A DNA stretch of 64,000 nt from a virus. This document shows, in pieces, positions 1 through 64,000 of the stretch. The stretch lies in the IMG/VR virus record IMGVR_UViG_3300044623_001092; one strand, 5' to 3'. The notes below the pieces were generated by a model that was given only the letters and a program-made list of their open reading frames with translations, ran no database searches and had not been told where the DNA came from. Positions within the stretch are counted from its first letter, which is position 1. Each line of letters starts with the position of its first letter. The position numbers and the translations under genes are program-made.

Positions 1-444
1 TAAACTATTAAGTTTATCTACAATACTATCCATATCACCCAATCTTTCTTCAAGACTTGTTAATTGACCAAATAATTGTTCGAAATATTCTTCTTGTTTT
101 TTCTCAACATTTTTTTGAGATTTAACTAAGTCAGTTATTTCAAGTTCTTTATTATCTTTTCCTTTATCGTCAAGTTTCTCAACATCAGGGTCAGATGTAA
201 TATCAATTGGTTCTGCAATTGGGTCTCCACCCATAGCATCAGGAGCCGCTGGTGGAACCGCTCCCATAGCGTCAGGTGAGGGTAACGCTCCCGCATCAGG
301 CGGAATTGCTCCCGCATCAGGTGGTGGAGGTAATGCTCCCTCATCAGGTGGTGGGGGTAATGCTCCCGCGTCTTGTTCTGTAATATATCTATTAATTGAG
401 TTATATCTTTTTAACTCATTTAAAATTTTAACATCTATTTTCAT
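1..444 (-). CDS. Pro-rich putative virion/head-internal protein (partial, runs off window start; not in ORF track)
   Basis: ATG at 444 reads MKIDVKILNELKRYNSINRYITEQDAGALPPPPDEGALPPPPDAGAIPP... open to base 1; acidic coiled-coil-like C-terminal part. Confidence 0.8.
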   Translation of the reverse strand, partial: MKIDVKILNELKRYNSINRYITEQDAGALPPPPDEGALPPPPDAGAIPPDAGALPSPDAMGAVPPAAPDAMGGDPIAEPIDITSDPDVEKLDDKGKDNKELEITDLVKSQKNVEKKQEEYFEQLFGQLTSLEERLGDMDSIVDKLNSL

Positions 445-448
445 GCTC

Positions 449-673
449 TTATCCATTTAATAATTGTTTAACTCCGTTATGTGTTTCAACCTGAACTCGT
501 CTGTTTCTATTGATGGTGTTATCAACTCTCTCAATTAAACCATCTCTCATTCTAATTGTGTAACAATCACCAGTATCTAAATCACAAACTTGTTTAGTAC
601 CGTCACCCATATCTTTTTCTGTAGTTTTAGTATTCTTACCTAAGTAATTATCTAATATTAGTTTAGTATTCAT
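449..673 (-). CDS. hypothetical late protein
   Basis: 74 aa ORF with TATTTATA motif 14 nt upstream; stop 4 nt before next start. Confidence 0.75.
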   Translation of the reverse strand: MNTKLILDNYLGKNTKTTEKDMGDGTKQVCDLDTGDCYTIRMRDGLIERVDNTINRNRRVQVETHNGVKQLLNG

Positions 674-687
674 AATATATCTTTCTA

Positions 688-695
688 TATAAATA
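688..695 (-). promoter_or_regulatory. late promoter motif TATTTATA
   Basis: 14 nt upstream of ATG 673; one of about 16 co-oriented copies. Confidence 0.6.
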
Positions 696-705
696 TCGTC
701 ATTTT

Positions 706-3700
706 TTAATTAATCGCATTATATACGTCAATTGATTTTTTTACCTTATCTTCTAAGTTTTTCAACTTAGTTTTATCATAACTATTATACACACTCATAT
801 CTTTCATCATAGGCCCCTTAATTGTTAAGTTATTAATAATTAAAAATTTTGCAATAGAGGATGCCGTCACCTCAACACTACCCATTCTTGATTTCCATCT
901 ACCAACAATAAATTTCAAATGATTATACAAGTCATTGAATACCGCATAGGGTAATATTGTACTATCATTCGCCGATGTCAAACAAAAAAATTGTTTATTA
1001 CCTATAAAGTAAGTTTCTGAAGAACCCCAAGCACCATCAGATAATGTTACACCACCGTAGTTACTTTCATACGCAGTCATTTTAATATCACCATTGGCCG
1101 ATTCAACATATAAGGCCGCGAATACGACATACTGTAATACACTTCCATCAACACCATCCGATATTAAAACATTTTTAAGTTCATTTTTAACTTTAGAGAA
1201 TGTTGAGTTATTCACGGTAGGGGTAATATCATGGAATTCATCATATGGTGCAACTGGTTTACATGTTTGTGGTTGTGTCAATTCTTTATCACCACCACTA
1301 ATCGCTTGTATTTTCTCTTGTTGTGATTTAGCAGTTCCATCAGCGTTTTTACTTTCCTTTTCTTTAGCCTCTTTATCCTTTTTATTATTCTCAATAATAC
1401 TTTTCAATAAGTTATTTTTCAATGTTTGGATATATCCATCAATCTTAGGTAAAGATGCCGTAGGTTGTCTAATACCTGTAATAATGGTTTCAAATGAACC
1501 TTGGGTAATTGAATGACTAACTGTTTGAATCATATATGGACCATTAAACATTGGTACATATCTTAAATTGAAATACATCGTCGGTTGTATTAACGCATTA
1601 CCCATCATAGATACTGTACAGGTATAACTTCTATTCTTATATAAATTATACAAAGATAAACTTTGTGAACTACCACCTCTATTACCTGCTTGATTTGCCA
1701 TTTGGTTAATCACCTCCAAAGATTCCACTGTTGATGAACTATTTTTTTGGTCAACCATAAACCCATAAAACATAGATTGATTTTGAGGCCCAATATCAAC
1801 ATTAAATCCAACAACCTTGTTAGACTTATCCCAATCTTTTTTACCGACTTGGTTTTCCACTAATGGATTATCAACACGTCTTAAATCAAACGCATCATTT
1901 CTGTATCTATAGTCAACGTTTTCTTTTAAATCCAATTGTTCAGATGGTTTACCCGCATAATAACAAACCATTTTAGGTCCCGATTCTCTATAATCAACAT
2001 CCATAAATGTACCAAATAATGTATTTGCAAATTCTAAAGTACCTTCAGGTTTTGGTTTTGGGTTTTTACTAACGTCTTGTACATTATAAAAATTCACATA
2101 TGACGGTAAATTATGTACAACAAAATTGTTTTCCTGTAATATAGTTTGTACGAAAGATAACATACTAACTTTAGGGGAATCCAACACGTTTTGTAATCTA
2201 TTTTTTAATTTATATACGTCAACTAAAACTTTCTCCCCAATATTTCTACTAGCTCTATCCAATAACAATATATCTTCAAACAATGTTTTAACTTTAAAGT
2301 CATTACCCGATATCCACTTGTCATTTAATGATTTAAACGACTCCCAAAGTTCAATTTTTGATTGAGGTCCTTCCAAATCAGATACTACTTGATTCTCAGG
2401 ACTATTATTAACATTAGGTAATTTTTTATTTAAAGTTATCATGATATTATCAAAAACTTTATCTAAAAAATAATCTGTCTGTGTTAAATAATCAGTCATT
2501 GACTGTAAAAACTTAGTGTTATTAAAGGTACTATCCTTTAATTTATTAGTCGCATAAATTTTAATTAATGGCGCCAAATCTTTAATATTACTAATTTCAA
2601 ATGAAACATTGTTATCAATAAAAAAGTCGGTAATATATGAACCATTATCATCATATTTTAATTTATCAATATTTGAGAAACCCACATAAGTTTCAAGGGC
2701 TTTCCATTCATTAGGATAATTAGTTATTGATGTTACCAAATTTGTATTTGGTGGTAATGCGTTTGGTGTTACAATACTATAATCACCATATTTGTATTGG
2801 TCTACAATATTTAAAAACGAAAATGTGTAAAAAAGTTTTTTATTGTAATTAGTTGGGTTACCAAATTTAATAATCTTTTTAGAATTCATAAATTCAATAA
2901 TTGTATTATTAAGATTTTCAACTTGTTTTAATTGTATATTTTCAATTAAATTTGTACTATTTGTACCAGTAGTTTTAGGGATTTTAGCTAAAGTTCTCAT
3001 CATACTTTGGAAGTTGTGTGTAGGGTCCCCTTCCAAAGTATCGTAAATTGTTTTCGAATAATTTAAAAACTCTTGTTCAAGAATATCTAATACGTCTTTT
3101 TCAAAGACACTAAACATTTCACTAATATCGTCATAACCATTACTATCACCATTTATCGAAAAATTTTCTTGTGAAGATGTTAATCCTGTAAAAATTTCTT
3201 TTAAATATTGAGATGGTGTTGGTTTAATTAATTTATCAACATCAAAATATCCATAATTAGGTGCAGCCCAAAATGTTCTAACTGAACCATTAAAAACCGC
3301 GGTATTACCCGTTACTTCAATTTTTTGTTCATTACCATTAAAACATTCTTGATATGTTTGATTAATTATAGAACCCTCAGAAGGCATCAAATAGAAACTA
3401 GTATCATCTAAAGTTTTAACATATATTGACCAAGGTATTACTTTTAAATTTTTAGTATCCGCAGTACTAGTATTAAGTAAGTTAGTTGATTGATTAATTA
3501 TAGCCCCATCAACGTAATTTAGAGTTAAACCTGACGCTATACCATATTGTATATCAGTTGACGTATATCCCGTATACAACATAAACCCTTGATAAAATAC
3601 GTTAAAATCATTAAGTGTTTTAGGGTAAAATCCAACGTTTATTAATGATGAGGTATCAGTAAGGCCAGGTCCCATACTAATGGTTGTGTTTTTTTCCAAT

Positions 3701-6700
3701 ATAATATCAACATTACCACCACCAATTGTCAATGAGTATACTGTAGTTAATCCACTTGCAACAGGGTCATAATTTCCCGCATAATCAAAACTTTTCCAAG
3801 AATTATCTAAGATATCATTTCCCGTTTCAATATAGTTTTTATATCTATGCCAAATTGACCCATATTTTAATATCCAAGCATATGGTACTCTATGAATAGC
3901 CCCAAATTTTTTCATAGTAGCAAAAATATAATCTAAATCAGTAGTAGAACCACCTGTATTTTTGGTTTTATATTTCTCCCTTAATGTCGCCAAAGGTAAA
4001 CTATTTAAAAACAAATAAGCGGCCTCTTTATATGGGTATAAGTCAGAATTTCTAAAATTATCCACACCATTTTGGATTGCATTAACAAAATAAGGTGTGT
4101 TCATCATTGATACCGTTTGATTAGTATTAACATTCCCACTGTAATTTACGTATTTTAAATTACCTTCAGTAAAAAACTGTTTTTCACTAGTTCTATCAGA
4201 ATAATAATTTTTAACATCATTACTTTTAATACCATCCGAACTTTTTAAGAAATTACTAAAAGGTAAACAAACTGTTTTATCATCATCACCACTTTTAAAG
4301 TTAGTAATTATTTTTTTACTTTTATTAAAGTTCAATACCTTGGTTGTATTAAACGCCACACTAGTATTTGCGATGGTTACACCATTTGCAAGATTTCCTT
4401 GTTCCCAATTTAAATCCGTAAATGGATATGTTTCAGTAAATGTCACAGAATTAGATGTTGTGGATGCTGATATATAATTAGTAATTACAGGTTCAGTTTC
4501 TAATGAGATTGTTATATCTTTACCCGAAATTTCCGACATAATTTCAAATTGAGAATCATTAACATAGTTCTTTAAATAAACCGTATTGAATATCCCTCTA
4601 ATATAGTTCTGCCAACTTAAACCAACTCCGTCATTTGATATATGTTTTAATGTTGGTATAATATTTCTCGAATTTAACGCATAATCTTTTAGTTTTAAAA
4701 TTAAAAATGGATTACTATTAGATAATGATTTCAAGACATTGTTACTTTCAACGTCAGCAACAACTTGAGCAATACTATCAATTTCACCCGTACCATAAAC
4801 TCTACTTAATCGAGTATAATAAGTATAAATTAATAATCTTTCATATAATTCGTAGATAAATTTTACCTCTTCTTTATTACCAAAAATCTCATTACTTGCA
4901 GGATATTCTATAGAATTTAATGTTATTCTTTGTGTTTGGGTTTCACCATTATTACCCGCCGTAGGGTCTGATGGTGGTGTTGTTCGTTCAACAAATCCTT
5001 TTATAAATTCCTCAACAAATTCAATTTCTGGCCACACATCAAATAAAAAACCTTTAGTTTTACTAACCACTTTAGAATCACCAGGATACTGTATTTCATA
5101 TTTTTCATGACCATCTTCACCCGATGTCGAAACAATGTATTGTGGCCAAGGATAAACAGGTATATCACTACTCACATTAACATCTTTAGTATCAGGACTA
5201 GCGTTAGAAACATCTTTATCAAAGATAGCATCTTTTCTAATCTTATCATCCCTAACATTCCAAGCCTTAGTATGTACCTCATCTAATAGACGTAAAAACG
5301 CTTCACCATTAGCAAAAATAACGGCTAACACATTTCGAATGTTAGGTGTAAACCCAATACCATTAGTTTTACTTACCAATAATTTTGATAATGACTCTGT
5401 TAAAGCGGTCTCAATCTCTTCACGGATTACTTTTAAGTCTTTAGACATTTTACCCGTTAAATCCATAAAAGAATTAGAACCCTCAAATTTAAACCATTCA
5501 GTTGGTAATATTTTAACATTATTAATGTTAACCTCATTTGTAACATTAAAAATACCAGCCTCTTTTAGTTCATTTTGAAAATTCTTAATATCATCAGGTG
5601 ATGGGTCAACTTTAACTTTTTTAACTTGTCTATATGTCGGAACATAATCAATTTCTGACGGTGTTATTGTTGCCGTAAAAATATTTTCAGTTATTCGGTT
5701 TTCAACTTGACATGTTTTACGGTTACCATCAATAGTATACCCACCATTTATTCCAACAGTTTTATTTTTATTTAATAAGTCATTATACTCACCCAACTTA
5801 CCAAATAATTCAGTTTTAGCGTTTTTTCGACTTTGTTCATCTGACAATTCTTTTTTAAAAGTATAAACTTTAGTTCCATCCTTTTTAATTAAGAAATTGG
5901 TTCTATCCATATATTTATCAAACCAAGACCCTTTTCCATCCGATAAATATAAGAATATTTCTTTCTCATATTCATTCAAAGTACTCTGATAAGTATCAAT
6001 ATCGGTTATTGGGTCTAAATTAGCTTTAGTAAAAGAATCTAAAGTATTTTTAATAAAGTTTTCAATGTTATCCCTCATTTGTACAATAGTTAACTCAGGA
6101 AAATCGTCAGGAATTAATCCTTTTGATTTATATTCATTGTACATTTCTTTCACTTTCTGATAACCTTTCTCAACAATAGCATTATCAACGTTTGAAAAAT
6201 TACTAGGTCCACCTTGTTGGGTTTGGACTTTTAATCTTGATTTATACATATGAGGTGTTGCAATAAGATACCCCATACTTATCTCACCTAAAATAGTATA
6301 TTTGTAAGTATAAAAATTTAAACTAATTTTAAAATTCCCATCACCTGAATCATATCGAGATGAAAAACTTTGTAACATTAACGCTAATTTAACCGCTTTA
6401 CCATAATAACCTTTAATAGTTAAATGGAATAATGGATAAGGTAAATTGAAGAATGCCGCGTATGGTGAATTATCCCCCGCTTCAAATAACGCACGACCTT
6501 TAACGTCCTCTAATTGAATGTCTACTCGTGGCATAAATGAAAGGTCCTGATTAATACTAATACTTGTCATACCTAACAATCCATTGTCAGTTGCTCCTAT
6601 ATCACCATTAGATTTAGTTGTTTGTTTGATATACCAATCTTCTTTGTTTTTAGGATTAAAAATTTGTTTTTGTGTTGGTTGGTTAATACCTTTACCATCT

Positions 6701-7002
6701 AAAGAACTTTGTCCCGTTATTTCATTTGTATAGGCATTATCTAATAATCCTTTACCTCCAGGATTAAGAAAATTAATTGATGCCAATGAAACTGTTTGGA
6801 TAGCGTCACCATTTGCCGACCCTACCGATAATTTAGTTCTCGGTAATACTCTACACTCTAAGTTAGCATACATTACCAAGTTTTCTTGTTTTACATATCG
6901 TTCTTTTACATTACCATCTAAATCAACCACTTTATTGGGGTCAACAATTGTGATATTATTGTAATCAAATTCTACTAAAATATTTTCTATTTTATCTGCC
7001 AT
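706..7002 (-). CDS. giant baseplate hub protein (gp27/GpD-like) with C-terminal lysozyme/GH73-like domain
   Basis: 2098 aa; hub-like C-terminal motif SYTCTVSMMGNALIQPTMYFNL..NGPYMIQTVSHSI; terminal ALYVES...NYGGV...YAVF resembles GH73/lysozyme-fold motifs; follows LysM gene in tail module. Confidence 0.65.
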   Translation of the reverse strand: MADKIENILVEFDYNNITIVDPNKVVDLDGNVKERYVKQENLVMYANLECRVLPRTKLSVGSANGDAIQTVSLASINFLNPGGKGLLDNAYTNEITGQSSLDGKGINQPTQKQIFNPKNKEDWYIKQTTKSNGDIGATDNGLLGMTSISINQDLSFMPRVDIQLEDVKGRALFEAGDNSPYAAFFNLPYPLFHLTIKGYYGKAVKLALMLQSFSSRYDSGDGNFKISLNFYTYKYTILGEISMGYLIATPHMYKSRLKVQTQQGGPSNFSNVDNAIVEKGYQKVKEMYNEYKSKGLIPDDFPELTIVQMRDNIENFIKNTLDSFTKANLDPITDIDTYQSTLNEYEKEIFLYLSDGKGSWFDKYMDRTNFLIKKDGTKVYTFKKELSDEQSRKNAKTELFGKLGEYNDLLNKNKTVGINGGYTIDGNRKTCQVENRITENIFTATITPSEIDYVPTYRQVKKVKVDPSPDDIKNFQNELKEAGIFNVTNEVNINNVKILPTEWFKFEGSNSFMDLTGKMSKDLKVIREEIETALTESLSKLLVSKTNGIGFTPNIRNVLAVIFANGEAFLRLLDEVHTKAWNVRDDKIRKDAIFDKDVSNASPDTKDVNVSSDIPVYPWPQYIVSTSGEDGHEKYEIQYPGDSKVVSKTKGFLFDVWPEIEFVEEFIKGFVERTTPPSDPTAGNNGETQTQRITLNSIEYPASNEIFGNKEEVKFIYELYERLLIYTYYTRLSRVYGTGEIDSIAQVVADVESNNVLKSLSNSNPFLILKLKDYALNSRNIIPTLKHISNDGVGLSWQNYIRGIFNTVYLKNYVNDSQFEIMSEISGKDITISLETEPVITNYISASTTSNSVTFTETYPFTDLNWEQGNLANGVTIANTSVAFNTTKVLNFNKSKKIITNFKSGDDDKTVCLPFSNFLKSSDGIKSNDVKNYYSDRTSEKQFFTEGNLKYVNYSGNVNTNQTVSMMNTPYFVNAIQNGVDNFRNSDLYPYKEAAYLFLNSLPLATLREKYKTKNTGGSTTDLDYIFATMKKFGAIHRVPYAWILKYGSIWHRYKNYIETGNDILDNSWKSFDYAGNYDPVASGLTTVYSLTIGGGNVDIILEKNTTISMGPGLTDTSSLINVGFYPKTLNDFNVFYQGFMLYTGYTSTDIQYGIASGLTLNYVDGAIINQSTNLLNTSTADTKNLKVIPWSIYVKTLDDTSFYLMPSEGSIINQTYQECFNGNEQKIEVTGNTAVFNGSVRTFWAAPNYGYFDVDKLIKPTPSQYLKEIFTGLTSSQENFSINGDSNGYDDISEMFSVFEKDVLDILEQEFLNYSKTIYDTLEGDPTHNFQSMMRTLAKIPKTTGTNSTNLIENIQLKQVENLNNTIIEFMNSKKIIKFGNPTNYNKKLFYTFSFLNIVDQYKYGDYSIVTPNALPPNTNLVTSITNYPNEWKALETYVGFSNIDKLKYDDNGSYITDFFIDNNVSFEISNIKDLAPLIKIYATNKLKDSTFNNTKFLQSMTDYLTQTDYFLDKVFDNIMITLNKKLPNVNNSPENQVVSDLEGPQSKIELWESFKSLNDKWISGNDFKVKTLFEDILLLDRASRNIGEKVLVDVYKLKNRLQNVLDSPKVSMLSFVQTILQENNFVVHNLPSYVNFYNVQDVSKNPKPKPEGTLEFANTLFGTFMDVDYRESGPKMVCYYAGKPSEQLDLKENVDYRYRNDAFDLRRVDNPLVENQVGKKDWDKSNKVVGFNVDIGPQNQSMFYGFMVDQKNSSSTVESLEVINQMANQAGNRGGSSQSLSLYNLYKNRSYTCTVSMMGNALIQPTMYFNLRYVPMFNGPYMIQTVSHSITQGSFETIITGIRQPTASLPKIDGYIQTLKNNLLKSIIENNKKDKEAKEKESKNADGTAKSQQEKIQAISGGDKELTQPQTCKPVAPYDEFHDITPTVNNSTFSKVKNELKNVLISDGVDGSVLQYVVFAALYVESANGDIKMTAYESNYGGVTLSDGAWGSSETYFIGNKQFFCLTSANDSTILPYAVFNDLYNHLKFIVGRWKSRMGSVEVTASSIAKFLIINNLTIKGPMMKDMSVYNSYDKTKLKNLEDKVKKSIDVYNAIN

Positions 7003-7318
7003 AATATAAGAAGTGGTTATCTAATGCGTTTTTATAATCTTGTAAAGAAGCTACTAAAGGAACTGGAATTGTCAAGATTGAACCATCAGGAATATTCCAT
7101 TCCAATCCTCCGTACATGGGATTAGCAATTAAAATTAACCACCCAAAGTATGGGGAACCATAATATTGTTGTGATAAAATATCTAATCTTGATTGTCCAA
7201 CCTTGTAAATATATCGTTTATCACTAGTTTTAGTTGGTAATGTAATATACGGAACAACCGTTTGTTCACCATTTAAAACAAAATTGTTATATCTGTTATA
7301 ATATTGTCTTCCAGCCAT
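6992..7318 (-). CDS. LysM-like baseplate wedge protein (gp53/P2 gpX-like)
   Basis: YKVGQSRLDILSQQYYGSPYFGWLILIANP...IPDGSILTIP matches the LysM/tail-X pattern; position between tube initiator and hub. Confidence 0.8.
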   Translation of the reverse strand: MAGRQYYNRYNNFVLNGEQTVVPYITLPTKTSDKRYIYKVGQSRLDILSQQYYGSPYFGWLILIANPMYGGLEWNIPDGSILTIPVPLVASLQDYKNALDNHFLYYGR

Positions 7319-10300
7319 TATATCGTTATTTTACCATCAAAAGTTGATAATACTGTAGCATCGGAACCATAATTAGTTGTACCATAAATATTTTTAAGGG
7401 TCTGTTCTTGAACTTCGTTATTTGTGTCGTCTTTAATTGTATTATAATCCATTCTTCTAACTTTACCTTTAGGATACATAACTTCACTAATACCCGTAGT
7501 ATATTTAGTATATTCTTTATCTTTCTTAAAATCACTAATAAGTTTTTCCTCTTTCTTTAATTCTTTAAGATAATCGTCAGATAATTTATCACAAATTTTA
7601 TTAAAATATTTTTTAATTTTTTTGTTTACATCATTAGTTAAAGGACCTGAAATAACAAAATCTTTAAAACCTTGTAATTTACTACTATCGGTTAAAACTC
7701 TTGCCATCACCATAAAAAACAGTACATTACTAATATCAGTTAATGGTTTAAATGGTTCACCATCACCAATATTAAAGTCTTCAATTATTAACTTTTTAGT
7801 TTTTAATAATTTATAAAAATCCTCTAAACTTTTTGGTAATTTGTCGTAATCAGTTTCAAATTCAATAAACGTATTAGCGGCAATACTTGTACTACTAACA
7901 TCACCTTGTTTTGTCGAACCACTAAGATTATATACTTCAGGTGTTAACCCATCTTTAATTATACCATCAGTTTTAGTTTTTACTAAATTAAGTTGTCTTA
8001 TCAAACCTAATAATTCATTTTGTTGTGACACCATATCACCAATAATAGTTGATAATCCTGAATTATAATCACTAACCATGTTATTCACATATTGTTCCAT
8101 GTTTTGTCTCAACAAAGTCATACCAACAGTTCCATCATCAATATTTTTATCGTCCAAAATATATCCAATTATTGGATTAACATTACCAACTTTAATAAAT
8201 GTAATTACTTTTTCAAACAATGTTTTAGTTTGTTCAGTTATATCGGGTTTACCATAAATTATGTTAGTTCTATTTACGACCCCAATAGTACCATCCGTAT
8301 ATTGACGAGTACCAATATTATTCATCATTTGTAAAGTACCATAGTTATATTGTAAAACCACTTTTTCCATTTGATTTGGAATATTAGTATAATACTTAGT
8401 GGACACATCTAATAAACTATCCATAACTTTACCATACAGAATTTCTCCCGTATCACCAATAGTTGCTGGTGTTGTTTTAATTTCACCAATTGGTGTTCCA
8501 CCTTTATTCGGTTGCTGATTATTAACCGTTTCATTTTTACCGTTACTTGAATTTGCAACAATAGAGTCAAATATTTTTTTATCTAAGGCCGAAGTATCTT
8601 CAGTTGCCGTAGCTCTTTCGTCATAAATCTCAGTATTCGCATAATAATTGAAAGACAACGCGTTCTGTAATTGGTCAACAGGTCCTTTTAACCCCATACC
8701 ACCAATTATGTTAAAACCTAAACTAACCTCAACTATCATTGGTTGAACTCCAATACCTTCAGGGTTCATATCAAATAATAATGGGTCATATGTGAAACTA
8801 AGATTATTAGGTATAATTTTAGTATGATAGAAATCACCAATCCTAAGTACTAAGACAGGTGCTGAACCAAATGATGTATTTGTCGCATCATTATAAACAG
8901 GTTTCCCATCAGGACCAATAACAGGAATCGTATCACCAGGTCTAACACATTGATTTAAAAATGTTATACGAGAATTTAACCCTTCAGGTGTCATTGAGTG
9001 AAACGCTGGATTGAAGTACTTAATTTTTTCTTTAAATGAACTATAAATCATCGGGTCATTTTCTTTAATCATGTCAAAATAATCACATTCTGACAATAAA
9101 GCCCTTAACACTTTTTTACTTAACCCTTCTTTAAAAGTTTTACTAACATCCTTAGTTGGTTGTGGTTTTAATGGTGTTATTTTATTCTCAATAGTTTCAG
9201 GTTTTTCAATAACAGGAGGTGGTGGTGGTGGCATAGGTTCCGCAGTTATATTTTTGATATTAACACGTCTACAAGCCATCGCACTTAACGCATATTTTTG
9301 AGATACCGCATTACTAACACCTGTACTCCCTGATATATCAATATGACAATCTATAGATTCACCTGAACCCCCATCACCTTTTGGTACTATCACGGTTTCA
9401 ATTTCACCTTTAGCAGTTGCTGAAACAACTTTAAATTGTTCTTTACCAGCAACCATAAATTCACCTAAATTAGCCTCACCTATTTTTGTCGTTTTAAAAA
9501 ATTCTTTAACAGAACTAATTCTTCGTTCTGATAATGATTTATTATAATCAACTGAAGCAACGGCCGATGCCGAACCAACCATAGTTATAGTAATACTTTT
9601 TAATGTTTTACTTTTAAGTAAATTATAGGCCTCAACAATAAAACCATCAGTTTTTGTAATTGTTTCATAATTCCATTTAATTAAATTAAAAAAGGCATCC
9701 GTATTACGATTGATGTTACCTTCATCAAATGTTACTTTTGATTTATTATAATAGTTATCAATATTACTATCACTAGTATATACGTCATAAGTTCCTTTAT
9801 AATTAGTTCCCGATGTTTTAGGTATATCATTTTCAAAGTAAAAAGAAAAATCTTTATACTTATTTTCAAATTCTTTTGCCGCGGTATCCGAAGTTGTTGA
9901 TGTCTTTTGTGGGTCACCTGTACTAGCGGCATTACCACCTGTACTCGTATTTTGGGCTGGTATCGACTGTTTTAACGTTGATAATTCTTCAGGTGTTAAT
10001 CTTGGGTTGTTTAATGCGTTTTGTATTTGTTCTAATTCGGAAACAGGTACTTTGTTATATTTTAGAGCTAAAGTATATAAATCAAATTTAGCACAACCCG
10101 CAAAAAACGATTCAATAATAGAATTAGTTCGTTCTGAACTAGCATCCTTTAATTGGTGATTCACAATTAAATTCAAAACCGATGGGTGGTCAACTACTAT
10201 TTTCCAAGATAAACTACCCGTTCTACTCGTATCTTTATAAGTATAAATTGGTTCAGGTCTACCGATAAAACTAGTTGGATTCCAATTCGCCTGACTTGAA

Positions 10301-12120
10301 TCATTAAACTTAATGTCATACGGTGGAAACCACATAACACGTCCACCATTTGGACCTCTTTCACATACAGGCAAATCACTTACTCGGAACCCATCACGTC
10401 CTGAAGTTCTCCAAGCTAAATTCTCAATTGAGAACATATATTTTTTAGCGTAACCCCCAGCATCATTCCAACCCGTTCCAGCAACAATATTTGATGACCC
10501 AGGATTCTTTAACGGAGCAATATTAAGGTTAAACGTATTATCTAATACAGAATTATTAAATTGTCGACCTGAAGTAGTAATACCATCAGTTTTTTGTAAA
10601 TCGGAGTAAGTATAATACGGTGTATCTTTAGCAAATACTCGACAATATTCAACCCCCGCCTCAGCACCTGTCGTATTATCTGTATATGATACAACTTGAG
10701 AACCTTTAGTCATTTCTTTATAACCATCATTAAACACTTTGGAAACTTGATTAATTGCGTTACCAACATGTTTTAATCTATTTGGACCCGTAACGTTATC
10801 CGCAGAATTAATTAATTTTTGAGTATTATCAAGTATTGAATCATTTTTTAATTTTAAATTAGTCGATTCATTGCTTTGATATTTAGAACTAATAATATTA
10901 AATTCTTCATCAACACCACCTGTTCCACCACCAACTGTTGGACGAAATCCAGCATTACCTTTATACTTTGGTGATGTCCAAACAAAATTACCATCAATAC
11001 TTTTACCATCACCATTTAAACCAAAATTTAAAGTACTAATGTTACCCTCATATAATTTAGAAATCTCATCAGGACCATAAACAGGTGCCAATACTTGTTT
11101 ACCACTAGAGTTAACAGGAATTTGATTTGCTGGTGAAGTAATTTGAGATGGGTCTGAATTTGGACTACCGATATAAAAACTACTTGTTACCGTACCATTA
11201 GGATTTATAGCATTAGCAATACTATTAACTAATCCGACAACCGCACCTATAGGTCCACCAATTTCTGAGTCATAATTAGGTGAATATTTATTATAATATA
11301 AATTGGCAAATAAAGCCGACTTTTGACCATTACCCGTATTAGCTAAAAATATTTGTGAAGGGTTTCTTTTTAAATTTAAAATAGGTCCAAGTAATCCTCC
11401 CGTTAAATCATTAACGGTACTTAAAGCTCCCGAAGTTTGTGACGTTGGTAAACTATTATTAGTATTTTCTTCAAAATAATCACCAGGGATAAATGAAACG
11501 GGCCAATAAGCCCCCGCAAGTCTTGTGGCGAAATCCGCCGCCGCGATTATAGGATTTTCAGGAATTGTTATCTTCCAATTTCTATAAATTAATGGTTGTT
11601 GTCCTGTGGCGATTAAGGCAGCTTGAAATGGGTCTTGTAATGAACTTAAATTAACAACACCAACAGTACTTTGGTATATTTCAAAATTTATTCTATCTTC
11701 AAACGCTTTCTTTAAAAAAGTCGCACCTAATTTAGCTAGATAAGAATCTTGAGATAATGAACCATCAGAACCTGTTGGATTATTATTAAGTAATATTGAA
11801 TATGGTGTATATTTTGACGGTAAAAAACTTTCTAAGTATGGACCTTGATTTGGTGCGTTATTTAACACCTGAAAATCATACATACTTAAATTGTACCCAC
11901 CGTTAGGACCAAAACCATTAATAACATAATAATTAGTCGGAGACAAAATATTAAGATTATTAGGGGAATCAATTACACTAAAATTACTTAAACTTGTTTC
12001 ATAATTAATAGCACCACTTGGTGGACTATAAGTACCTGTAACACTATAGGGACTTAAATTTTTTACAATTAAAGTATTTCTAAAACTTGTCGTAGATGCA
12101 AATGATAATGGACTTGGCAT
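7318..12120 (-). CDS. baseplate/tube-initiator-like protein with inserted OmpA-like peptidoglycan-binding domain
   Basis: 1600 aa; tube-like fold halves WFPPYDIKFNDS..W..IGRPEPIYTY and PVLVLRIGDFY..LSFTYD flank GSAS..YNKSLSERRISSV..RRVNI (OmpA_C-like). Confidence 0.6.
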   Translation of the reverse strand: MPSPLSFASTTSFRNTLIVKNLSPYSVTGTYSPPSGAINYETSLSNFSVIDSPNNLNILSPTNYYVINGFGPNGGYNLSMYDFQVLNNAPNQGPYLESFLPSKYTPYSILLNNNPTGSDGSLSQDSYLAKLGATFLKKAFEDRINFEIYQSTVGVVNLSSLQDPFQAALIATGQQPLIYRNWKITIPENPIIAAADFATRLAGAYWPVSFIPGDYFEENTNNSLPTSQTSGALSTVNDLTGGLLGPILNLKRNPSQIFLANTGNGQKSALFANLYYNKYSPNYDSEIGGPIGAVVGLVNSIANAINPNGTVTSSFYIGSPNSDPSQITSPANQIPVNSSGKQVLAPVYGPDEISKLYEGNISTLNFGLNGDGKSIDGNFVWTSPKYKGNAGFRPTVGGGTGGVDEEFNIISSKYQSNESTNLKLKNDSILDNTQKLINSADNVTGPNRLKHVGNAINQVSKVFNDGYKEMTKGSQVVSYTDNTTGAEAGVEYCRVFAKDTPYYTYSDLQKTDGITTSGRQFNNSVLDNTFNLNIAPLKNPGSSNIVAGTGWNDAGGYAKKYMFSIENLAWRTSGRDGFRVSDLPVCERGPNGGRVMWFPPYDIKFNDSSQANWNPTSFIGRPEPIYTYKDTSRTGSLSWKIVVDHPSVLNLIVNHQLKDASSERTNSIIESFFAGCAKFDLYTLALKYNKVPVSELEQIQNALNNPRLTPEELSTLKQSIPAQNTSTGGNAASTGDPQKTSTTSDTAAKEFENKYKDFSFYFENDIPKTSGTNYKGTYDVYTSDSNIDNYYNKSKVTFDEGNINRNTDAFFNLIKWNYETITKTDGFIVEAYNLLKSKTLKSITITMVGSASAVASVDYNKSLSERRISSVKEFFKTTKIGEANLGEFMVAGKEQFKVVSATAKGEIETVIVPKGDGGSGESIDCHIDISGSTGVSNAVSQKYALSAMACRRVNIKNITAEPMPPPPPPVIEKPETIENKITPLKPQPTKDVSKTFKEGLSKKVLRALLSECDYFDMIKENDPMIYSSFKEKIKYFNPAFHSMTPEGLNSRITFLNQCVRPGDTIPVIGPDGKPVYNDATNTSFGSAPVLVLRIGDFYHTKIIPNNLSFTYDPLLFDMNPEGIGVQPMIVEVSLGFNIIGGMGLKGPVDQLQNALSFNYYANTEIYDERATATEDTSALDKKIFDSIVANSSNGKNETVNNQQPNKGGTPIGEIKTTPATIGDTGEILYGKVMDSLLDVSTKYYTNIPNQMEKVVLQYNYGTLQMMNNIGTRQYTDGTIGVVNRTNIIYGKPDITEQTKTLFEKVITFIKVGNVNPIIGYILDDKNIDDGTVGMTLLRQNMEQYVNNMVSDYNSGLSTIIGDMVSQQNELLGLIRQLNLVKTKTDGIIKDGLTPEVYNLSGSTKQGDVSSTSIAANTFIEFETDYDKLPKSLEDFYKLLKTKKLIIEDFNIGDGEPFKPLTDISNVLFFMVMARVLTDSSKLQGFKDFVISGPLTNDVNKKIKKYFNKICDKLSDDYLKELKKEEKLISDFKKDKEYTKYTTGISEVMYPKGKVRRMDYNTIKDDTNNEVQEQTLKNIYGTTNYGSDATVLSTFDGKITI

Positions 12121-12134
12121 TTTTATTATTTTAA

Positions 12135-12142
12135 TATAAATA
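12135..12142 (-). promoter_or_regulatory. late promoter motif TATTTATA
   Basis: 14 nt upstream of ATG 12120. Confidence 0.6.
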
Positions 12143-12158
12143 GATTATCGAACTGTTT

Positions 12159-14051
12159 TTAAACAGTTAATCCGTTGTTAGTTAACGTTTCTTTTAATTT
12201 TTTACTTAACGCTTGTAATGTATCAGTTTTATTTAATACTTCCATTACTTTAGTTTCAGAAAGATTCCCACCATCAATCTTGATTGATAATGTAATATCG
12301 TGAGTATTTTTATTTTCATTTACCGTACCATTTGATTGTGAATTCATAGGTTGATTCAACATATTTAATTTCTCCAAAAATTCAGGACCTTTGGTCATTG
12401 CGAATATCGAATCTTGAGGTAATGTTTTAACAGTTTTTCCAGGCATTTTTATCATATCATCAACTTTTTCAATAGCATGTGTACTCTGAGGTTGAACATC
12501 TATTTTTGCGTTGTCAGTCACACCATCTTTTTTAATCGTTGAAAAATTAAACGTATCAGTTATTATTGTATTAAGATTTTGAAATGTTTTGGTAAATGCA
12601 CCATCAACATATTCCCCAAAACCTTTCATTGTTGTAGTTAACGCATCAAAATTAAGTTTACCACCTTTAAATGATTCCGCTAAACCACCAGTTGTTAGAT
12701 TTAATTGTTCTCTAAGTTGAGTTGTAGTAGTACCCGCGTTTTTATCATCAAACGCATCCGCCAATTTTTGTGAACCTTCTTTAGCACCTTTTAATACTTT
12801 ACTTGTCGCTTTAGCTCCCGCAAATGCGTATTGTGTTTTACTTTCGATTGTTTTTAAACTTGCCGCCATCGCAGTTGAAACACTTAATTGGTCTTTAGCT
12901 AACTCAGTAATGTCTTTAGGTTTTTGTGATTCAAAAAACGATTTTCTTTCATCCTCACCCATACTACTAATTGACTGCATAGCTTCTTCCATATTTAAAG
13001 ACTTACCATCAAGTGTCATTTTGTACTCACCACCAGCACTCATTTCAGACATGTTAGCTATCATTGTTTTTTCTTCTTCAGTGAAATTTCCTGAAAAACG
13101 AATCTTAGACATTTTATCACCAAGTTCCGCACTACTTAACGCCATCTTCGCTAAACTTCCTTGTGTCATACCTAATGCCGATTCAACCTCCATCATTTGA
13201 CGTTTAGCCCCTGGCATAATTTCAAATTGACCTTTTTCATTTAAAGTCGTAAATTGTTTTGACATTTCAACAATTTGATTTTGTAATTCAGCTGGGTCAT
13301 TTTGAGCTAAATCCATTAAACGAAGTGGGTCTAATAAATCTGACTGTGCAACACCTAATCTTTGTAATGATGCCGCCATCTCAATCGCTGATTCAGGATT
13401 GAATGCTTTATCAATTGTATTTCCAATATCACGAATATTAATCCTCATATTAACCGCCTGAGCCGCCATTTTAGCAAGACCATCCACACCCCCTTGAAAT
13501 GTGTATTTATTCATCAGGTCAAGATTTTGAGCGACTTGACCACCTACTTTTTCAGCACTCACCCCAATTTCTCGAGCCCTATCCATGATTTTTTGAACTT
13601 GACTAGTTGATTGATATAAAGAAATACCAACGTCTTTAAGTCCTGTAATTAATGAGTCAGATTGACCAGGTAATACTTGTTGAATAGCAAATAAATCTTT
13701 ATATGATTCTGTTGTAAGAACTAAATTTCTACCAACACTTTCAGAAACATTCTTTTGTATTTCAAGAATATTTTCAAAACCACCACCTAATTTAGTAACC
13801 TCAACAACGGCATCAGACATACTGATTTTTAAGTTGTCAATTTGGGCTCTACCTTGACCAAATTTTTTAATGACTTCAGATGTTTTATCATCAACATCAA
13901 TAATAACATTCATGATTTTAGTAGGGTCGATAGCGTCCTTAAACGCTTGACCTAATTTTTGACCTATATCAGTAAGACCTTCACTAATTTTTTTCGTTGT
14001 GTTATTAACACCGTCACCAACACCGTCATTAGTTTGAAAAAAGAAACCCAT
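12159..14051 (-). CDS. tail tape measure protein
   Basis: 630 aa, helical and Ala/Gln/Met-rich; canonical position after tube and chaperone genes. Confidence 0.7.
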   Translation of the reverse strand: MGFFFQTNDGVGDGVNNTTKKISEGLTDIGQKLGQAFKDAIDPTKIMNVIIDVDDKTSEVIKKFGQGRAQIDNLKISMSDAVVEVTKLGGGFENILEIQKNVSESVGRNLVLTTESYKDLFAIQQVLPGQSDSLITGLKDVGISLYQSTSQVQKIMDRAREIGVSAEKVGGQVAQNLDLMNKYTFQGGVDGLAKMAAQAVNMRINIRDIGNTIDKAFNPESAIEMAASLQRLGVAQSDLLDPLRLMDLAQNDPAELQNQIVEMSKQFTTLNEKGQFEIMPGAKRQMMEVESALGMTQGSLAKMALSSAELGDKMSKIRFSGNFTEEEKTMIANMSEMSAGGEYKMTLDGKSLNMEEAMQSISSMGEDERKSFFESQKPKDITELAKDQLSVSTAMAASLKTIESKTQYAFAGAKATSKVLKGAKEGSQKLADAFDDKNAGTTTTQLREQLNLTTGGLAESFKGGKLNFDALTTTMKGFGEYVDGAFTKTFQNLNTIITDTFNFSTIKKDGVTDNAKIDVQPQSTHAIEKVDDMIKMPGKTVKTLPQDSIFAMTKGPEFLEKLNMLNQPMNSQSNGTVNENKNTHDITLSIKIDGGNLSETKVMEVLNKTDTLQALSKKLKETLTNNGLTV

Positions 14052-14071
14052 ATTAATTTAAATTGTTATAA

Positions 14072-14079
14072 TATAAATA
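14072..14079 (-). promoter_or_regulatory. late promoter motif TATTTATA
   Basis: 20 nt upstream of tape measure ATG. Confidence 0.6.
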
Positions 14080-14096
14080 CACCAAAGAATATTTTA

Positions 14097-14259
14097 CTAA
14101 TCCTTTGGTGTATTGTCTTCGATGATTTTATCTATCAAATATTTCCTAATATAGGTTGGGATATTTAAATAGTCAGTATACGACATCCTTAAAAATCTCG
14201 CTAAGATATAGAACTCATCTATTAAATATTTTACGTAATCAGAAGAAAGGGCGAAAAAA
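14097..14259 (-). CDS. tail assembly chaperone T-frame (gp51/gpT-like), probably reached by frameshift
   Basis: EFYILARFLRMSYTDYLNIPTYIRKYLIDKI lies in the +1 frame overlapping the chaperone 3' end, directly before the tape measure gene; in-frame ATG at 14279 is an alternative start. Confidence 0.6.
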
Positions 14260-14997
14260 CTCAGCCCCAAAGGATACATCAAATGTTACCTTTTCTCCAG
14301 ACGGGGCTATTACTTCCCTCTTTAAATCTAAAGAAGGTTGATTATTGTTAATAAAATTTCGGATATGTTTAGAATCCATAATAGGTAATGTATCAATAAA
14401 TTTTGAAATATACCCTCTGTCATTATTTCCATTAACAGATATAATTAATTTATTTAATCTCCAAGTAATTTTTGGGGGAATTAATCCAACAGGATATTCT
14501 TCCGCTTGTCTATCTAATTCAACTATTTCATTAAATGTTAATGGTCTTAATTGAACGGTCATTTCAGTTTTAGGTAATGTTGTTGTATATAAACCATTTT
14601 CATCAGGTTTATGTTCAGTTTGTTTAATATTTAACGACTCCAAATATTCTGTGTGTGGAAAATATTTATTAGTCGAGGGGTCTAATAATTGAACACTATA
14701 TTCAGAACCAAATGATGTGTTTCTTAAAAAGATTAAGATAGCTTCAACATCACCTTCTAAAAGTTCATCAGGTCTTAAATCAGGTTCATATATTTTATTT
14801 CTCAATAACCCAATTACAATATTTTCTTTTGAATTTCGATTAGAATTCAATAAGTAATTTTCATCGTTCGCAGTTAAATAACCAACTTTAACCGATTTTT
14901 TCTTTGATTTATAAAAAATACCACCACTAGGTAATGTTACCACATCATGTGGTAAGTTAAAATTTTCTTGTCCAGCTTGCATTAAACTTTGTTCCAT
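14239..14997 (-). CDS. baseplate hub/tail assembly chaperone (T4 gp26-like / gpG-like)
   Basis: VTLPSGG..Y, LTANDE, GDVEAILIFLR..SFGSEY, ends EFFRPFF; lies between tube and tape measure. Confidence 0.7.
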   Translation of the reverse strand: MEQSLMQAGQENFNLPHDVVTLPSGGIFYKSKKKSVKVGYLTANDENYLLNSNRNSKENIVIGLLRNKIYEPDLRPDELLEGDVEAILIFLRNTSFGSEYSVQLLDPSTNKYFPHTEYLESLNIKQTEHKPDENGLYTTTLPKTEMTVQLRPLTFNEIVELDRQAEEYPVGLIPPKITWRLNKLIISVNGNNDRGYISKFIDTLPIMDSKHIRNFINNNQPSLDLKREVIAPSGEKVTFDVSFGAEFFRPFF

Positions 14998-15046
14998 ATA
15001 AATTACTTTTATTTTAAATATAATTGGTAACTTGTTTTAATAAACA

Positions 15047-15080
15047 CAAAAAAATCCACGCAAACCAAATTACGTGGATT
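15047..15080 (-). terminator. intrinsic terminator after tail tube gene
   Basis: minus strand AATCCACGTA-loop-TGCGTGGATT followed by a T run. Confidence 0.7.
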
Positions 15081-15101
15081 ATTAAATTTAATATTTTTAT
15101 C

Positions 15102-15590
15102 TTAGTATATTAAGACACATCTATCAGGACGTAGAGTTGCATTAATCTCTGCAACACCATCTGTACTATATCCTAAAGAACCAAAGTCAACATCAGATAA
15201 CCAAGCACCTTGAAGTAACCATTTTTCAACAACAACTCCTGTTGGGTCTAACATTTCTAAGTAAACGTCTTTTTTATAACCTGCAGCATATCCCATACGA
15301 CCTGTAACAGACTCAGCACATAAACGTACCCACTCCATTAACGCTTGAGACGCTGAAGGTCCAATCGGGTCACGGAATTTAACACTGATTGTTCCCCAAG
15401 TAAATCTACCCGCAACATAAGTTGATGTATTTAAAAATTGGATTTCAGTTGCCGCAATAGTTAATTTAGGTCTAGCAGTTGATTCAACGAACCATTCATT
15501 AATACCTAGTGAAGAATCAAACCTTAATATAAACCTATTTTGTCTTTTTGGTTCATAAGGAAGCGGCATTTTCATTAGTAAATCAGCCAT
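15102..15590 (-). CDS. tail tube protein (T4 gp19-like)
   Basis: YEPKRQNRF, YVAGRFTW, LMEWVR, GYAAGYKKD, LDPTGVVVEKW.LQGAW; downstream of sheath. Confidence 0.88.
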   Translation of the reverse strand: MADLLMKMPLPYEPKRQNRFILRFDSSLGINEWFVESTARPKLTIAATEIQFLNTSTYVAGRFTWGTISVKFRDPIGPSASQALMEWVRLCAESVTGRMGYAAGYKKDVYLEMLDPTGVVVEKWLLQGAWLSDVDFGSLGYSTDGVAEINATLRPDRCVLIY

Positions 15591-15625
15591 ATTTATTTAT
15601 TTTAATTTTTGTTTATGTTTTTATT

Positions 15626-15633
15626 TATAAATA
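15626..15633 (-). promoter_or_regulatory. late promoter motif TATTTATA
   Basis: 35 nt upstream of tail tube ATG. Confidence 0.6.
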
Positions 15634-15754
15634 TCCCTTGAATAATTTTTCTATTTACTTCCAGAATTTAAAAAATTATTATTCTAGTATAAAAATTAGT
15701 TCTAGTTTATTATTTTAATATTATTTTATTTATTAACTTTATTTAATAAATATA

Positions 15755-16576
15755 TTAATAAGGCTTTTTAGTTCCTCCATGCGTTGAAATTGTTTTAATT
15801 ATATTTTCTGGGTCATCCCCAAAATGTGATTTTACCTTATCAAGATTTCTTAAATCGTCATCCGAAAACCCTATTTGAGGTACAAAATTATTACTAATTT
15901 CATTTTTAAGAAATGCTTTCTTTTTTAAGAATTTTGACATTTCTTTAATATAATTAACAAATTCTGTTAATGCGTCAATCTTACCTTGTTCAGGATTAGT
16001 AGCTGAACCACTTCCATAAGTTACAGGATAAAATTTACATAAATCAAGATATTCCTCAATCATTTCTTTTTTTGACATATCACCATATCCCGCTAAATCA
16101 CGATATTTTTCTAAATTTTTAACTAATTCATTTGAATTAATACCTTTATGATTACTAGCTATAAAATTATAAACACTATCTTTAATTACTGAAGGTGTAT
16201 GTCCTCTAGCGGTAACTATTGAAAATATTGACCCATTATTGATTGCCTCAACAAAATCAGGCCATGCTGGACCTAACTTCGCTAACATTGAATCAATCAC
16301 AAAGTTTTTATCACCTTCTGTTGTGAAATATCTGAAAGGATTTGATGCAAAACCAACAATAGTATGTCCATCATACTCAAAAGGTTCCTTACTGTCTAAA
16401 TTACCTCTATAATGAGCAAAATCTTCTGTACTCATCGGTACTTCATTTCCGTTTTCATCTTTTAAAATGATTTTGGTTGGCATTTCTAAAATATTATCAT
16501 CCCAATCGAATGCGTAGTATTTCATATCAGGTGTACCTGTATCGTCAAAACCTTCACGTAATCTTTTTCTATTCAT
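15755..16576 (-). CDS. HAD-superfamily hydrolase
   Basis: motif I FDWDDNI, motif II VTARGH, Lys motif GK, motif IV FSDDD..N. Confidence 0.65.
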   Translation of the reverse strand: MNRKRLREGFDDTGTPDMKYYAFDWDDNILEMPTKIILKDENGNEVPMSTEDFAHYRGNLDSKEPFEYDGHTIVGFASNPFRYFTTEGDKNFVIDSMLAKLGPAWPDFVEAINNGSIFSIVTARGHTPSVIKDSVYNFIASNHKGINSNELVKNLEKYRDLAGYGDMSKKEMIEEYLDLCKFYPVTYGSGSATNPEQGKIDALTEFVNYIKEMSKFLKKKAFLKNEISNNFVPQIGFSDDDLRNLDKVKSHFGDDPENIIKTISTHGGTKKPY

Positions 16577-16592
16577 TTTATTTTCTTTTTAA

Positions 16593-16600
16593 TATAAATA
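16593..16600 (-). promoter_or_regulatory. late promoter motif TATTTATA
   Basis: 16 nt upstream of HAD gene. Confidence 0.6.
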
Positions 16601-16629
16601 AGCCGACACTTAAAAAAATGTCGGCTTAT
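16598..16629 (-). terminator. hairpin/terminator after tail sheath, overlapping the next late promoter
   Basis: perfect 11-bp inverted repeat ATAAGCCGACA / TGTCGGCTTAT with 10-nt loop. Confidence 0.65.
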
Positions 16630-16640
16630 ATTACTTCTTA

Positions 16641-19600
16641 TTAAATATTCTCAAACGATGCTCCCGTCGGTGTAATATAGAATGTTATATCTATAAATTC
16701 TAACGACTTAGTTGGTTTAATGTAGATTTTACCTGTCATTTGGTTTCTATCTAAATCCGCAGTGTCTGAAGAAACTGTTACACGGAAATCGTATAAACCT
16801 CTATCTCTTCGGATAGCGTCCAATATTGGATTCACCGCATTTAAGAAATCTTGTCTTACTTTATCATCGTTTTGTTCGAATAACAATCTCACCGAAACCG
16901 CTGAAATCAATTTACGAGCTTGTAATAACAATCTTCTTACGTTTATTCTGTCAAGCGCTGACTCTTTAATTTGAAGAGTTTTATTACCCCAAATTACCGT
17001 ACCAACATCTGAGAAGGTTGCGATTGGGTTAATTCTTCCTTTGTAAAGAACGTCTCTATCTTCTTGAGTCAGTTTCTTACGTGCTTTGATAGCACTAACT
17101 ATACCTCTTGTGTAACCCGCAGCCGCGAACCAAGGGAACGCTACGTTATCGGTTAACGCTAAGTTTTTAGTTACTTCACCTGTTGGTGGTAAGTAGATTT
17201 GTGTATTATTAACAGTATCTCTTACTAAAATCCATGGGTAATAAGTAGCCGTGTAGTTAGAGTCAACTCCCGCAGTTTCTAAATTATCTACCGCCTCTTG
17301 TGGTAAAATCATATCAATTGGGTCACCTAATGATGGTGTAAACAAGTTATAATCAGGTGTTGTTGTAATATAAACAGAATCCGCTCTATCAAACTCAATC
17401 ATTTCGACTGCACTTCCAACCAAGTCTGAGTTATTTACATAATCAATACCAGGTGTTACAAATACGTTGATGTTAACCGCTTCAGGATTAGAGAATGTTT
17501 GAATCCCTAATAAGTAAGCGTAGTAGTCAGTATTTGCGTAATCAACTCTGTTTTGACCAACAGTAATTTGTTTAAATGCACCCCAACCTGTTGCCGTAGG
17601 ATATTTTAATGTTGGACAAGAACCTTTTAAGTAACCTGTTCTACCTAACACATATCTGTCAGAGTTTGTTCTATATTCTCTATAGATATCCCATCCGTCA
17701 AACCCTCCACTAACTAAGAAAGAGAATTTTCTAGCATATAATCTGTAGTATGGGTTATTTTCATCGTCAGGGTCTGAACTAAATTCTGCATCACCACAAA
17801 CGAATTCAGGAGTACCACTTGTTGAAAACGCGTTTGGTATTGTTATAACGATAGCGTTTTTATCCATATGGAATCCTTTAGTTCTATAAGACCATTCAGG
17901 ACCTGTAACCGCATCACATACTGATGTGCTTGGTATTTGTTTACCTTTATATTGGTAGAAATCTGTGTCAATACCAACAGTATCTGAGATACCTAAGTAA
18001 GTTCTTCTAATATTGTCACCAGAACTTCTTGAAACTGCGTTCGCACCTGTTGATAAACCAAATGGTGGGTCAAAAACAACTTCACCTGGAAAATCGTATT
18101 TAGATTTAATTAATGGGAATGGTGAACGACTTCCAGCGTATTCTCTTGTTGTGAATCCTTTGAATCCACATGGTAATGCGTCAATCGGTGCGTCTTCATT
18201 AAGTTCAATCATTAAATATTTTGAATTCAATTGGTATTCACCATCAGATGTTCCAACTTTTTTACCAATGTAATTGTTATCATTTGGGTTCATATTACAG
18301 TTAGTGAATTTCTCAATAACTACAGGGTTATTATCAGTATCGAAGAAATCTCTAACTAATACGTCAAATGTTCCGTTGTTAAATGAGATATTCGAGATAG
18401 AAATTTTTACTTCTGTATTAGCGTCTTCACCATCAGAAATTGTAACAAATTTAAATAAGTCAAATACTTTAGAACCTCTCAACTCAGAAACAACCCATGG
18501 GGATACTGGTGATTGGTATTTCTCTAAATAGAAACCGATTGAACTATTACTTTCACTTCTTGCGGAATCTAATGCGTTTAATTCACAACTTAAACCTCTA
18601 ACATAACCTTTTCTATATGCGTTAATTAATAAAGTTGCGTATGACTCCTCAACAAATAATGGAATAGATTCTCTGTCTTTACCAAAATTCGATTTACCAA
18701 AAACTTTACTAATGTATTTTGAATCTGAAGTAGATAATGAAGTCTCGAAGAATAAATTAGTTCCGTCCGCTTTAGTAACATTTAAACCAAACGTTGAGAA
18801 TGGGTTTTTAGTAACACCTGAATAACCACCTGTACATACCATACCAACATCTGTTAAACCTGATACTTCATAAACCGCACCATTGTCACTACCATAAGTT
18901 GCTAAACCTCTTGAACGCATTGTTGCGATAACTAAATCATCGTAATCAGTGTACGCAGTTCCTGAGTAAACATAAACTCTACCCACTAAAGTACCTGTAT
19001 AACAATGAACAGGTTTTGCGGTTGTAGTAGTTGTAGTTGTTGTTGGAACAGGTGTAACACATGGATTTGTTGTTGTTGTAGTTGTTGTTGGATTAATTAT
19101 TGTTGTTGTAGTTGTAACAGGTATTAATGATAAAGTTGTAACAAATGACCAAAAAGAATAACCTGTATAAGACCCACTACCGATATTATCAAATAATGCG
19201 TAGTACCAAGAATCATTTTGAGGTGCCGTGTAAACCGCACTTAACGAATCAATACCGTCAACATCAAATACGTTAGTTGAACCAGTGAATGCTGATAAAG
19301 TAACATAGTCAGAATGAGGTATAGTACCATAATAATTAATTGAACTTAATTCTGTTGTTGGTTCATTTAATATATTAAAAATTTGTAGTTTAATATCAGT
19401 ATTTAATGTTGAAATACTATTATCAAAATTTTCATACGGTAAATTAAGTTTAGATGCAATTTCATCAGGAAATTGTGTTGGGTCTAAGAACGTGATACCG
19501 TCAATACTATTATTACATCCTGAGAAATCAATTGCAAAATCAATCGTTTTGAAATCGACACATTCTGTAACACAATCAACTGTTGTTGCACTTTCACAAA

Positions 19601-19970
19601 AGAAATCAACTGTTGTTTTATCAACGTTTGCTTTGGTTGTTATAGACCATGAAGGTCCCGCGTCGTACCCCGATAATCCTAATATTCTAGTAACGAACAA
19701 TTGATTAGATTGTTGTAAATAAGATTTCGCAATGTAAGACGCTTCATACTTAGGGATTTGTGTATTCACAAATTTTTCAGGAGATGTTCCCCCAAAGTAA
19801 GATGTAAACTCATCAAAGTTAGTGATAAAAATAGGTTCGAAAGCTGGACCTTTTAAAGTTTCACCTACGATACCTAATGTAGTAACACCAACACTTTGAG
19901 CTACAAAACTCAAATCGACCTCGGATGTGTAAACCCCAGGTGATACGAATACTTTACTGTTTGTCGCCAT
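16641..19970 (-). CDS. contractile tail sheath protein (gp18-like) with Thr-rich insertion
   Basis: N-terminal FVSPGVYTSEVD; C-terminal PWFAAAGYTRG, INPIATF, IWGNKTLQ, LDRINVRRLL, IKPTKSLEFI. Confidence 0.95.
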   Translation of the reverse strand: MATNSKVFVSPGVYTSEVDLSFVAQSVGVTTLGIVGETLKGPAFEPIFITNFDEFTSYFGGTSPEKFVNTQIPKYEASYIAKSYLQQSNQLFVTRILGLSGYDAGPSWSITTKANVDKTTVDFFCESATTVDCVTECVDFKTIDFAIDFSGCNNSIDGITFLDPTQFPDEIASKLNLPYENFDNSISTLNTDIKLQIFNILNEPTTELSSINYYGTIPHSDYVTLSAFTGSTNVFDVDGIDSLSAVYTAPQNDSWYYALFDNIGSGSYTGYSFWSFVTTLSLIPVTTTTTIINPTTTTTTTNPCVTPVPTTTTTTTTAKPVHCYTGTLVGRVYVYSGTAYTDYDDLVIATMRSRGLATYGSDNGAVYEVSGLTDVGMVCTGGYSGVTKNPFSTFGLNVTKADGTNLFFETSLSTSDSKYISKVFGKSNFGKDRESIPLFVEESYATLLINAYRKGYVRGLSCELNALDSARSESNSSIGFYLEKYQSPVSPWVVSELRGSKVFDLFKFVTISDGEDANTEVKISISNISFNNGTFDVLVRDFFDTDNNPVVIEKFTNCNMNPNDNNYIGKKVGTSDGEYQLNSKYLMIELNEDAPIDALPCGFKGFTTREYAGSRSPFPLIKSKYDFPGEVVFDPPFGLSTGANAVSRSSGDNIRRTYLGISDTVGIDTDFYQYKGKQIPSTSVCDAVTGPEWSYRTKGFHMDKNAIVITIPNAFSTSGTPEFVCGDAEFSSDPDDENNPYYRLYARKFSFLVSGGFDGWDIYREYRTNSDRYVLGRTGYLKGSCPTLKYPTATGWGAFKQITVGQNRVDYANTDYYAYLLGIQTFSNPEAVNINVFVTPGIDYVNNSDLVGSAVEMIEFDRADSVYITTTPDYNLFTPSLGDPIDMILPQEAVDNLETAGVDSNYTATYYPWILVRDTVNNTQIYLPPTGEVTKNLALTDNVAFPWFAAAGYTRGIVSAIKARKKLTQEDRDVLYKGRINPIATFSDVGTVIWGNKTLQIKESALDRINVRRLLLQARKLISAVSVRLLFEQNDDKVRQDFLNAVNPILDAIRRDRGLYDFRVTVSSDTADLDRNQMTGKIYIKPTKSLEFIDITFYITPTGASFENI

Positions 19971-20008
19971 TATTTTTTGGTTTTTTTATTTGTTTAATTT
20001 ATTTTATT

Positions 20009-20016
20009 GATAAATA
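20009..20016 (-). promoter_or_regulatory. late promoter motif TATTTATC
   Basis: 38 nt upstream of sheath ATG. Confidence 0.55.
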
Positions 20017-20065
20017 TTCTGAAAAAAACCAAAGTGCTTTACTTTGTAGGAAGTATTTATAAATT

Positions 20066-20085
20066 AGGTAGAATATATTCTGCCT
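20066..20085. promoter_or_regulatory. near-perfect palindrome, candidate RHH operator
   Basis: AGGTAGAATATATTCTGCCT between the TATTTATA motif (20054-20061) and the RHH start. Confidence 0.45.
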
Positions 20086-20095
20086 TTTTTCTACT

Positions 20096-20260
20096 ATGGA
20101 AAATGAAGGGAAAGAGATAAAAAATTTAAAGATTTCGAAAGAGGCACACGATGTCCTAAAGAAGTATTGTGAGAAACGTGGTATTAAAATTTACAGGTTT
20201 CTTGAAAAGTTAATAATGGATAAGTGTAAAGATTCTAAAGATATCTATGGGGAGAATTAA
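20096..20260 (+). CDS. ribbon-helix-helix DNA-binding protein (not in ORF track)
   Basis: 54 aa MENEGKEIKNLKISKEAHDVLKKYCEKRGIKIYRFLEKLIMDKC...; Arc/CopG-like strand-helix-G-helix pattern; divergent from sheath gene. Confidence 0.7.
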   Translation: MENEGKEIKNLKISKEAHDVLKKYCEKRGIKIYRFLEKLIMDKCKDSKDIYGEN

Positions 20261-21294
20261 AGTAGTGTACTATTTAACTCAATAATACCTTCCTTAGTAT
20301 CGTCGTATTTAACAACTTCAATTCGTAATCTATCACCTGTGTTTATTTGTATTACAGATAAATCACTACCGTAATAATCATCATTAATATAAACATCAAA
20401 TGAGTCTATATTTGAAAGATTACCGATATTAATATCCACTCTATAATTAAATAATTCAGTTAATATATTATTACCAACAACAAATAATGCGTTAGTTGAT
20501 AAACTATCAGGGTTTGTATTTTCGTGTTTAGCTTTTTTACTTTTATTAGTCGATATCTCTAATACTTGTAATACCCTCGATATACCAGGTGACACCTCAA
20601 ACTCATCTTCATCAATTAAAAACCCTAACATTGTGAATTCATAACTTTGAACATAATACTTTCTTTTTTCGATATCATTAACCGACTCGTCAGTAATACC
20701 ATTCATTATTATTGGAATGTAATGACCTTTTATATTGGTATAAGCTTGTCTTGATGAAAATTTCTCTAAAACAATTTGATTAAATTTATTTAATTCCCTC
20801 ATTCTATTACAAACAATCTTAACTTGGAATGTTATATCTACAGGAACAGGTTGTGGTATTTTATAAATGTCCAGACCATTTCTTTGTCCATCCCAAGTAG
20901 GTACTTGAGCGTAAAAAAAATGTTTTCGGTTTGGTATTGTATAAACAGTTGACGGGTTTGTCCCGTATTTAACTTCAGGAACTCTAACAATTGTGATAAA
21001 TGGGGGTTCTACGTTTTTGTCGATATTTTGAATATCCCAAGTTTGGGCAAACTGAGCCCAATTTTGTGTTGTTATTAAAATATCAATCATGGGGATTATT
21101 TTACCTGAAACAATAGTTTTCAAATCTGTTTTAACAAATTCTATCATACCACCATCCAAATCGGCATGAAGTATTGATTTAGGAAGGTAAGTACCGTCTC
21201 TATTAATTTTTTCAAGTAACTCCTCTCTTCTCGGATACCCAACTTTCTCATCCGTTAATGGGATATGTTTCTTTATTTTTTTAGGTAACGCCAT
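20257..21294 (-). CDS. tail completion/sheath terminator-like protein (gp15-like)
   Basis: IPQPVPVDITFQVKI..RMRELNKF motif; position upstream of sheath. Confidence 0.55.
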   Translation of the reverse strand: MALPKKIKKHIPLTDEKVGYPRREELLEKINRDGTYLPKSILHADLDGGMIEFVKTDLKTIVSGKIIPMIDILITTQNWAQFAQTWDIQNIDKNVEPPFITIVRVPEVKYGTNPSTVYTIPNRKHFFYAQVPTWDGQRNGLDIYKIPQPVPVDITFQVKIVCNRMRELNKFNQIVLEKFSSRQAYTNIKGHYIPIIMNGITDESVNDIEKRKYYVQSYEFTMLGFLIDEDEFEVSPGISRVLQVLEISTNKSKKAKHENTNPDSLSTNALFVVGNNILTELFNYRVDINIGNLSNIDSFDVYINDDYYGSDLSVIQINTGDRLRIEVVKYDDTKEGIIELNSTLL

Positions 21295-21453
21295 TTATTT
21301 TTTTTCATTATTATGTCTACATTTATGACAAATATACGGGTCATCACCACCCTCGTCTAAACTCCAATTCCAATTACATTTATCACAAAAAACTTCGTTA
21401 TCAATAACATGTTCAATTAGTTTTAGTTGTTCTTCAGTTATAATCAGTTTCAT
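21295..21453 (-). CDS. small zinc-ribbon protein (not in ORF track)
   Basis: 52 aa MKLIITEEQLKLIEHVIDNEVFCDKCNWNWSLDEGGDDPYICHKCRHNNEKK; two CxxC; ATGA overlap upstream and stop abutting next ATG. Confidence 0.75.
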   Translation of the reverse strand: MKLIITEEQLKLIEHVIDNEVFCDKCNWNWSLDEGGDDPYICHKCRHNNEKK

Positions 21454-21965
21454 AATCCTTTAAATTCATTTGGTCCAACAGGTGATGCCATAATGGTTCT
21501 ATAAAATGGTTTATAACCACCATAAGTATGTTTATTATCAGAAACAACACGACCATCATTATTTACGGTATAGTATCTAACTAATGATTCAGTTTCATAA
21601 TAACCAAGGTAATCTCCGTACTCAATATCAATACCCAATTCATCCAATTGTTTTTGATAAACGGAAACACGAATGTTACCAGGTTCAAATTGTTCAATTT
21701 TAGAAGTGGCAACATTTTTATTTTCGGGGGCCATAATTTGAATATACGCTTTAAATTCTATTGGTGGTAAAAACTTAATACCATCACTAACGGTTTCACC
21801 ATAAACATTGTCGGTTATGGTTTTTTGTTTGTCAATTCTATATAACACCACTGTAAAGTTTAAGTCACCATGTAACCATTCTTCACCCATAGATATATCT
21901 AAGTCGAAATCTTCCGCACCGAAAAATTTACCTAATCTTGTTATTGGAACTTTATTATTTGACAT
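21450..21965 (-). CDS. head closure/neck protein (gp14-like)
   Basis: DNVYGE..KFLPPIEF, LDELGIDIEYGDY, YYTV motifs; neck-region synteny. Confidence 0.55.
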   Translation of the reverse strand: MSNNKVPITRLGKFFGAEDFDLDISMGEEWLHGDLNFTVVLYRIDKQKTITDNVYGETVSDGIKFLPPIEFKAYIQIMAPENKNVATSKIEQFEPGNIRVSVYQKQLDELGIDIEYGDYLGYYETESLVRYYTVNNDGRVVSDNKHTYGGYKPFYRTIMASPVGPNEFKGL

Positions 21966-22014
21966 ATTGATAAATATCTTAATTATGATTATTATTTATT
22001 AATATAATATAGTT

Positions 22015-23784
22015 TTGGAAAATAACGAAATAAAACTTAATTTTGAAGTAATTGAAAGGAAAGCTCTTAATATATTGGAAGAATATAATGGTGCTAACAA
22101 TTTTTTAATTAATTTAAAACAAAAATTCTTAACCAATAAGAATTTTGTTCCTACACGTTCACAATCAGATTACGTAATATCATACTCAGAAGTAACACCA
22201 AAAGTTGCTAAGAAATGGGTCGAAATCGACCCCTATTTTGCTAAGAAAATTTCTGATGAAAAATTGTATACAACTGTACCTAAAGAAATTTGGGTTGAGA
22301 AATTATTAGTTGAGAAAGATAAGGCTTACCATATTTGGGGTAAAGTATTTTCGGGTGAAACATTACACGACTTTTGGATGCCTAAGGGTGCGTTGATTAA
22401 AACACATACAACTGAAAAAGTGATAATTGATTATTCTAAGTACAGTAATAGACCACCATTAGAACATCAAAAAGAGGCGATTGAGAAATTAGTTGGTACG
22501 AGACGTTTTATTTTGGCTGATGATATGGGACTTGGTAAAACCACAAGTACAATTATTGCTGCGTTAGAAACGGGGGTTAAAAAGATTTTAATAATTTGTC
22601 CTGCGTCTTTGAAAATAAACTGGATGAGGGAGATTGAGAACTATACTGACAGAAGTATTTTCATTGCCGAGAATAAAAAATTCTCATTGGAACACGACTT
22701 TGTAATTGTTAACTATGATATTCTAAAAAACTTTCACGAATTAAAAGGTAAGACAGATTCGTTAATCACTCAATTAAATCCTGAGTTGATTATTATTGAT
22801 GAGGCTCATTATATCCAAAATGGACAAGCCCAAAGAACTAAATTGGTTAATCATTTTGTACTAAAAACAAAATATCTTTGGTTGTTGACGGGAACACCAA
22901 TGACTTCAAGACCAATGAATTACTTTAATTTGTTAAATTTAATTGAAAGTCCTGTGGCTCAAAATTGGATGGCTTACGCTATTAGATATTGTCAAGGGTA
23001 TCAATTTAACGCAGGTAAAAGAAAAGTTTGGAATGTTTCAGGGGCATCTAATTTGGAAGAATTGAGAGATAGAACATCAAGACAAGTTTTGAGACGATTA
23101 AAAACTGATGTATTAGATTTACCTGATAAAATTATTACACCTGTTTACCTAAAACTTAAATCAAAAGAGTACGAAGCCATGATGGGGGAGTATTACAATT
23201 GGTATGAAAATAAAAAAGAAGAATCTTCATCATTAACAATACAATTTAGTAAGTTGATGAAGGTTAGACAAATAATTGCTGAAGAAAAAATAAATACAAC
23301 TATAGAGTTAGCACAAAATATTATTGACCAAGATAAAAAAGTAATCATCTTCACAAATTTTACCGACACATTACAAAAAATATATCAACATTTTGGGAAA
23401 GATGCCGTTTATTTAGATGGTTCTTGTAGTAAACCTCATCGCCAACATGCGGTTGACCAATTCCAAGAGAACAATAAAATTAAAGTGTTTGTGGGGAATT
23501 TAAAAGCTGCGGGTGTCGGTATTACTCTCACCGCTGGTGAGGCTTGTATAATGAATGACTTATCATTTGTTCCATCGGACCACCAACAGGCTGAAGATAG
23601 AGCATACAGGTTCGGTCAAAAAAATTCAGTGTCCATTTATTACCCAATATTTGAAAACTCTATCGAAGGTGCTATATACGATATTTTATCAAATAAGAAG
23701 AATATTATCGACACTGTTATGGGTGATAACATAGACCGTGGTGATATTGTTCAAGAAATAATGAATCGTATACTCATTAAGTGA
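22015..23784 (+). CDS. SNF2/SWI2-family (HARP-like) helicase/ATPase
   Basis: LADDMGLGKT, DEAH, LTGTP, LRRLK, GVGITLT, QAEDRAYRFGQ; TTG start. Confidence 0.92.
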   Translation: MENNEIKLNFEVIERKALNILEEYNGANNFLINLKQKFLTNKNFVPTRSQSDYVISYSEVTPKVAKKWVEIDPYFAKKISDEKLYTTVPKEIWVEKLLVEKDKAYHIWGKVFSGETLHDFWMPKGALIKTHTTEKVIIDYSKYSNRPPLEHQKEAIEKLVGTRRFILADDMGLGKTTSTIIAALETGVKKILIICPASLKINWMREIENYTDRSIFIAENKKFSLEHDFVIVNYDILKNFHELKGKTDSLITQLNPELIIIDEAHYIQNGQAQRTKLVNHFVLKTKYLWLLTGTPMTSRPMNYFNLLNLIESPVAQNWMAYAIRYCQGYQFNAGKRKVWNVSGASNLEELRDRTSRQVLRRLKTDVLDLPDKIITPVYLKLKSKEYEAMMGEYYNWYENKKEESSSLTIQFSKLMKVRQIIAEEKINTTIELAQNIIDQDKKVIIFTNFTDTLQKIYQHFGKDAVYLDGSCSKPHRQHAVDQFQENNKIKVFVGNLKAAGVGITLTAGEACIMNDLSFVPSDHQQAEDRAYRFGQKNSVSIYYPIFENSIEGAIYDILSNKKNIIDTVMGDNIDRGDIVQEIMNRILIK

Positions 23785-23802
23785 TATTTTAGTATTTCAG
23801 CT

Positions 23803-23810
23803 TATTTATA
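23803..23810 (+). promoter_or_regulatory. late promoter motif TATTTATA
   Basis: 16 nt upstream of SOD fusion ATG. Confidence 0.6.
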
Positions 23811-23826
23811 GTATTATAATAAGATT

Positions 23827-25344
23827 ATGAAAACATTAGAAGATAAAGTCAAAGTACTGACTGAAAATATTAAAAAAGAAGACGCCAAACGAACTTTACT
23901 TAGTGAAGCTAAAAAAATCGGTATAGAAAAATTACCATATTCTTACTCTGCCTTGAAAAATTTCATTGATTCGGAAACAATGGATTTTCACTACAACAAA
24001 CATTATAAAGGATATGTTAAAAAATTAAACGACGCATTATCTAAGAAAGATTATGGTGATGTTGAACTTGAGGAGATAATTAAACGTATTGGTAAGTACA
24101 ACAAAACAATACGAAATAATGCGGGTGGTGCTTTTAACCACGCGTTGTTTTGGAAAATGTTATCCCCAAAAGAACAAGAATGTAGTGGACCAATTTTAAG
24201 GAAAATTAATAGTTCATTTGGTAGTTTAAAAGAATTTAAAAATAAATTTGAGGAGGTTGCTAAAAATAGATTTGGTTCAGGATGGGTTTGGTTAGTCTTA
24301 ACTAAACGTAACACTTTAAAAATAATCTCAACACCAAATCAAGATAACCCATTAATGAATGTTATTCGAAATGGTGGTTATCCATTACTTGGTTTAGATT
24401 TGTGGGAACATTCTTATTATTTAAAGTATCGTAACAAGAGAGATGAATACATCCATAATTTTTGGAAATGTGTTAATTGGGAATTTGTTAATGAATTACT
24501 TAAAATGAAAACTAAAACAACTATTAACGAAAATTTTAAATTGAAACGAATTATTAATGAAGGTGTGTCTGAAAGATGTAGTCGAGGTGAAGTTCAATTA
24601 TATCGAAATTTATTTAACACCAATAAGTTTGTGAAGAATATTTACAGATACGGTGTTGAGAAAATTTTAAGTGAAGTTTTTCCCGATAATTATTATGAAA
24701 AAGACGCTTATGGACCAAATCAAATGTTAGGAATATATGATTTTGAACAAAAAGGTAGGTCGGTGATAAATAAAATGAATACAAATTATGAAGTCTTTTG
24801 TGTTTTATTAAACGACATTAATATCGTTATGGAAAAATTGGGTAAACCTAAAATTACTTTTAAAAATAAATCCGTAGGTGAACAAATTAATGAAGCGAAA
24901 AGATTAATTAGTGTAGCTAATGAATTTAAAACAAGGATTTTTTCATTATCATCAGGGACTTTTGAAAATATTATGGTCACACTTGGTAGTACTAACTCAC
25001 TTGGCGAATTAACTGAGATAAAAGTTGTTGAGATTCTTAAAAAAGAATACGGTGATAAAAATGTTGAAAAAATTGGTGAACTTGGTAATACTGTTGATGC
25101 GATTGACGGTATTGACTGTGAAGTTAAAATTGGTGATGAAATTAAAACCGCACAAATTAAACCATATAAGTCCTATGATTTAGTTGATGGGTTTTATAAA
25201 ATGTTAGATACTGGTCAAGTTAATCCGTATAAAACGGATTGGTTAATTTTTTCTAAAAATAATAAAGACGCTATGATATTTGATAATAACGGTATTAAGA
25301 TAGTTAAAGGTAAAATACAACATAAGCTAAATATTTATATATAA
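23827..25344 (+). CDS. sod: Fe/Mn superoxide dismutase fused to a C-terminal PD-(D/E)xK-like domain
   Basis: LPYSYSAL, HYNKHY, FNHALFW, FGSGWVWL, DLWEHSYY in first ~225 aa; C-terminal GELTE...DAIDGID...AQIK. Confidence 0.85.
   Translation: MKTLEDKVKVLTENIKKEDAKRTLLSEAKKIGIEKLPYSYSALKNFIDSETMDFHYNKHYKGYVKKLNDALSKKDYGDVELEEIIKRIGKYNKTIRNNAGGAFNHALFWKMLSPKEQECSGPILRKINSSFGSLKEFKNKFEEVAKNRFGSGWVWLVLTKRNTLKIISTPNQDNPLMNVIRNGGYPLLGLDLWEHSYYLKYRNKRDEYIHNFWKCVNWEFVNELLKMKTKTTINENFKLKRIINEGVSERCSRGEVQLYRNLFNTNKFVKNIYRYGVEKILSEVFPDNYYEKDAYGPNQMLGIYDFEQKGRSVINKMNTNYEVFCVLLNDINIVMEKLGKPKITFKNKSVGEQINEAKRLISVANEFKTRIFSLSSGTFENIMVTLGSTNSLGELTEIKVVEILKKEYGDKNVEKIGELGNTVDAIDGIDCEVKIGDEIKTAQIKPYKSYDLVDGFYKMLDTGQVNPYKTDWLIFSKNNKDAMIFDNNGIKIVKGKIQHKLNIYI
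25332..25339 (+). promoter_or_regulatory. late promoter motif TATTTATA
   Basis: 14 nt upstream of neck gene ATG. Confidence 0.6.
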
Positions 25345-25353
25345 AATATAATT

Positions 25354-26478
25354 ATGTCAGTAATCCCCGAACCAGAAAGAAGTTCCCTATATAAGAAAAT
25401 AAGACATATATTGGGAGCACCTGTTCGTTCAGTCGAATTAGATGATGAACAGATGGACACATTATTGGAATTTTCAATTGATGACTATTCCGAACAAGTA
25501 CAAAATTTTTTAATCGAGTCACAATGGCCTTCTTTATACAATCTTAATCTTGACACACAATCATTATCAAGAGCGTTCATTTCTAAAAGTTTAGATTTTG
25601 AAAATCGTTATACTTACGCATACTCCAAAATAGTTGGGTTACAAGCGGGAGGTGATTGGGAACTTAAAAAAGATTATATTCAGTTAAAAGACAATCAACA
25701 AAGTTATGAAGTACCTGCGGACAGAGAGATTAATGAATTGTTGTGGTTTACACCGTCAGAATTAAATAATACAATGTTTGACCCTTGGTCTTTCGGAGCA
25801 CTTGGTGCTGGTGGTGGTCTTGGTGGTGCGGGTGGTTTAGCACAAATGGGTATGTCAGGTTCTTACCTTATGGCTCCCGCTTTTGATATGTTATTAAGAA
25901 TGCAAGAAATCAATATACAAAGAAGAATTATTGGTGGTGATTTAACATATACAATTACGGCATTACCAGGCGGTAAAAAATCTTTAAATTTAATGAACAC
26001 TCCTGGTGGTAAATTTGATTTTGGTAATGCTAATTTGATGAGAGGTAAAGTTTGGTATCACTATTATGATACATCACAAGGTGGTAGAGATAAATGTTTA
26101 GCTGATAATCCTGACATTATTAAATTACCATCGGACGTACCATTCAATAAAATGTCTTGGACCGAATTGAATAATCCTGCTCAAGTTTGGGTAAGACGTT
26201 GGTTTGTTGCTTCCTGTAAAGAAACGTTATCTAAAGTTCGTGGGAAATATAGTGGTAATTTAAAAACACCTGATTCAGAATTAACAATGGACTACCAATC
26301 TTTGGCTACCGAAGCTAAAGATGAAAAAACAAAATTAATTGATGAATTAACGGGAGCTGAAGGACGACTAACAAGATTAAAACCTGATAAAGTAATGGAA
26401 CGTGAGGCACTACTAGCTGAAAATTTAAATAAACAATTGAAGTACCGAGCAATGCCGAGACAAATATACGTAATTTAA
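25354..26478 (+). CDS. neck / head-tail adaptor protein (gp13-like)
   Basis: LGAPVRSVELDDEQ N-terminus and KETLSKVRGKYSG..L...A..EK..L C-terminus; late motif upstream. Confidence 0.75.
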   Translation: MSVIPEPERSSLYKKIRHILGAPVRSVELDDEQMDTLLEFSIDDYSEQVQNFLIESQWPSLYNLNLDTQSLSRAFISKSLDFENRYTYAYSKIVGLQAGGDWELKKDYIQLKDNQQSYEVPADREINELLWFTPSELNNTMFDPWSFGALGAGGGLGGAGGLAQMGMSGSYLMAPAFDMLLRMQEINIQRRIIGGDLTYTITALPGGKKSLNLMNTPGGKFDFGNANLMRGKVWYHYYDTSQGGRDKCLADNPDIIKLPSDVPFNKMSWTELNNPAQVWVRRWFVASCKETLSKVRGKYSGNLKTPDSELTMDYQSLATEAKDEKTKLIDELTGAEGRLTRLKPDKVMEREALLAENLNKQLKYRAMPRQIYVI

Positions 26479-26480
26479 TT

Positions 26481-26828
26481 ATGAGAAAACTAATTAATAA
26501 AAGAACTATTGGACATAAATATTATATGTCAACTGACCCAATTAATGATGGGGAACATATTAAATTTGTGGAAACTTCTGAGTATAGAACAAAAGGTGAA
26601 TCACTAATAATTGTTAGAAATACACCAGCATCTAAAATTGTATTAGATTCAACAACTACTACATACATTAAAATAAAAGCGTTAACTAATGTTATTATCA
26701 TACCATTTATTGGTAAAATTGATGAGGAATATGATGAAATATTAATTAATAAAGGTGCATGTGTTGAGTTTTATAATGTGGAAGGTAATTGGTATATATT
26801 ATCCTCGGATGGAATAAAGTTAGAATAA
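26481..26828 (+). CDS. small beta-rich putative virion protein
   Basis: 115 aa ending GACVEF..VEGNWYILSS, a pattern seen in fibre/baseplate-associated domains; coupled to neck gene. Confidence 0.5.
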   Translation: MRKLINKRTIGHKYYMSTDPINDGEHIKFVETSEYRTKGESLIIVRNTPASKIVLDSTTTTYIKIKALTNVIIIPFIGKIDEEYDEILINKGACVEFYNVEGNWYILSSDGIKLE

Positions 26829-26857
26829 AAAAAAGAGGGATTTAGGTCCCTCTTTTT
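26827..26857. terminator. bidirectional intrinsic terminator
   Basis: A-run GAGGGA-TTTAGG-TCCCTC T-run between convergent genes. Confidence 0.8.
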
Positions 26858-26859
26858 AA

Positions 26860-29670
26860 TTATAAGAATACTTCATACCCTTCACTCGCCAAATCATAAA
26901 TATAATTTGGGTCAATCCCCACTTTATTCCAAAACTCTAACTCTTGGTCTGTTACTGTTAACAAGTCCTCAATAGTATCTTGGTCTTCAGGTCTAAATGG
27001 AATCCCGTTAATTAATTCACATTGGTCAGTTGTAAAGAACCCTCTATCTTCAGGGTCAGTAACTAATAAATTATCTCTAACCTCATCTTTAAAAACAATT
27101 AATAAAGGTTCGATTCGTTTATTGAATGTTGCAATTGCTCTTGGTACATTATACTCACCTTTCATATCAGGGTTTTCTTCGATAACCTTTGGGTCCAATC
27201 TATAACTATTAATTTGAATCATGGATGTTACCGATTCGTCAGGGTGTTTCCCATAAGATTCAAAATGATAATCTAATTGGTCTTGAGACCATCCCCTTTT
27301 CAGTTTAGTTACTTTCTGAACATCACCCTGAGACGCTTTAGTTCCATTATTAACATAAAAGATTACGTCACCTAAATTAACATTTAACTTATCCTTCATA
27401 ACCAATTCCATATGTGCCATTCTTGACATTGCACCACCCGATTTTGTTTTTTGAGTGGTTCTTGTCATGTAGTCTTTAATAGACAATTTGACTTTGGCTC
27501 TTTGAGCGATTTGCATCAATGGGATATTTAGATTAAAGATTATTGAGATGTATTCGTAATACCACTCAACAAATTCTTTACCTTGTCCCTCTAACAAATA
27601 GTTAACACCTTTATCCAAGAACTTTTCAATATACAAGGGTAATTTTTTAGATTTAATAGTATTACCTGTTAATTTAACTTTCCCTTTATGTTCCATAGTT
27701 GCGTAGTTCTTTCTCGCTAAGTTGATACAAGATTTCCATGTACCGTCACAATCAAGACCCATCGCACCTCTCATAAACAAATCGTTAAACTCGGCAACAT
27801 CGGCATCATAACCTGTATATTCTTTACCCTCTTTAACTAACCAATTAAGACCTTTACCAACATATCTTCTATCATCAACACCACCTTCAGGTAATGAGAA
27901 GTTCATACCATCGGTATCACATACTAGTGGAGTGTAATCACGGTTCATGAAGAATCTTAACATCTGACGTAAATATTGTCGACCTGTACAAGTAATCTGT
28001 TCACCTTTGTTCATATCACCCCAAGCAAATACTTGTGGTGCGGATAAAGCCCCAAATAATGAGTTGATGAAAATCTTAATCGGTAATTGTTTACGGTCAA
28101 ATTTAAGGGAAGTCTTTTTATCCTTACTTTCCCATTCTTTCGCCAAGTTCTTGTACATAATACGAGAGTTACGGAAATAGGCTAACATCCCTTTCATCGC
28201 CCCCATAACGTCACACTCAGGAAACACATCGTGAACTAACTGAATAGAGGGGTATAGTGAAGAGTAATCAAGTTTTAGTACATCTTTTGAATAACCTGTT
28301 TTTAATAGTCTTGATAAACCACCAACAAATGCTCCTTTATCTTGTTTCTCAGGAATTGCTAATTTGTGTTTATAAGACCAAGCCAACATAATCATTTTCC
28401 ATAATGTTGCGGTGCCCATTGTTGAAATACGTTCATAAGTAGTTGGTACTAAGGACGCTAATAGAAACGTTCCTTGGTTGAATTCATCATCCACCAATAA
28501 CGTTTCCTCAAGGTCATCGTCAAGATAACGCTCAACTAAATCATCACCTGTTGTTTTAATGTACACTTTATCGTGTTTCTCACAAACGGAATCAATCTTT
28601 GAGTCTAACCCAACTTTTTTGTAGTTACCGTTCTCAATGTTTAACCAATATTCTTCTTTTTTTGCATAGAATGGTCCAATATCTAAGTGGTCAATGTATA
28701 CACGGTCTTTAGCCTCACCATCAATATATTTGGTGATGTATTTCAAACCTGCGGACTTAATACTTGAGTTAATAGCTTGAGCTCGACGAACAGAGTGAAT
28801 AATATCTACAATGTTATAACCCCACATACCAACTTGGTTGTATCTCTCCACCTCATTAGCTAGTTTTAATAAGTTCTCAGACTGTTTTATATTAGATTTA
28901 GGGTTTAGGGTACGGCATATCTTTTTAATGTCTAAATTCAACATTTTACATCTTTCGAATATCCAAACCCAGTCGAAGTTTGCGGAATTGTAACCACCAA
29001 TAATAGTTGGTTTAACCTCATCAATAATTCTAAAGAATTCTACAAGACCTCTACGTTCTTCATCTTCATTAGAACACTCAATTACTCGTTGTAGACCTTT
29101 ATTTGTTTTAATCCCAATCATGAATATACGACCGTCTTTAGGTTCCAAAGCGGTCGTCTCAAGGTCAAATACAAGTCTCGTGATGTCATTGTACTCATCA
29201 AAACCTTTGAATAATCTTTTTTCTCTTGAGATGAGGTATTGTTCTACAGGAGGTAAGATAAGAACCTTACCTTTAGTTATTTCTCCCCAAGGGTCGAGTC
29301 CACCATCACGGAAGAATTGAATTAATGAACGATAACCTTTTAATGATTTAACCATATATTTTAAACCAAACTCTAAACGGTCATTAACAACTCCGTCATC
29401 ATGGCTTGTTCGTAATTTCTCAATCATAATTCCATGCTTAGACATTCCTTCTTTTTGAAGTGCCTTAGATGATTGGTAGAAATTTAAACCACGTAAATCT
29501 CCCACCCAAGCAAACGCGGTAAATGTATCTTTTTGGATTGTTTTTCCTTTCCCTGGCTCTTCTTTTATTTTATAGACTGAATCTGATACATAATCAAATT
29601 CTATGGCCACGATGTGTTCTTCAGGGTCATTCCCTTCTAAGAACGACTTAATTTCTTCTTCGTTTATCAT
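26860..29670 (-). CDS. polB: family B DNA polymerase
   Basis: ExoI FDLET, ExoII GYNSANFD, region A DYSSLYPS, region B KIFINSLFG, region C CDTDG. Confidence 0.95.
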   Translation of the reverse strand: MINEEEIKSFLEGNDPEEHIVAIEFDYVSDSVYKIKEEPGKGKTIQKDTFTAFAWVGDLRGLNFYQSSKALQKEGMSKHGIMIEKLRTSHDDGVVNDRLEFGLKYMVKSLKGYRSLIQFFRDGGLDPWGEITKGKVLILPPVEQYLISREKRLFKGFDEYNDITRLVFDLETTALEPKDGRIFMIGIKTNKGLQRVIECSNEDEERRGLVEFFRIIDEVKPTIIGGYNSANFDWVWIFERCKMLNLDIKKICRTLNPKSNIKQSENLLKLANEVERYNQVGMWGYNIVDIIHSVRRAQAINSSIKSAGLKYITKYIDGEAKDRVYIDHLDIGPFYAKKEEYWLNIENGNYKKVGLDSKIDSVCEKHDKVYIKTTGDDLVERYLDDDLEETLLVDDEFNQGTFLLASLVPTTYERISTMGTATLWKMIMLAWSYKHKLAIPEKQDKGAFVGGLSRLLKTGYSKDVLKLDYSSLYPSIQLVHDVFPECDVMGAMKGMLAYFRNSRIMYKNLAKEWESKDKKTSLKFDRKQLPIKIFINSLFGALSAPQVFAWGDMNKGEQITCTGRQYLRQMLRFFMNRDYTPLVCDTDGMNFSLPEGGVDDRRYVGKGLNWLVKEGKEYTGYDADVAEFNDLFMRGAMGLDCDGTWKSCINLARKNYATMEHKGKVKLTGNTIKSKKLPLYIEKFLDKGVNYLLEGQGKEFVEWYYEYISIIFNLNIPLMQIAQRAKVKLSIKDYMTRTTQKTKSGGAMSRMAHMELVMKDKLNVNLGDVIFYVNNGTKASQGDVQKVTKLKRGWSQDQLDYHFESYGKHPDESVTSMIQINSYRLDPKVIEENPDMKGEYNVPRAIATFNKRIEPLLIVFKDEVRDNLLVTDPEDRGFFTTDQCELINGIPFRPEDQDTIEDLLTVTDQELEFWNKVGIDPNYIYDLASEGYEVFL

Positions 29671-29730
29671 ATCACTTATTTTAATGGTTCATTAGCTGCC
29701 GTTAAAAACGACATTTACCTTACATCAATA

Positions 29731-29759
29731 AGTATATTAGTAAATTTGTTTTTTGTCAA
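29731..29759 (-). promoter_or_regulatory. sigma70-type promoter of DNA polymerase
   Basis: minus strand TTGACA-17 nt-TATACT, 60 nt upstream of ATG. Confidence 0.75.
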
Positions 29760-29761
29760 AT

Positions 29762-29796
29762 AAAAAAAGAGGGTTTTTGTGACCCCCTTTTTTTTT
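29762..29796 (-). terminator. intrinsic terminator
   Basis: minus strand GGGGGT-loop-ACCCTC followed by T7, after the 29812-31731 gene. Confidence 0.65.
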
Positions 29797-29811
29797 ATCT
29801 TAAAAAATAAT

Positions 29812-31731
29812 TTAACTTGCCACATCTGTAATTAACAGTGTATCAGTTGAGTCGTAATATGATAGTCTAGGTTGAGCATCACTTCTTAAAAATATAGTAC
29901 AATTATAGTTAGCGTATACGTGAGTTGATAAACTAAAATTTACAGAATTTAAACCAAATTTAACTTCGTTTAATTGGAAATCATTACCTATTGTGTTAGA
30001 GTAAAAATTGTCAGTAATATTATTATTATAAAAATATTCACCAATATTATTATTATAAAAATAATTACCTATTTTATTACCTTGACTAACACTATTACCA
30101 AAACCAAAATCATTATTAATGAGATTAGAATAGAAATAATTTCTAATTTCATTATATGAGAAGTAATTAGCGATATTATTAGAATAGAAATCATTACCTA
30201 TCTCATTATATTGAAAATTACCAGAAATAACATTACTATAAAAACTATCCCCTATTCTATTTTTAGAGAAATTGTATGAGCCAATAGTTAAATTGGTCCC
30301 GATAGTATTATTTTCAAAAACGTGTTCAATAGTATTTTCGTAGAAATTTGAATATACGGTATTACCATTATATCCGTTACCAATTAAATTACGATTATAA
30401 GTTGAGTAACTTTCATTATTATTATACCCATTACCAATATCATTATTATAGAAATCGTTATAGATTTTATTATCATTAAATTGGTTTCCTATTTCATTAT
30501 TTTGAAAATCTCCATTAGTCCAAACATTATTGTTAAAGTCGTTCCCAATATTATTTCTATAAAAAGAACCACCAATTAGGATATTAAAATCAAAATCACT
30601 ACCAATTCGATTATTATTAAAATTAGAGGTGATATAGTTGTTATTAAAATTTTCCCCAATTATATTACCGTCAAAATCATCATTCGTTGAGTTATTATAA
30701 AATCCATCACCAATTTGATTATTATCACAATCATCATTAAATGTGTTATTATAAGAACCGTTACCGATGGTGTTGTTTCTAAATGAACCTTCTAATAATA
30801 CATTATTTGCCTGTAAAAAATCCCCAGTACCAAATTCTAAATGTAAATTAGAATAGTTACCAATATAGTTATTAACCGCCCCACCATCATCAATAGCGTC
30901 ACCAAATGTTGTGTATTCGTAAACTTGATTTTGGTTTATGTTAGGTTGATAATAACCCATTATACCATCATTATTTCCAAAATAATAAGGTGAATCTGTA
31001 GTTTCATTTATTGTTACACCTGATATAATTGCTATAGAATCACTCTCAACTGATATAACTTCAAAAAATGAAGGATTTAAATTTCGTACTGAAACAATTG
31101 ACCCCGTTGTAAAAGTTGAATTAAATGTTGTGCCCGTGTTACCATATAACACGGCAGTTGTTCCTGTTAAACCACTTATCCCAACAAGACCACTTAATGG
31201 ACTATCTTCGTCATATGAATATCCGTTATATCTTTTAAATAAAATACTTCTGTTATCATAGTCAGTTCTATTATTAAAGTTATCAATTCTTTCAGTGATT
31301 CTACCTTTTGCAGGACTACTAGTTACTTCAGTTGTATTCCAAGTTATGTCGTATGTTATTTTATCATTAGGGTATAATGTTGAATATACGGTAGGAGAAA
31401 ATCCTGTTGTAGATATTGCCAATAATAAAATTGGCTCTGTTGTTCCTGTTTTATAGTTACCCGTTGTTATTGGGGTTTTAGTATTATCATAATTTGGTTG
31501 GTCGTAACACGTTTGGAAGTCAGTCATTAAGTAATAACTTCCAGCGGTTAGTGTTCCACCTGTGGCGAATGAATATAACTCATCGTAAGTACCTTCGTTA
31601 TAGTTTGAATTAGTGAACGCAGAATATGATATATGGTATGTATCACCACTCAATTCTACGGGAAATAATGTATCCGTTGTTACTCCCGAAAGATATGTTA
31701 ATTCCCCAATTGTTTTTCCTGTTAGTGCCAT
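29812..31731 (-). CDS. putative tail fibre/spike with Asn-rich beta-helix repeats
   Basis: about 11-aa repeats F..N.IG(N/D).F..N over the C-terminal 330 aa; S/T/G-rich N-terminus; late motif upstream. Confidence 0.6.
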   Translation of the reverse strand: MALTGKTIGELTYLSGVTTDTLFPVELSGDTYHISYSAFTNSNYNEGTYDELYSFATGGTLTAGSYYLMTDFQTCYDQPNYDNTKTPITTGNYKTGTTEPILLLAISTTGFSPTVYSTLYPNDKITYDITWNTTEVTSSPAKGRITERIDNFNNRTDYDNRSILFKRYNGYSYDEDSPLSGLVGISGLTGTTAVLYGNTGTTFNSTFTTGSIVSVRNLNPSFFEVISVESDSIAIISGVTINETTDSPYYFGNNDGIMGYYQPNINQNQVYEYTTFGDAIDDGGAVNNYIGNYSNLHLEFGTGDFLQANNVLLEGSFRNNTIGNGSYNNTFNDDCDNNQIGDGFYNNSTNDDFDGNIIGENFNNNYITSNFNNNRIGSDFDFNILIGGSFYRNNIGNDFNNNVWTNGDFQNNEIGNQFNDNKIYNDFYNNDIGNGYNNNESYSTYNRNLIGNGYNGNTVYSNFYENTIEHVFENNTIGTNLTIGSYNFSKNRIGDSFYSNVISGNFQYNEIGNDFYSNNIANYFSYNEIRNYFYSNLINNDFGFGNSVSQGNKIGNYFYNNNIGEYFYNNNITDNFYSNTIGNDFQLNEVKFGLNSVNFSLSTHVYANYNCTIFLRSDAQPRLSYYDSTDTLLITDVAS

Positions 31732-31747
31732 AATTTGTTTTTTATTT

Positions 31748-31755
31748 TATAAATA
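31748..31755 (-). promoter_or_regulatory. late promoter motif TATTTATA
   Basis: 16 nt upstream of ATG 31731. Confidence 0.6.
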
Positions 31756-31767
31756 TTATATAGATTA

Positions 31768-32436
31768 TTAAAATTGTAAGTATTCATTATCACCAATTAT
31801 TATATAATCGCCCCCCTCAGTTATTATAGGGTTAATTAATACATCAACAGGTGGTGTTGTACTTGTTGTAGTTGTTACGGGATTGTATGTGGTAGTTGTT
31901 GTTACGGGATTGTATGTGGTAGTTGTTGTTACGGGATTGTATGTGGTAGTTGTTGTTACGGGCGGACATGGTGGGCACGTTGGACATGGGGTAGTTGTTG
32001 TAGTTGTGGTATAAGGACCATTAACACAACAAGGGAATTCAGATGTATAACAACTTTCATACGGTAATTCATCACTAATAAATGATTCTTGAACATTGAT
32101 AAATAATGTTTCTCTTATTGGTAGAATTAAAACCCCATCGTCAGACCTTAGCATAAATTGACCTTCATATCGGCCAACTCTGTTAGTGTCTTTATTAGTA
32201 AATTGATAATAGATATAATATTCGGGTTGGGCATTTGGGTCCTCAAAAAGTTTTTCCACAAATCCTGCTGGTCGTGTACTTATTTTTGGGATGCCTGTTT
32301 CAACATCAACCATAGAAAAGAAGATTGCCGACAACTCAATGTTTTTCATAAAGTTATCGTAATCACTTCTACCGTCTTTAACGACTTGTAATTTTAAAAC
32401 AGGTAATGTTGCGTTTTTTTTAATGAAAAACTCCAT
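31768..32436 (-). CDS. putative virion protein: BppU-like N-terminal domain plus Cys hinge and Thr-rich mucin-like stalk
   Basis: FFIKKNATLPVLKLQV..YYQF..DT..GRYEGQF; then TTTTTTTPCPTCPPCPP(VTTTTTYNP)3. Confidence 0.6.
   Translation of the reverse strand: MEFFIKKNATLPVLKLQVVKDGRSDYDNFMKNIELSAIFFSMVDVETGIPKISTRPAGFVEKLFEDPNAQPEYYIYYQFTNKDTNRVGRYEGQFMLRSDDGVLILPIRETLFINVQESFISDELPYESCYTSEFPCCVNGPYTTTTTTTPCPTCPPCPPVTTTTTYNPVTTTTTYNPVTTTTTYNPVTTTTSTTPPVDVLINPIITEGGDYIIIGDNEYLQF
31871..31962. repeat. perfect 27-bp coding tandem repeat, about 3.4 copies
   Basis: unit gttgttacgggattgtatgtggtagtt, encoding PVTTTTTYN on the minus strand. Confidence 0.9.
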
Positions 32437-32449
32437 TTATTATTTTTAC

Positions 32450-32457
32450 TATAAATA
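32450..32457 (-). promoter_or_regulatory. late promoter motif TATTTATA
   Basis: 13 nt upstream of ATG 32436. Confidence 0.6.
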
Positions 32458-32475
32458 CTTTATAATATAAAATAA

Positions 32476-34167
32476 TTAACTTTCTTTTCTTAAATCTCTA
32501 GAATAATGGTCAAAACGATTATGTTCAGTTGGTGTTAATAATAATAACCCACCATTGATTTTACCTTTTTTAGTTTCTTGGAAAATGTGACTCATCCACG
32601 TTTGTTCATAAGGGTGGGCCCATGTTGTTTCTAAAAACATTTTTCTACTACCTTCTTTTGATACTACTTGAGGCCAATTACAATAATAAACATCACCTGT
32701 CACATAAGGAACACCGTCAAAAATACTAACACTTTCATACTTAGTTTTTGGTGCGTTTTCTGAAGTACCATTTTGTGGTAATTCTTTATTATTAGGCCAA
32801 TATTCTTCTCTAACAACTTGAGGAACATTATACCAACTCCATTGAATTGAATTGTCACCAAAAAATTCACTGAAGTTTAATTTAAGAAAATCAAATTTTT
32901 CTTTTTGGATAATTGACAAACTTTTTCTAAATAAGTTAGGAACGAATCTATTGAAACCATTTCGACATGTTTCACCTTCTTTTGGAAAGAAGAACATATC
33001 ATCCTCAAAGAAATACATGTAATCCATATCAGACTTTTCAAAATGTTCTGCAATCCATTGTCTCCCACCACAAATACCTAAATTTTCCTTTTTAATGTGT
33101 TCAAAACCATATTCACTACAAAGTTCGGAATAGATAGGGGTTGTTGATAAATCAGTTGAATTATCCAATAATATTTTTCTTGGTTTTTTAATAAAATCCT
33201 CGTCATAAGATAACATTGAATCAATTAAAGTTTTTAATTGATTCGGACTATTGAATCCTATCACATACAGACCAACATTATCTTTTGATGGTGGTGTAAA
33301 TGATACGGGCTCAGACAGTTTAATTTCTTCTTGTTTTGGAATTAATTTACCATCTTTTAAATCCTCAAAGAATTTACCAATTAAACCATTATACTCGATA
33401 TCAAAATGTGATACTTTGTCAGAATGTTTATATGTGATAATTGAAAAAATACTTTCTTCGGTACCCATTAATGAATTAGATAATGTATCAGTCAATAATG
33501 AATAGTAGATTCCGTTAATTTCTTCGATAGTATTTTTAGGCCCACCAAAGAACCCTCCTCTAGCAACTAATTTAACCTCGTTATTAGCGTACTTATTTAA
33601 TTCAGGTAAATTAAAACCATGAATTTCTGTCGCACCCTCATATGGGAATGTTATAAATGAAAATTTATCAACATAATTATGTAACTTATCTAAAACTTTG
33701 TCGTGAGTGAAATAACCAGGGTGTACAGTATTTGTAATACCCGCGTCTAACCAAAACAAATATTCAGTATCGAACTTATCCATAATACGAGCATCGTTCA
33801 GTAAGAACATTTTACTCATAACTAATGGATTATAGTACGGTAGTTTTGCTTGTGTTGAATCTTTAATCCAACCTGTTTGTTTTAACCAATTCTCACTATT
33901 TCTAATACTTTGTATTAAATCATAATAATCGTTATTCCTAAACCAATCTAAATTTCTTAATATAAATTGAGTATTAGTATTACTTCTACGTTCTGAGACA
34001 AATTTTTGGAGATTTTCGTCACCAAAAATAATCATATTCTCATCAATCTTTAGAAGTTCATTAAATTTTGTTAAATAATGGTCCATAGACCTAGCCCAAT
34101 CATTAGATAATTGGTCTCTACCAATATCCCATAAACCTGTTACTATTGTTACTTTATTTGAACTCAT
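32476..34167 (-). CDS. HtrL/YibB-like domain fused to a GT-A glycosyltransferase domain
   Basis: TIVTGLWDIGR, YNPLVMSK, FWLDAG, GGFFGG, GTEESI; C-terminal half with ILLDNS, NLGICGGR, FFEDD. Confidence 0.7.
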   Translation of the reverse strand: MSSNKVTIVTGLWDIGRDQLSNDWARSMDHYLTKFNELLKIDENMIIFGDENLQKFVSERRSNTNTQFILRNLDWFRNNDYYDLIQSIRNSENWLKQTGWIKDSTQAKLPYYNPLVMSKMFLLNDARIMDKFDTEYLFWLDAGITNTVHPGYFTHDKVLDKLHNYVDKFSFITFPYEGATEIHGFNLPELNKYANNEVKLVARGGFFGGPKNTIEEINGIYYSLLTDTLSNSLMGTEESIFSIITYKHSDKVSHFDIEYNGLIGKFFEDLKDGKLIPKQEEIKLSEPVSFTPPSKDNVGLYVIGFNSPNQLKTLIDSMLSYDEDFIKKPRKILLDNSTDLSTTPIYSELCSEYGFEHIKKENLGICGGRQWIAEHFEKSDMDYMYFFEDDMFFFPKEGETCRNGFNRFVPNLFRKSLSIIQKEKFDFLKLNFSEFFGDNSIQWSWYNVPQVVREEYWPNNKELPQNGTSENAPKTKYESVSIFDGVPYVTGDVYYCNWPQVVSKEGSRKMFLETTWAHPYEQTWMSHIFQETKKGKINGGLLLLTPTEHNRFDHYSRDLRKES

Positions 34168-34172
34168 ATTAA

Positions 34173-34871
34173 TTATTTTTCTTTTATTTTACAAACCCAC
34201 GCAACTTTAGTAAACACATCTTGTAGGTAATCATATAGATTATTTTCAACACATTTTGAGTAAATGTCGGAGTTTTGTATTTCTAGCCAATTCCAAAATT
34301 TACCTTTAATTTCCGTTTCAAATTTTTCATTATCATAACAATAATCATGAGCCATAATAATATCCCCAACCTTTAAAAGTGGTGATATTAAATTAAATTC
34401 ATTTTTTTTAACCCCACCATCACATAGAACTAAAGTACAACCATCTTGTTGGATAAAGTCAGATAACTCATTTTTAATATTTTCCGAAATAAATTCCGTA
34501 TAATCACCTGAAAATAAATTCTCAACTTTAACCACAATATTTAATTTGTCAGACTCAACTTGAGGGGTTAAATAAATTGGTGGGTTAACATCGTAAGTGA
34601 TTAAATCTGAACTGTGTAAATTGTTATTATCTAATAAATCTCTAATTATTAACGTAAGTCCTCCAGCAAATGTCCCAATTTCTAAAACACGTTTAGGTTT
34701 ATTTTGTGAAATCAATTTATCAAAGGGATAAACTATATTTGGGTTCTGTTCTACTGATAGACCATTATAAGATAAATGACTAATACTACCGTCCCTTATA
34801 ACTGAATTAAAGTAATCATTTTCAAAACAATTTTGTCCTGAACAACTCATTTTATTTTTCACATTTTCCAT
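34173..34871 (-). CDS. class I SAM-dependent methyltransferase (CmcI/Methyltransf_24-like)
   Basis: VLEIGTFAGG, LCDGG, GDIIMAHDY; start moved to ATG at 34871, just after the upstream stop. Confidence 0.75.
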   Translation of the reverse strand: MENVKNKMSCSGQNCFENDYFNSVIRDGSISHLSYNGLSVEQNPNIVYPFDKLISQNKPKRVLEIGTFAGGLTLIIRDLLDNNNLHSSDLITYDVNPPIYLTPQVESDKLNIVVKVENLFSGDYTEFISENIKNELSDFIQQDGCTLVLCDGGVKKNEFNLISPLLKVGDIIMAHDYCYDNEKFETEIKGKFWNWLEIQNSDIYSKCVENNLYDYLQDVFTKVAWVCKIKEK

Positions 34872-34875
34872 ATTA

Positions 34876-35823
34876 TTATTGTATAATACCACAATCATTT
34901 AAAAATGATTCTAGTTGTTTTATTTGGTTTATTGGTAAACAATTATTCTCATACCATTTTCGGGCATTGTTGATAATATCAATATAATCATCATTACTAT
35001 TAATGTAATTAATTTTATCAGTAATTTTTTCCATAATATAATTATGTTCTGACGAATTGTATAACTTACTTCTAATATCGTCATCCAAAAGAGTGATGTA
35101 ATGAACATCATCAATTAGTGGGTCATTTGTTTTTATACTTAATGGTTCTCTTAAACATAAAATACCAAGTCCAAAATATTCTAAATCTCGGTAACAAATT
35201 TTTGCTGCACCATTTAAACTTATCCCAAATTTATATTTAGTGATTTCATTAAAATAATTGGTCTTATTTAGGTAATCGGTTGGATTTGATTTGTCTTTAA
35301 ATAAAAATAATTTATTAGTTGATAATAAATTTCGATATGCGTCTCGTTCACCATAACATAATCCATTAAAATAAATATTGTTTAATCTATCAGGATAATT
35401 TCTATTGTCCTCAATACGTTGAACATCACTTAAATTTTCTAAAATATAGAATGATGGTATAATATTATATTTTGTTGAGTATCTTGAAATAATATCATCA
35501 GTTAAATTTGATGTACATGAGAAGGCCACTACATCAAAGTTTAGAATTCCACTACTATCGTCCATCATCGCGGGAGCATAGTCGGATAAACTATGAATGA
35601 ATGTTTTATTAGTTTCTTTATTTGTGACGATTAAATTATAAATACTAAAAATAGAGGTTGAGGATGATATATCACAATTATCAAATCGTTGAGACAATTC
35701 AGAAATTGGGGTGTATATTACATCATCACCATATTTTGAAACTAAATGTTCATAAAATAAGTGATAAATTTCCCCAACGTACCAATCATGTTGGTAACGA
35801 TTAAAAGAAACTTCAATAGTCAT
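34876..35823 (-). CDS. putative glycosyltransferase (GT-B C-terminal-like)
   Basis: YFNG, KFGISLNG..ICYRDLE..GLG, VHYI, NARKWYE. Confidence 0.55.
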   Translation of the reverse strand: MTIEVSFNRYQHDWYVGEIYHLFYEHLVSKYGDDVIYTPISELSQRFDNCDISSSTSIFSIYNLIVTNKETNKTFIHSLSDYAPAMMDDSSGILNFDVVAFSCTSNLTDDIISRYSTKYNIIPSFYILENLSDVQRIEDNRNYPDRLNNIYFNGLCYGERDAYRNLLSTNKLFLFKDKSNPTDYLNKTNYFNEITKYKFGISLNGAAKICYRDLEYFGLGILCLREPLSIKTNDPLIDDVHYITLLDDDIRSKLYNSSEHNYIMEKITDKINYINSNDDYIDIINNARKWYENNCLPINQIKQLESFLNDCGIIQ

Positions 35824-36667
35824 AACAAGGTATTATTTGTACATTATTTATTTTACTAAAAATTAAAAAATTTGAAGTTCGACTCCATTCTGAAATATGT
35901 GTTATATTTAATGAATCAGATAAAGTTAACATATCAAAAATTGTAAATTTAGTTCTCTCAAATAATTCATTTTGAGACATTACAGGTTTTTTGCCCGTCC
36001 AATGGTTCCCTATTTCATTCTCATATGGTATATCGTATGATATTATTTTACCATCACCTAATTCTTTTATTTTATCTTTAAGTTTAGAACTATTTGAACA
36101 CACAAAAATTTTATCATTATTCACTATTAATTCACTAATTAATTTTTCATATTTTAGATATAATTTGGAATCATCAATGTAGTCGTAAGTCCTGAAATAG
36201 ATTGAATTAAATGGTGTATTTAAATCATATTTAGTTTTAATGTTACGATATTCTTCGTAAATATTTTGATTAAATAATTTAATATCTTTAGGTGTTTTAC
36301 TTTCTTGATATGGATATATGGATAACAATCCATATTTGAAGTTCTCAGGGTCGCTAATAAATAAGTCCCACCAATGTTGACCTGGTGATGCACTACCTAA
36401 TGTGTAAACTCTAGTTAAATCTTCATGAACAATTTGACTTATAGGTGTATCAACAATTGTAACCTTTGAAAAATGGTTAAAAACCTTTTCATTAAATAAA
36501 TCAAAAAAATTTTCGTTATATAAATAAACGTTATTTCTTATGTTTAAAATTAACTCAATATCGTATCCATTTTTTTTTAGTGTTTCGGCGGTTTCAAGGT
36601 ATTCATATACCGCCACAATACAATCACCTAAACCTGATGAAAAATTATGTTGTATTAATGCTCTCAT
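35813..36667 (-). CDS. putative fucosyltransferase (GT11/GT23/O-FucT-like)
   Basis: SGLGD N-terminal motif, SIYFRTYD, IFVCSNS, FDMLTLS, SNF. Confidence 0.6.
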   Translation of the reverse strand: MRALIQHNFSSGLGDCIVAVYEYLETAETLKKNGYDIELILNIRNNVYLYNENFFDLFNEKVFNHFSKVTIVDTPISQIVHEDLTRVYTLGSASPGQHWWDLFISDPENFKYGLLSIYPYQESKTPKDIKLFNQNIYEEYRNIKTKYDLNTPFNSIYFRTYDYIDDSKLYLKYEKLISELIVNNDKIFVCSNSSKLKDKIKELGDGKIISYDIPYENEIGNHWTGKKPVMSQNELFERTKFTIFDMLTLSDSLNITHISEWSRTSNFLIFSKINNVQIIPCYDY

Positions 36668-36679
36668 GTTAATTGGTTT

Positions 36680-37210
36680 TTATTTTATAGCTTCGACATT
36701 TAAACTCATTAATTTCCCATTTTCTTTATCCATATGTGGTATATAGGCTTGTGAGAAATCGTCAATATTTGAATGTTCAGTTTTTCTCCAATCAAAGTAA
36801 TTAACTTCTTTAAAATTAATCGAGATTAAATCTTTTTTTAATGAGTTGAAATCCCATATGTAATAATGGAAATTTTCTTTGTAAGTTTGACCACCATATA
36901 GGAACCCCATTAATTTTGATAAATCTTTGGTCTCATTATAATGTTCGTTAACTGATTGGAAATTAGGTACGGATATTCGTAACACACCACCTTCTTTTAA
37001 AATTTCAAACCATCGTTTTAACACATTAAGATATTCATGTCGACCAAAATGTTCTAATACGTGACAAGCGTAGATTACGTCAACACTATTGTTGGGTATT
37101 TTATTTAACTTGTAAATATCGTCAATAATGTCAGGATTAACGTCAGGTCTAATATCAATATTTACATACCCTTCAATTTTTTTCAACCCACAACCTAAAT
37201 GTAATTTCAT
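36680..37210 (-). CDS. SAM-dependent methyltransferase (Methyltransf_11-like)
   Basis: LHLGCG, NIDI, YACHVLEH, LKEGG.LRISVP. Confidence 0.85.
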   Translation of the reverse strand: MKLHLGCGLKKIEGYVNIDIRPDVNPDIIDDIYKLNKIPNNSVDVIYACHVLEHFGRHEYLNVLKRWFEILKEGGVLRISVPNFQSVNEHYNETKDLSKLMGFLYGGQTYKENFHYYIWDFNSLKKDLISINFKEVNYFDWRKTEHSNIDDFSQAYIPHMDKENGKLMSLNVEAIK

Positions 37211-37230
37211 ATTTAATTTTTTTTCTTATT

Positions 37231-38121
37231 TTATTTTATTAAGTTTTCATTATCAAAAAAACTATAAACGTTATCAAAATTCCCTCTTATCATTGGGACA
37301 ACCATTGATAGATTACCAGGGTACAGGATGACATGTTTACATTTTGATGCGATAATAACTAATGACAATAATCTTTGTAAATATTCTACCTTACTCATTT
37401 TATATTTCTCATAAAATGTTGTATCACTAACTGAGTTAAGTTTAACGTGAAAACCTTTTAAATCCTCGGAAAATGGTAATTCATCTAATATGTTAATACT
37501 GATTTTACTGTTGAATTCGTTAAAGACAGTGATATCGTCGGTCTGTAATATAATTTTGTTATTTTCTAAATTATTGTCGTTAATTATTTTTAAGTAAGTA
37601 TCCACTGATGGTACATCATTCTCCACAACCTTATCAGTTTTTCTAGCCCAAATAAATACGGTATTATCAAAGTCGATTTTATATTTTTCTAATATGTTTG
37701 TGTATACTTTTTTAGTATCATCAGATAATGAAAAATAAGTTTTAATAACCCGATTAATTATGTCAAAATTTATGTGGTGTTTTTCTCTACCTAAACCTAA
37801 ATGACTTGGTTCTTGATATCTTAAAGTATGTTTAAAAACATTATCTGAAATATCACTTAAATTAATCTTTTCATGGTTAATTTTAAATAACTTCGTATAG
37901 AAATCTAATGTATCATCATATTCGGTTAACGTTAATGAAATATTTTCAGGGGTTAAACCCATATAAATGTATGTCAGTATCCCATATGAACATACACACA
38001 AATTTGAAAATAAACCAGCATGTCTATTTAGATAATATGTGTTATCTAATTTATTATATTCATGAGTACCACCCCATAAATCTAATTTAACTAAGTTTTC
38101 ATTAGAATAAGTTTGTGTCAT
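37231..38121 (-). CDS. NodZ/GT23-like fucosyltransferase, paralog 1
   Basis: AGLFSN, FIWARKTDK, IILQTDD; start set at ATG 38121 (MTQTYS) to match paralog. Confidence 0.6.
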   Translation of the reverse strand: MTQTYSNENLVKLDLWGGTHEYNKLDNTYYLNRHAGLFSNLCVCSYGILTYIYMGLTPENISLTLTEYDDTLDFYTKLFKINHEKINLSDISDNVFKHTLRYQEPSHLGLGREKHHINFDIINRVIKTYFSLSDDTKKVYTNILEKYKIDFDNTVFIWARKTDKVVENDVPSVDTYLKIINDNNLENNKIILQTDDITVFNEFNSKISINILDELPFSEDLKGFHVKLNSVSDTTFYEKYKMSKVEYLQRLLSLVIIASKCKHVILYPGNLSMVVPMIRGNFDNVYSFFDNENLIK

Positions 38122-39028
38122 TTTGAAATAAAAAACAATTTTTATACGTATTTTTATATATTGGGACAACTGTTGCACCACAACCTGGATATATTATACA
38201 TTTTTTTGAGTTTATACCTAATAAAGTTATGCAGATTATTTGGGTGATGTATTCGGATTTATCAATATTAAAATCATTGAAGAACTCATCATCAGGGGTT
38301 TTACTAATTAACCTATGGAAAGAATAACCTTTAGCGAATGGTATTTCATCAAAGTATTCGTAATTAAAATTTAACTCATTAAATTCATCTATCATAGTTT
38401 TATCGTCGGTCTGAATGATTATTCTGTCATTTAATAAATTTTCTTCTTTTAAAATTTCATAATATTTTGTAGCATTAGGTATCGTATTTTCTTCGATTTT
38501 ATCCGTTCTTCTAGCCCAAATGAATACATAATCATCTTTAATAAGACCTTTACTTGAAAACATTTTTTCGAAGTATTCATATACCTTATCGTTTGGTGTG
38601 AAAAATTTTTTAATTATTCTATTAGTTATCTCTAAGTTTAATACAGTACTAAACTTTTCGTCAAAATTTGATTTAGGGTAACCCAACCCAAATTTTGATG
38701 GGTATGAATTATGATAAAAATCGTGAATATCTTCGTTAGATAAATCATCAAATTTTAATTCGTATTCTTCATTTAGATTAAAAAATTGTGGATAGATATC
38801 TTCATACGAATAATCGGTCATTGTTAATTTAAAATTTTTAACTTTATACCCATTAATCGTTAATATATAAATCCCAAACATTGCGACTGTTACATTTGAA
38901 TAAAAACCGCAGTCTCTGGTTATAACAAATGATTCGGTGTCTTTATAGTAAACTTGACTACCACCCCATAAGTCTAAATTTAAAATATTATCTGTATAAT
39001 CTGATATGTAATGTAAGTAATTTGACAT
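38102..39028 (-). CDS. NodZ/GT23-like fucosyltransferase, paralog 2
   Basis: CGFYSN, FIWARRTDK, IIIQTDD; shares LDLWGG and YPG with the adjacent gene. Confidence 0.6.
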   Translation of the reverse strand: MSNYLHYISDYTDNILNLDLWGGSQVYYKDTESFVITRDCGFYSNVTVAMFGIYILTINGYKVKNFKLTMTDYSYEDIYPQFFNLNEEYELKFDDLSNEDIHDFYHNSYPSKFGLGYPKSNFDEKFSTVLNLEITNRIIKKFFTPNDKVYEYFEKMFSSKGLIKDDYVFIWARRTDKIEENTIPNATKYYEILKEENLLNDRIIIQTDDKTMIDEFNELNFNYEYFDEIPFAKGYSFHRLISKTPDDEFFNDFNIDKSEYITQIICITLLGINSKKCIIYPGCGATVVPIYKNTYKNCFLFQNDTNLF

Positions 39029-39031
39029 TTA

Positions 39032-40279
39032 TTATAAGTTTCCTGTTAATCTATCACACCACCCTTTTGATTGACTATGAGGCCAAACAACCCAATGACT
39101 TGGTTTATGTGTTGTTTGAAATTGTCTCCATACTTTACAATAACCGTCAGGGTCATTTTTCATATTTCTAATTTCATTTTGGTCAGCATCTTGTCTATGT
39201 ATTGTTTCATCGTTCTCATCGTGGAACGCTACTACCCAAAAATCATAATCATCTTCAGGAACACTATCGTAACCAATATCAATACAATGTTTGAAGATAC
39301 TAGCAAAACTACTTAACCATTCTTCTTCCGACTCAAAAATTTGAGGATTTGGAGGATATTGTTTATCTAAAGTATGTTGTTGTACTGCTCTTTTTGAAAA
39401 TAATAAACCCGAATAAATTTCGTATTCTTTTAATGTACGTTCAGTCCCAAAACCGTATTGACCAAATTCTAATGTTACTTCTTCACCATCCATTCCGAAT
39501 AGTTGTCTATTTTTTGAGTGTGATATACTATTTTTGGTCCCCCAATCTTTATCATCGTCCCATTGTTTTGTTCTCCCCTTACGAGTATATTCGTGCCAAA
39601 CAACGACTTTATGTGGGTGGAATAAATCGTATCCGTGAGTATATGCTCTTGCAGCGATTGAAATCTCTTCACCATGGAAATAAAATTCAGGGTCATGTTG
39701 TACCTCAGTACTGAATTGACCAACAGTAAATGCGAAATGCGCTGAGTAGAATCTTGATGTTACAGGTTCTTTTAGTTTTTCCCAACTTGGTATTGTTTCA
39801 GGTAAGAAAAATACCGCACCTTCAGGAATGAATCTGTCAAACGCCATTCTCCATGGTTCTTTAATTCGTTCTGCGGGGTCATTTTCAGGATTGAATGAAG
39901 AAACATATCCCGTTAAAAGAGGTTTTTCAAAACCTTTCTTTTGAAGTTGTTTAATCATTTTAATTAATGTGTCGTCCCAATCCTTTTCAAATCTCATATG
40001 TGAGTCAATTTGAAGAGTATATTCCTCACCACCATATAATTGTTGAACTTGATTTCTTGCCCAACAAACACCTTTAGATTCAGAATATAAAACATCCGTA
40101 ACTCTAAAACGTTTATCTTTACTATATTCCTCTAACGAATCAAATCCGTCTTCAGGATGATATTGTCGACAAATACCAATAACCAAATTTTTCGGTCTTT
40201 TAGCATTTTCAATCATACTTTTAATGGTTGGGACTAATTGGGGGTCTCTATACGAGGCAATTTGAATAAAAATTTTCAT
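39032..40279 (-). CDS. GT60-family polypeptide/hydroxyproline alpha-GlcNAc transferase (Gnt1/TcOGNT-like, Pfam GlcNAc)
   Basis: IFIQIASYRDP, A..P..L.IGI..Q, SKGVCWAR, LQIDSHMRF..DWD, FHGEEI..AR.YT.GYD, HEY, GFGTERTL.EY. Confidence 0.85.
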   Translation of the reverse strand: MKIFIQIASYRDPQLVPTIKSMIENAKRPKNLVIGICRQYHPEDGFDSLEEYSKDKRFRVTDVLYSESKGVCWARNQVQQLYGGEEYTLQIDSHMRFEKDWDDTLIKMIKQLQKKGFEKPLLTGYVSSFNPENDPAERIKEPWRMAFDRFIPEGAVFFLPETIPSWEKLKEPVTSRFYSAHFAFTVGQFSTEVQHDPEFYFHGEEISIAARAYTHGYDLFHPHKVVVWHEYTRKGRTKQWDDDKDWGTKNSISHSKNRQLFGMDGEEVTLEFGQYGFGTERTLKEYEIYSGLLFSKRAVQQHTLDKQYPPNPQIFESEEEWLSSFASIFKHCIDIGYDSVPEDDYDFWVVAFHDENDETIHRQDADQNEIRNMKNDPDGYCKVWRQFQTTHKPSHWVVWPHSQSKGWCDRLTGNL

Positions 40280-40340
40280 ATAATATTAATTTTATAAAAA
40301 AAATAATATTATAACCTAAAAAATAAACGTAAAATAAAAA

Positions 40341-40802
40341 TTAAATACAATAAGTCCCTATGGTTATTACGATACCTTCATCAGACGATGGTGTTTTACC
40401 GCAAACGTATATTTCGGTGGATGGGTTTAAAGTACTATTAACCATAATACTATTACAATTAATAAAGTTATACATTAAAAAACTTAATGTTGGATTATTA
40501 AATGTTATATTATGACACGAGTTAGGGGTGGGTGTTGGTGTTGGTGTCATTGTCGGAGTCATTGTTGGTGTTGGGGTTGGGGGGCATGCCACATATTGAA
40601 AGGTTTCACAACCTGATGAATCAATAATTTTAATTAATAAACTATTAACACCATTAAGTTGTGACGGTATATTAATATATAAATAAGGTGGAACTGAAAC
40701 AACTCCTGTCTCAACAGTATAACAATAAGTATTTGTTATATCACATATAATAATGTCGTAAGGTGAATGACCTGTTACACCTGAAATTTCAATAATTTGC
40801 AT
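40341..40802 (-). CDS. small putative virion protein with PT-repeat linker
   Basis: two Cys-containing beta domains joined by CPPTPTPTMTPTMTPTPTPTP; late motif upstream. Confidence 0.65.
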   Translation of the reverse strand: MQIIEISGVTGHSPYDIIICDITNTYCYTVETGVVSVPPYLYINIPSQLNGVNSLLIKIIDSSGCETFQYVACPPTPTPTMTPTMTPTPTPTPNSCHNITFNNPTLSFLMYNFINCNSIMVNSTLNPSTEIYVCGKTPSSDEGIVITIGTYCI

Positions 40803-40811
40803 AATCTTCAG

Positions 40812-40819
40812 TATAAATA
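40812..40819 (-). promoter_or_regulatory. late promoter motif TATTTATA
   Basis: 9 nt upstream of ATG 40802. Confidence 0.6.
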
Positions 40820-40831
40820 TAATTCAACATA

Positions 40832-43375
40832 TTAATTATTAAACTGTAATAATATACCACCACTTCCATTTTGAAGAGTTAATCGACTACCATCTTGTAA
40901 TAACAACACACTAAAAATAGTTGTTGGTGTTACTGTCATTGTTGGAGTAACTGTCATTGTTGGTGTAACAGATGGCGTAGGCGTATTAGTTGGTGTTTCA
41001 GTTACTGTTGGTGTAGGTGTGTTAGTTGGTGTTTCAGTTACACTTGGAGTTATTGATGAAGTAGGTGTTTGTGTCGGAGTATCCGTTACTGTTGGTGTAG
41101 GTGTTTGTGTTGGAGTTTCAGTTATACTTGGTGTAGGTGTTTGTGTTGGTGTCTCAGTTACTGTTGGTGTAGGAGTGTTAGTTGGTGTTTCAGTAACGGT
41201 ATTCGTAGGGGTATTGGTTGGGGTCTCAGTTACTGTAGGTGTTGGTGTTTCAGTTGGAGTGTTGGTTGGTGTTTCTGTATTAGTTGGTGTTGGAGTGTTG
41301 GTTGGTGTTTCTGTATTAGTTGGTGTATTAGTCGGAGTTTCAGTAACACTTGGTGTTGGGGTATTAGTAGGTGTTTCAGTATTTGTCGGTGTTTGAGTTG
41401 GCGTAGGGGTTTCAGTGTTAGTCGGAGTGTTAGTCGGAGTCTCAGTTACGGTAGGTGTTGGAGTTGGAGTTTCAGTTGGTGTGTTAGTAGGTGTTTCGGT
41501 TACAGTTGGTGTTGGAGTTTCAGTTGGAGTATTAGTTGGTGTTTCAGTTACACTCGGTGTAGGGGTACTAGTAGGTGTTTCAGTATTAGTAGGGGTGTTG
41601 GTCGGTGTTTCAGTTGGAGTATTAGTTACAGTTGATGTTGGGGTGTTAGTTGGTGTTTCAGTATTAGTAGGTGTTTGAGTTGGAGTTTCGGTTACGGTGG
41701 GTGTAGGTGTTTGAGTTGGGGTTTCGGTTACGGTAGGTGTTGGTGTGTTAGTTGGGGTATTAGTTGGTGTTTCAGTTACAGTTGGTGTTGGTGTTTCAGT
41801 TGGAGTCTCAGTTACTGTAGGTGTTGGGGTACTAGTTGGAGTCTCAGTATTAGTTGGTGTATTAGTCGGAGTTTCAGTAACACTTGGAGTAGGTGTACTA
41901 GTCGGTGTTTCAGTATTAGTTGGGGTGTTAGTTGGCGTTTCAGTTGGGGTGTTAGTTGGCGTTTCAGTAACAGTTGGTGTTGGGGTCTCAGTATTAGTTG
42001 GTGTATTAGTTGGGGTAGGTGTGCTAGTCGGTGTTTCAGTATTAGTTGGAGTGTTAGTTGGTGTTTCAGTAACTGTTGGAGTTGGAGTTTCGGTAGGTGT
42101 TTCGGTAACCGTTGGAGTAGGTGTTTGAGTCGGAGTGTTGGTTGGTGTTTCAGTAACAGTTGGTGTAGGCGTTTCAGTTGGAGTTTCAGTATTTGTTGGT
42201 GTGTTAGTAGGGGTCTCAGTAACAGTTGATGTAGGCGTTTGTGTTGGAGTTTCGGTAACAGTTGATGTTGGGGTATTAGTTGGGGTTTCTGTTACGGTAT
42301 TAGTTGGCGTGTTAGTCGGTGTTTCGGTTACGGTATTAGTTGGCGTATTTGTTGGTGTTTCAGTGTTAGTCGGTGTTGGTGTTTGTGTTGGAGTTTCGGT
42401 AATAGTAGGTGTCACAGTATTGGTTGGGGTAACGGTATTAGTTGGGGTAACAGTACTCGTTTGTGTTGGGGTTTGTGTTGGAGTTTGTGTTGGTGTTTCT
42501 GTTACGGTAGGTGTTGGAGTATTAGTCGGTGTTTCTGTATTTGTTGGTGTGTTAGTCGGTGTTTCTGTATTTGTTGGTGTGTTAGTCGGTGTTTCTGTAT
42601 TTGTTGGTGTGTTAGTCGGTGTTTCTGTGTTAGTTGGTGTTGGTGTATTGGTAGGTGTTTCGGTAATAGTCTGCGTAGGAGTTTGAGTAGGTGTATCAGT
42701 TATTGTTGGTGTATTTGTTGGTGTTTGTGTTGGGGTTTCAGTATTAGTTTGTGTTGGTGTGGAAGTATTCGTTGGCGTAGGAATATTAACAGTTATTGTT
42801 GGAGTTTGTGTCGGGGTGTTTGTTGGGGTATTTGTTTGAGTATTTGTTTGAGTATTTGTTGGGGTATTTGTTTGAGTGGGTGTTTGTGTTGGTGTTTGAG
42901 TTTTAGTAGGTGTATTGGTCGGTGTATTAGTTGATGTTACGGTCTTTGTTGGTGTTGGTGTTCTAGTTATTAAACAAGGGTTTAATGTTTTTGTTGGTGT
43001 TTGTGTTTGTGTTGGAGTTTGTGTTTGTGTTGGAGTATTAGTGGGTGTTTTAGTTAATAAACAAGGATTTAATGTTGGTGTTGATGTTGGTGTTTTAGTA
43101 TTAGTTGGTGTAGGTGTTTTAGTATTAGTCGGCGTAGGTGTTACTGTTGGTGTTGGTCTATAAACATTTAAAAAATTAGGACAATCACTACCTTCAACTA
43201 ATATAGTATATGTACCATAAACCTCTCTTGAAGGAATTAATAAAGAAGGTTCAAAATCGAAAGGTAATTCAACATCACCTAAATTAATAGTAATAACATC
43301 ATTGTCTGGTTTAAAAAGAATATTAGCAATTTCCCCATCATAGTTGATACTACTTATCGTTATTATTTGAGACAT
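40832..43375 (-). CDS. mucin-like Thr/Pro repeat protein
   Basis: 847 aa; about 70-aa globular N-terminus, about 750 aa of TPT(N/Q/E/V/S) repeats, short C-terminal [14 protein letters not shown] motif. Confidence 0.8.
40920..43160. repeat. degenerate coding tandem repeat array (TPTN/TETP)
   Basis: recurring gttggtgt(t/a) units with 6/12/24-nt periodicity and synonymous variation. Confidence 0.9.
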
Positions 43376-43392
43376 TCTCTATTTTTAATTTT

Positions 43393-46224
43393 TTAAAATT
43401 TATTTTCAATCGCTAGACAAACTTCACCGTTTTCTCTGATTAATCTAGCCATATCAGTAAATGATATATAAGCGTGACCTGATTTACCCCAAGTTTTACC
43501 CCAACTATTCTTAATTCTAAATAACTTTGTGTTTCTGTCAACACCATTTATAATATACGCGTGTCCGCCAACAACTCTACCTAAAACTCTAATAACACCA
43601 TTTCTGTCGGGAGTAAACATTGATGAATACCATTTAGTACCAACAACAACAGGTCCTTTAGTTAAAACGGTGTCAATCAATACATTAATATCGTATGTCC
43701 ATAAATATGATGAAATTCTATTTGTAGTTCTCAAATATTTGGCGGCACCTCTTACTGATGTACCGTCATAATTCTCACCAACCCACTCATCAACCTTTTG
43801 GGCTTCACGATAAATTAATGTTGGTGGAACAATAGGTGCGACACCATCATGTCCAACAGGACCATCTTCAATCCAATGAGCCCAAGCATAACCAACACAT
43901 TGAGGTGTCTTACCTTGATTACCCCACCATCCATTAGCGTCCCAATATTTGGAAGTTAAAATGGTTTTTGGTAACGTTAATTTATTTTCTATTAAATATT
44001 TTTTATCACGTTCATCAGGTATAAAAACACGACCTAAAGAATATGGTGTAATTAAATTATTTTCATTTGATTCACTAATGACATATGTGAAATCGTTAAT
44101 CTCACAGAAACTAGTAGAACAATCAGGACAATCAGGATTAAACATTTCAAATTTCTGATTTAATATCTTGAAATTATGTTTAACTTCAGGTGCCGACAAT
44201 GGTTCAGTATACATTCTGAATTGTGAAATCGCACCTTCGAATGTACCTGCAAAATTTTGTTCGATTAATATGTTAGTTTTTAAACCATTAAAAGTTGTAC
44301 CCGTTAAATCATTAGTTGGTAAACATTCTGGGTCTTGAACATATGGGCCAAATGGTTGTGTCGTTGAAGAAAATGTTAAATTTTCACGTAAACCTTGAGT
44401 TCCTCCACCCCATGAAACATTAAATGGTACACCGACTTGTTTTTCTTTGTCAGTACTTAATGCTCTTGGAATAACTTCTTCAAAATCTTCAATAGTATCA
44501 AATATCTGACCATTAATGTAAATTTTTAATCTACCTTTTCGATATTTTGAACTTGTTATCCATTTATCGTTCATTCTAACTAACTCAATTAATTCCGCAA
44601 CTTTACCATTTTCAGAGGTGTAAGGAACGGTAATTAATGACGTTGTATTATTTGCTAATGACTCTAAATATTCTTCTTTGGTTATATCACTTAATCCACC
44701 ACGATAAAACAAATCACAATCATCTAACCAAGTATAACGTTCCCAAACAAAATTTACTTGGAACCAGTGTTCTTCATTTAACCACGCAGGATTTTCTTTT
44801 AAACATCTTGGGTATATTGGTGGGGTACAATAATCAAATACGGTGTATCCTGTAACAAATGTTACCCCTGTTGTAGAACAAGTACCAGTAGTTTCACAAT
44901 CACCTGTTATCCTTAACGCTCTTACCCCTATTTGAGGGTTTTTAGGGTCACCACATAATCTAAATGATAATGCGTTTGATAACGAATCAAATAGTGGGTC
45001 AGATTCACAAGTATTTTCAATAGATGTAAATCCTGTGTAAACACAATCACAATCATGACAAGTATCACATGTTGTACATGTTGGTGTACATGTTGGTGTT
45101 ACAATACAACCATCGGGTGTTGGGGTTGGTGAAGGTGTTGGAGTTGGTGTTGGGTAGATAACTGTTGAACATTCATGTTTTTGGCATTCCCATCCACATG
45201 TTTTACATTCAGACTCATAACATCCACAACCACATGTTAATTTTAATTTTTGATTTCCATTACAAATATCACAACCATAATTTACATGAGGGTCATGTTG
45301 ATTATTAATTGACCTTGGAGGGTAAACATAGAGACAACGACTATTAGTGATTGTTTTATTACAACAAGCACAAGTTTCTAATTTAGTTAATCCTGAAGTA
45401 ATTCTGGTGTATCCTGTAAAACAATTAGGTGTACCATCGGCATGGTGATAAAATTTATTTTCGGCTCTCGCCCCAATATAGAAAAAGGTATTTTTATTTT
45501 GGGGGTATATTTCGTTTAATGTTGTCTCACCAACACCTGGTTGGTATTCGTTAAATAACCTTGGTTTTAATAACATTTCAACGGACCAACCTTTATTCAT
45601 CCTGTTAGGGAAAATATCGTAATCATAACCAAATAATTTATAAAATCCTTGATAAAAACCACCGTATAATTCATGGTACTTACCCACATACGGATTGTCT
45701 TTACTAACAACTTCGTATAATATTGTTTTGTTAAACCCTGAGAATCTAATATTAGGTGAACTAGTGTTACCTGTTACTTGGAATAATTTTAAACGTCTAT
45801 CAAAATTTAAACGTTCAAATTTTTGACTATCATTAAATAACCCATCAGTAAAATTAATTGTTTCACCTGTCATTTTATCAACAAGACCATTATCAATACC
45901 TGTTAACCCAATATCACAAGATGAATGACCTGTAAAACAAGTTAAATCAGTATTGTCGGGATTATAAAAGTTTTGAGAAACAAATATGTTATTTTGATTA
46001 TAATTTTTATATGTTAAAGACAACCCCTGAGATGTTAAAGGATTATCAATATCAAAATAGAATGGTAACTTATTACCGTATGTCTGAGCAATCAAATATG
46101 GGGAGAAAACAACCTCTTGATTGTACCCCTGTTCATCTGATGTTAATGACATATCATATGACTCATTAATGAGTTTTACACCCCAATTTGGATAAACATA
46201 TTGATTAATATTTTGACTCGCCAT
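43393..46224 (-). CDS. multidomain putative virion protein: LamG-like region, Cys-rich/PT linker, C-terminal papain-like (C1A) peptidase
   Basis: FEGAISQFRMY..PLS..EV..NF (LamG end); NQGKTPQCVGYA, GGHAY, KNSWG..WG. Confidence 0.75.
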   Translation of the reverse strand: MASQNINQYVYPNWGVKLINESYDMSLTSDEQGYNQEVVFSPYLIAQTYGNKLPFYFDIDNPLTSQGLSLTYKNYNQNNIFVSQNFYNPDNTDLTCFTGHSSCDIGLTGIDNGLVDKMTGETINFTDGLFNDSQKFERLNFDRRLKLFQVTGNTSSPNIRFSGFNKTILYEVVSKDNPYVGKYHELYGGFYQGFYKLFGYDYDIFPNRMNKGWSVEMLLKPRLFNEYQPGVGETTLNEIYPQNKNTFFYIGARAENKFYHHADGTPNCFTGYTRITSGLTKLETCACCNKTITNSRCLYVYPPRSINNQHDPHVNYGCDICNGNQKLKLTCGCGCYESECKTCGWECQKHECSTVIYPTPTPTPSPTPTPDGCIVTPTCTPTCTTCDTCHDCDCVYTGFTSIENTCESDPLFDSLSNALSFRLCGDPKNPQIGVRALRITGDCETTGTCSTTGVTFVTGYTVFDYCTPPIYPRCLKENPAWLNEEHWFQVNFVWERYTWLDDCDLFYRGGLSDITKEEYLESLANNTTSLITVPYTSENGKVAELIELVRMNDKWITSSKYRKGRLKIYINGQIFDTIEDFEEVIPRALSTDKEKQVGVPFNVSWGGGTQGLRENLTFSSTTQPFGPYVQDPECLPTNDLTGTTFNGLKTNILIEQNFAGTFEGAISQFRMYTEPLSAPEVKHNFKILNQKFEMFNPDCPDCSTSFCEINDFTYVISESNENNLITPYSLGRVFIPDERDKKYLIENKLTLPKTILTSKYWDANGWWGNQGKTPQCVGYAWAHWIEDGPVGHDGVAPIVPPTLIYREAQKVDEWVGENYDGTSVRGAAKYLRTTNRISSYLWTYDINVLIDTVLTKGPVVVGTKWYSSMFTPDRNGVIRVLGRVVGGHAYIINGVDRNTKLFRIKNSWGKTWGKSGHAYISFTDMARLIRENGEVCLAIENKF

Positions 46225-46233
46225 CTTTTTTAA

Positions 46234-46262
46234 GATAAATACTCTAAAACGAAGTATTTATT
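46234..46262. promoter_or_regulatory. divergent pair of late promoter motifs
   Basis: TATTTATC on minus (46234-46241) and TATTTATT on plus (46255-46262), each facing its own gene. Confidence 0.55.
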
Positions 46263-46275
46263 ATAAAAAAACAGT

Positions 46276-47130
46276 ATGATAGAATATAATAAAGAATATT
46301 TCAGTAATAATTATTATTTCCTTCTAAAAGAGGGTTATGATAAAATATCGTTATTTTATTCTGTGGCGGAAACTTTGACTGAATCACGAAAAAAAGATAA
46401 AAAAATTGTTCTTAATAAAAAGAATGAAAAAAATATCAAAAGTTTAGTTGACAAGTTTCTTAAAACAAACAAAAAATTTACTGAAAAACAAATTAATTCT
46501 AAGTTTAAAGAGTTAGATGGTGATGGTGAAATTGAGGAGTTAGTTGATGCTGATGGTACTATGTTAGGTTCGGCAATTCCAATTAAAAGTCAGTTCTTAA
46601 CACCTAAGAAAACTATGGACCAAACTATCTCAATGTCAAGAGCAACTAATGACCCTGTTTCAAGAGGTTACCGTGTTTATTATGGTGAGAGTGAGGAAGA
46701 ACAAGACAATATAGTTGCCGAGGTTAATTATGATGAGGTTTTTGGTTGGGAAGAAACTAAAGACATGGTTTATAATGATACTGTAGATACTCTTGAAGAT
46801 ATGGGTGTTGATAATGCTGACGAAAGAGCAAGAGAACAGGGTAAAGACCCTAAGTTAGAAAAGAAAAAAATGAAAGGTTCATTTATTAGACAACGTTTAG
46901 TTGAAAAGGAACCAATTGATGAGGTTCAAAAACAACGTATGATTAAAATGGTTGAGGATATCTTAACTAAAAAATCAAAAAAAGACGGTGACGTGGTTAA
47001 GAGTAGTTCTGAAGCAAATAAAACAATTGGTTCATTTTTAAAACGAAACTTAAAATCAATTAAGAAATTAGCTGAAAAAGAAGGTATTAGTTTAGACCAA
47101 TTAATTAAAGCGTTAAAATACGATGAATAA
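46276..47130 (+). CDS. hypothetical late protein (charged, possibly head-internal)
   Basis: 284 aa ORF; TATTTAT upstream; LTE/LVE motifs. Confidence 0.7.
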   Translation: MIEYNKEYFSNNYYFLLKEGYDKISLFYSVAETLTESRKKDKKIVLNKKNEKNIKSLVDKFLKTNKKFTEKQINSKFKELDGDGEIEELVDADGTMLGSAIPIKSQFLTPKKTMDQTISMSRATNDPVSRGYRVYYGESEEEQDNIVAEVNYDEVFGWEETKDMVYNDTVDTLEDMGVDNADERAREQGKDPKLEKKKMKGSFIRQRLVEKEPIDEVQKQRMIKMVEDILTKKSKKDGDVVKSSSEANKTIGSFLKRNLKSIKKLAEKEGISLDQLIKALKYDE

Positions 47131-47593
47131 AGATTTATACGGACATACAGTACCATTACCTGAAGAAGTTATGGGGTATCTAAGTCAGTGTTTTGATGCG
47201 GCTAAAGGTGCCGACAATTCTACGGAAGGGTACAAACGTAATCAAGATTTAAGAGATAAAAGAGAAATTACTTACCAACAATTAAAAAGAATGAAGAGTT
47301 GGTTTGATAATTTTAACGGACGTGAAAACGACTTACCATTTATTTTAAATGGAGGTCATTATGTGAAAGGATGGGTTGATAATACATTAGGGACTATGAG
47401 AAATGGTACTGAGTTGTCTAAAGAGATTAAATCAATCGTATTACCTAACCAATTCATCCAACCCCATGAAAAAAATGATTTGACTAATCAAAATAGACCA
47501 AGTCAATCACATAAATCAAGCGTTAATAGACATGCCACCGCAATATCTGAAGACGTAGATAAAATAAATGATTTAATAAGAAAAATAATTTAA
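47123..47593 (+). CDS. hypothetical protein resembling a phage head-associated domain
   Basis: G.KR..L...ITYQQLKRMKSWF...LNGG...W pattern; coupled to upstream gene. Confidence 0.55.
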   Translation: MNKDLYGHTVPLPEEVMGYLSQCFDAAKGADNSTEGYKRNQDLRDKREITYQQLKRMKSWFDNFNGRENDLPFILNGGHYVKGWVDNTLGTMRNGTELSKEIKSIVLPNQFIQPHEKNDLTNQNRPSQSHKSSVNRHATAISEDVDKINDLIRKII

Positions 47594-47595
47594 TT

Positions 47596-47889
47596 ATGGC
47601 AGTTAACGAACCATTAGATTTTGGACAACCAACTAATAAATTGTCACAAATCGCAGATTCTGAAAGACAAAAGTTATTACCTAAAAATGACTATAAAAAA
47701 ACTAATGAGTATACAACCACAAATGCTGACGCGTTAGCGACAGGTGATGCTCAAGGTAAAGGTACGGGAGGATTTTTAGATACTAGTAATCAAAATGCGG
47801 GAGCAATCCAAGATATCCTTGAGAGAAATTCGAGTATTGTGATAAACGCGTATAAATCAAACGCACCATACACAACACCAAGTGCTTAA
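47596..47889 (+). CDS. hypothetical protein
   Basis: 97 aa ORF, TAATG-coupled to next gene. Confidence 0.7.
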   Translation: MAVNEPLDFGQPTNKLSQIADSERQKLLPKNDYKKTNEYTTTNADALATGDAQGKGTGGFLDTSNQNAGAIQDILERNSSIVINAYKSNAPYTTPSA

Positions 47890-48293
47890 TGAAACTAATT
47901 AATACAGTTAAGTCGATAATATTAGAGGTTGCGTCAATTCATTCTTTAAATCATGCAATCAAAAAACGACATAAAGTTGTTATTTATTACGATGGTGATG
48001 AGCCAGGTGGTAAAGGTTTGCGTGAGATTGAACCTGTATGTTTTGGTTACAGTAAATCTAAAAACCCTGTGTTAAGGGCTTGGGATAATTCAGGGGCTTC
48101 TCATACAGGTTACAAAGGTGAACAACCATTACCTGGGTGGAGGTTGTTTAGGGTAGATAAAATTTTATCATTTAAATCAACGGGTGAAACATTTGATGAA
48201 GTAAAACCTGGATTTAACCCTAATGGTGATAAAGGTATGGTTAGAATCTTAACATTAGTTAGTTTTGATAATTCAGAACAAAATATTGCTTAG
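47889..48293 (+). CDS. stand-alone WYL-domain protein
   Basis: AIKKRHKVVIYY, REIEP, LRAW, WRLFRVDKI; no HTH region. Confidence 0.75.
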   Translation: MKLINTVKSIILEVASIHSLNHAIKKRHKVVIYYDGDEPGGKGLREIEPVCFGYSKSKNPVLRAWDNSGASHTGYKGEQPLPGWRLFRVDKILSFKSTGETFDEVKPGFNPNGDKGMVRILTLVSFDNSEQNIA

Positions 48294-48347
48294 TATAAAA
48301 CTTTACTGTGACAAATTATCACATATTTTTTAATAAAACATATTAAT

Positions 48348-48956
48348 ATGACAAACGAAAACGATTTAATACAAAAATTGATGGTTTCTAAAAAAATCAT
48401 GGAACGACACAATTCTATGGGTAGAGGGGCATCAAGTAATATGGGTTTTGAATCCCCACAAGTTGAAACATTTGACGCCCCACAAGCTAAATATAATTTA
48501 CCACAAGATGTGATAAATGAAAGTGAGTTTCATCCGACTAATAATTCCGTTCCTAATACTCAACCAATAACTAAAGATAGGATTATGTCTTCAAAGTTAC
48601 CTGATGAGATTAAACAATTAATGATGGAACATCCGATATCACAACCAACTAATTCATTAAATGGTGGTAGTACAATATCGGCAGAAATTGCTGAAAAAGC
48701 CGCTCGATTAATGAATATTAATCCTAAAGGTGAACAATTATCAAGAACTGAACAACGTAGACCTATAACTGAAAGTGTTGGGAATGGTATTTCGGCTGAC
48801 GAGATTAAAAGTATTGTTAGAGAAACTGTTGAGGACGTTTTGAAAGAAAATGGGTTACTTGTTGAATCAACGAAAAAAAGTAATGACGTATTCAAGTTTA
48901 GTGTTGGACAACATATCTTCGAAGGTAAAGTTACTAAAATTAGAAAAGTTTCATAG
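48348..48956 (+). CDS. hypothetical protein
   Basis: 202 aa; SKLPDEIK..M.E.PI; followed by terminator. Confidence 0.7.
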   Translation: MTNENDLIQKLMVSKKIMERHNSMGRGASSNMGFESPQVETFDAPQAKYNLPQDVINESEFHPTNNSVPNTQPITKDRIMSSKLPDEIKQLMMEHPISQPTNSLNGGSTISAEIAEKAARLMNINPKGEQLSRTEQRRPITESVGNGISADEIKSIVRETVEDVLKENGLLVESTKKSNDVFKFSVGQHIFEGKVTKIRKVS

Positions 48957-48983
48957 TTAAATAAAAAAACTATTTTTACATTT

Positions 48984-49012
48984 AAACCTCCATTAATCAT
49001 GGGGGTTTTTTT
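48984..49012 (+). terminator. intrinsic terminator
   Basis: AAACCTCCAT-TAATC-ATGGGGGTTT followed by T run. Confidence 0.75.
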
Positions 49013-49023
49013 ACTTTTGTATA

Positions 49024-49052
49024 TTGATATAATAAAAAAACTCAGTTATATT
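49024..49052 (+). promoter_or_regulatory. sigma70-type promoter of the second glycan block
   Basis: TTGATA-17 nt-TATATT, 20 nt before ATG 49073. Confidence 0.6.
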
Positions 49053-49072
49053 TTTCGTATAAACAAAAAAAT

Positions 49073-50287
49073 ATGACAAAAATTAATGTATTAGTACTAC
49101 CTAGCGATACTACGGGCGTTGGGAAGTTTCGCTCAGTTGACCCTCACGTAATGTTACAAAATATGTATCCTGACGATTTCCACGTTGACATCGAACACCA
49201 ACCAAATGTAAATGACCCAAACTTTTGGAATAAGTATCAAATTGTACATATTCATAGAAATGTTGGTTCATCTTATGAGGGAACACAAAGTTTAATTACC
49301 TACTTAAAAAACAGAGGGATTAAAGTTATTGTCGATTTAGATGATTATTGGTTACCAACAAAAGAACACCCTATTCATTCGTTAATCGTGCAAAATAAAA
49401 TTCACGAAAAAATTGTTGCGAATTTAAAATTAGCCGATTATATTACAACAACAACTGAAATTTTTGCGGATGAAATGAGAAAATTCCATAAAAATGTTGT
49501 TGTATTCCCAAACGCAATTAATCCTGATGAACCACAATTTAAAGAACCGACATTAGAATGTGAAAGAACTCGAATTGGTTGGTTAGGTGGGTCATCACAT
49601 TTACATGACTTAAAGTTATTAGAAGGTTTTGTTCAGAAAAACTCAAGTATTAAAGATAAAATACAATACGTATTATGTGGTTTTGATACTCGTGGCACAG
49701 TTACTGAAGTTAATCAACAAACAGGTGAACAAAAACAAAGACCAATTAAACCTCACGAAACTGTTTGGGTTAAATACGAAGAAATTTTCACAGATAAGTA
49801 CAAAATAATGGATGAAAAATATCGTAATCATTTATTTCAGTTTGAAGAGAATAAATATAATAGTGATATCGTTTTACCATATGAACGTGTATGGACAAAA
49901 CCTGTTACGTCATATGCAATGAACTACTCTAAATTTGACATATCATTGGCACCGATTAAAAATCACGTTTTCAACCGAGTTAAATCACAACTTAAAGTAA
50001 TTGAGGCAGGGTTTTATAAGAAAGCGTTGATAGCATCTAATGTTGGTCCTTATACAATCGACTTGAAACATTCATTAAAAAATGGTAACTTTGTTGATGG
50101 TAACGCATTATTGGTCGATGAGGTAAAAAATCATAGTGATTGGTCAAAATTTGTTAAGAAGTTAGTTGACAACCCAAATATGATTATTGATATGGGTGAA
50201 CGATTATATGAGACCGTTAAAGACAAATACGACTTGAGAAACGTTACTAAAGAAAGAGCTGAATTTTACAAATCTATAATTAAATAA
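49073..50287 (+). CDS. GT-B (GT4-like) glycosyltransferase
   Basis: GVGKFR, DLDDYW, IGWLGGSSH..D, DISLAP..FN..KS.LK..EAG, IASNV.PY. Confidence 0.8.
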   Translation: MTKINVLVLPSDTTGVGKFRSVDPHVMLQNMYPDDFHVDIEHQPNVNDPNFWNKYQIVHIHRNVGSSYEGTQSLITYLKNRGIKVIVDLDDYWLPTKEHPIHSLIVQNKIHEKIVANLKLADYITTTTEIFADEMRKFHKNVVVFPNAINPDEPQFKEPTLECERTRIGWLGGSSHLHDLKLLEGFVQKNSSIKDKIQYVLCGFDTRGTVTEVNQQTGEQKQRPIKPHETVWVKYEEIFTDKYKIMDEKYRNHLFQFEENKYNSDIVLPYERVWTKPVTSYAMNYSKFDISLAPIKNHVFNRVKSQLKVIEAGFYKKALIASNVGPYTIDLKHSLKNGNFVDGNALLVDEVKNHSDWSKFVKKLVDNPNMIIDMGERLYETVKDKYDLRNVTKERAEFYKSIIK

Positions 50288-50289
50288 AA

Positions 50290-51000
50290 ATGATAAAAAT
50301 ACCAATTACAAAAATTTTATTCTTGGACATTGAGACGGTTGGAGCTTGTCCCGACTATGACTCATGTGCCGCTTTAGACACTGATATTGCTAATCAATTT
50401 GACAAATATTTTGATTGGTTTCAGAAAAGATTTCCTGAAGATGCCGCGGTAGAAATTGACCAAAAAAATTACATGTTTAAAAGACGTGCGGCATTAGTAC
50501 CTGAATTCGCTAAAATCGTTTGTGTTAGTGTTGCGTTTGTTACTGACAAAGGTGAAACTAAAGCTCAAACATTTTCAGGTGGCGATGAGAAAGAAGTTTT
50601 ATTGGGGGTACAAAAATTACTTGATAGATGTGGAAAGTTAGATTTCTATCTATGTGGTCACAACTTAAAAAACTTCGATATTCCTATGTTGGCAAAACGT
50701 ATGATTATTAATGGTTTATTACCACCATCAATCCTACCATCTTATGATACTAAACCTTGGGAGATTAAGGCAATCGACACAAAAGAAATTTGGCAATACG
50801 GGTCGTACACTTCAATTGGGTCTTTAGATTTAATGTGTACTTGTATGGAAGTACCATCACCAAAAGATGGTGAGGTTACTGGTGATAAGGTTCATGAAGC
50901 ATATTGGGAAAAAAGTATGATAAAAGAAATTGCGGAATATTGTGAACGTGATGTTCAAGTATTAATTGATGTAATAAAAAAATTAAAAGAATTAAAATGA
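50290..51000 (+). CDS. DEDD 3'-5' exonuclease (PolB-exo2-like)
   Basis: LDIET, GHNLKNFDIP, YCERDV. Confidence 0.85.
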   Translation: MIKIPITKILFLDIETVGACPDYDSCAALDTDIANQFDKYFDWFQKRFPEDAAVEIDQKNYMFKRRAALVPEFAKIVCVSVAFVTDKGETKAQTFSGGDEKEVLLGVQKLLDRCGKLDFYLCGHNLKNFDIPMLAKRMIINGLLPPSILPSYDTKPWEIKAIDTKEIWQYGSYTSIGSLDLMCTCMEVPSPKDGEVTGDKVHEAYWEKSMIKEIAEYCERDVQVLIDVIKKLKELK

Positions 51001-51605
51001 CAAATCCTGAAAATTACGATTTTTATAATGAACGTATGAAAGAAATTGATGATATCATGAAAACTGATTTAGATGATGAAGATACTGAAGATTTTGATAG
51101 TATTTTAAATGAGTTAGGTGTTAATATTGATGACATTGAATCTGAGTTTAATGACTATGTTCCTAAACTTGAATTAGGTTACACTAAACTACATGAAGAT
51201 GCCGTCGAACCTAAATACAATTACGAAAGTGATTCGGGGTTTGATTTACATTCAACGGAAAAAATCGTTGTATCAGCATTTGGTAGAGTACTTGTGCCAA
51301 CAGGTATTTCATTAGATATTAAAGATGGGTTTGAAGTTCAAGTTAGGTCTAAGAGTGGTTTAGCTTTAAACCAAGGGTTAATGTGTTTAAACTCACCTGG
51401 TACTGTGGATAACGGTTATACAGGTGAAGTTAAGGTAATCATTTTTAATACAAATAAAGAACCTTTTACTATCACTAAAGGTATGAAGGTAGCACAAGCG
51501 GTGTTATGTCCCGTAGTTAACGGAAAATGGGTTGAATTGGTCCAAAAGGGTACTATCAAAAATAAAGAACGTGGAGAAAACGGGTTTGGTTCAACAGGAA
51601 TTTAA
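50997..51605 (+). CDS. dut: dUTPase (trimeric) with acidic N-terminal extension
   Basis: DSGFDL, RSKSGLA, PGTVDNGYTGE, KVAQ, RGENGFGSTG. Confidence 0.93.
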   Translation: MTNPENYDFYNERMKEIDDIMKTDLDDEDTEDFDSILNELGVNIDDIESEFNDYVPKLELGYTKLHEDAVEPKYNYESDSGFDLHSTEKIVVSAFGRVLVPTGISLDIKDGFEVQVRSKSGLALNQGLMCLNSPGTVDNGYTGEVKVIIFNTNKEPFTITKGMKVAQAVLCPVVNGKWVELVQKGTIKNKERGENGFGSTGI

Positions 51606-51615
51606 ATAAGTAAAA

Positions 51616-53118
51616 ATGATAACAATAATTTACTCAACACATAAAGATGAAGATTATAACGATAAGTTTAACGACCATCTTGTATTAACATCAGGACTTC
51701 AGTGGGTAGAGATTTTACCCTATGTAAATCATAACGAATACTCATTATCCGAACTTTACAATAAAGGTATTAAAGAATCAAAGTACGATATTGTGGTATG
51801 TTGTCATAATGACATTAAACTTGAGAAAAATTGGGGTAAAAAATTATTAGAAGATTTTAATAACAACCCTGACTTTGCAATTATTGGTAAAGCTGGTAGT
51901 TGTTATTTACCTGAATCAGGTGTTTATTGGGAACGACTTCATCAAACAATGGTTGGTCAAGTATACCATCACCCTGATGGACAAAAGAAATTTTTAAGTA
52001 AATATTCGCCTAAATTACCGTTTATTGTTCCTGTTGTAACTATTGATGGTTTATTTATGTCGTTTGACAAAACAAAGATAAAACATAATTTTGATGAGAC
52101 CATGGGACGTTTTCATTTTTATGACCATGGTTTTTGTTTACCAAATTACATTGATGGTGTTAAGATAGGTGTTACCTCATCATTTGAAATTACTCATCAA
52201 TCAGTTGGACAACCGAACCAAGAGTTTTATGATACAAAGGCAAAGTTTGTTGAGAAATATAAATCGGTATTACCTTTAGATTTAAAACCTGAATCAATAT
52301 ACGTCCCTGAAATTAAAGAAAAACAAATTAAAAATATTGGTAAAGTTGCGGTTATAATTCCCACAAAGAGTAAATTGAATTTATTATTTGATTGTGTTGA
52401 TTCATTTCACAAACACTGTAATTCATCATTGTATGATATTTTTATTGCCGATACAGGTTCATCAGTAGAGGAAACAGAATTAATTAAAACAAGATATGAA
52501 AATACTAATGTTAAATTAATCGAATTCGATTATTATAATTTTGGTAAGATAAATAATGAAGTTGTAAAATACCATATTGGTAATGAATACGAATTTATTT
52601 TGTTTTGTAACAATGATATTAAGTTGTTGAACAATGCGATTTATGGTATGTTGAAAGTCTTTAAAGAAAATACTAAGGTTGGAACTGTTGGGGGTAGATT
52701 ACATTTTGAAGATAAAACCATTCAGCATGATGGAATTATACTTTTTGTTGATAAAAGTAGTAATATCCGATTGAGTCATAAAAATTTAACAAATTATTAT
52801 AATTATTCGACAACCCTAACTAAGGAAACGGGTAATACAGGTGGGTTATTGATGATTAAAAAAGACATTTTTGAAAAATGTGGGTATTTTAATGAAAACT
52901 ATATTAGTTGTTTTGAAGATGTTGAGTTAAATTTAAAATGTGTGACATTGGGGTTGACAAATTATTGTGATGGAAACATTGTTGCATATCATTATGAAGG
53001 TCAAACAAGAAATGAAGACGGTGAGAAAGAAACTAACGTTCAACAAGACTACGTAAATAATTTACTACCTTTTTTAATCAGAAATCGTGATAAAATAAAA
53101 CAGTGTGTACTGAATTAA
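51616..53118 (+). CDS. bifunctional GT-A glycosyltransferase (two GT2-like domains)
   Basis: domain 1 YNKG, CHNDI, FHFYD; domain 2 VIIPTK, IADTGS, CNNDI, FEDVELN, HYEGQTR. Confidence 0.85.
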   Translation: MITIIYSTHKDEDYNDKFNDHLVLTSGLQWVEILPYVNHNEYSLSELYNKGIKESKYDIVVCCHNDIKLEKNWGKKLLEDFNNNPDFAIIGKAGSCYLPESGVYWERLHQTMVGQVYHHPDGQKKFLSKYSPKLPFIVPVVTIDGLFMSFDKTKIKHNFDETMGRFHFYDHGFCLPNYIDGVKIGVTSSFEITHQSVGQPNQEFYDTKAKFVEKYKSVLPLDLKPESIYVPEIKEKQIKNIGKVAVIIPTKSKLNLLFDCVDSFHKHCNSSLYDIFIADTGSSVEETELIKTRYENTNVKLIEFDYYNFGKINNEVVKYHIGNEYEFILFCNNDIKLLNNAIYGMLKVFKENTKVGTVGGRLHFEDKTIQHDGIILFVDKSSNIRLSHKNLTNYYNYSTTLTKETGNTGGLLMIKKDIFEKCGYFNENYISCFEDVELNLKCVTLGLTNYCDGNIVAYHYEGQTRNEDGEKETNVQQDYVNNLLPFLIRNRDKIKQCVLN

Positions 53119-53135
53119 TAAAATTAGAAGAATAT

Positions 53136-53390
53136 ATGGAAACAGTTGGTAATTTAATTGATAAATTAACAGTGACTAATATTAGAATTTGGATGGCTGA
53201 GGATATTAAACGAAATGTTAATGCCACCGACTCAGATATTGCTAAAGCGACTAAAGTAACAAATATTGCTAATCAACAAAGAAACGATTTAATTCAAGAA
53301 ATTGATGAAATGATTAATGATATTTTAATAAACCAAAAACCTCAAAAACTTTATAAACAAGGAAGTACTAAAATGTATGGAAAAGATTAA
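53136..53390 (+). CDS. small helical protein (DUF4254-like)
   Basis: METVGNLIDKLTVTNIRIW..ED..R...NQQRNDLIQEID. Confidence 0.55.
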   Translation: METVGNLIDKLTVTNIRIWMAEDIKRNVNATDSDIAKATKVTNIANQQRNDLIQEIDEMINDILINQKPQKLYKQGSTKMYGKD

Positions 53391-54150
53391 TTTTATTTGT
53401 GGTGGAAAAACGGGAGATTTATTACATAACTTAATGGTTATTAAAACAATATGTGAATCTAATAACTTTAAAGGTGTTTTATATATAACAAACAATGGAG
53501 GTTATGGTGGTGATTACTTCCATTTTGATATTGAGAAAACGTATGATGATTTAGAACCAATGATTATGTCTCAAGACTATATCGAATCATTCCATATTTT
53601 AATAGATGGGGAAAACATTGGTAATTTTATTAATTTAAATCAGTGGAGATGGTCTAAATTATTTTTTAAAAGTAATTGGATTGACTTATTATGTGATAAT
53701 TATCAAATTGACCCCCCAATAGAACCATGGATAAAATCAAATAAAATTGAAGGACTTGAAGAGACAATTTTAATTCATAGAAGCTTACATAGACACACAC
53801 CTAATTTTCCTTGGGAAAAAATCGTTAATGACAATAGGTGTAAATTTATAACTAACATAAATTCAATAGAAGAATACGACTCATTCCCATTTAAAGATAA
53901 AGTTGAATTACTGACTTGTAATACCTTTAATGATTTTGTACAATCAATTAACTCTTGTAAATTTTTCATCGGTAATATGTCAACACCTTTAGCGATATCA
54001 CATGGTTTAGGTAAACCTCATTTATGTGAATTATATAGTGTTGATGAAATACACTACATTGGTGATGAAAAATATGTTAAAGACTATTTTTACATTTCAC
54101 CAAGTGGTAATAATAACTTGGACGGAATTGATAGATATCTTAACTTATGA
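53377..54150 (+). CDS. putative GT9-like glycosyltransferase
   Basis: GKTGD N-terminus; I.SCKFFIGN.S.P.AI..GLGKP C-terminus. Confidence 0.6.
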   Translation: MEKINFICGGKTGDLLHNLMVIKTICESNNFKGVLYITNNGGYGGDYFHFDIEKTYDDLEPMIMSQDYIESFHILIDGENIGNFINLNQWRWSKLFFKSNWIDLLCDNYQIDPPIEPWIKSNKIEGLEETILIHRSLHRHTPNFPWEKIVNDNRCKFITNINSIEEYDSFPFKDKVELLTCNTFNDFVQSINSCKFFIGNMSTPLAISHGLGKPHLCELYSVDEIHYIGDEKYVKDYFYISPSGNNNLDGIDRYLNL

Positions 54151-55085
54151 AGAAAATTTTAATAACAGGTCCTTTAGGTCAAGATGGTATAATATTAACT
54201 GAATTATTACAGGATAAGTATGAACTACATGGTGTATGTAGAATGACGTATTCCGTAAAAAAATTAAATGACCATAAAAAAAATTATAATATTGATTTAT
54301 GTATGTCTGAATTAACGGACATCGGATATGTTGATTTTTTAATTAAAAATCTGAATCCTGATATTGTCATAAACTTTGCGGGTGAAACTGATGTTATTAA
54401 TCCGTGGTTGGATACTTATAAAACATTTGAACAAAATTATATTATCCCCTCAAATATTTTAGATTCAATCGTTAAACATAATAAAAACATATTTTTCTTT
54501 CAGGCGTCATCGTCATTAATGTATGGTAGGTCAGATGAAAAAATTATTACGGAAAATAGTAAATTCTCACCAATGTATCCTTATGGAGTTTCTAAATTAA
54601 CTACTCATAATTTAATTAATGAATATCGACACCAATACGGATTAAAATGTTCGTCAGGTATCTTTTTCAACCATGAGTCAAATTATAGAAGTGATAAGTT
54701 CATTAGTAAAAAATTATCAACTTTAGTTAGTGAAATAATAAAAGGTAATACAACCAAAATAAAATTATATGATTTAAATTTTAATAGGGATATTAGTCAC
54801 GCCGAGGATTTTATGAGGGGAGTTGAATTAATTATTGAAAACGAAATAAATGATGATTTTATTTTTAGTAGTGGACATTTAACAAATGTGCTTGAGTTCT
54901 CTAAAAAGTTTTTCTCTCTACATAATTTAAATTTTTATGACTATATTGATTATACCGATTCAGGAAATTACCCAAACGATTACTCAATAATTGGTGATAA
55001 TTCTAAATTAAAATCAATTGGTTGGGAACCAAAATATGATATTAATGGGTTAATAACTGATATGGTGAATAAAGAGATTATATAA
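54147..55085 (+). CDS. GMD-like extended SDR (GDP-sugar dehydratase/reductase)
   Basis: ITGPLGQDG, QASSS.MYG, PYGVSK, FNHES, RD.SH..D. Confidence 0.8.
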   Translation: MKKILITGPLGQDGIILTELLQDKYELHGVCRMTYSVKKLNDHKKNYNIDLCMSELTDIGYVDFLIKNLNPDIVINFAGETDVINPWLDTYKTFEQNYIIPSNILDSIVKHNKNIFFFQASSSLMYGRSDEKIITENSKFSPMYPYGVSKLTTHNLINEYRHQYGLKCSSGIFFNHESNYRSDKFISKKLSTLVSEIIKGNTTKIKLYDLNFNRDISHAEDFMRGVELIIENEINDDFIFSSGHLTNVLEFSKKFFSLHNLNFYDYIDYTDSGNYPNDYSIIGDNSKLKSIGWEPKYDINGLITDMVNKEII

Positions 55086-55090
55086 CCAAT

Positions 55091-56011
55091 ATGAACGTAG
55101 CATTTATTAATCACACACAAAAACAATGTGGTGTTTATCAATATGGTAAACGTGTCTCGGACATACTAAAAACTGATGATAGATATTCTTTAGAGTATAT
55201 TGAATGTGATAGTTATGGGGAGTTTTCATCACAAATTAATGATAAACATTTTTCCCATATAATATACAATTGGCATCCATCGACAATGTCATGGTTAAAT
55301 ATTGAAATTACCAATAGTTTTAAAGATAACTCGAAACAACTAATAGTATATCACGAAACTTCGTTACCAACTCATTTATCAGTTGATGGATTGATAATGA
55401 CTGATTTATCCGAAAATAGAGAATTAAAACGGTTTTCCTTACCTAGACCAATTTATGAAATTGATTTACCTAACGTTAAAAATGAAAAAATTAAAATTGG
55501 TAGTTTTGGGTTTGGGTTTAATAATAAAGGTTTTGAACGGATATGTGATGTGATAAATAAAAATTTTGATAACGCAATAATACATCTTCATATCACAAAC
55601 GCATTTTTCGGTGATAAAAATAAAACCATATCTAACGGGGTAATTGATAGATGTAAATCGTTAATGAATGGTAAAACTAATGAACTAATTATTACGACAG
55701 ATTTCTTAGATAATCAAGATATTTTAAATTTTTTAAATGAGAATGATGTTAATATTTTCCTATATGACAATATGCCAGGGAGAGGGTTATCTTCAGTGAT
55801 TGATTATGCGGTTAGTGTCAACACACCATTAATTGTGAATAATTCTAATATGTTTAGACATTTATTATCAGATAGACCAAGTATATCAATTGATAATGAT
55901 GATATTAAATCAATAATCGGACGTGGTAAAAAAGATTTGGTTTACTTCAGAGATAAATGGTGTAACTTAAATCTTAAAAATAAATTTTTAGAAATTTTAA
56001 ATGAAATATGA
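55091..56011 (+). CDS. putative GT-B glycosyltransferase
   Basis: CGVYQYG N-terminus, IGSFGFG..NKG, GLSSVIDYA.S. Confidence 0.6.
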   Translation: MNVAFINHTQKQCGVYQYGKRVSDILKTDDRYSLEYIECDSYGEFSSQINDKHFSHIIYNWHPSTMSWLNIEITNSFKDNSKQLIVYHETSLPTHLSVDGLIMTDLSENRELKRFSLPRPIYEIDLPNVKNEKIKIGSFGFGFNNKGFERICDVINKNFDNAIIHLHITNAFFGDKNKTISNGVIDRCKSLMNGKTNELIITTDFLDNQDILNFLNENDVNIFLYDNMPGRGLSSVIDYAVSVNTPLIVNNSNMFRHLLSDRPSISIDNDDIKSIIGRGKKDLVYFRDKWCNLNLKNKFLEILNEI

Positions 56012-56616
56012 AATATTATTCACAATCAAACCAAGACAAATGGGTCGTAGAATTTCTAAATTTTAAAAAAAATGGGTATTTTATCGAATTGGGAGCGTAT
56101 GATGGTATACAAACAAGTAATACCTATTATATGGAAAAAAATTTAGAGTGGGATGGTATTTGTGTGGAAGCAAATCCTTCCGTGTATAAATTATTAGTTA
56201 AAAATCGAAAATCAAAAAACATTAACGTAGCGTTAACTGACTACGTACGTGAATGTTTTTTTACCAATGATAAGATTACCACCGATGGTATTAAAGTACC
56301 TTGTAACACGTTAGAAAATATCTTAAATGAAAATGGGTGTCCAAAAGATATTGATTATTTATCAATAGATATTGAGGGATATGAGTATATCGTTCTTAAA
56401 GATTTTAATTTTAGTAATTGGAATATTAGTCTAATGACTGTTGAACATAACTTATATTGTGATGGTAATGACAGGAAGGATAAACTTTATGAACTATTAA
56501 CTAATAATGGTTTTACTAGAGTTGTTGAGGATGCCCCGTGTTTAGATACAAATCCGTCATACCACAATCAACCTTATGAGGATTGGTACATAAATAATAA
56601 ATTATTAAATAAATAA
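56008..56616 (+). CDS. FkbM-family methyltransferase
   Basis: YSQ..QD, FIELGAYDG..SNT, W.GICVEANP, IDYLSIDIEG.E. Confidence 0.85.
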   Translation: MKYYSQSNQDKWVVEFLNFKKNGYFIELGAYDGIQTSNTYYMEKNLEWDGICVEANPSVYKLLVKNRKSKNINVALTDYVRECFFTNDKITTDGIKVPCNTLENILNENGCPKDIDYLSIDIEGYEYIVLKDFNFSNWNISLMTVEHNLYCDGNDRKDKLYELLTNNGFTRVVEDAPCLDTNPSYHNQPYEDWYINNKLLNK

Positions 56617-56619
56617 ATT

Positions 56620-57840
56620 ATGGAAGAATTATTTACGTTAGGGAACTTATATGTTTCCGACTTTTTAAAAGATGGTGAATCACCAAGAGGTGGTTCTGTA
56701 GAAATGAAAATGATGTTAGAACCTGAAACGGGTTCTGTTAGATTAGAGAATATCGCACCATTAGATACAATGTACGGTAAATATTGGTATAGGTCAGGTA
56801 TTAATCACACAATGAAGAAAGAATTAAAGTCTATTGTTAATTCAATAACAGATGTTGTATCATTGAAAGAGAATGACTTATGGATTGATATTGCGTGTAA
56901 TGATGGAACATTATTGAGTTACGTTCCTGATAACTTAATTAAAGTTGGGATTGACCCTGTTGATGATTCATTTAAAAAAGAATCTGAAAAACACTCTAAT
57001 TTAATTATTCAGGATTATTTTTCATCAAAAGTATTCCAAGAATCTAAGTTTGGTAACCTTAAAGCTAAGGTTATTACAACAATTGCAATGTTCTATGATT
57101 TAGAAGAACCTAAAAAATTTGTTAATGACATCGTTGAAGTTTTAGATGATAATGGTGTTTGGGTACTACAATTATCGTACACCCCATTAATGATTGAACA
57201 ATTAGCATTTGATAATATATGTCATGAACATGTGTATTATTATTCGTTATTCAACATTCGAAAAATGTTTAAAGAGTGTGGGATTGACGTTGTTGATGTT
57301 CAATTAAACGACACCAATGGTGGGTCTTTTAGAATTTATTGTATGAAAGAAACTGCCGATAAACGTAAATTTGGTACACAACCATATCGTGACGTATGTA
57401 ATTTTAGATTAAATTCTACGTTAGAGTATGAGAAAACATTAGGTTTAGACACCCCAAAAATTTGGTTAGATTTTTATGATAGAATCAATGAACTAAAAGA
57501 AAAAACGGTTTCATTTATTAAAGAGGAGAAAGCCAAAGGTAAAGTTATATGGGGTTATGGTGCGTCAACCAAAGGAAACACATTATTACAATATTTTGGG
57601 TTAGATAACACATTGATAGACGGAATTGCTGAAAGAAGTATTTATAAATTTGGATTAAAAACTGTGGGAACAAATATTCCTATTTATTCTGAGGATGAAA
57701 TGAGAAAGGCTAAACCCGACTATTTGTTGGTATTACCATGGCATTTCATTAACGAATTTATTGAACGAGAATCCGAATTTATAAACAGAGGAGGTAAGTT
57801 CATAGTACCTTGTCCATCTTTTGAAATAATTGGGTTATAA
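56620..57840 (+). CDS. NDP-hexose C3-methyltransferase (TcaB9/TylC3-like)
   Basis: IDIACNDGTLL, GIDP, FDNICHEH..YYS, NGGS.R, GYGASTKGNTLL, LPW. Confidence 0.85.
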   Translation: MEELFTLGNLYVSDFLKDGESPRGGSVEMKMMLEPETGSVRLENIAPLDTMYGKYWYRSGINHTMKKELKSIVNSITDVVSLKENDLWIDIACNDGTLLSYVPDNLIKVGIDPVDDSFKKESEKHSNLIIQDYFSSKVFQESKFGNLKAKVITTIAMFYDLEEPKKFVNDIVEVLDDNGVWVLQLSYTPLMIEQLAFDNICHEHVYYYSLFNIRKMFKECGIDVVDVQLNDTNGGSFRIYCMKETADKRKFGTQPYRDVCNFRLNSTLEYEKTLGLDTPKIWLDFYDRINELKEKTVSFIKEEKAKGKVIWGYGASTKGNTLLQYFGLDNTLIDGIAERSIYKFGLKTVGTNIPIYSEDEMRKAKPDYLLVLPWHFINEFIERESEFINRGGKFIVPCPSFEIIGL

Positions 57841-58751
57841 TGGAAAAGACTTTAGTTACAGGCGGATATGGATTAGTATGTTCTGAATTTACGGGACCTA
57901 ATTATATCCCATTATCATCAAGTGAATGTGATTTAAGAAATAGAAATGAAATTGATAGTATTTTAAATAAAATTAATTTCGATTCAATAATACATTGTGC
58001 TGGTAGAGTTGGTGGTGTTGGAGGTAACATGAGTCGTAAAGGTGAATTTTTTCATGATAACATAATGATGAATACCAATGTTATTGAATCGGCGAGAGTT
58101 CATGGTATTAAAAATTTGGTAGCATTTTTGTCCACATGTATATTTCCTAATCAGATTGATTATCCGTTATCCGAAAATAAAATTCATTTAGGACCACCAC
58201 ATTTTTCAAATGATGCTTACGCATACGCTAAAAGAATGAGTGATATTCAAATACGTGCGTATAAAGAACAATATGGATTAAATTATAAATCGGTAATACC
58301 AACAAACATATATGGTCCAAATGATAATTATGATATACAAGATGGACATGTTATTCCATCATTAATTCATAAATGTTATTTAGCTAAAGAAAATGATACC
58401 CCATTAGTTATTTGGGGTTCAGGAAAACCATTAAGAGAATTTATATTTAGTAGGGATGTTGCAAAATTAACTGAGTGGGTTTTGTATGAATATAATGAAA
58501 CTGAACCGATAATTCTTTCGACATCGGATGAAATATCAATTAAAGAAGTTGTTACCATTATTACTGAAATTATGGATTTTAATGGTGAGATTATTTACGA
58601 CTCAACAAAACCTGATGGTCAATTTAGAAAACCTTCCAATAATTCCAAAATAAAAAAATACTTACCAGAATTCAAATTTACCCCACTTTATGATGGGTTA
58701 AAAGAAACAATAAACTATTTTATAGTTAATTATGAAAACATACGAAAATAA
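57840..58751 (+). CDS. fcl: GDP-L-fucose synthase
   Basis: HCAGRVGG, LSTCIFP, YAYAKR, PTNIYGP.DNY, HVIPSLI, WGSGKPLREF, KPDGQFRK. Confidence 0.9.
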   Translation: MEKTLVTGGYGLVCSEFTGPNYIPLSSSECDLRNRNEIDSILNKINFDSIIHCAGRVGGVGGNMSRKGEFFHDNIMMNTNVIESARVHGIKNLVAFLSTCIFPNQIDYPLSENKIHLGPPHFSNDAYAYAKRMSDIQIRAYKEQYGLNYKSVIPTNIYGPNDNYDIQDGHVIPSLIHKCYLAKENDTPLVIWGSGKPLREFIFSRDVAKLTEWVLYEYNETEPIILSTSDEISIKEVVTIITEIMDFNGEIIYDSTKPDGQFRKPSNNSKIKKYLPEFKFTPLYDGLKETINYFIVNYENIRK

Positions 58752-59718
58752 AATTGCCCTTATAACGGGTATAAATGGACAAGATGGTTCATATCTAACG
58801 GAATTTTTGTTAGATAAAGGTTATGAAGTTCACGGAACTTTAAAAAGGAATTCAGTATCTGAGAATCAAACCTCAAGATTGAATGATGTCTATGATAGAA
58901 TCAAACTTCATTATGCGGATATGACCGATTTATCATCATTAATTCGAGTTATCCAAGAAGTTAATCCTGATGAAATTTATAATTTGGCTGCACAATCTCA
59001 CGTTAGAATATCATTTGACCAACCGTTATACACCGCAAATGTAACGGGTATCGGTACGTTAAATTTATTAGAATCGGTTAAACTAATTAAACCAAATACT
59101 AAAATTTATCAAGCATCATCATCTGAAATGTTTGGTAATAATATTGATGATGATGGTTATCAAAGAGAAACAACACAAATGACACCAGTATCACCATATG
59201 GTTGTGCTAAAGTGTTTAGTTACAATATATCAAGAAACTATAGAAATTCATACAATATGTTTGTGTCTAATGGTATTTTATTTAATCATGAATCACCAAG
59301 ACGTGGGACTAATTTTGTAACTAATAAAGTTTGTAAAGAAGCTGTTAAAATCAAATTAGGTTTAACGGACAAACTTAAATTAGGTAATCTTGATGCGACA
59401 AGGGATTGGGGACACGCTAAAGATTATGTTGAGGCCATGTGGTTAATCTTACAACAAGATAAACCTGATGACTTTGTATGTTCTACAGGGATATCACATT
59501 CGGTGAAAGATTTATGTGAATATGTATTTAAAAAATTAGAGTTAGATTTTAATGAATATGTTACAATGGATGTAAAATTTTTAAGACCTGAAGAATTACG
59601 TGATTTAAAAGGTGATAGTTCGAAATTAAAAAAATTAACAGGATGGGAACATAAATATACGTTTGAAACTATGTTAGATGAAATGATTGAATATTGGCTT
59701 GAATATTACAAACAATAA
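58732..59718 (+). CDS. gmd: GDP-mannose 4,6-dehydratase
   Basis: ALITGINGQDGSYL, YNLAAQSHV, QASSSEMFG, SPYGCAK, LFNHESPRRG, RDWGHAKDYV. Confidence 0.95.
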   Translation: MKTYENKIALITGINGQDGSYLTEFLLDKGYEVHGTLKRNSVSENQTSRLNDVYDRIKLHYADMTDLSSLIRVIQEVNPDEIYNLAAQSHVRISFDQPLYTANVTGIGTLNLLESVKLIKPNTKIYQASSSEMFGNNIDDDGYQRETTQMTPVSPYGCAKVFSYNISRNYRNSYNMFVSNGILFNHESPRRGTNFVTNKVCKEAVKIKLGLTDKLKLGNLDATRDWGHAKDYVEAMWLILQQDKPDDFVCSTGISHSVKDLCEYVFKKLELDFNEYVTMDVKFLRPEELRDLKGDSSKLKKLTGWEHKYTFETMLDEMIEYWLEYYKQ

Positions 59719-59753
59719 AGTATTATTTAAGTATAAAAATTAATTTATAAATT

Positions 59754-60494
59754 ATGGCTAGACCAAAAAAAGTGACTCCGCAGGCTGGTCCTTCGGTGAA
59801 TGAGGAATCAACAAGACCACTCAATAAGAAAGACATTATTGGTAAAATCTTTAAACGAAAACCCAAAGAAAAATTTTTAACGGAAAACCAACGAAAGTAT
59901 TTTGAAATTTTAAAACATAATCAGATTACAATTTGTACAGGTCCAGCGGGTGTTGGTAAGAGTTATGTGGCCATGAATGCCGCATTAACCTTATTATATG
60001 ACCCTGATAATAATTATGAAAAAATCATCATTGTACGACCAGCGGTTGAAGCCGAAGAAAAATTAGGTTCATTACCAGGTAACGTAGAGGAAAAACTTGA
60101 CCCATATATTTTCCCATCTTATTACCTGATGAATAAAATTATTGGTAAAGAATCTAAGGAAAAACTTAAAGAACTTGAATTTGTTGAAGTGTTTGCATTA
60201 GCATACATGAGAGGTATGAATATTGATAATTCGATATTAATCTTTGAGGAGGCTCAAAACTCAACACCTAATCAAATGAAATTGTTATTAACAAGGATTG
60301 GTTATAGTAGTAAATTCTTCATATCAGGTGACTTAGAACAAACGGATAGATACAAAGATAAAAAACAAACAGGACTTTGGGATGCAATTCAGAAACTTAA
60401 AAACGTAAGTGAAATTGGTATTTTTGAATTTGGAAGTGAAGATATTGTCCGTAATCCATTAATTGGTAAAATATTAAATAGATACGAAGAATGA
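59754..60494 (+). CDS. phoH: PhoH-family ATPase
   Basis: GPAGVGKS, RPAVEA.EKLG.LPG, YMRG, EEAQN, SGDLEQ.D, DIVRNPL. Confidence 0.93.
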   Translation: MARPKKVTPQAGPSVNEESTRPLNKKDIIGKIFKRKPKEKFLTENQRKYFEILKHNQITICTGPAGVGKSYVAMNAALTLLYDPDNNYEKIIIVRPAVEAEEKLGSLPGNVEEKLDPYIFPSYYLMNKIIGKESKEKLKELEFVEVFALAYMRGMNIDNSILIFEEAQNSTPNQMKLLLTRIGYSSKFFISGDLEQTDRYKDKKQTGLWDAIQKLKNVSEIGIFEFGSEDIVRNPLIGKILNRYEE

Positions 60495-61084
60495 GAGTTG
60501 GTATTGAAATAAACGGTGTTTTAAGGAACACGTTAGATAAAATAGAACAAACGTATCAAAAGTTTTACATAGATAAAACTGATGGTATTGATGAAGAAAA
60601 TTCTTTTGGATATAAAATAACCACCCCATTTGATTCGTTGGAATTAAAAAACCATTTCTCGTTTCATACTGATGAAGAATTATATTCATTTCTATATGAG
60701 GAATTCCCAATGGAAATCTTTGGTCACGCACAATCATCTGAGTACACATCTTTCAACGATTTAAATGATGTGTACATAAAATTACGTGATTATCATGATT
60801 TTCTTGTTGTTTCAGATGAGATTGGTAGGTCTAAACCAGCGTCACTATTCTTCCTATCAAAATTCGGTTGTCAATTAGAAAAGGTTAAATTTTATAGTAA
60901 TTTGACAATTAATTCAATGTGGGACGAAGTTGATATTTTACTTACATCAAATCCCGCTTTATTATTAGAGTATCCGACCGATAAAATTGTAATAAAGTTT
61001 GAAACTGAATATAATAAAAATATATCAAGTACACATACTATTAAAACGATAAAAGATTTGGAAATTAAATTAAAAGAACTATAA
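60491..61084 (+). CDS. HAD-like 5'-nucleotidase-related protein (possibly degenerate)
   Basis: N-terminal IGIEINGVLR resembles HAD motif I with D-to-E/N changes; ..YN near C-terminus. Confidence 0.5.
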   Translation: MRVGIEINGVLRNTLDKIEQTYQKFYIDKTDGIDEENSFGYKITTPFDSLELKNHFSFHTDEELYSFLYEEFPMEIFGHAQSSEYTSFNDLNDVYIKLRDYHDFLVVSDEIGRSKPASLFFLSKFGCQLEKVKFYSNLTINSMWDEVDILLTSNPALLLEYPTDKIVIKFETEYNKNISSTHTIKTIKDLEIKLKEL

Positions 61085-61086
61085 AG

Positions 61087-61428
61087 ATGTTAAAAATTTT
61101 AAACGAGTACTACTATCTTGACTTAGACAAGATGGAAGAATTGGTCAACATACCAACTAAAGAAAAATCTGAAAGTGTAAAATCTGAAAGTGTAAAATCT
61201 GAAGGTGTGAAATCTGAAGGTGATGATTCTGAGAATGAGGAACTTGATGGTATGACGCAACACATTAGTATTGTTAAATACGATATGTTAAAAGTTATGA
61301 TTGATGTGTTAATGACTGAAAGTGAAGAAGTCGATGAGAAATTAGGACCTAAAAGTACGGAAATTTCAATCCCATTTAAATTAGCGTTTAACACTCTTTT
61401 AAATAAAAAAATAATAAACAAATATTAA
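61087..61428 (+). CDS. hypothetical protein with KSE(S/G)V repeat
   Basis: 113 aa ORF in operon. Confidence 0.7.
   Translation: MLKILNEYYYLDLDKMEELVNIPTKEKSESVKSESVKSEGVKSEGDDSENEELDGMTQHISIVKYDMLKVMIDVLMTESEEVDEKLGPKSTEISIPFKLAFNTLLNKKIINKY
61165..61222. repeat. 15-bp coding tandem repeat, about 4 copies
   Basis: AAATCTGAA(A/G)GTGT(A/G). Confidence 0.85.
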
Positions 61429-61433
61429 ACAAT

Positions 61434-62498
61434 ATGAATCAAGAGAACATTTCAAAATTAGAAGTAGCTATTCAAAAAATGAAAGATAAACAATCGAGAG
61501 TTTATCTTTTAGTTCAAGACACTAAAGGTAATGCTACTGCATCGGTTGCGTATATTTACAGATTGGCGATGGCGTTACATAAGTCAGGGTATAATACTAT
61601 TATATTACATGAGGAATCAGAATACTTTGGGGTATCTACATGGTTAGGACAAGAGTATATGGACGAATTACCACATCAATCAATTAATGGTCAAAACTTA
61701 GAAGTATCACCTGAAGATTTTATTATCATTCCTGAGTTATACGGATATGTTATGAGTCAAATTAGTAAATTACCTTGTGGTAAAATTGTTTTATCTCAAT
61801 CATATGATAGTATCCTTGAGACATTACAACCTGGTGAAACTTGGTCACAATTAGGTTTCTTTAAATGTATAACAACATCTGAAACTCAAAAAGACTATAT
61901 CACCAAATTAATGAGAAACGTATCAATTGATGTTTTGGAACCATACATTTCGGATATGTATTCTAAACCAACATTACCAGCAAAACCTATTGTTTCGGTA
62001 TTAACTCGTGACCAAAGGGACACTATTAATTTAGTGAAAAGTTTTTACATCAAATTTCCACAATATAGATGGATAACTTTCCGTGATATGAGAAACTTAA
62101 CTGAAAAACAATTTGCTGATGGTTTGAAAGATGTTTGTTTGTCAGTATGGATTGACGATATCAGTAGTTATGGTACATACCCATTAGAGTCTATGAAAAC
62201 AGGTGTTCCTGTGTTAGGACTAGTCCCTAATGTAGTGCCATCTTGGTTAAACGAAGGTAACGGATTATGGTCAAATAACAAAGTTCAAGTTGTTGATTTT
62301 GTTGCTGATTACTTACAAAGTTGGTTGGAAGATAACATTGATGAAAAAATTTATGGCGAAATGGATAAAACTGTTTCTGAATTATCAACTAAAGAAAAAT
62401 TCGATACTGAGGCGGTATCACTTATTGAAGGGTATATTAATACTCGTTTAACTTCGTTTGAAGAACAATTATCTAAACTAGAAACAATTGAAGAATAA
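61434..62498 (+). CDS. putative GT-B glycosyltransferase
   Basis: IIIPE, SYGTYPLESMKTGVPV. Confidence 0.65.
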   Translation: MNQENISKLEVAIQKMKDKQSRVYLLVQDTKGNATASVAYIYRLAMALHKSGYNTIILHEESEYFGVSTWLGQEYMDELPHQSINGQNLEVSPEDFIIIPELYGYVMSQISKLPCGKIVLSQSYDSILETLQPGETWSQLGFFKCITTSETQKDYITKLMRNVSIDVLEPYISDMYSKPTLPAKPIVSVLTRDQRDTINLVKSFYIKFPQYRWITFRDMRNLTEKQFADGLKDVCLSVWIDDISSYGTYPLESMKTGVPVLGLVPNVVPSWLNEGNGLWSNNKVQVVDFVADYLQSWLEDNIDEKIYGEMDKTVSELSTKEKFDTEAVSLIEGYINTRLTSFEEQLSKLETIEE

Positions 62499-62499
62499 T

Positions 62500-63312
62500 A
62501 TGGAAAATGTAGAAAAATTTGATGTATCGGTTATTTTACCGATTAAAACTAATAAAACACTTAACTTTGAGGATTATTTCGTAAAATGTATTGAGTCACT
62601 TAAAATTCAAAAATTACCTGTTAATGAATTGGTAATTGTTTATGGTAACGACACAACTTTAGTTGATTATTTAAATTCTTATGATTTTGGCGACATCAAT
62701 GTTAAATTATTAGAGTGGACGGGTGAACCAAATTATGCGGCACAAGTTAACCATGGTGTTAATTCATCTGAATCAACTTGGGTATCATTGTATGAATTTG
62801 ATGATGAATATTCAACAATTTGGTTTAATAACGTTAAAAAGTATTCTGAAGCTTATCCTAATGTTGATGCGTTTTTACCAATCGTTGTTGATACTGACGA
62901 TAAAGGAGTGTTTGCGGGGTTTACTAATGAAGCAACATTTGCGGCGAACTTCTCATCTGAAATGGGGGTATTGACTAATGAAACTCTTCAAGACTATCAG
63001 AACTTTCAATTATCAGGAATGGTGATTAAAAAATCTAAGTTTATTGAGAACGGACTTATTAAACCATCGTTTAAATTAACATTTGGGTATGAGATGTTTT
63101 TACGATTAACTCAAAATGGTGTTAAAATTATGTCAATTCCAAAAATTGGATACAAACATATCAATTTACGTGAAGGTTCAATATTTTGGAATTACAAAAA
63201 TGGTGAACAACCTCTTACAAATGATGAGGTTAGGTTCTGGGTTGAGTCGGCGAAAAAAGAGTATTTCTTTATTAATGACAGAGACATAAAATATGAAGTT
63301 CTTGAAGCTTAA
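62500..63312 (+). CDS. GT2-like glycosyltransferase
   Basis: VSVILPI, Q.N.G, EFDDE, FLRL, GYKH; start moved to ATG 62500. Confidence 0.7.
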   Translation: MENVEKFDVSVILPIKTNKTLNFEDYFVKCIESLKIQKLPVNELVIVYGNDTTLVDYLNSYDFGDINVKLLEWTGEPNYAAQVNHGVNSSESTWVSLYEFDDEYSTIWFNNVKKYSEAYPNVDAFLPIVVDTDDKGVFAGFTNEATFAANFSSEMGVLTNETLQDYQNFQLSGMVIKKSKFIENGLIKPSFKLTFGYEMFLRLTQNGVKIMSIPKIGYKHINLREGSIFWNYKNGEQPLTNDEVRFWVESAKKEYFFINDRDIKYEVLEA

Positions 63313-64000
63313 TGATTGGAGACAATGGATTGACTGGAGATACAACTGTTGAGTTAAAAAAGAAAGGTAGGAAACCAAAACAAGCAAACTATTTTGATGT
63401 TCAGGAGGAATTAGCGGTAATAAATTTTTTATCCGCTGAGACCTACGAAGAAAAAAATAAAATTTATAATGAATTCCTAAAAAAACCTTTAGATAAGATG
63501 ATTTCGTCAATTATTAGACGATACAAATTATACAGAAAAGATATGGACTTTTACGAAATCCATATAGACACTCACTCGTTTTTAATGACTAAAATTGATA
63601 AGTTTAAACCTGCAAAGGAAAAAAAAGCTTATTCTTATTTTGGAACAATATGTAAAAACTATTTAATGGGTCAAATTATTAAAGACCAAAAAGAAATGAA
63701 CAGAAAGATTTCTTATGAAGATATCTCAAGTGATTTGGAAAATAGTGAACGATTCGCTTATTATATTGAGAAAGATACTTTAGATTATGGGAGTGTTATT
63801 ACTAAATTTTTAATCGAGCTGGAAACATTTATTCAGAATGAAAAATTATCTGAGAACGAAAGAAAGTTAGGTTTAGCCTTATATGATTTGTTTGAGAATT
63901 ATGAAAGTATTTTTATTGGTAATGATAATAATAAATTTAATAAAAATATCGTATTGTTATCTTTAAGAGAGATGACAAATCTATCAACAAAAGAAATTAG
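63312..64000 (+). CDS. phage sigma factor (gp55-like late sigma), partial
   Basis: TAATG-coupled start; ..NYF...KIDKFKPAKEKKAYSYFGTICKNYLMGQI resembles sigma region 2.3-2.4; open to window end. Confidence 0.75.
   Translation, partial: MIGDNGLTGDTTVELKKKGRKPKQANYFDVQEELAVINFLSAETYEEKNKIYNEFLKKPLDKMISSIIRRYKLYRKDMDFYEIHIDTHSFLMTKIDKFKPAKEKKAYSYFGTICKNYLMGQIIKDQKEMNRKISYEDISSDLENSERFAYYIEKDTLDYGSVITKFLIELETFIQNEKLSENERKLGLALYDLFENYESIFIGNDNNKFNKNIVLLSLREMTNLSTKEI

Follow-up and report, generated by a model that had tools for sequence, protein, structure and literature searches.

Can a bacteriophage attach mucin-like glycans to its own proteins, and which of its products would carry them? The question is raised by an operon of eight co-oriented genes (32476-40279) in an uncultured low-GC jumbo phage, of which a stretch of 64 kb (the window) was analysed. 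An earlier note had described this operon as combining a GT60-like transferase with further glycosyltransferases and methyltransferases between genes for Thr/Pro-rich proteins, and all of the ORFs that it named are present at the coordinates in Table 1, those of the operon and its flanks on the minus strand. Its observation is confirmed, while its interpretation is partly supported. With a probability of about 0.6, we favor the reading that the phage encodes a cytoplasmic mucin-like O-glycosylation system for its own proteins, and judging from the genes the phage probably sugar-coats its own fibre-like proteins. The GT60 gene stands at the head of the operon, and all eight encoded proteins are soluble, with no membrane-type hydrophobic segment, which matches the requirement of a cytoplasmic protein-glycosylation route. 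The co-oriented block that includes the operon spans 26860-46224 and takes in PolB, so that the ends of the operon are not fixed by strand alone.

Table 1. Features of the putative glycosylation locus, the tail sheath insertion, and the sugar-donor region
Feature	Coordinates	Strand	Basis
Thr-run insertion in tail sheath gene (16641-19970); three Thr runs around NPC-V-TP	19005-19121	-	Sheath Pfam matches
Asn-rich repeat protein, 639 aa, fibre-like, neighbor of the module	29812-31731	-	Translation
222-aa protein with a conserved domain at the N terminus, a stalk of Thr runs with TCPPCPP, and a short motif at the C terminus that ends in YLQF	31768-32436	-	Translation
Two-domain glycosyltransferase (HtrL-GT-A): HtrL_YibB (residues 5-250) and GT-A (about 287-559)	32476-34167	-	Pfam and structure model
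Methyltransf_24 methyltransferase (sugar O-methyltransferase type)	34173-34898	-	PF13578 E 2e-7, RMNT_CmcI E 6e-3
315-aa protein, GT-B-type glycosyltransferase candidate	34876-35823	-	Language-model neighbors only
284-aa protein, fucosyltransferase-like (weak lead)	35813-36667	-	Language-model neighbors only
Small class I SAM-dependent methyltransferase	36680-37210	-	Methyltransf_11 E 2e-6
Paralogue of 38102-39028, tandem duplication	37231-38181	-	Sequence comparison
Fucosyltransferase-like glycosyltransferase, FUT8/NodZ-type fold	38102-39028	-	AlphaFold2 and Foldseek
GT60-family (PF11397) glycosyltransferase, candidate initiating polypeptide GlcNAc-transferase	39032-40279	-	PF11397, phrog_24687
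153-aa protein, two small domains with PT linker between	40341-40802	-	Translation
847-aa protein: N-terminal domain of about 70 aa, degenerate TPTxTPT repeat of about 740 residues, C-terminal motif LLQDGS..LQNGSG	40832-43375	-	Translation
943-aa protein, Cys-rich in the N-terminal part, followed by a short PT linker and, at the C terminus, a papain-like (C1) peptidase	43393-46224	-	Peptidase_C1 E 2.5e-6, phrog_16701 E 1.5e-54
Second sugar island	49073-57840	+	Profile matches
Weak GT4-like gene, second sugar island	49073-50287	+	
Double GT2, second sugar island	51616-53118	+	
Second gmd-like dehydratase, second sugar island	54147-55085	+	
FkbM methyltransferase, second sugar island	56008-56616	+	
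Sugar C-methyltransferase type, second sugar island	56620-57840	+	
fcl-like gene	57840-58751	+	Best match GDP-L-fucose synthase, 225 bits vs cut-off 500
gmd	58732-59718	+	407.6 bits vs equivalog cut-off 415

By its sequence, the head gene clearly belongs to PF11397/GT60: the profile search gave E 6e-72 and 243.5 bits (cut-off 21 bits), phrog_24687 was matched with E 8e-169, and 16 phage homologues of 39-87% identity all have D92-S93-H94 (DSH). No hydrophobic segment was seen in this protein. In protists, mucin-type glycans are begun by GT60 enzymes, which are polypeptide alpha-GlcNAc-transferases (PMC8724618), and by analogy the phage enzyme is a candidate initiating polypeptide GlcNAc-transferase. 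With the GT60 enzymes of Dictyostelium and Trypanosoma cruzi it has the PF11397 family and the DSH metal-binding-type motif in common, and protist mucins are Thr/Pro-rich (PMC8724618), like the candidate acceptors of the phage. It is soluble, as is the cytoplasmic Gnt1 that acts on Skp1 hydroxyproline, but the system is of phage and bacterial origin, with neither a Golgi nor Skp1. The arrangement proposed here parallels the Skp1 pathway, in which a two-domain transferase and the addition of fucose come after the initiator. The phage partner enzyme, however, is HtrL-GT-A and not PgtA, and no gene for a prolyl hydroxylase, as used in the Skp1 pathway, turned up in the window.

The proposed HtrL-glycosyltransferase fusion at the other end of the operon is borne out by an HtrL_YibB match (E 1.9e-16) and by a second, GT-A domain in the structure model, with Z about 16 to B4GALNT1, POMGNT1, and GnT-I and an invariant E-D-D. 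This is the conserved final gene of the unit, found in 79 of 80 related loci. Relatives differ, on the other hand, in the six genes that lie between this gene and GT60, which are swapped out from one to the next, so that a fixed pathway of initiator, elongator, and capper is not supported; "fucosylated and methylated" thus fits this phage at most. For the first fucosyltransferase-like enzyme (AlphaFold2 model, pLDDT 90.9), Foldseek placed FUT8, NodZ, POFUT2/1, and FUT1 on top (E 1e-5 to 1e-3, TM about 0.5); among viral proteins, the fucosyltransferase of Synechococcus phage S-SRM01 matches best, and R173, T175, D176, K177, and E180 are invariant. Its paralogue is 32% identical over 297 aa (E 3e-52) and shares the motif WAR(R/K)TDK, and for its start codon the ATG near 38121 is more probable than the GTG at 38181. 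Two NodZ-like enzymes, as originally assigned, therefore stand as a pair of FUT8/NodZ fold, while the third, the 284-aa protein, is a weak lead from language-model neighbors of the NodZ, O-FucT, or FUT8_N_cat families (scores 0.95-0.97). The further glycosyltransferase of 315 aa, with homologues in 12 related loci, is possibly of GT-B type and likewise a lead, since its language-model neighbors carry Glyco_trans_1_2; a Pfam search matched neither of these two proteins. Both methyltransferases were recovered by profile. Homologues of the Methyltransf_24 protein lie directly before HtrL-GT-A in 22 related loci, and for the Methyltransf_11 protein, which begins with LHLGCG, the 80 related loci contain no homologue.

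Thr/Pro tracts, defined by a 20-residue window that is 80% or more T/P/S and 35% or more T, occur in just four ORFs of the 64 kb, namely the tail sheath and three that flank the operon. The Thr/Pro-rich flanks described before are hence real except for the 943-aa protein, whose Thr/Pro content is confined to its short linker; its gene is the first of the block, is preceded by a TATTTAT motif, and is syntenic in relatives. The 847-aa protein is the candidate main acceptor, with 48% T and 22% P over 738 residues of its body. Its repeat uses mixed codons and the DNA repeats match only 60-80%, so the tract is maintained at the protein level and not at the DNA level; homologues of its N-terminal part were found in 18 loci. 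In relatives, the N-terminal domain of the 153-aa protein recurs at the start of the large and variable Thr/Pro proteins encoded upstream of GT60. The neighboring 639-aa protein, with counterparts in 12 related loci and no family match in profile searches, is Asn-rich and not Thr/Pro-rich. TATTTAT precedes the 153-aa gene and none of the eight operon genes, and the acceptor and enzyme genes may therefore share a single transcript in this phage. A motif of this type occurs before HtrL-GT-A in just 1 of 50 relatives, while the one before the 222-aa gene is found in 45 of 46.

The association of GT60 with PT-repeat genes, which the earlier note had suggested looking for, is strong and extends from related loci to distant phages and the chromosomes of many bacterial phyla. 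The ORF ending just upstream of GT60 has a Thr/Pro tract in 42 of 53 distinct related phage contigs, which are relatives of one clade with synteny by descent and hence not 42 independent events, and a co-oriented upstream ORF has one in 49 of the 53; these ORFs range from 266 to more than 3300 aa and differ in sequence. A 404-aa Thr/Pro ORF lies directly upstream of distant phage GT60 genes (38% identity). The pair of GT60 and HtrL-GT-A recurs in XacN1-type jumbo phages, with a tract within 10 kb in only about half of the loci, and in bacteria of many phyla, where HtrL-GT-A stands next to GT60. In cellular genomes, the first kilobase on either side of the unit has 0.147 Thr/Pro ORFs per flank, versus 0.00-0.04 further out, an enrichment of about 5-fold, and 19 of 80 cellular loci have an adjacent one, isolates such as Jiulongibacter sediminis included; the encoded proteins are mostly exported, with twin-arginine-like signals. 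PT linkers are also frequent in proteins without any GT60.

One syntenic record (G003, a contig of about 17% of the genome) is without GT60 through HtrL-GT-A at this site and retains a 1425-aa Thr/Pro protein together with gmd/fcl. A Thr/Pro protein without the operon would suit a different role for the operon, the synthesis or modification during infection of a glycan not borne by protein (for example host lipopolysaccharide, capsule, or some other sugar of the envelope), beside unrelated fibre genes with ordinary flexible linkers. HtrL_YibB is indeed named for a gene in the Escherichia coli lipopolysaccharide core region, the GT-A domain resembles many polysaccharide enzymes, and the second sugar island holds GT2 enzymes. 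We nevertheless regard this as unlikely, as no product of the operon has a membrane segment or is a flippase, polymerase, or lipid-carrier transferase, members of GT60 are known only to modify proteins, and the Thr/Pro linkage is repeated across phyla in non-syntenic contexts. Far less probable still is sugar hypermodification of the phage DNA, as in T4 and 5hmC-glycosylating phages, although the operon adjoins PolB here and in XacN1 and DNA-glycosylating phage GT-A and GT-B enzymes are widespread (bioRxiv 10.1101/2023.12.21.572611). Genes of such pathways usually cluster (bioRxiv 10.1101/2023.12.21.572611), but a scan of the window ORFs for thymidylate-synthase-like, 5-methylpyrimidine dioxygenase, and DNA methyltransferase genes found none; moreover, the GT60 and HtrL-GT-A unit adjoins exported Thr/Pro proteins in bacterial chromosomes, and fucosyltransferase-like folds and O-methyltransferases suit glycan building.

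Glycosylation of phage proteins thus remains the preferred reading, and we propose the following steps. During infection, the soluble GT60 would place a first sugar, by family analogy alpha-GlcNAc from UDP-GlcNAc, on Thr of the tracts in the 847-, 153-, and 222-aa proteins and in the Thr-run loop of the tail sheath. HtrL-GT-A would then attach the next sugars, and a strain-specific cassette, here three fucosyltransferase-like enzymes, one further glycosyltransferase, and two methyltransferases, supplied by the phage gmd and fcl-like genes, would complete the chain. The product would be stalks that are glycosylated, extended, and resistant to protease, both on fibre-like appendages and on the sheath surface.

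The sheath insertion is the sole Thr tract on a certain virion protein. It is kept in relatives of at least 64% sheath identity and absent at 59-61%, and its Thr runs alternate with PTPTPT between lineages at a constant position; the record G002 has GT60 without the insertion, so the parts are not strictly coupled. Homologues of GT60 (45-48% identity) and HtrL-GT-A (42-43%) are encoded by XacN1 (ORF334 and ORF330; 48% and 42%), Xoo-sp13, CM1, and RAS14, in the same order and direction as in this phage with a variable filling, which in XacN1 is a carbamoyltransferase and two unknown ORFs in place of fucosyltransferases and methyltransferases. A 3313-aa neighbor in XacN1 has PT tracts, but its gene is convergent and not directly upstream as here. 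XacN1 virion proteins are periodate-Schiff-positive, in bands that carry no protein names, and phage glycosyltransferases were proposed in 2018 as makers of virion glycoproteins, with neither GT60 nor PT tracts tied to the staining (PMC5852040). The supposed lack of precedent is therefore to be softened: a literature search found no phage paper on GT60, while the general proposal dates from 2018. The sheath insertion and the stained XacN1 virions both count for the favored reading of glycosylated phage proteins.

It is nonetheless possible, at rather low odds, that phage proteins are glycosylated but not as a particle coat, the Thr/Pro proteins being released by lysis or acting on the infected cell surface, or the sheath loop being the only virion target. 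The N-terminal domains of the 847-, 153-, and 222-aa proteins match no known virion protein family (that of the 222-aa protein had no match in Pfam or PDB), the exported bacterial neighbors suggest that the usual substrates of the family are not virion parts, and TATTTAT occurs before tail genes but, in half of the relatives, before PolB as well, and is therefore no proof of late expression. These proteins, however, have no signal peptide-like segment and are built like fibres, with a small conserved N-terminal domain, a long stalk, and, at the C terminus, a short repeated motif; in relatives, some are longer than 3300 aa or have a lectin-type domain at the end, in the manner of phage fibres, and the XacN1 counterparts lie in a structural-gene context beside baseplate wedge genes.

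Cytoplasmic glycosylation of fibre-like phage proteins would have analogues elsewhere. In Gram-positive serine-rich repeat adhesins, GtfA/GtfB and accessory transferases attach O-GlcNAc in the cytoplasm to the Ser/Thr-rich repeats of a fibre-like surface protein, and variable extending transferases are encoded beside the substrate gene, the same logic as proposed here. That system differs in its GT-B (GT4) initiator pair and accessory Sec export, and we know of no sequence relation to the phage enzymes and of no phage context for it. The glycans of chlorovirus PBCV-1 include fucose and methylated sugars. As summarized in PMC12619734 (citing Freeman et al. 2023) for mycobacteriophages and in PMC5852040 for the PBCV-1 capsid, the virus encodes soluble transferases that glycosylate its own structural proteins in the cytoplasm of the host, as proposed here. 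In those summaries, however, the enzymes belong to families other than GT60, and the sugars sit at the termini of capsid or tail-tube subunits or at N-linked sites of the capsid protein and not on long Thr/Pro tandem tracts.

The donor genes expected at 57.8-59.7 kb were both retrieved, and the fucosyltransferase fold is coherent with them: the gmd and fcl-like pair is predicted to make GDP-fucose or a related GDP-6-deoxyhexose. Exonuclease and dUTPase genes are interspersed in the second sugar island.

The eight co-oriented genes of the operon form a real, coherent and widespread module, and all open reading frames (ORFs) named in the earlier note are present. The assignment of its first gene to the glycosyltransferase family GT60 was upheld by the profile search, in which the protein matched PF11397, the Pfam family of the CAZy GT60 enzymes, with an E value of 6e-72 (243.5 bits vs a cut-off of 21) over profile positions 2-44 and 96-349 of 352; it also matches phrog_24687 (E 8e-169). 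Across 16 phage homologues with 39-87% identity, D92-S93-H94 is invariant, which we take to be the Asp-x-His type metal/nucleotide-sugar motif of the GT-A group that is tied to catalysis. A PDB sequence search with this protein matched no solved GT60 structure. Judged by its sequence, it is a member of GT60 and a candidate for the family's activity, a retaining transfer of GlcNAc from UDP-GlcNAc to Thr or hydroxyproline in polypeptides.

At the other end of the operon, the suggested fusion of an HtrL domain with a glycosyltransferase (hereafter HtrL-GT-A) was recovered as HtrL_YibB (PF09612) at residues 5-250 (E 1.9e-16) and a second, GT-A domain at residues ~287-559. The latter reaches Z scores of ~16 to B4GALNT1, POMGNT1 and GnT-I and carries an invariant E388-D389-D390, and the protein aligned over both domains with the two-domain transferases LH3, mimivirus R699, LARGE1 and chondroitin polymerase. 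By analogy with LARGE1-type enzymes of similar domain layout, HtrL-GT-A may polymerise a repeating unit.

Features of the 64-kb window discussed in the text
Feature	Coordinates	Strand	Remarks
Tail-region protein, 1600 aa	7318-12120
Tail sheath	16641-19970		part of a T4-like contractile tail, with a tube-like gene and a baseplate-like gene
Asn-Pro-Cys between Thr runs, sheath insertion	19005-19121		conserved
Family B DNA polymerase (PolB)	26860-29670
639-aa protein	29812-31731
222-aa protein	31768-32436
C-terminal two-fold motif	31768-31840, 40832-40930		also in many other loci
TCPPCPP, 222-aa protein	31900-32000
HtrL-GT-A	32476-34167	-
Inner operon gene	34173-34898	-	homologues in 22 of 80 loci
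Further glycosyltransferase	34876-35823	-	homologues in 12 of 80 loci
Other fucosyltransferase-like protein	35813-36667	-	homologues in 3 of 80 loci
Inner operon gene	36680-37210	-	homologues in 0 of the 80 closest loci
Second NodZ-like protein	37231-38181	-	homologues in 2 of 80 loci; start probably the ATG near 38121
First NodZ-like protein	38102-39028	-	homologues in 0 of the 80 closest loci
GT60	39032-40279	-
153-aa protein	40341-40802
847-aa protein	40832-43375
Asn-Pro-Cys between Thr runs, 847-aa protein	42900-43100		twice
943-aa protein	43393-46224
Second sugar island	49073-57840 and 62488-63312	+	further sugar genes, absent from the earlier note
gmd and fcl-like genes	57.8-59.7 kb
TATTTAT, examples	12142, 14079, 16600, 31755, 32457, 40819, 46241	-
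TATTTAT, examples	23803, 25332, 46255	+

At least 418 relatives of the GT60 protein occur in IMG/VR, and in the best 80 of these loci the order is peptidase protein, Thr/Pro gene(s), GT60, 1-7 kb of filling, HtrL-GT-A, a homologue of the 222-aa protein, and PolB. The pairing of GT60 with Thr/Pro genes was checked with a fixed definition of a tract ORF (a 20-residue window with at least 80% Thr, Pro or Ser and at least 35% Thr). Among the 53 distinct loci with upstream sequence, which share descent, a tract ORF ends directly before GT60 in 42, and a co-oriented one lies upstream in 49. Their lengths run from 266 to over 3300 residues and their sequences are highly divergent; one of the ORFs has a C-terminal lectin-type domain. 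Because the 53 loci share descent, the pairing was also sought outside the clade. In phages related to the Xanthomonas jumbo phage XacN1 (45-49% identity), GT60 followed by HtrL-GT-A is kept and a tract ORF lies within 10 kb in about half. At two loci whose GT60 is 38% identical, the ORF immediately upstream is a 404-aa tract ORF. The recurrence of the linkage is strongly supported, with one counter-example at a syntenic site: in the related phage record G003, synteny extends from the tail genes as far as PhoH, but everything from GT60 through HtrL-GT-A is missing, although a 1425-aa Thr/Pro protein and gmd/fcl are retained. Since this contig covers ~17% of a genome, GT60 may lie elsewhere in that phage. 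In the same record (L189-L191, ~28357-33662), an N-terminal domain of the 222-aa type is fused to the 1425-aa Thr/Pro protein directly before PolB.

The idea of a fixed set of elongating and capping enzymes is not supported by the comparison, as conservation across the 80 loci is lacking for the six genes that GT60 and HtrL-GT-A enclose (Table). Fucosylation and methylation are therefore predicted traits of the window's strain. The two bookend genes stay fixed, while relatives (L003-L082) have exchanged the 1-7 kb that they enclose, which looks like a cassette for glycan diversification. The window's tandem pair of NodZ-like genes is without a counterpart in the 80 closest loci.

Within this cassette, the first NodZ-like protein yielded a predicted model with a pLDDT of 90.9, of which the top 14 PDB matches (E <1e-3, TM ~0.5) are all fucosyltransferases (FUT8, NodZ and POFUT2), in line with the original proposal; it thus has the fold of the GDP-fucose-dependent transferases of the GT23-type superfamily (FUT8, NodZ) and the related GT65, GT68 and GT37. 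Among viral proteins, it is most similar to a cyanophage fucosyltransferase. All of 20 homologues keep R173, T175, D176, K177 and E180, residues that presumably resemble the Arg-containing GDP-binding motif of FUT8. The Pfam FUT8_N_cat match is weak (E 0.097), and a PDB sequence search with the protein returned nothing useful. The second NodZ-like protein is a paralogue of the first (E 3e-52), and its fold is assigned by paralogy. For the other fucosyltransferase-like protein and the further glycosyltransferase, Pfam gave no match, and the proposed functions persist as leads rather than assignments through language-model neighbours, which are fucosyltransferases and Glyco_trans_1_2, respectively. 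Altogether, four operon ORFs matched no Pfam family even at loose thresholds, and both methyltransferases described for the operon are intact. A lipid-linked or polysaccharide product, i.e., a glycan that is not built on protein, is unlikely given that the operon holds no membrane component; none of its eight proteins contains a membrane-type hydrophobic stretch.

Donor synthesis by gmd and fcl was located correctly, but both genes fall under the NCBIfam equivalog cut-offs: gmd scores 407.6 bits vs 415, and the fcl-like gene, with GDP-L-fucose synthase (Fcl) as best match, 225 bits vs 500. With scores below the curated cut-offs, a related GDP-6-deoxyhexose is a possible product. The second sugar island encodes a double GT2, a further GT2, a weak GT4-like protein, a second gmd-like dehydratase, an FkbM methyltransferase and an enzyme of the sugar C-methyltransferase type, a content that points to a deoxy-sugar of an unusual kind, branched or methylated.

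The putative acceptors match the original description in part. By the fixed definition, the window holds four tract ORFs, namely the tail sheath gene and three ORFs flanking the operon; of the other flanking proteins counted as Thr/Pro-rich or lying in the same region, the 943-aa protein has a short PT linker only and the 639-aa protein is Asn-rich. The 738-residue body of the 847-aa protein consists of 48% Thr and 22% Pro, and its mixed codons and DNA repeats that are only 60-80% alike imply that this composition is kept at the protein level. The 153-aa and 222-aa proteins carry short Thr/Pro tracts between small domains, and the 943-aa protein has a papain-like peptidase at its C-terminal end. 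For the N-terminal domains of the Thr/Pro proteins, Pfam gave no family even at loose thresholds, a PDB search with a profile of this domain from the 222-aa protein was uninformative, PHROGs returned only an unknown-function match for the 153-aa protein, and tblastn found no homologue of the 222-aa protein in cultured phages.

Placement on the particle is clearest for the sheath, which contains an insertion of ~45 residues where Thr runs surround a conserved NPC motif. A second conserved Cys after the insertion would make a disulfide-closed loop possible. The insertion is kept in relatives whose sheath is at least 64% identical, some lineages having PTPTPT in place of the Thr runs, and is absent from relatives with 59-61% sheath identity. 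Strict co-variation with GT60 is ruled out by the related record G002, in which GT60 is present and the insertion absent. The same Asn-Pro-Cys between Thr runs recurs in the 847-aa protein, and TCPPCPP occurs in the 222-aa protein. For the Thr/Pro proteins other than the sheath, the indications are indirect, namely a fibre-like layout and a recurring short C-terminal motif, so far as sequence can tell. This motif is two-fold (e.g., LINPIL.GED.YL.VGDNEYL.F or LLQDGS..LQDGSG) and is possibly a small element for trimerisation or docking, with, in our view, a loose likeness to the T4 fibritin foldon. The strongest alternative is one in which the tracts are glycosylated but the Thr/Pro proteins are not parts of the virion.

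The pairing extends to cellular genomes from many phyla, where no more than 4 kb separate GT60 from an HtrL-GT-A homologue in 38 of 80 loci. Beside this cellular unit, tract ORFs number 0.147 per flank in the first kilobase vs 0.00-0.04 in each of the next seven. Several of the bacterial Thr/Pro proteins adjoining GT60 (L214, L229, L236, L247, L250, L251 and L195) have twin-arginine-like signals, which suits cytoplasmic modification before export. Jiulongibacter sediminis is one bacterial carrier with such a protein beside GT60. The end of the Thr/Pro protein in L195 resembles a type IX secretion C-terminal domain, and those of Gemmatimonadota (L208 and L213) have a PqqD-like domain at the N-terminus. 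Glycosylation of DNA by the operon enzymes is unlikely: the GT60 and HtrL-GT-A unit is also found in bacterial chromosomes adjoining exported proteins, and no base-modification genes were seen among the window ORFs scanned, whereas base-modification pathways usually cluster (bioRxiv 10.1101/2023.12.21.572611).

The window's module is probably a phage protein O-glycosylation system, for which it is a candidate on sequence grounds. More broadly, we give roughly a one-in-three chance to the reading that a mucin-type system of protein O-glycosylation, widespread among prokaryotes and undescribed so far, has GT60 and HtrL-GT-A at its core and was adopted by jumbo phages. In the bacterial version, Thr/Pro tracts would be modified in the cytoplasm and exported afterwards, many neighbouring substrates bearing twin-arginine-like signals; in jumbo phages, the system would serve to coat the phage's own fibres and sheath, and the swappable cassette would diversify the glycan between strains. 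Such a system would work like protist mucin-type initiation and Gram-positive cytoplasmic adhesin glycosylation, while the virion glycosylation of mycobacteriophages and chloroviruses is alike in outcome but differs in enzymes and targets. To our knowledge, glycosylated phage particles are known from few cases only. Known glycosylation of phage particles affects antibody recognition and probably adsorption. If the reading is true, the route would be distinct from known virion glycosylation and much more widespread, and GT60, thought of as a protist mucin initiator family, would reach into phages and bacteria as well. Exchange of the inner cassette points to glycans on phage appendages that vary from strain to strain, a diversity relevant to host range, to the stability of the particles and to their stickiness in the environment.

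GT60 homologues are also present in cultured Xanthomonas and Stenotrophomonas jumbo phages; XacN1, Xoo-sp13, CM1 and RAS14 are carriers in culture. Virions of XacN1 show at least two Schiff-positive bands, known without protein names, which the authors credit to phage glycosyltransferases (PMC5852040). ORF334, one of these glycosyltransferases, is the GT60 homologue, ORF330 is the HtrL-GT-A homologue, and the neighbouring 3313-aa ORF325 has PT tracts and adjoins baseplate genes. As XacN1-type phages are in culture, the system is directly testable. Our literature searches found no paper that connects phages, or bacterial Thr/Pro proteins, with GT60 or PF11397, and no Schiff-stained phage glycoproteins with glycosyltransferases beyond XacN1.

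The window, with a G+C content of ~30%, also encodes PhoH, a dUTPase and an exonuclease, and related IMG/VR contigs of up to 322 kb point to an uncultured jumbo myophage. Megablast found no DNA-level match of the operon block among cultured phages. No tRNA genes were found in the window, and hence tRNAs give no host clue. The closest cellular GT60 (69-73% identity) and HtrL-GT-A (57-60%) sequences are on contigs of Saprospiraceae metagenome-assembled genomes (MAGs; L192, L193, L195, L198 and L199), a lead to a host or gene-exchange partner in the Bacteroidota; the short contigs among them may be phage DNA binned into MAGs. The 1600-aa tail-region protein has a weak OmpA-like segment of the peptidoglycan-binding type (residues 823-904, E 5.8e-5, below the cut-off).

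The heptamer TATTTAT lies 11-46 nt upstream of the start codons of 14 genes in the window, such that 14 of its 51 occurrences fall within ~2.6% of the strand-specific sequence, and is a candidate phage promoter element common to tail and Thr/Pro genes. The T4-type late promoter TATAAATA was not enriched (16 found vs 20 expected), the recurring element being its complement TATTTAT, and scans for sigma-70 promoters and terminators in the window stayed at chance level. Among relatives, TATTTAT stands before the 222-aa homologue in 45 of 46 and before PolB in 15 of 30, and the label "late" was dropped because of the latter. It precedes HtrL-GT-A in 1 of 50 relatives, which indicates that GT60 through HtrL-GT-A is one unit. 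In the window, the element precedes the gene of the 153-aa protein and none of the eight operon genes, so that this putative acceptor gene and the operon may share one transcript.
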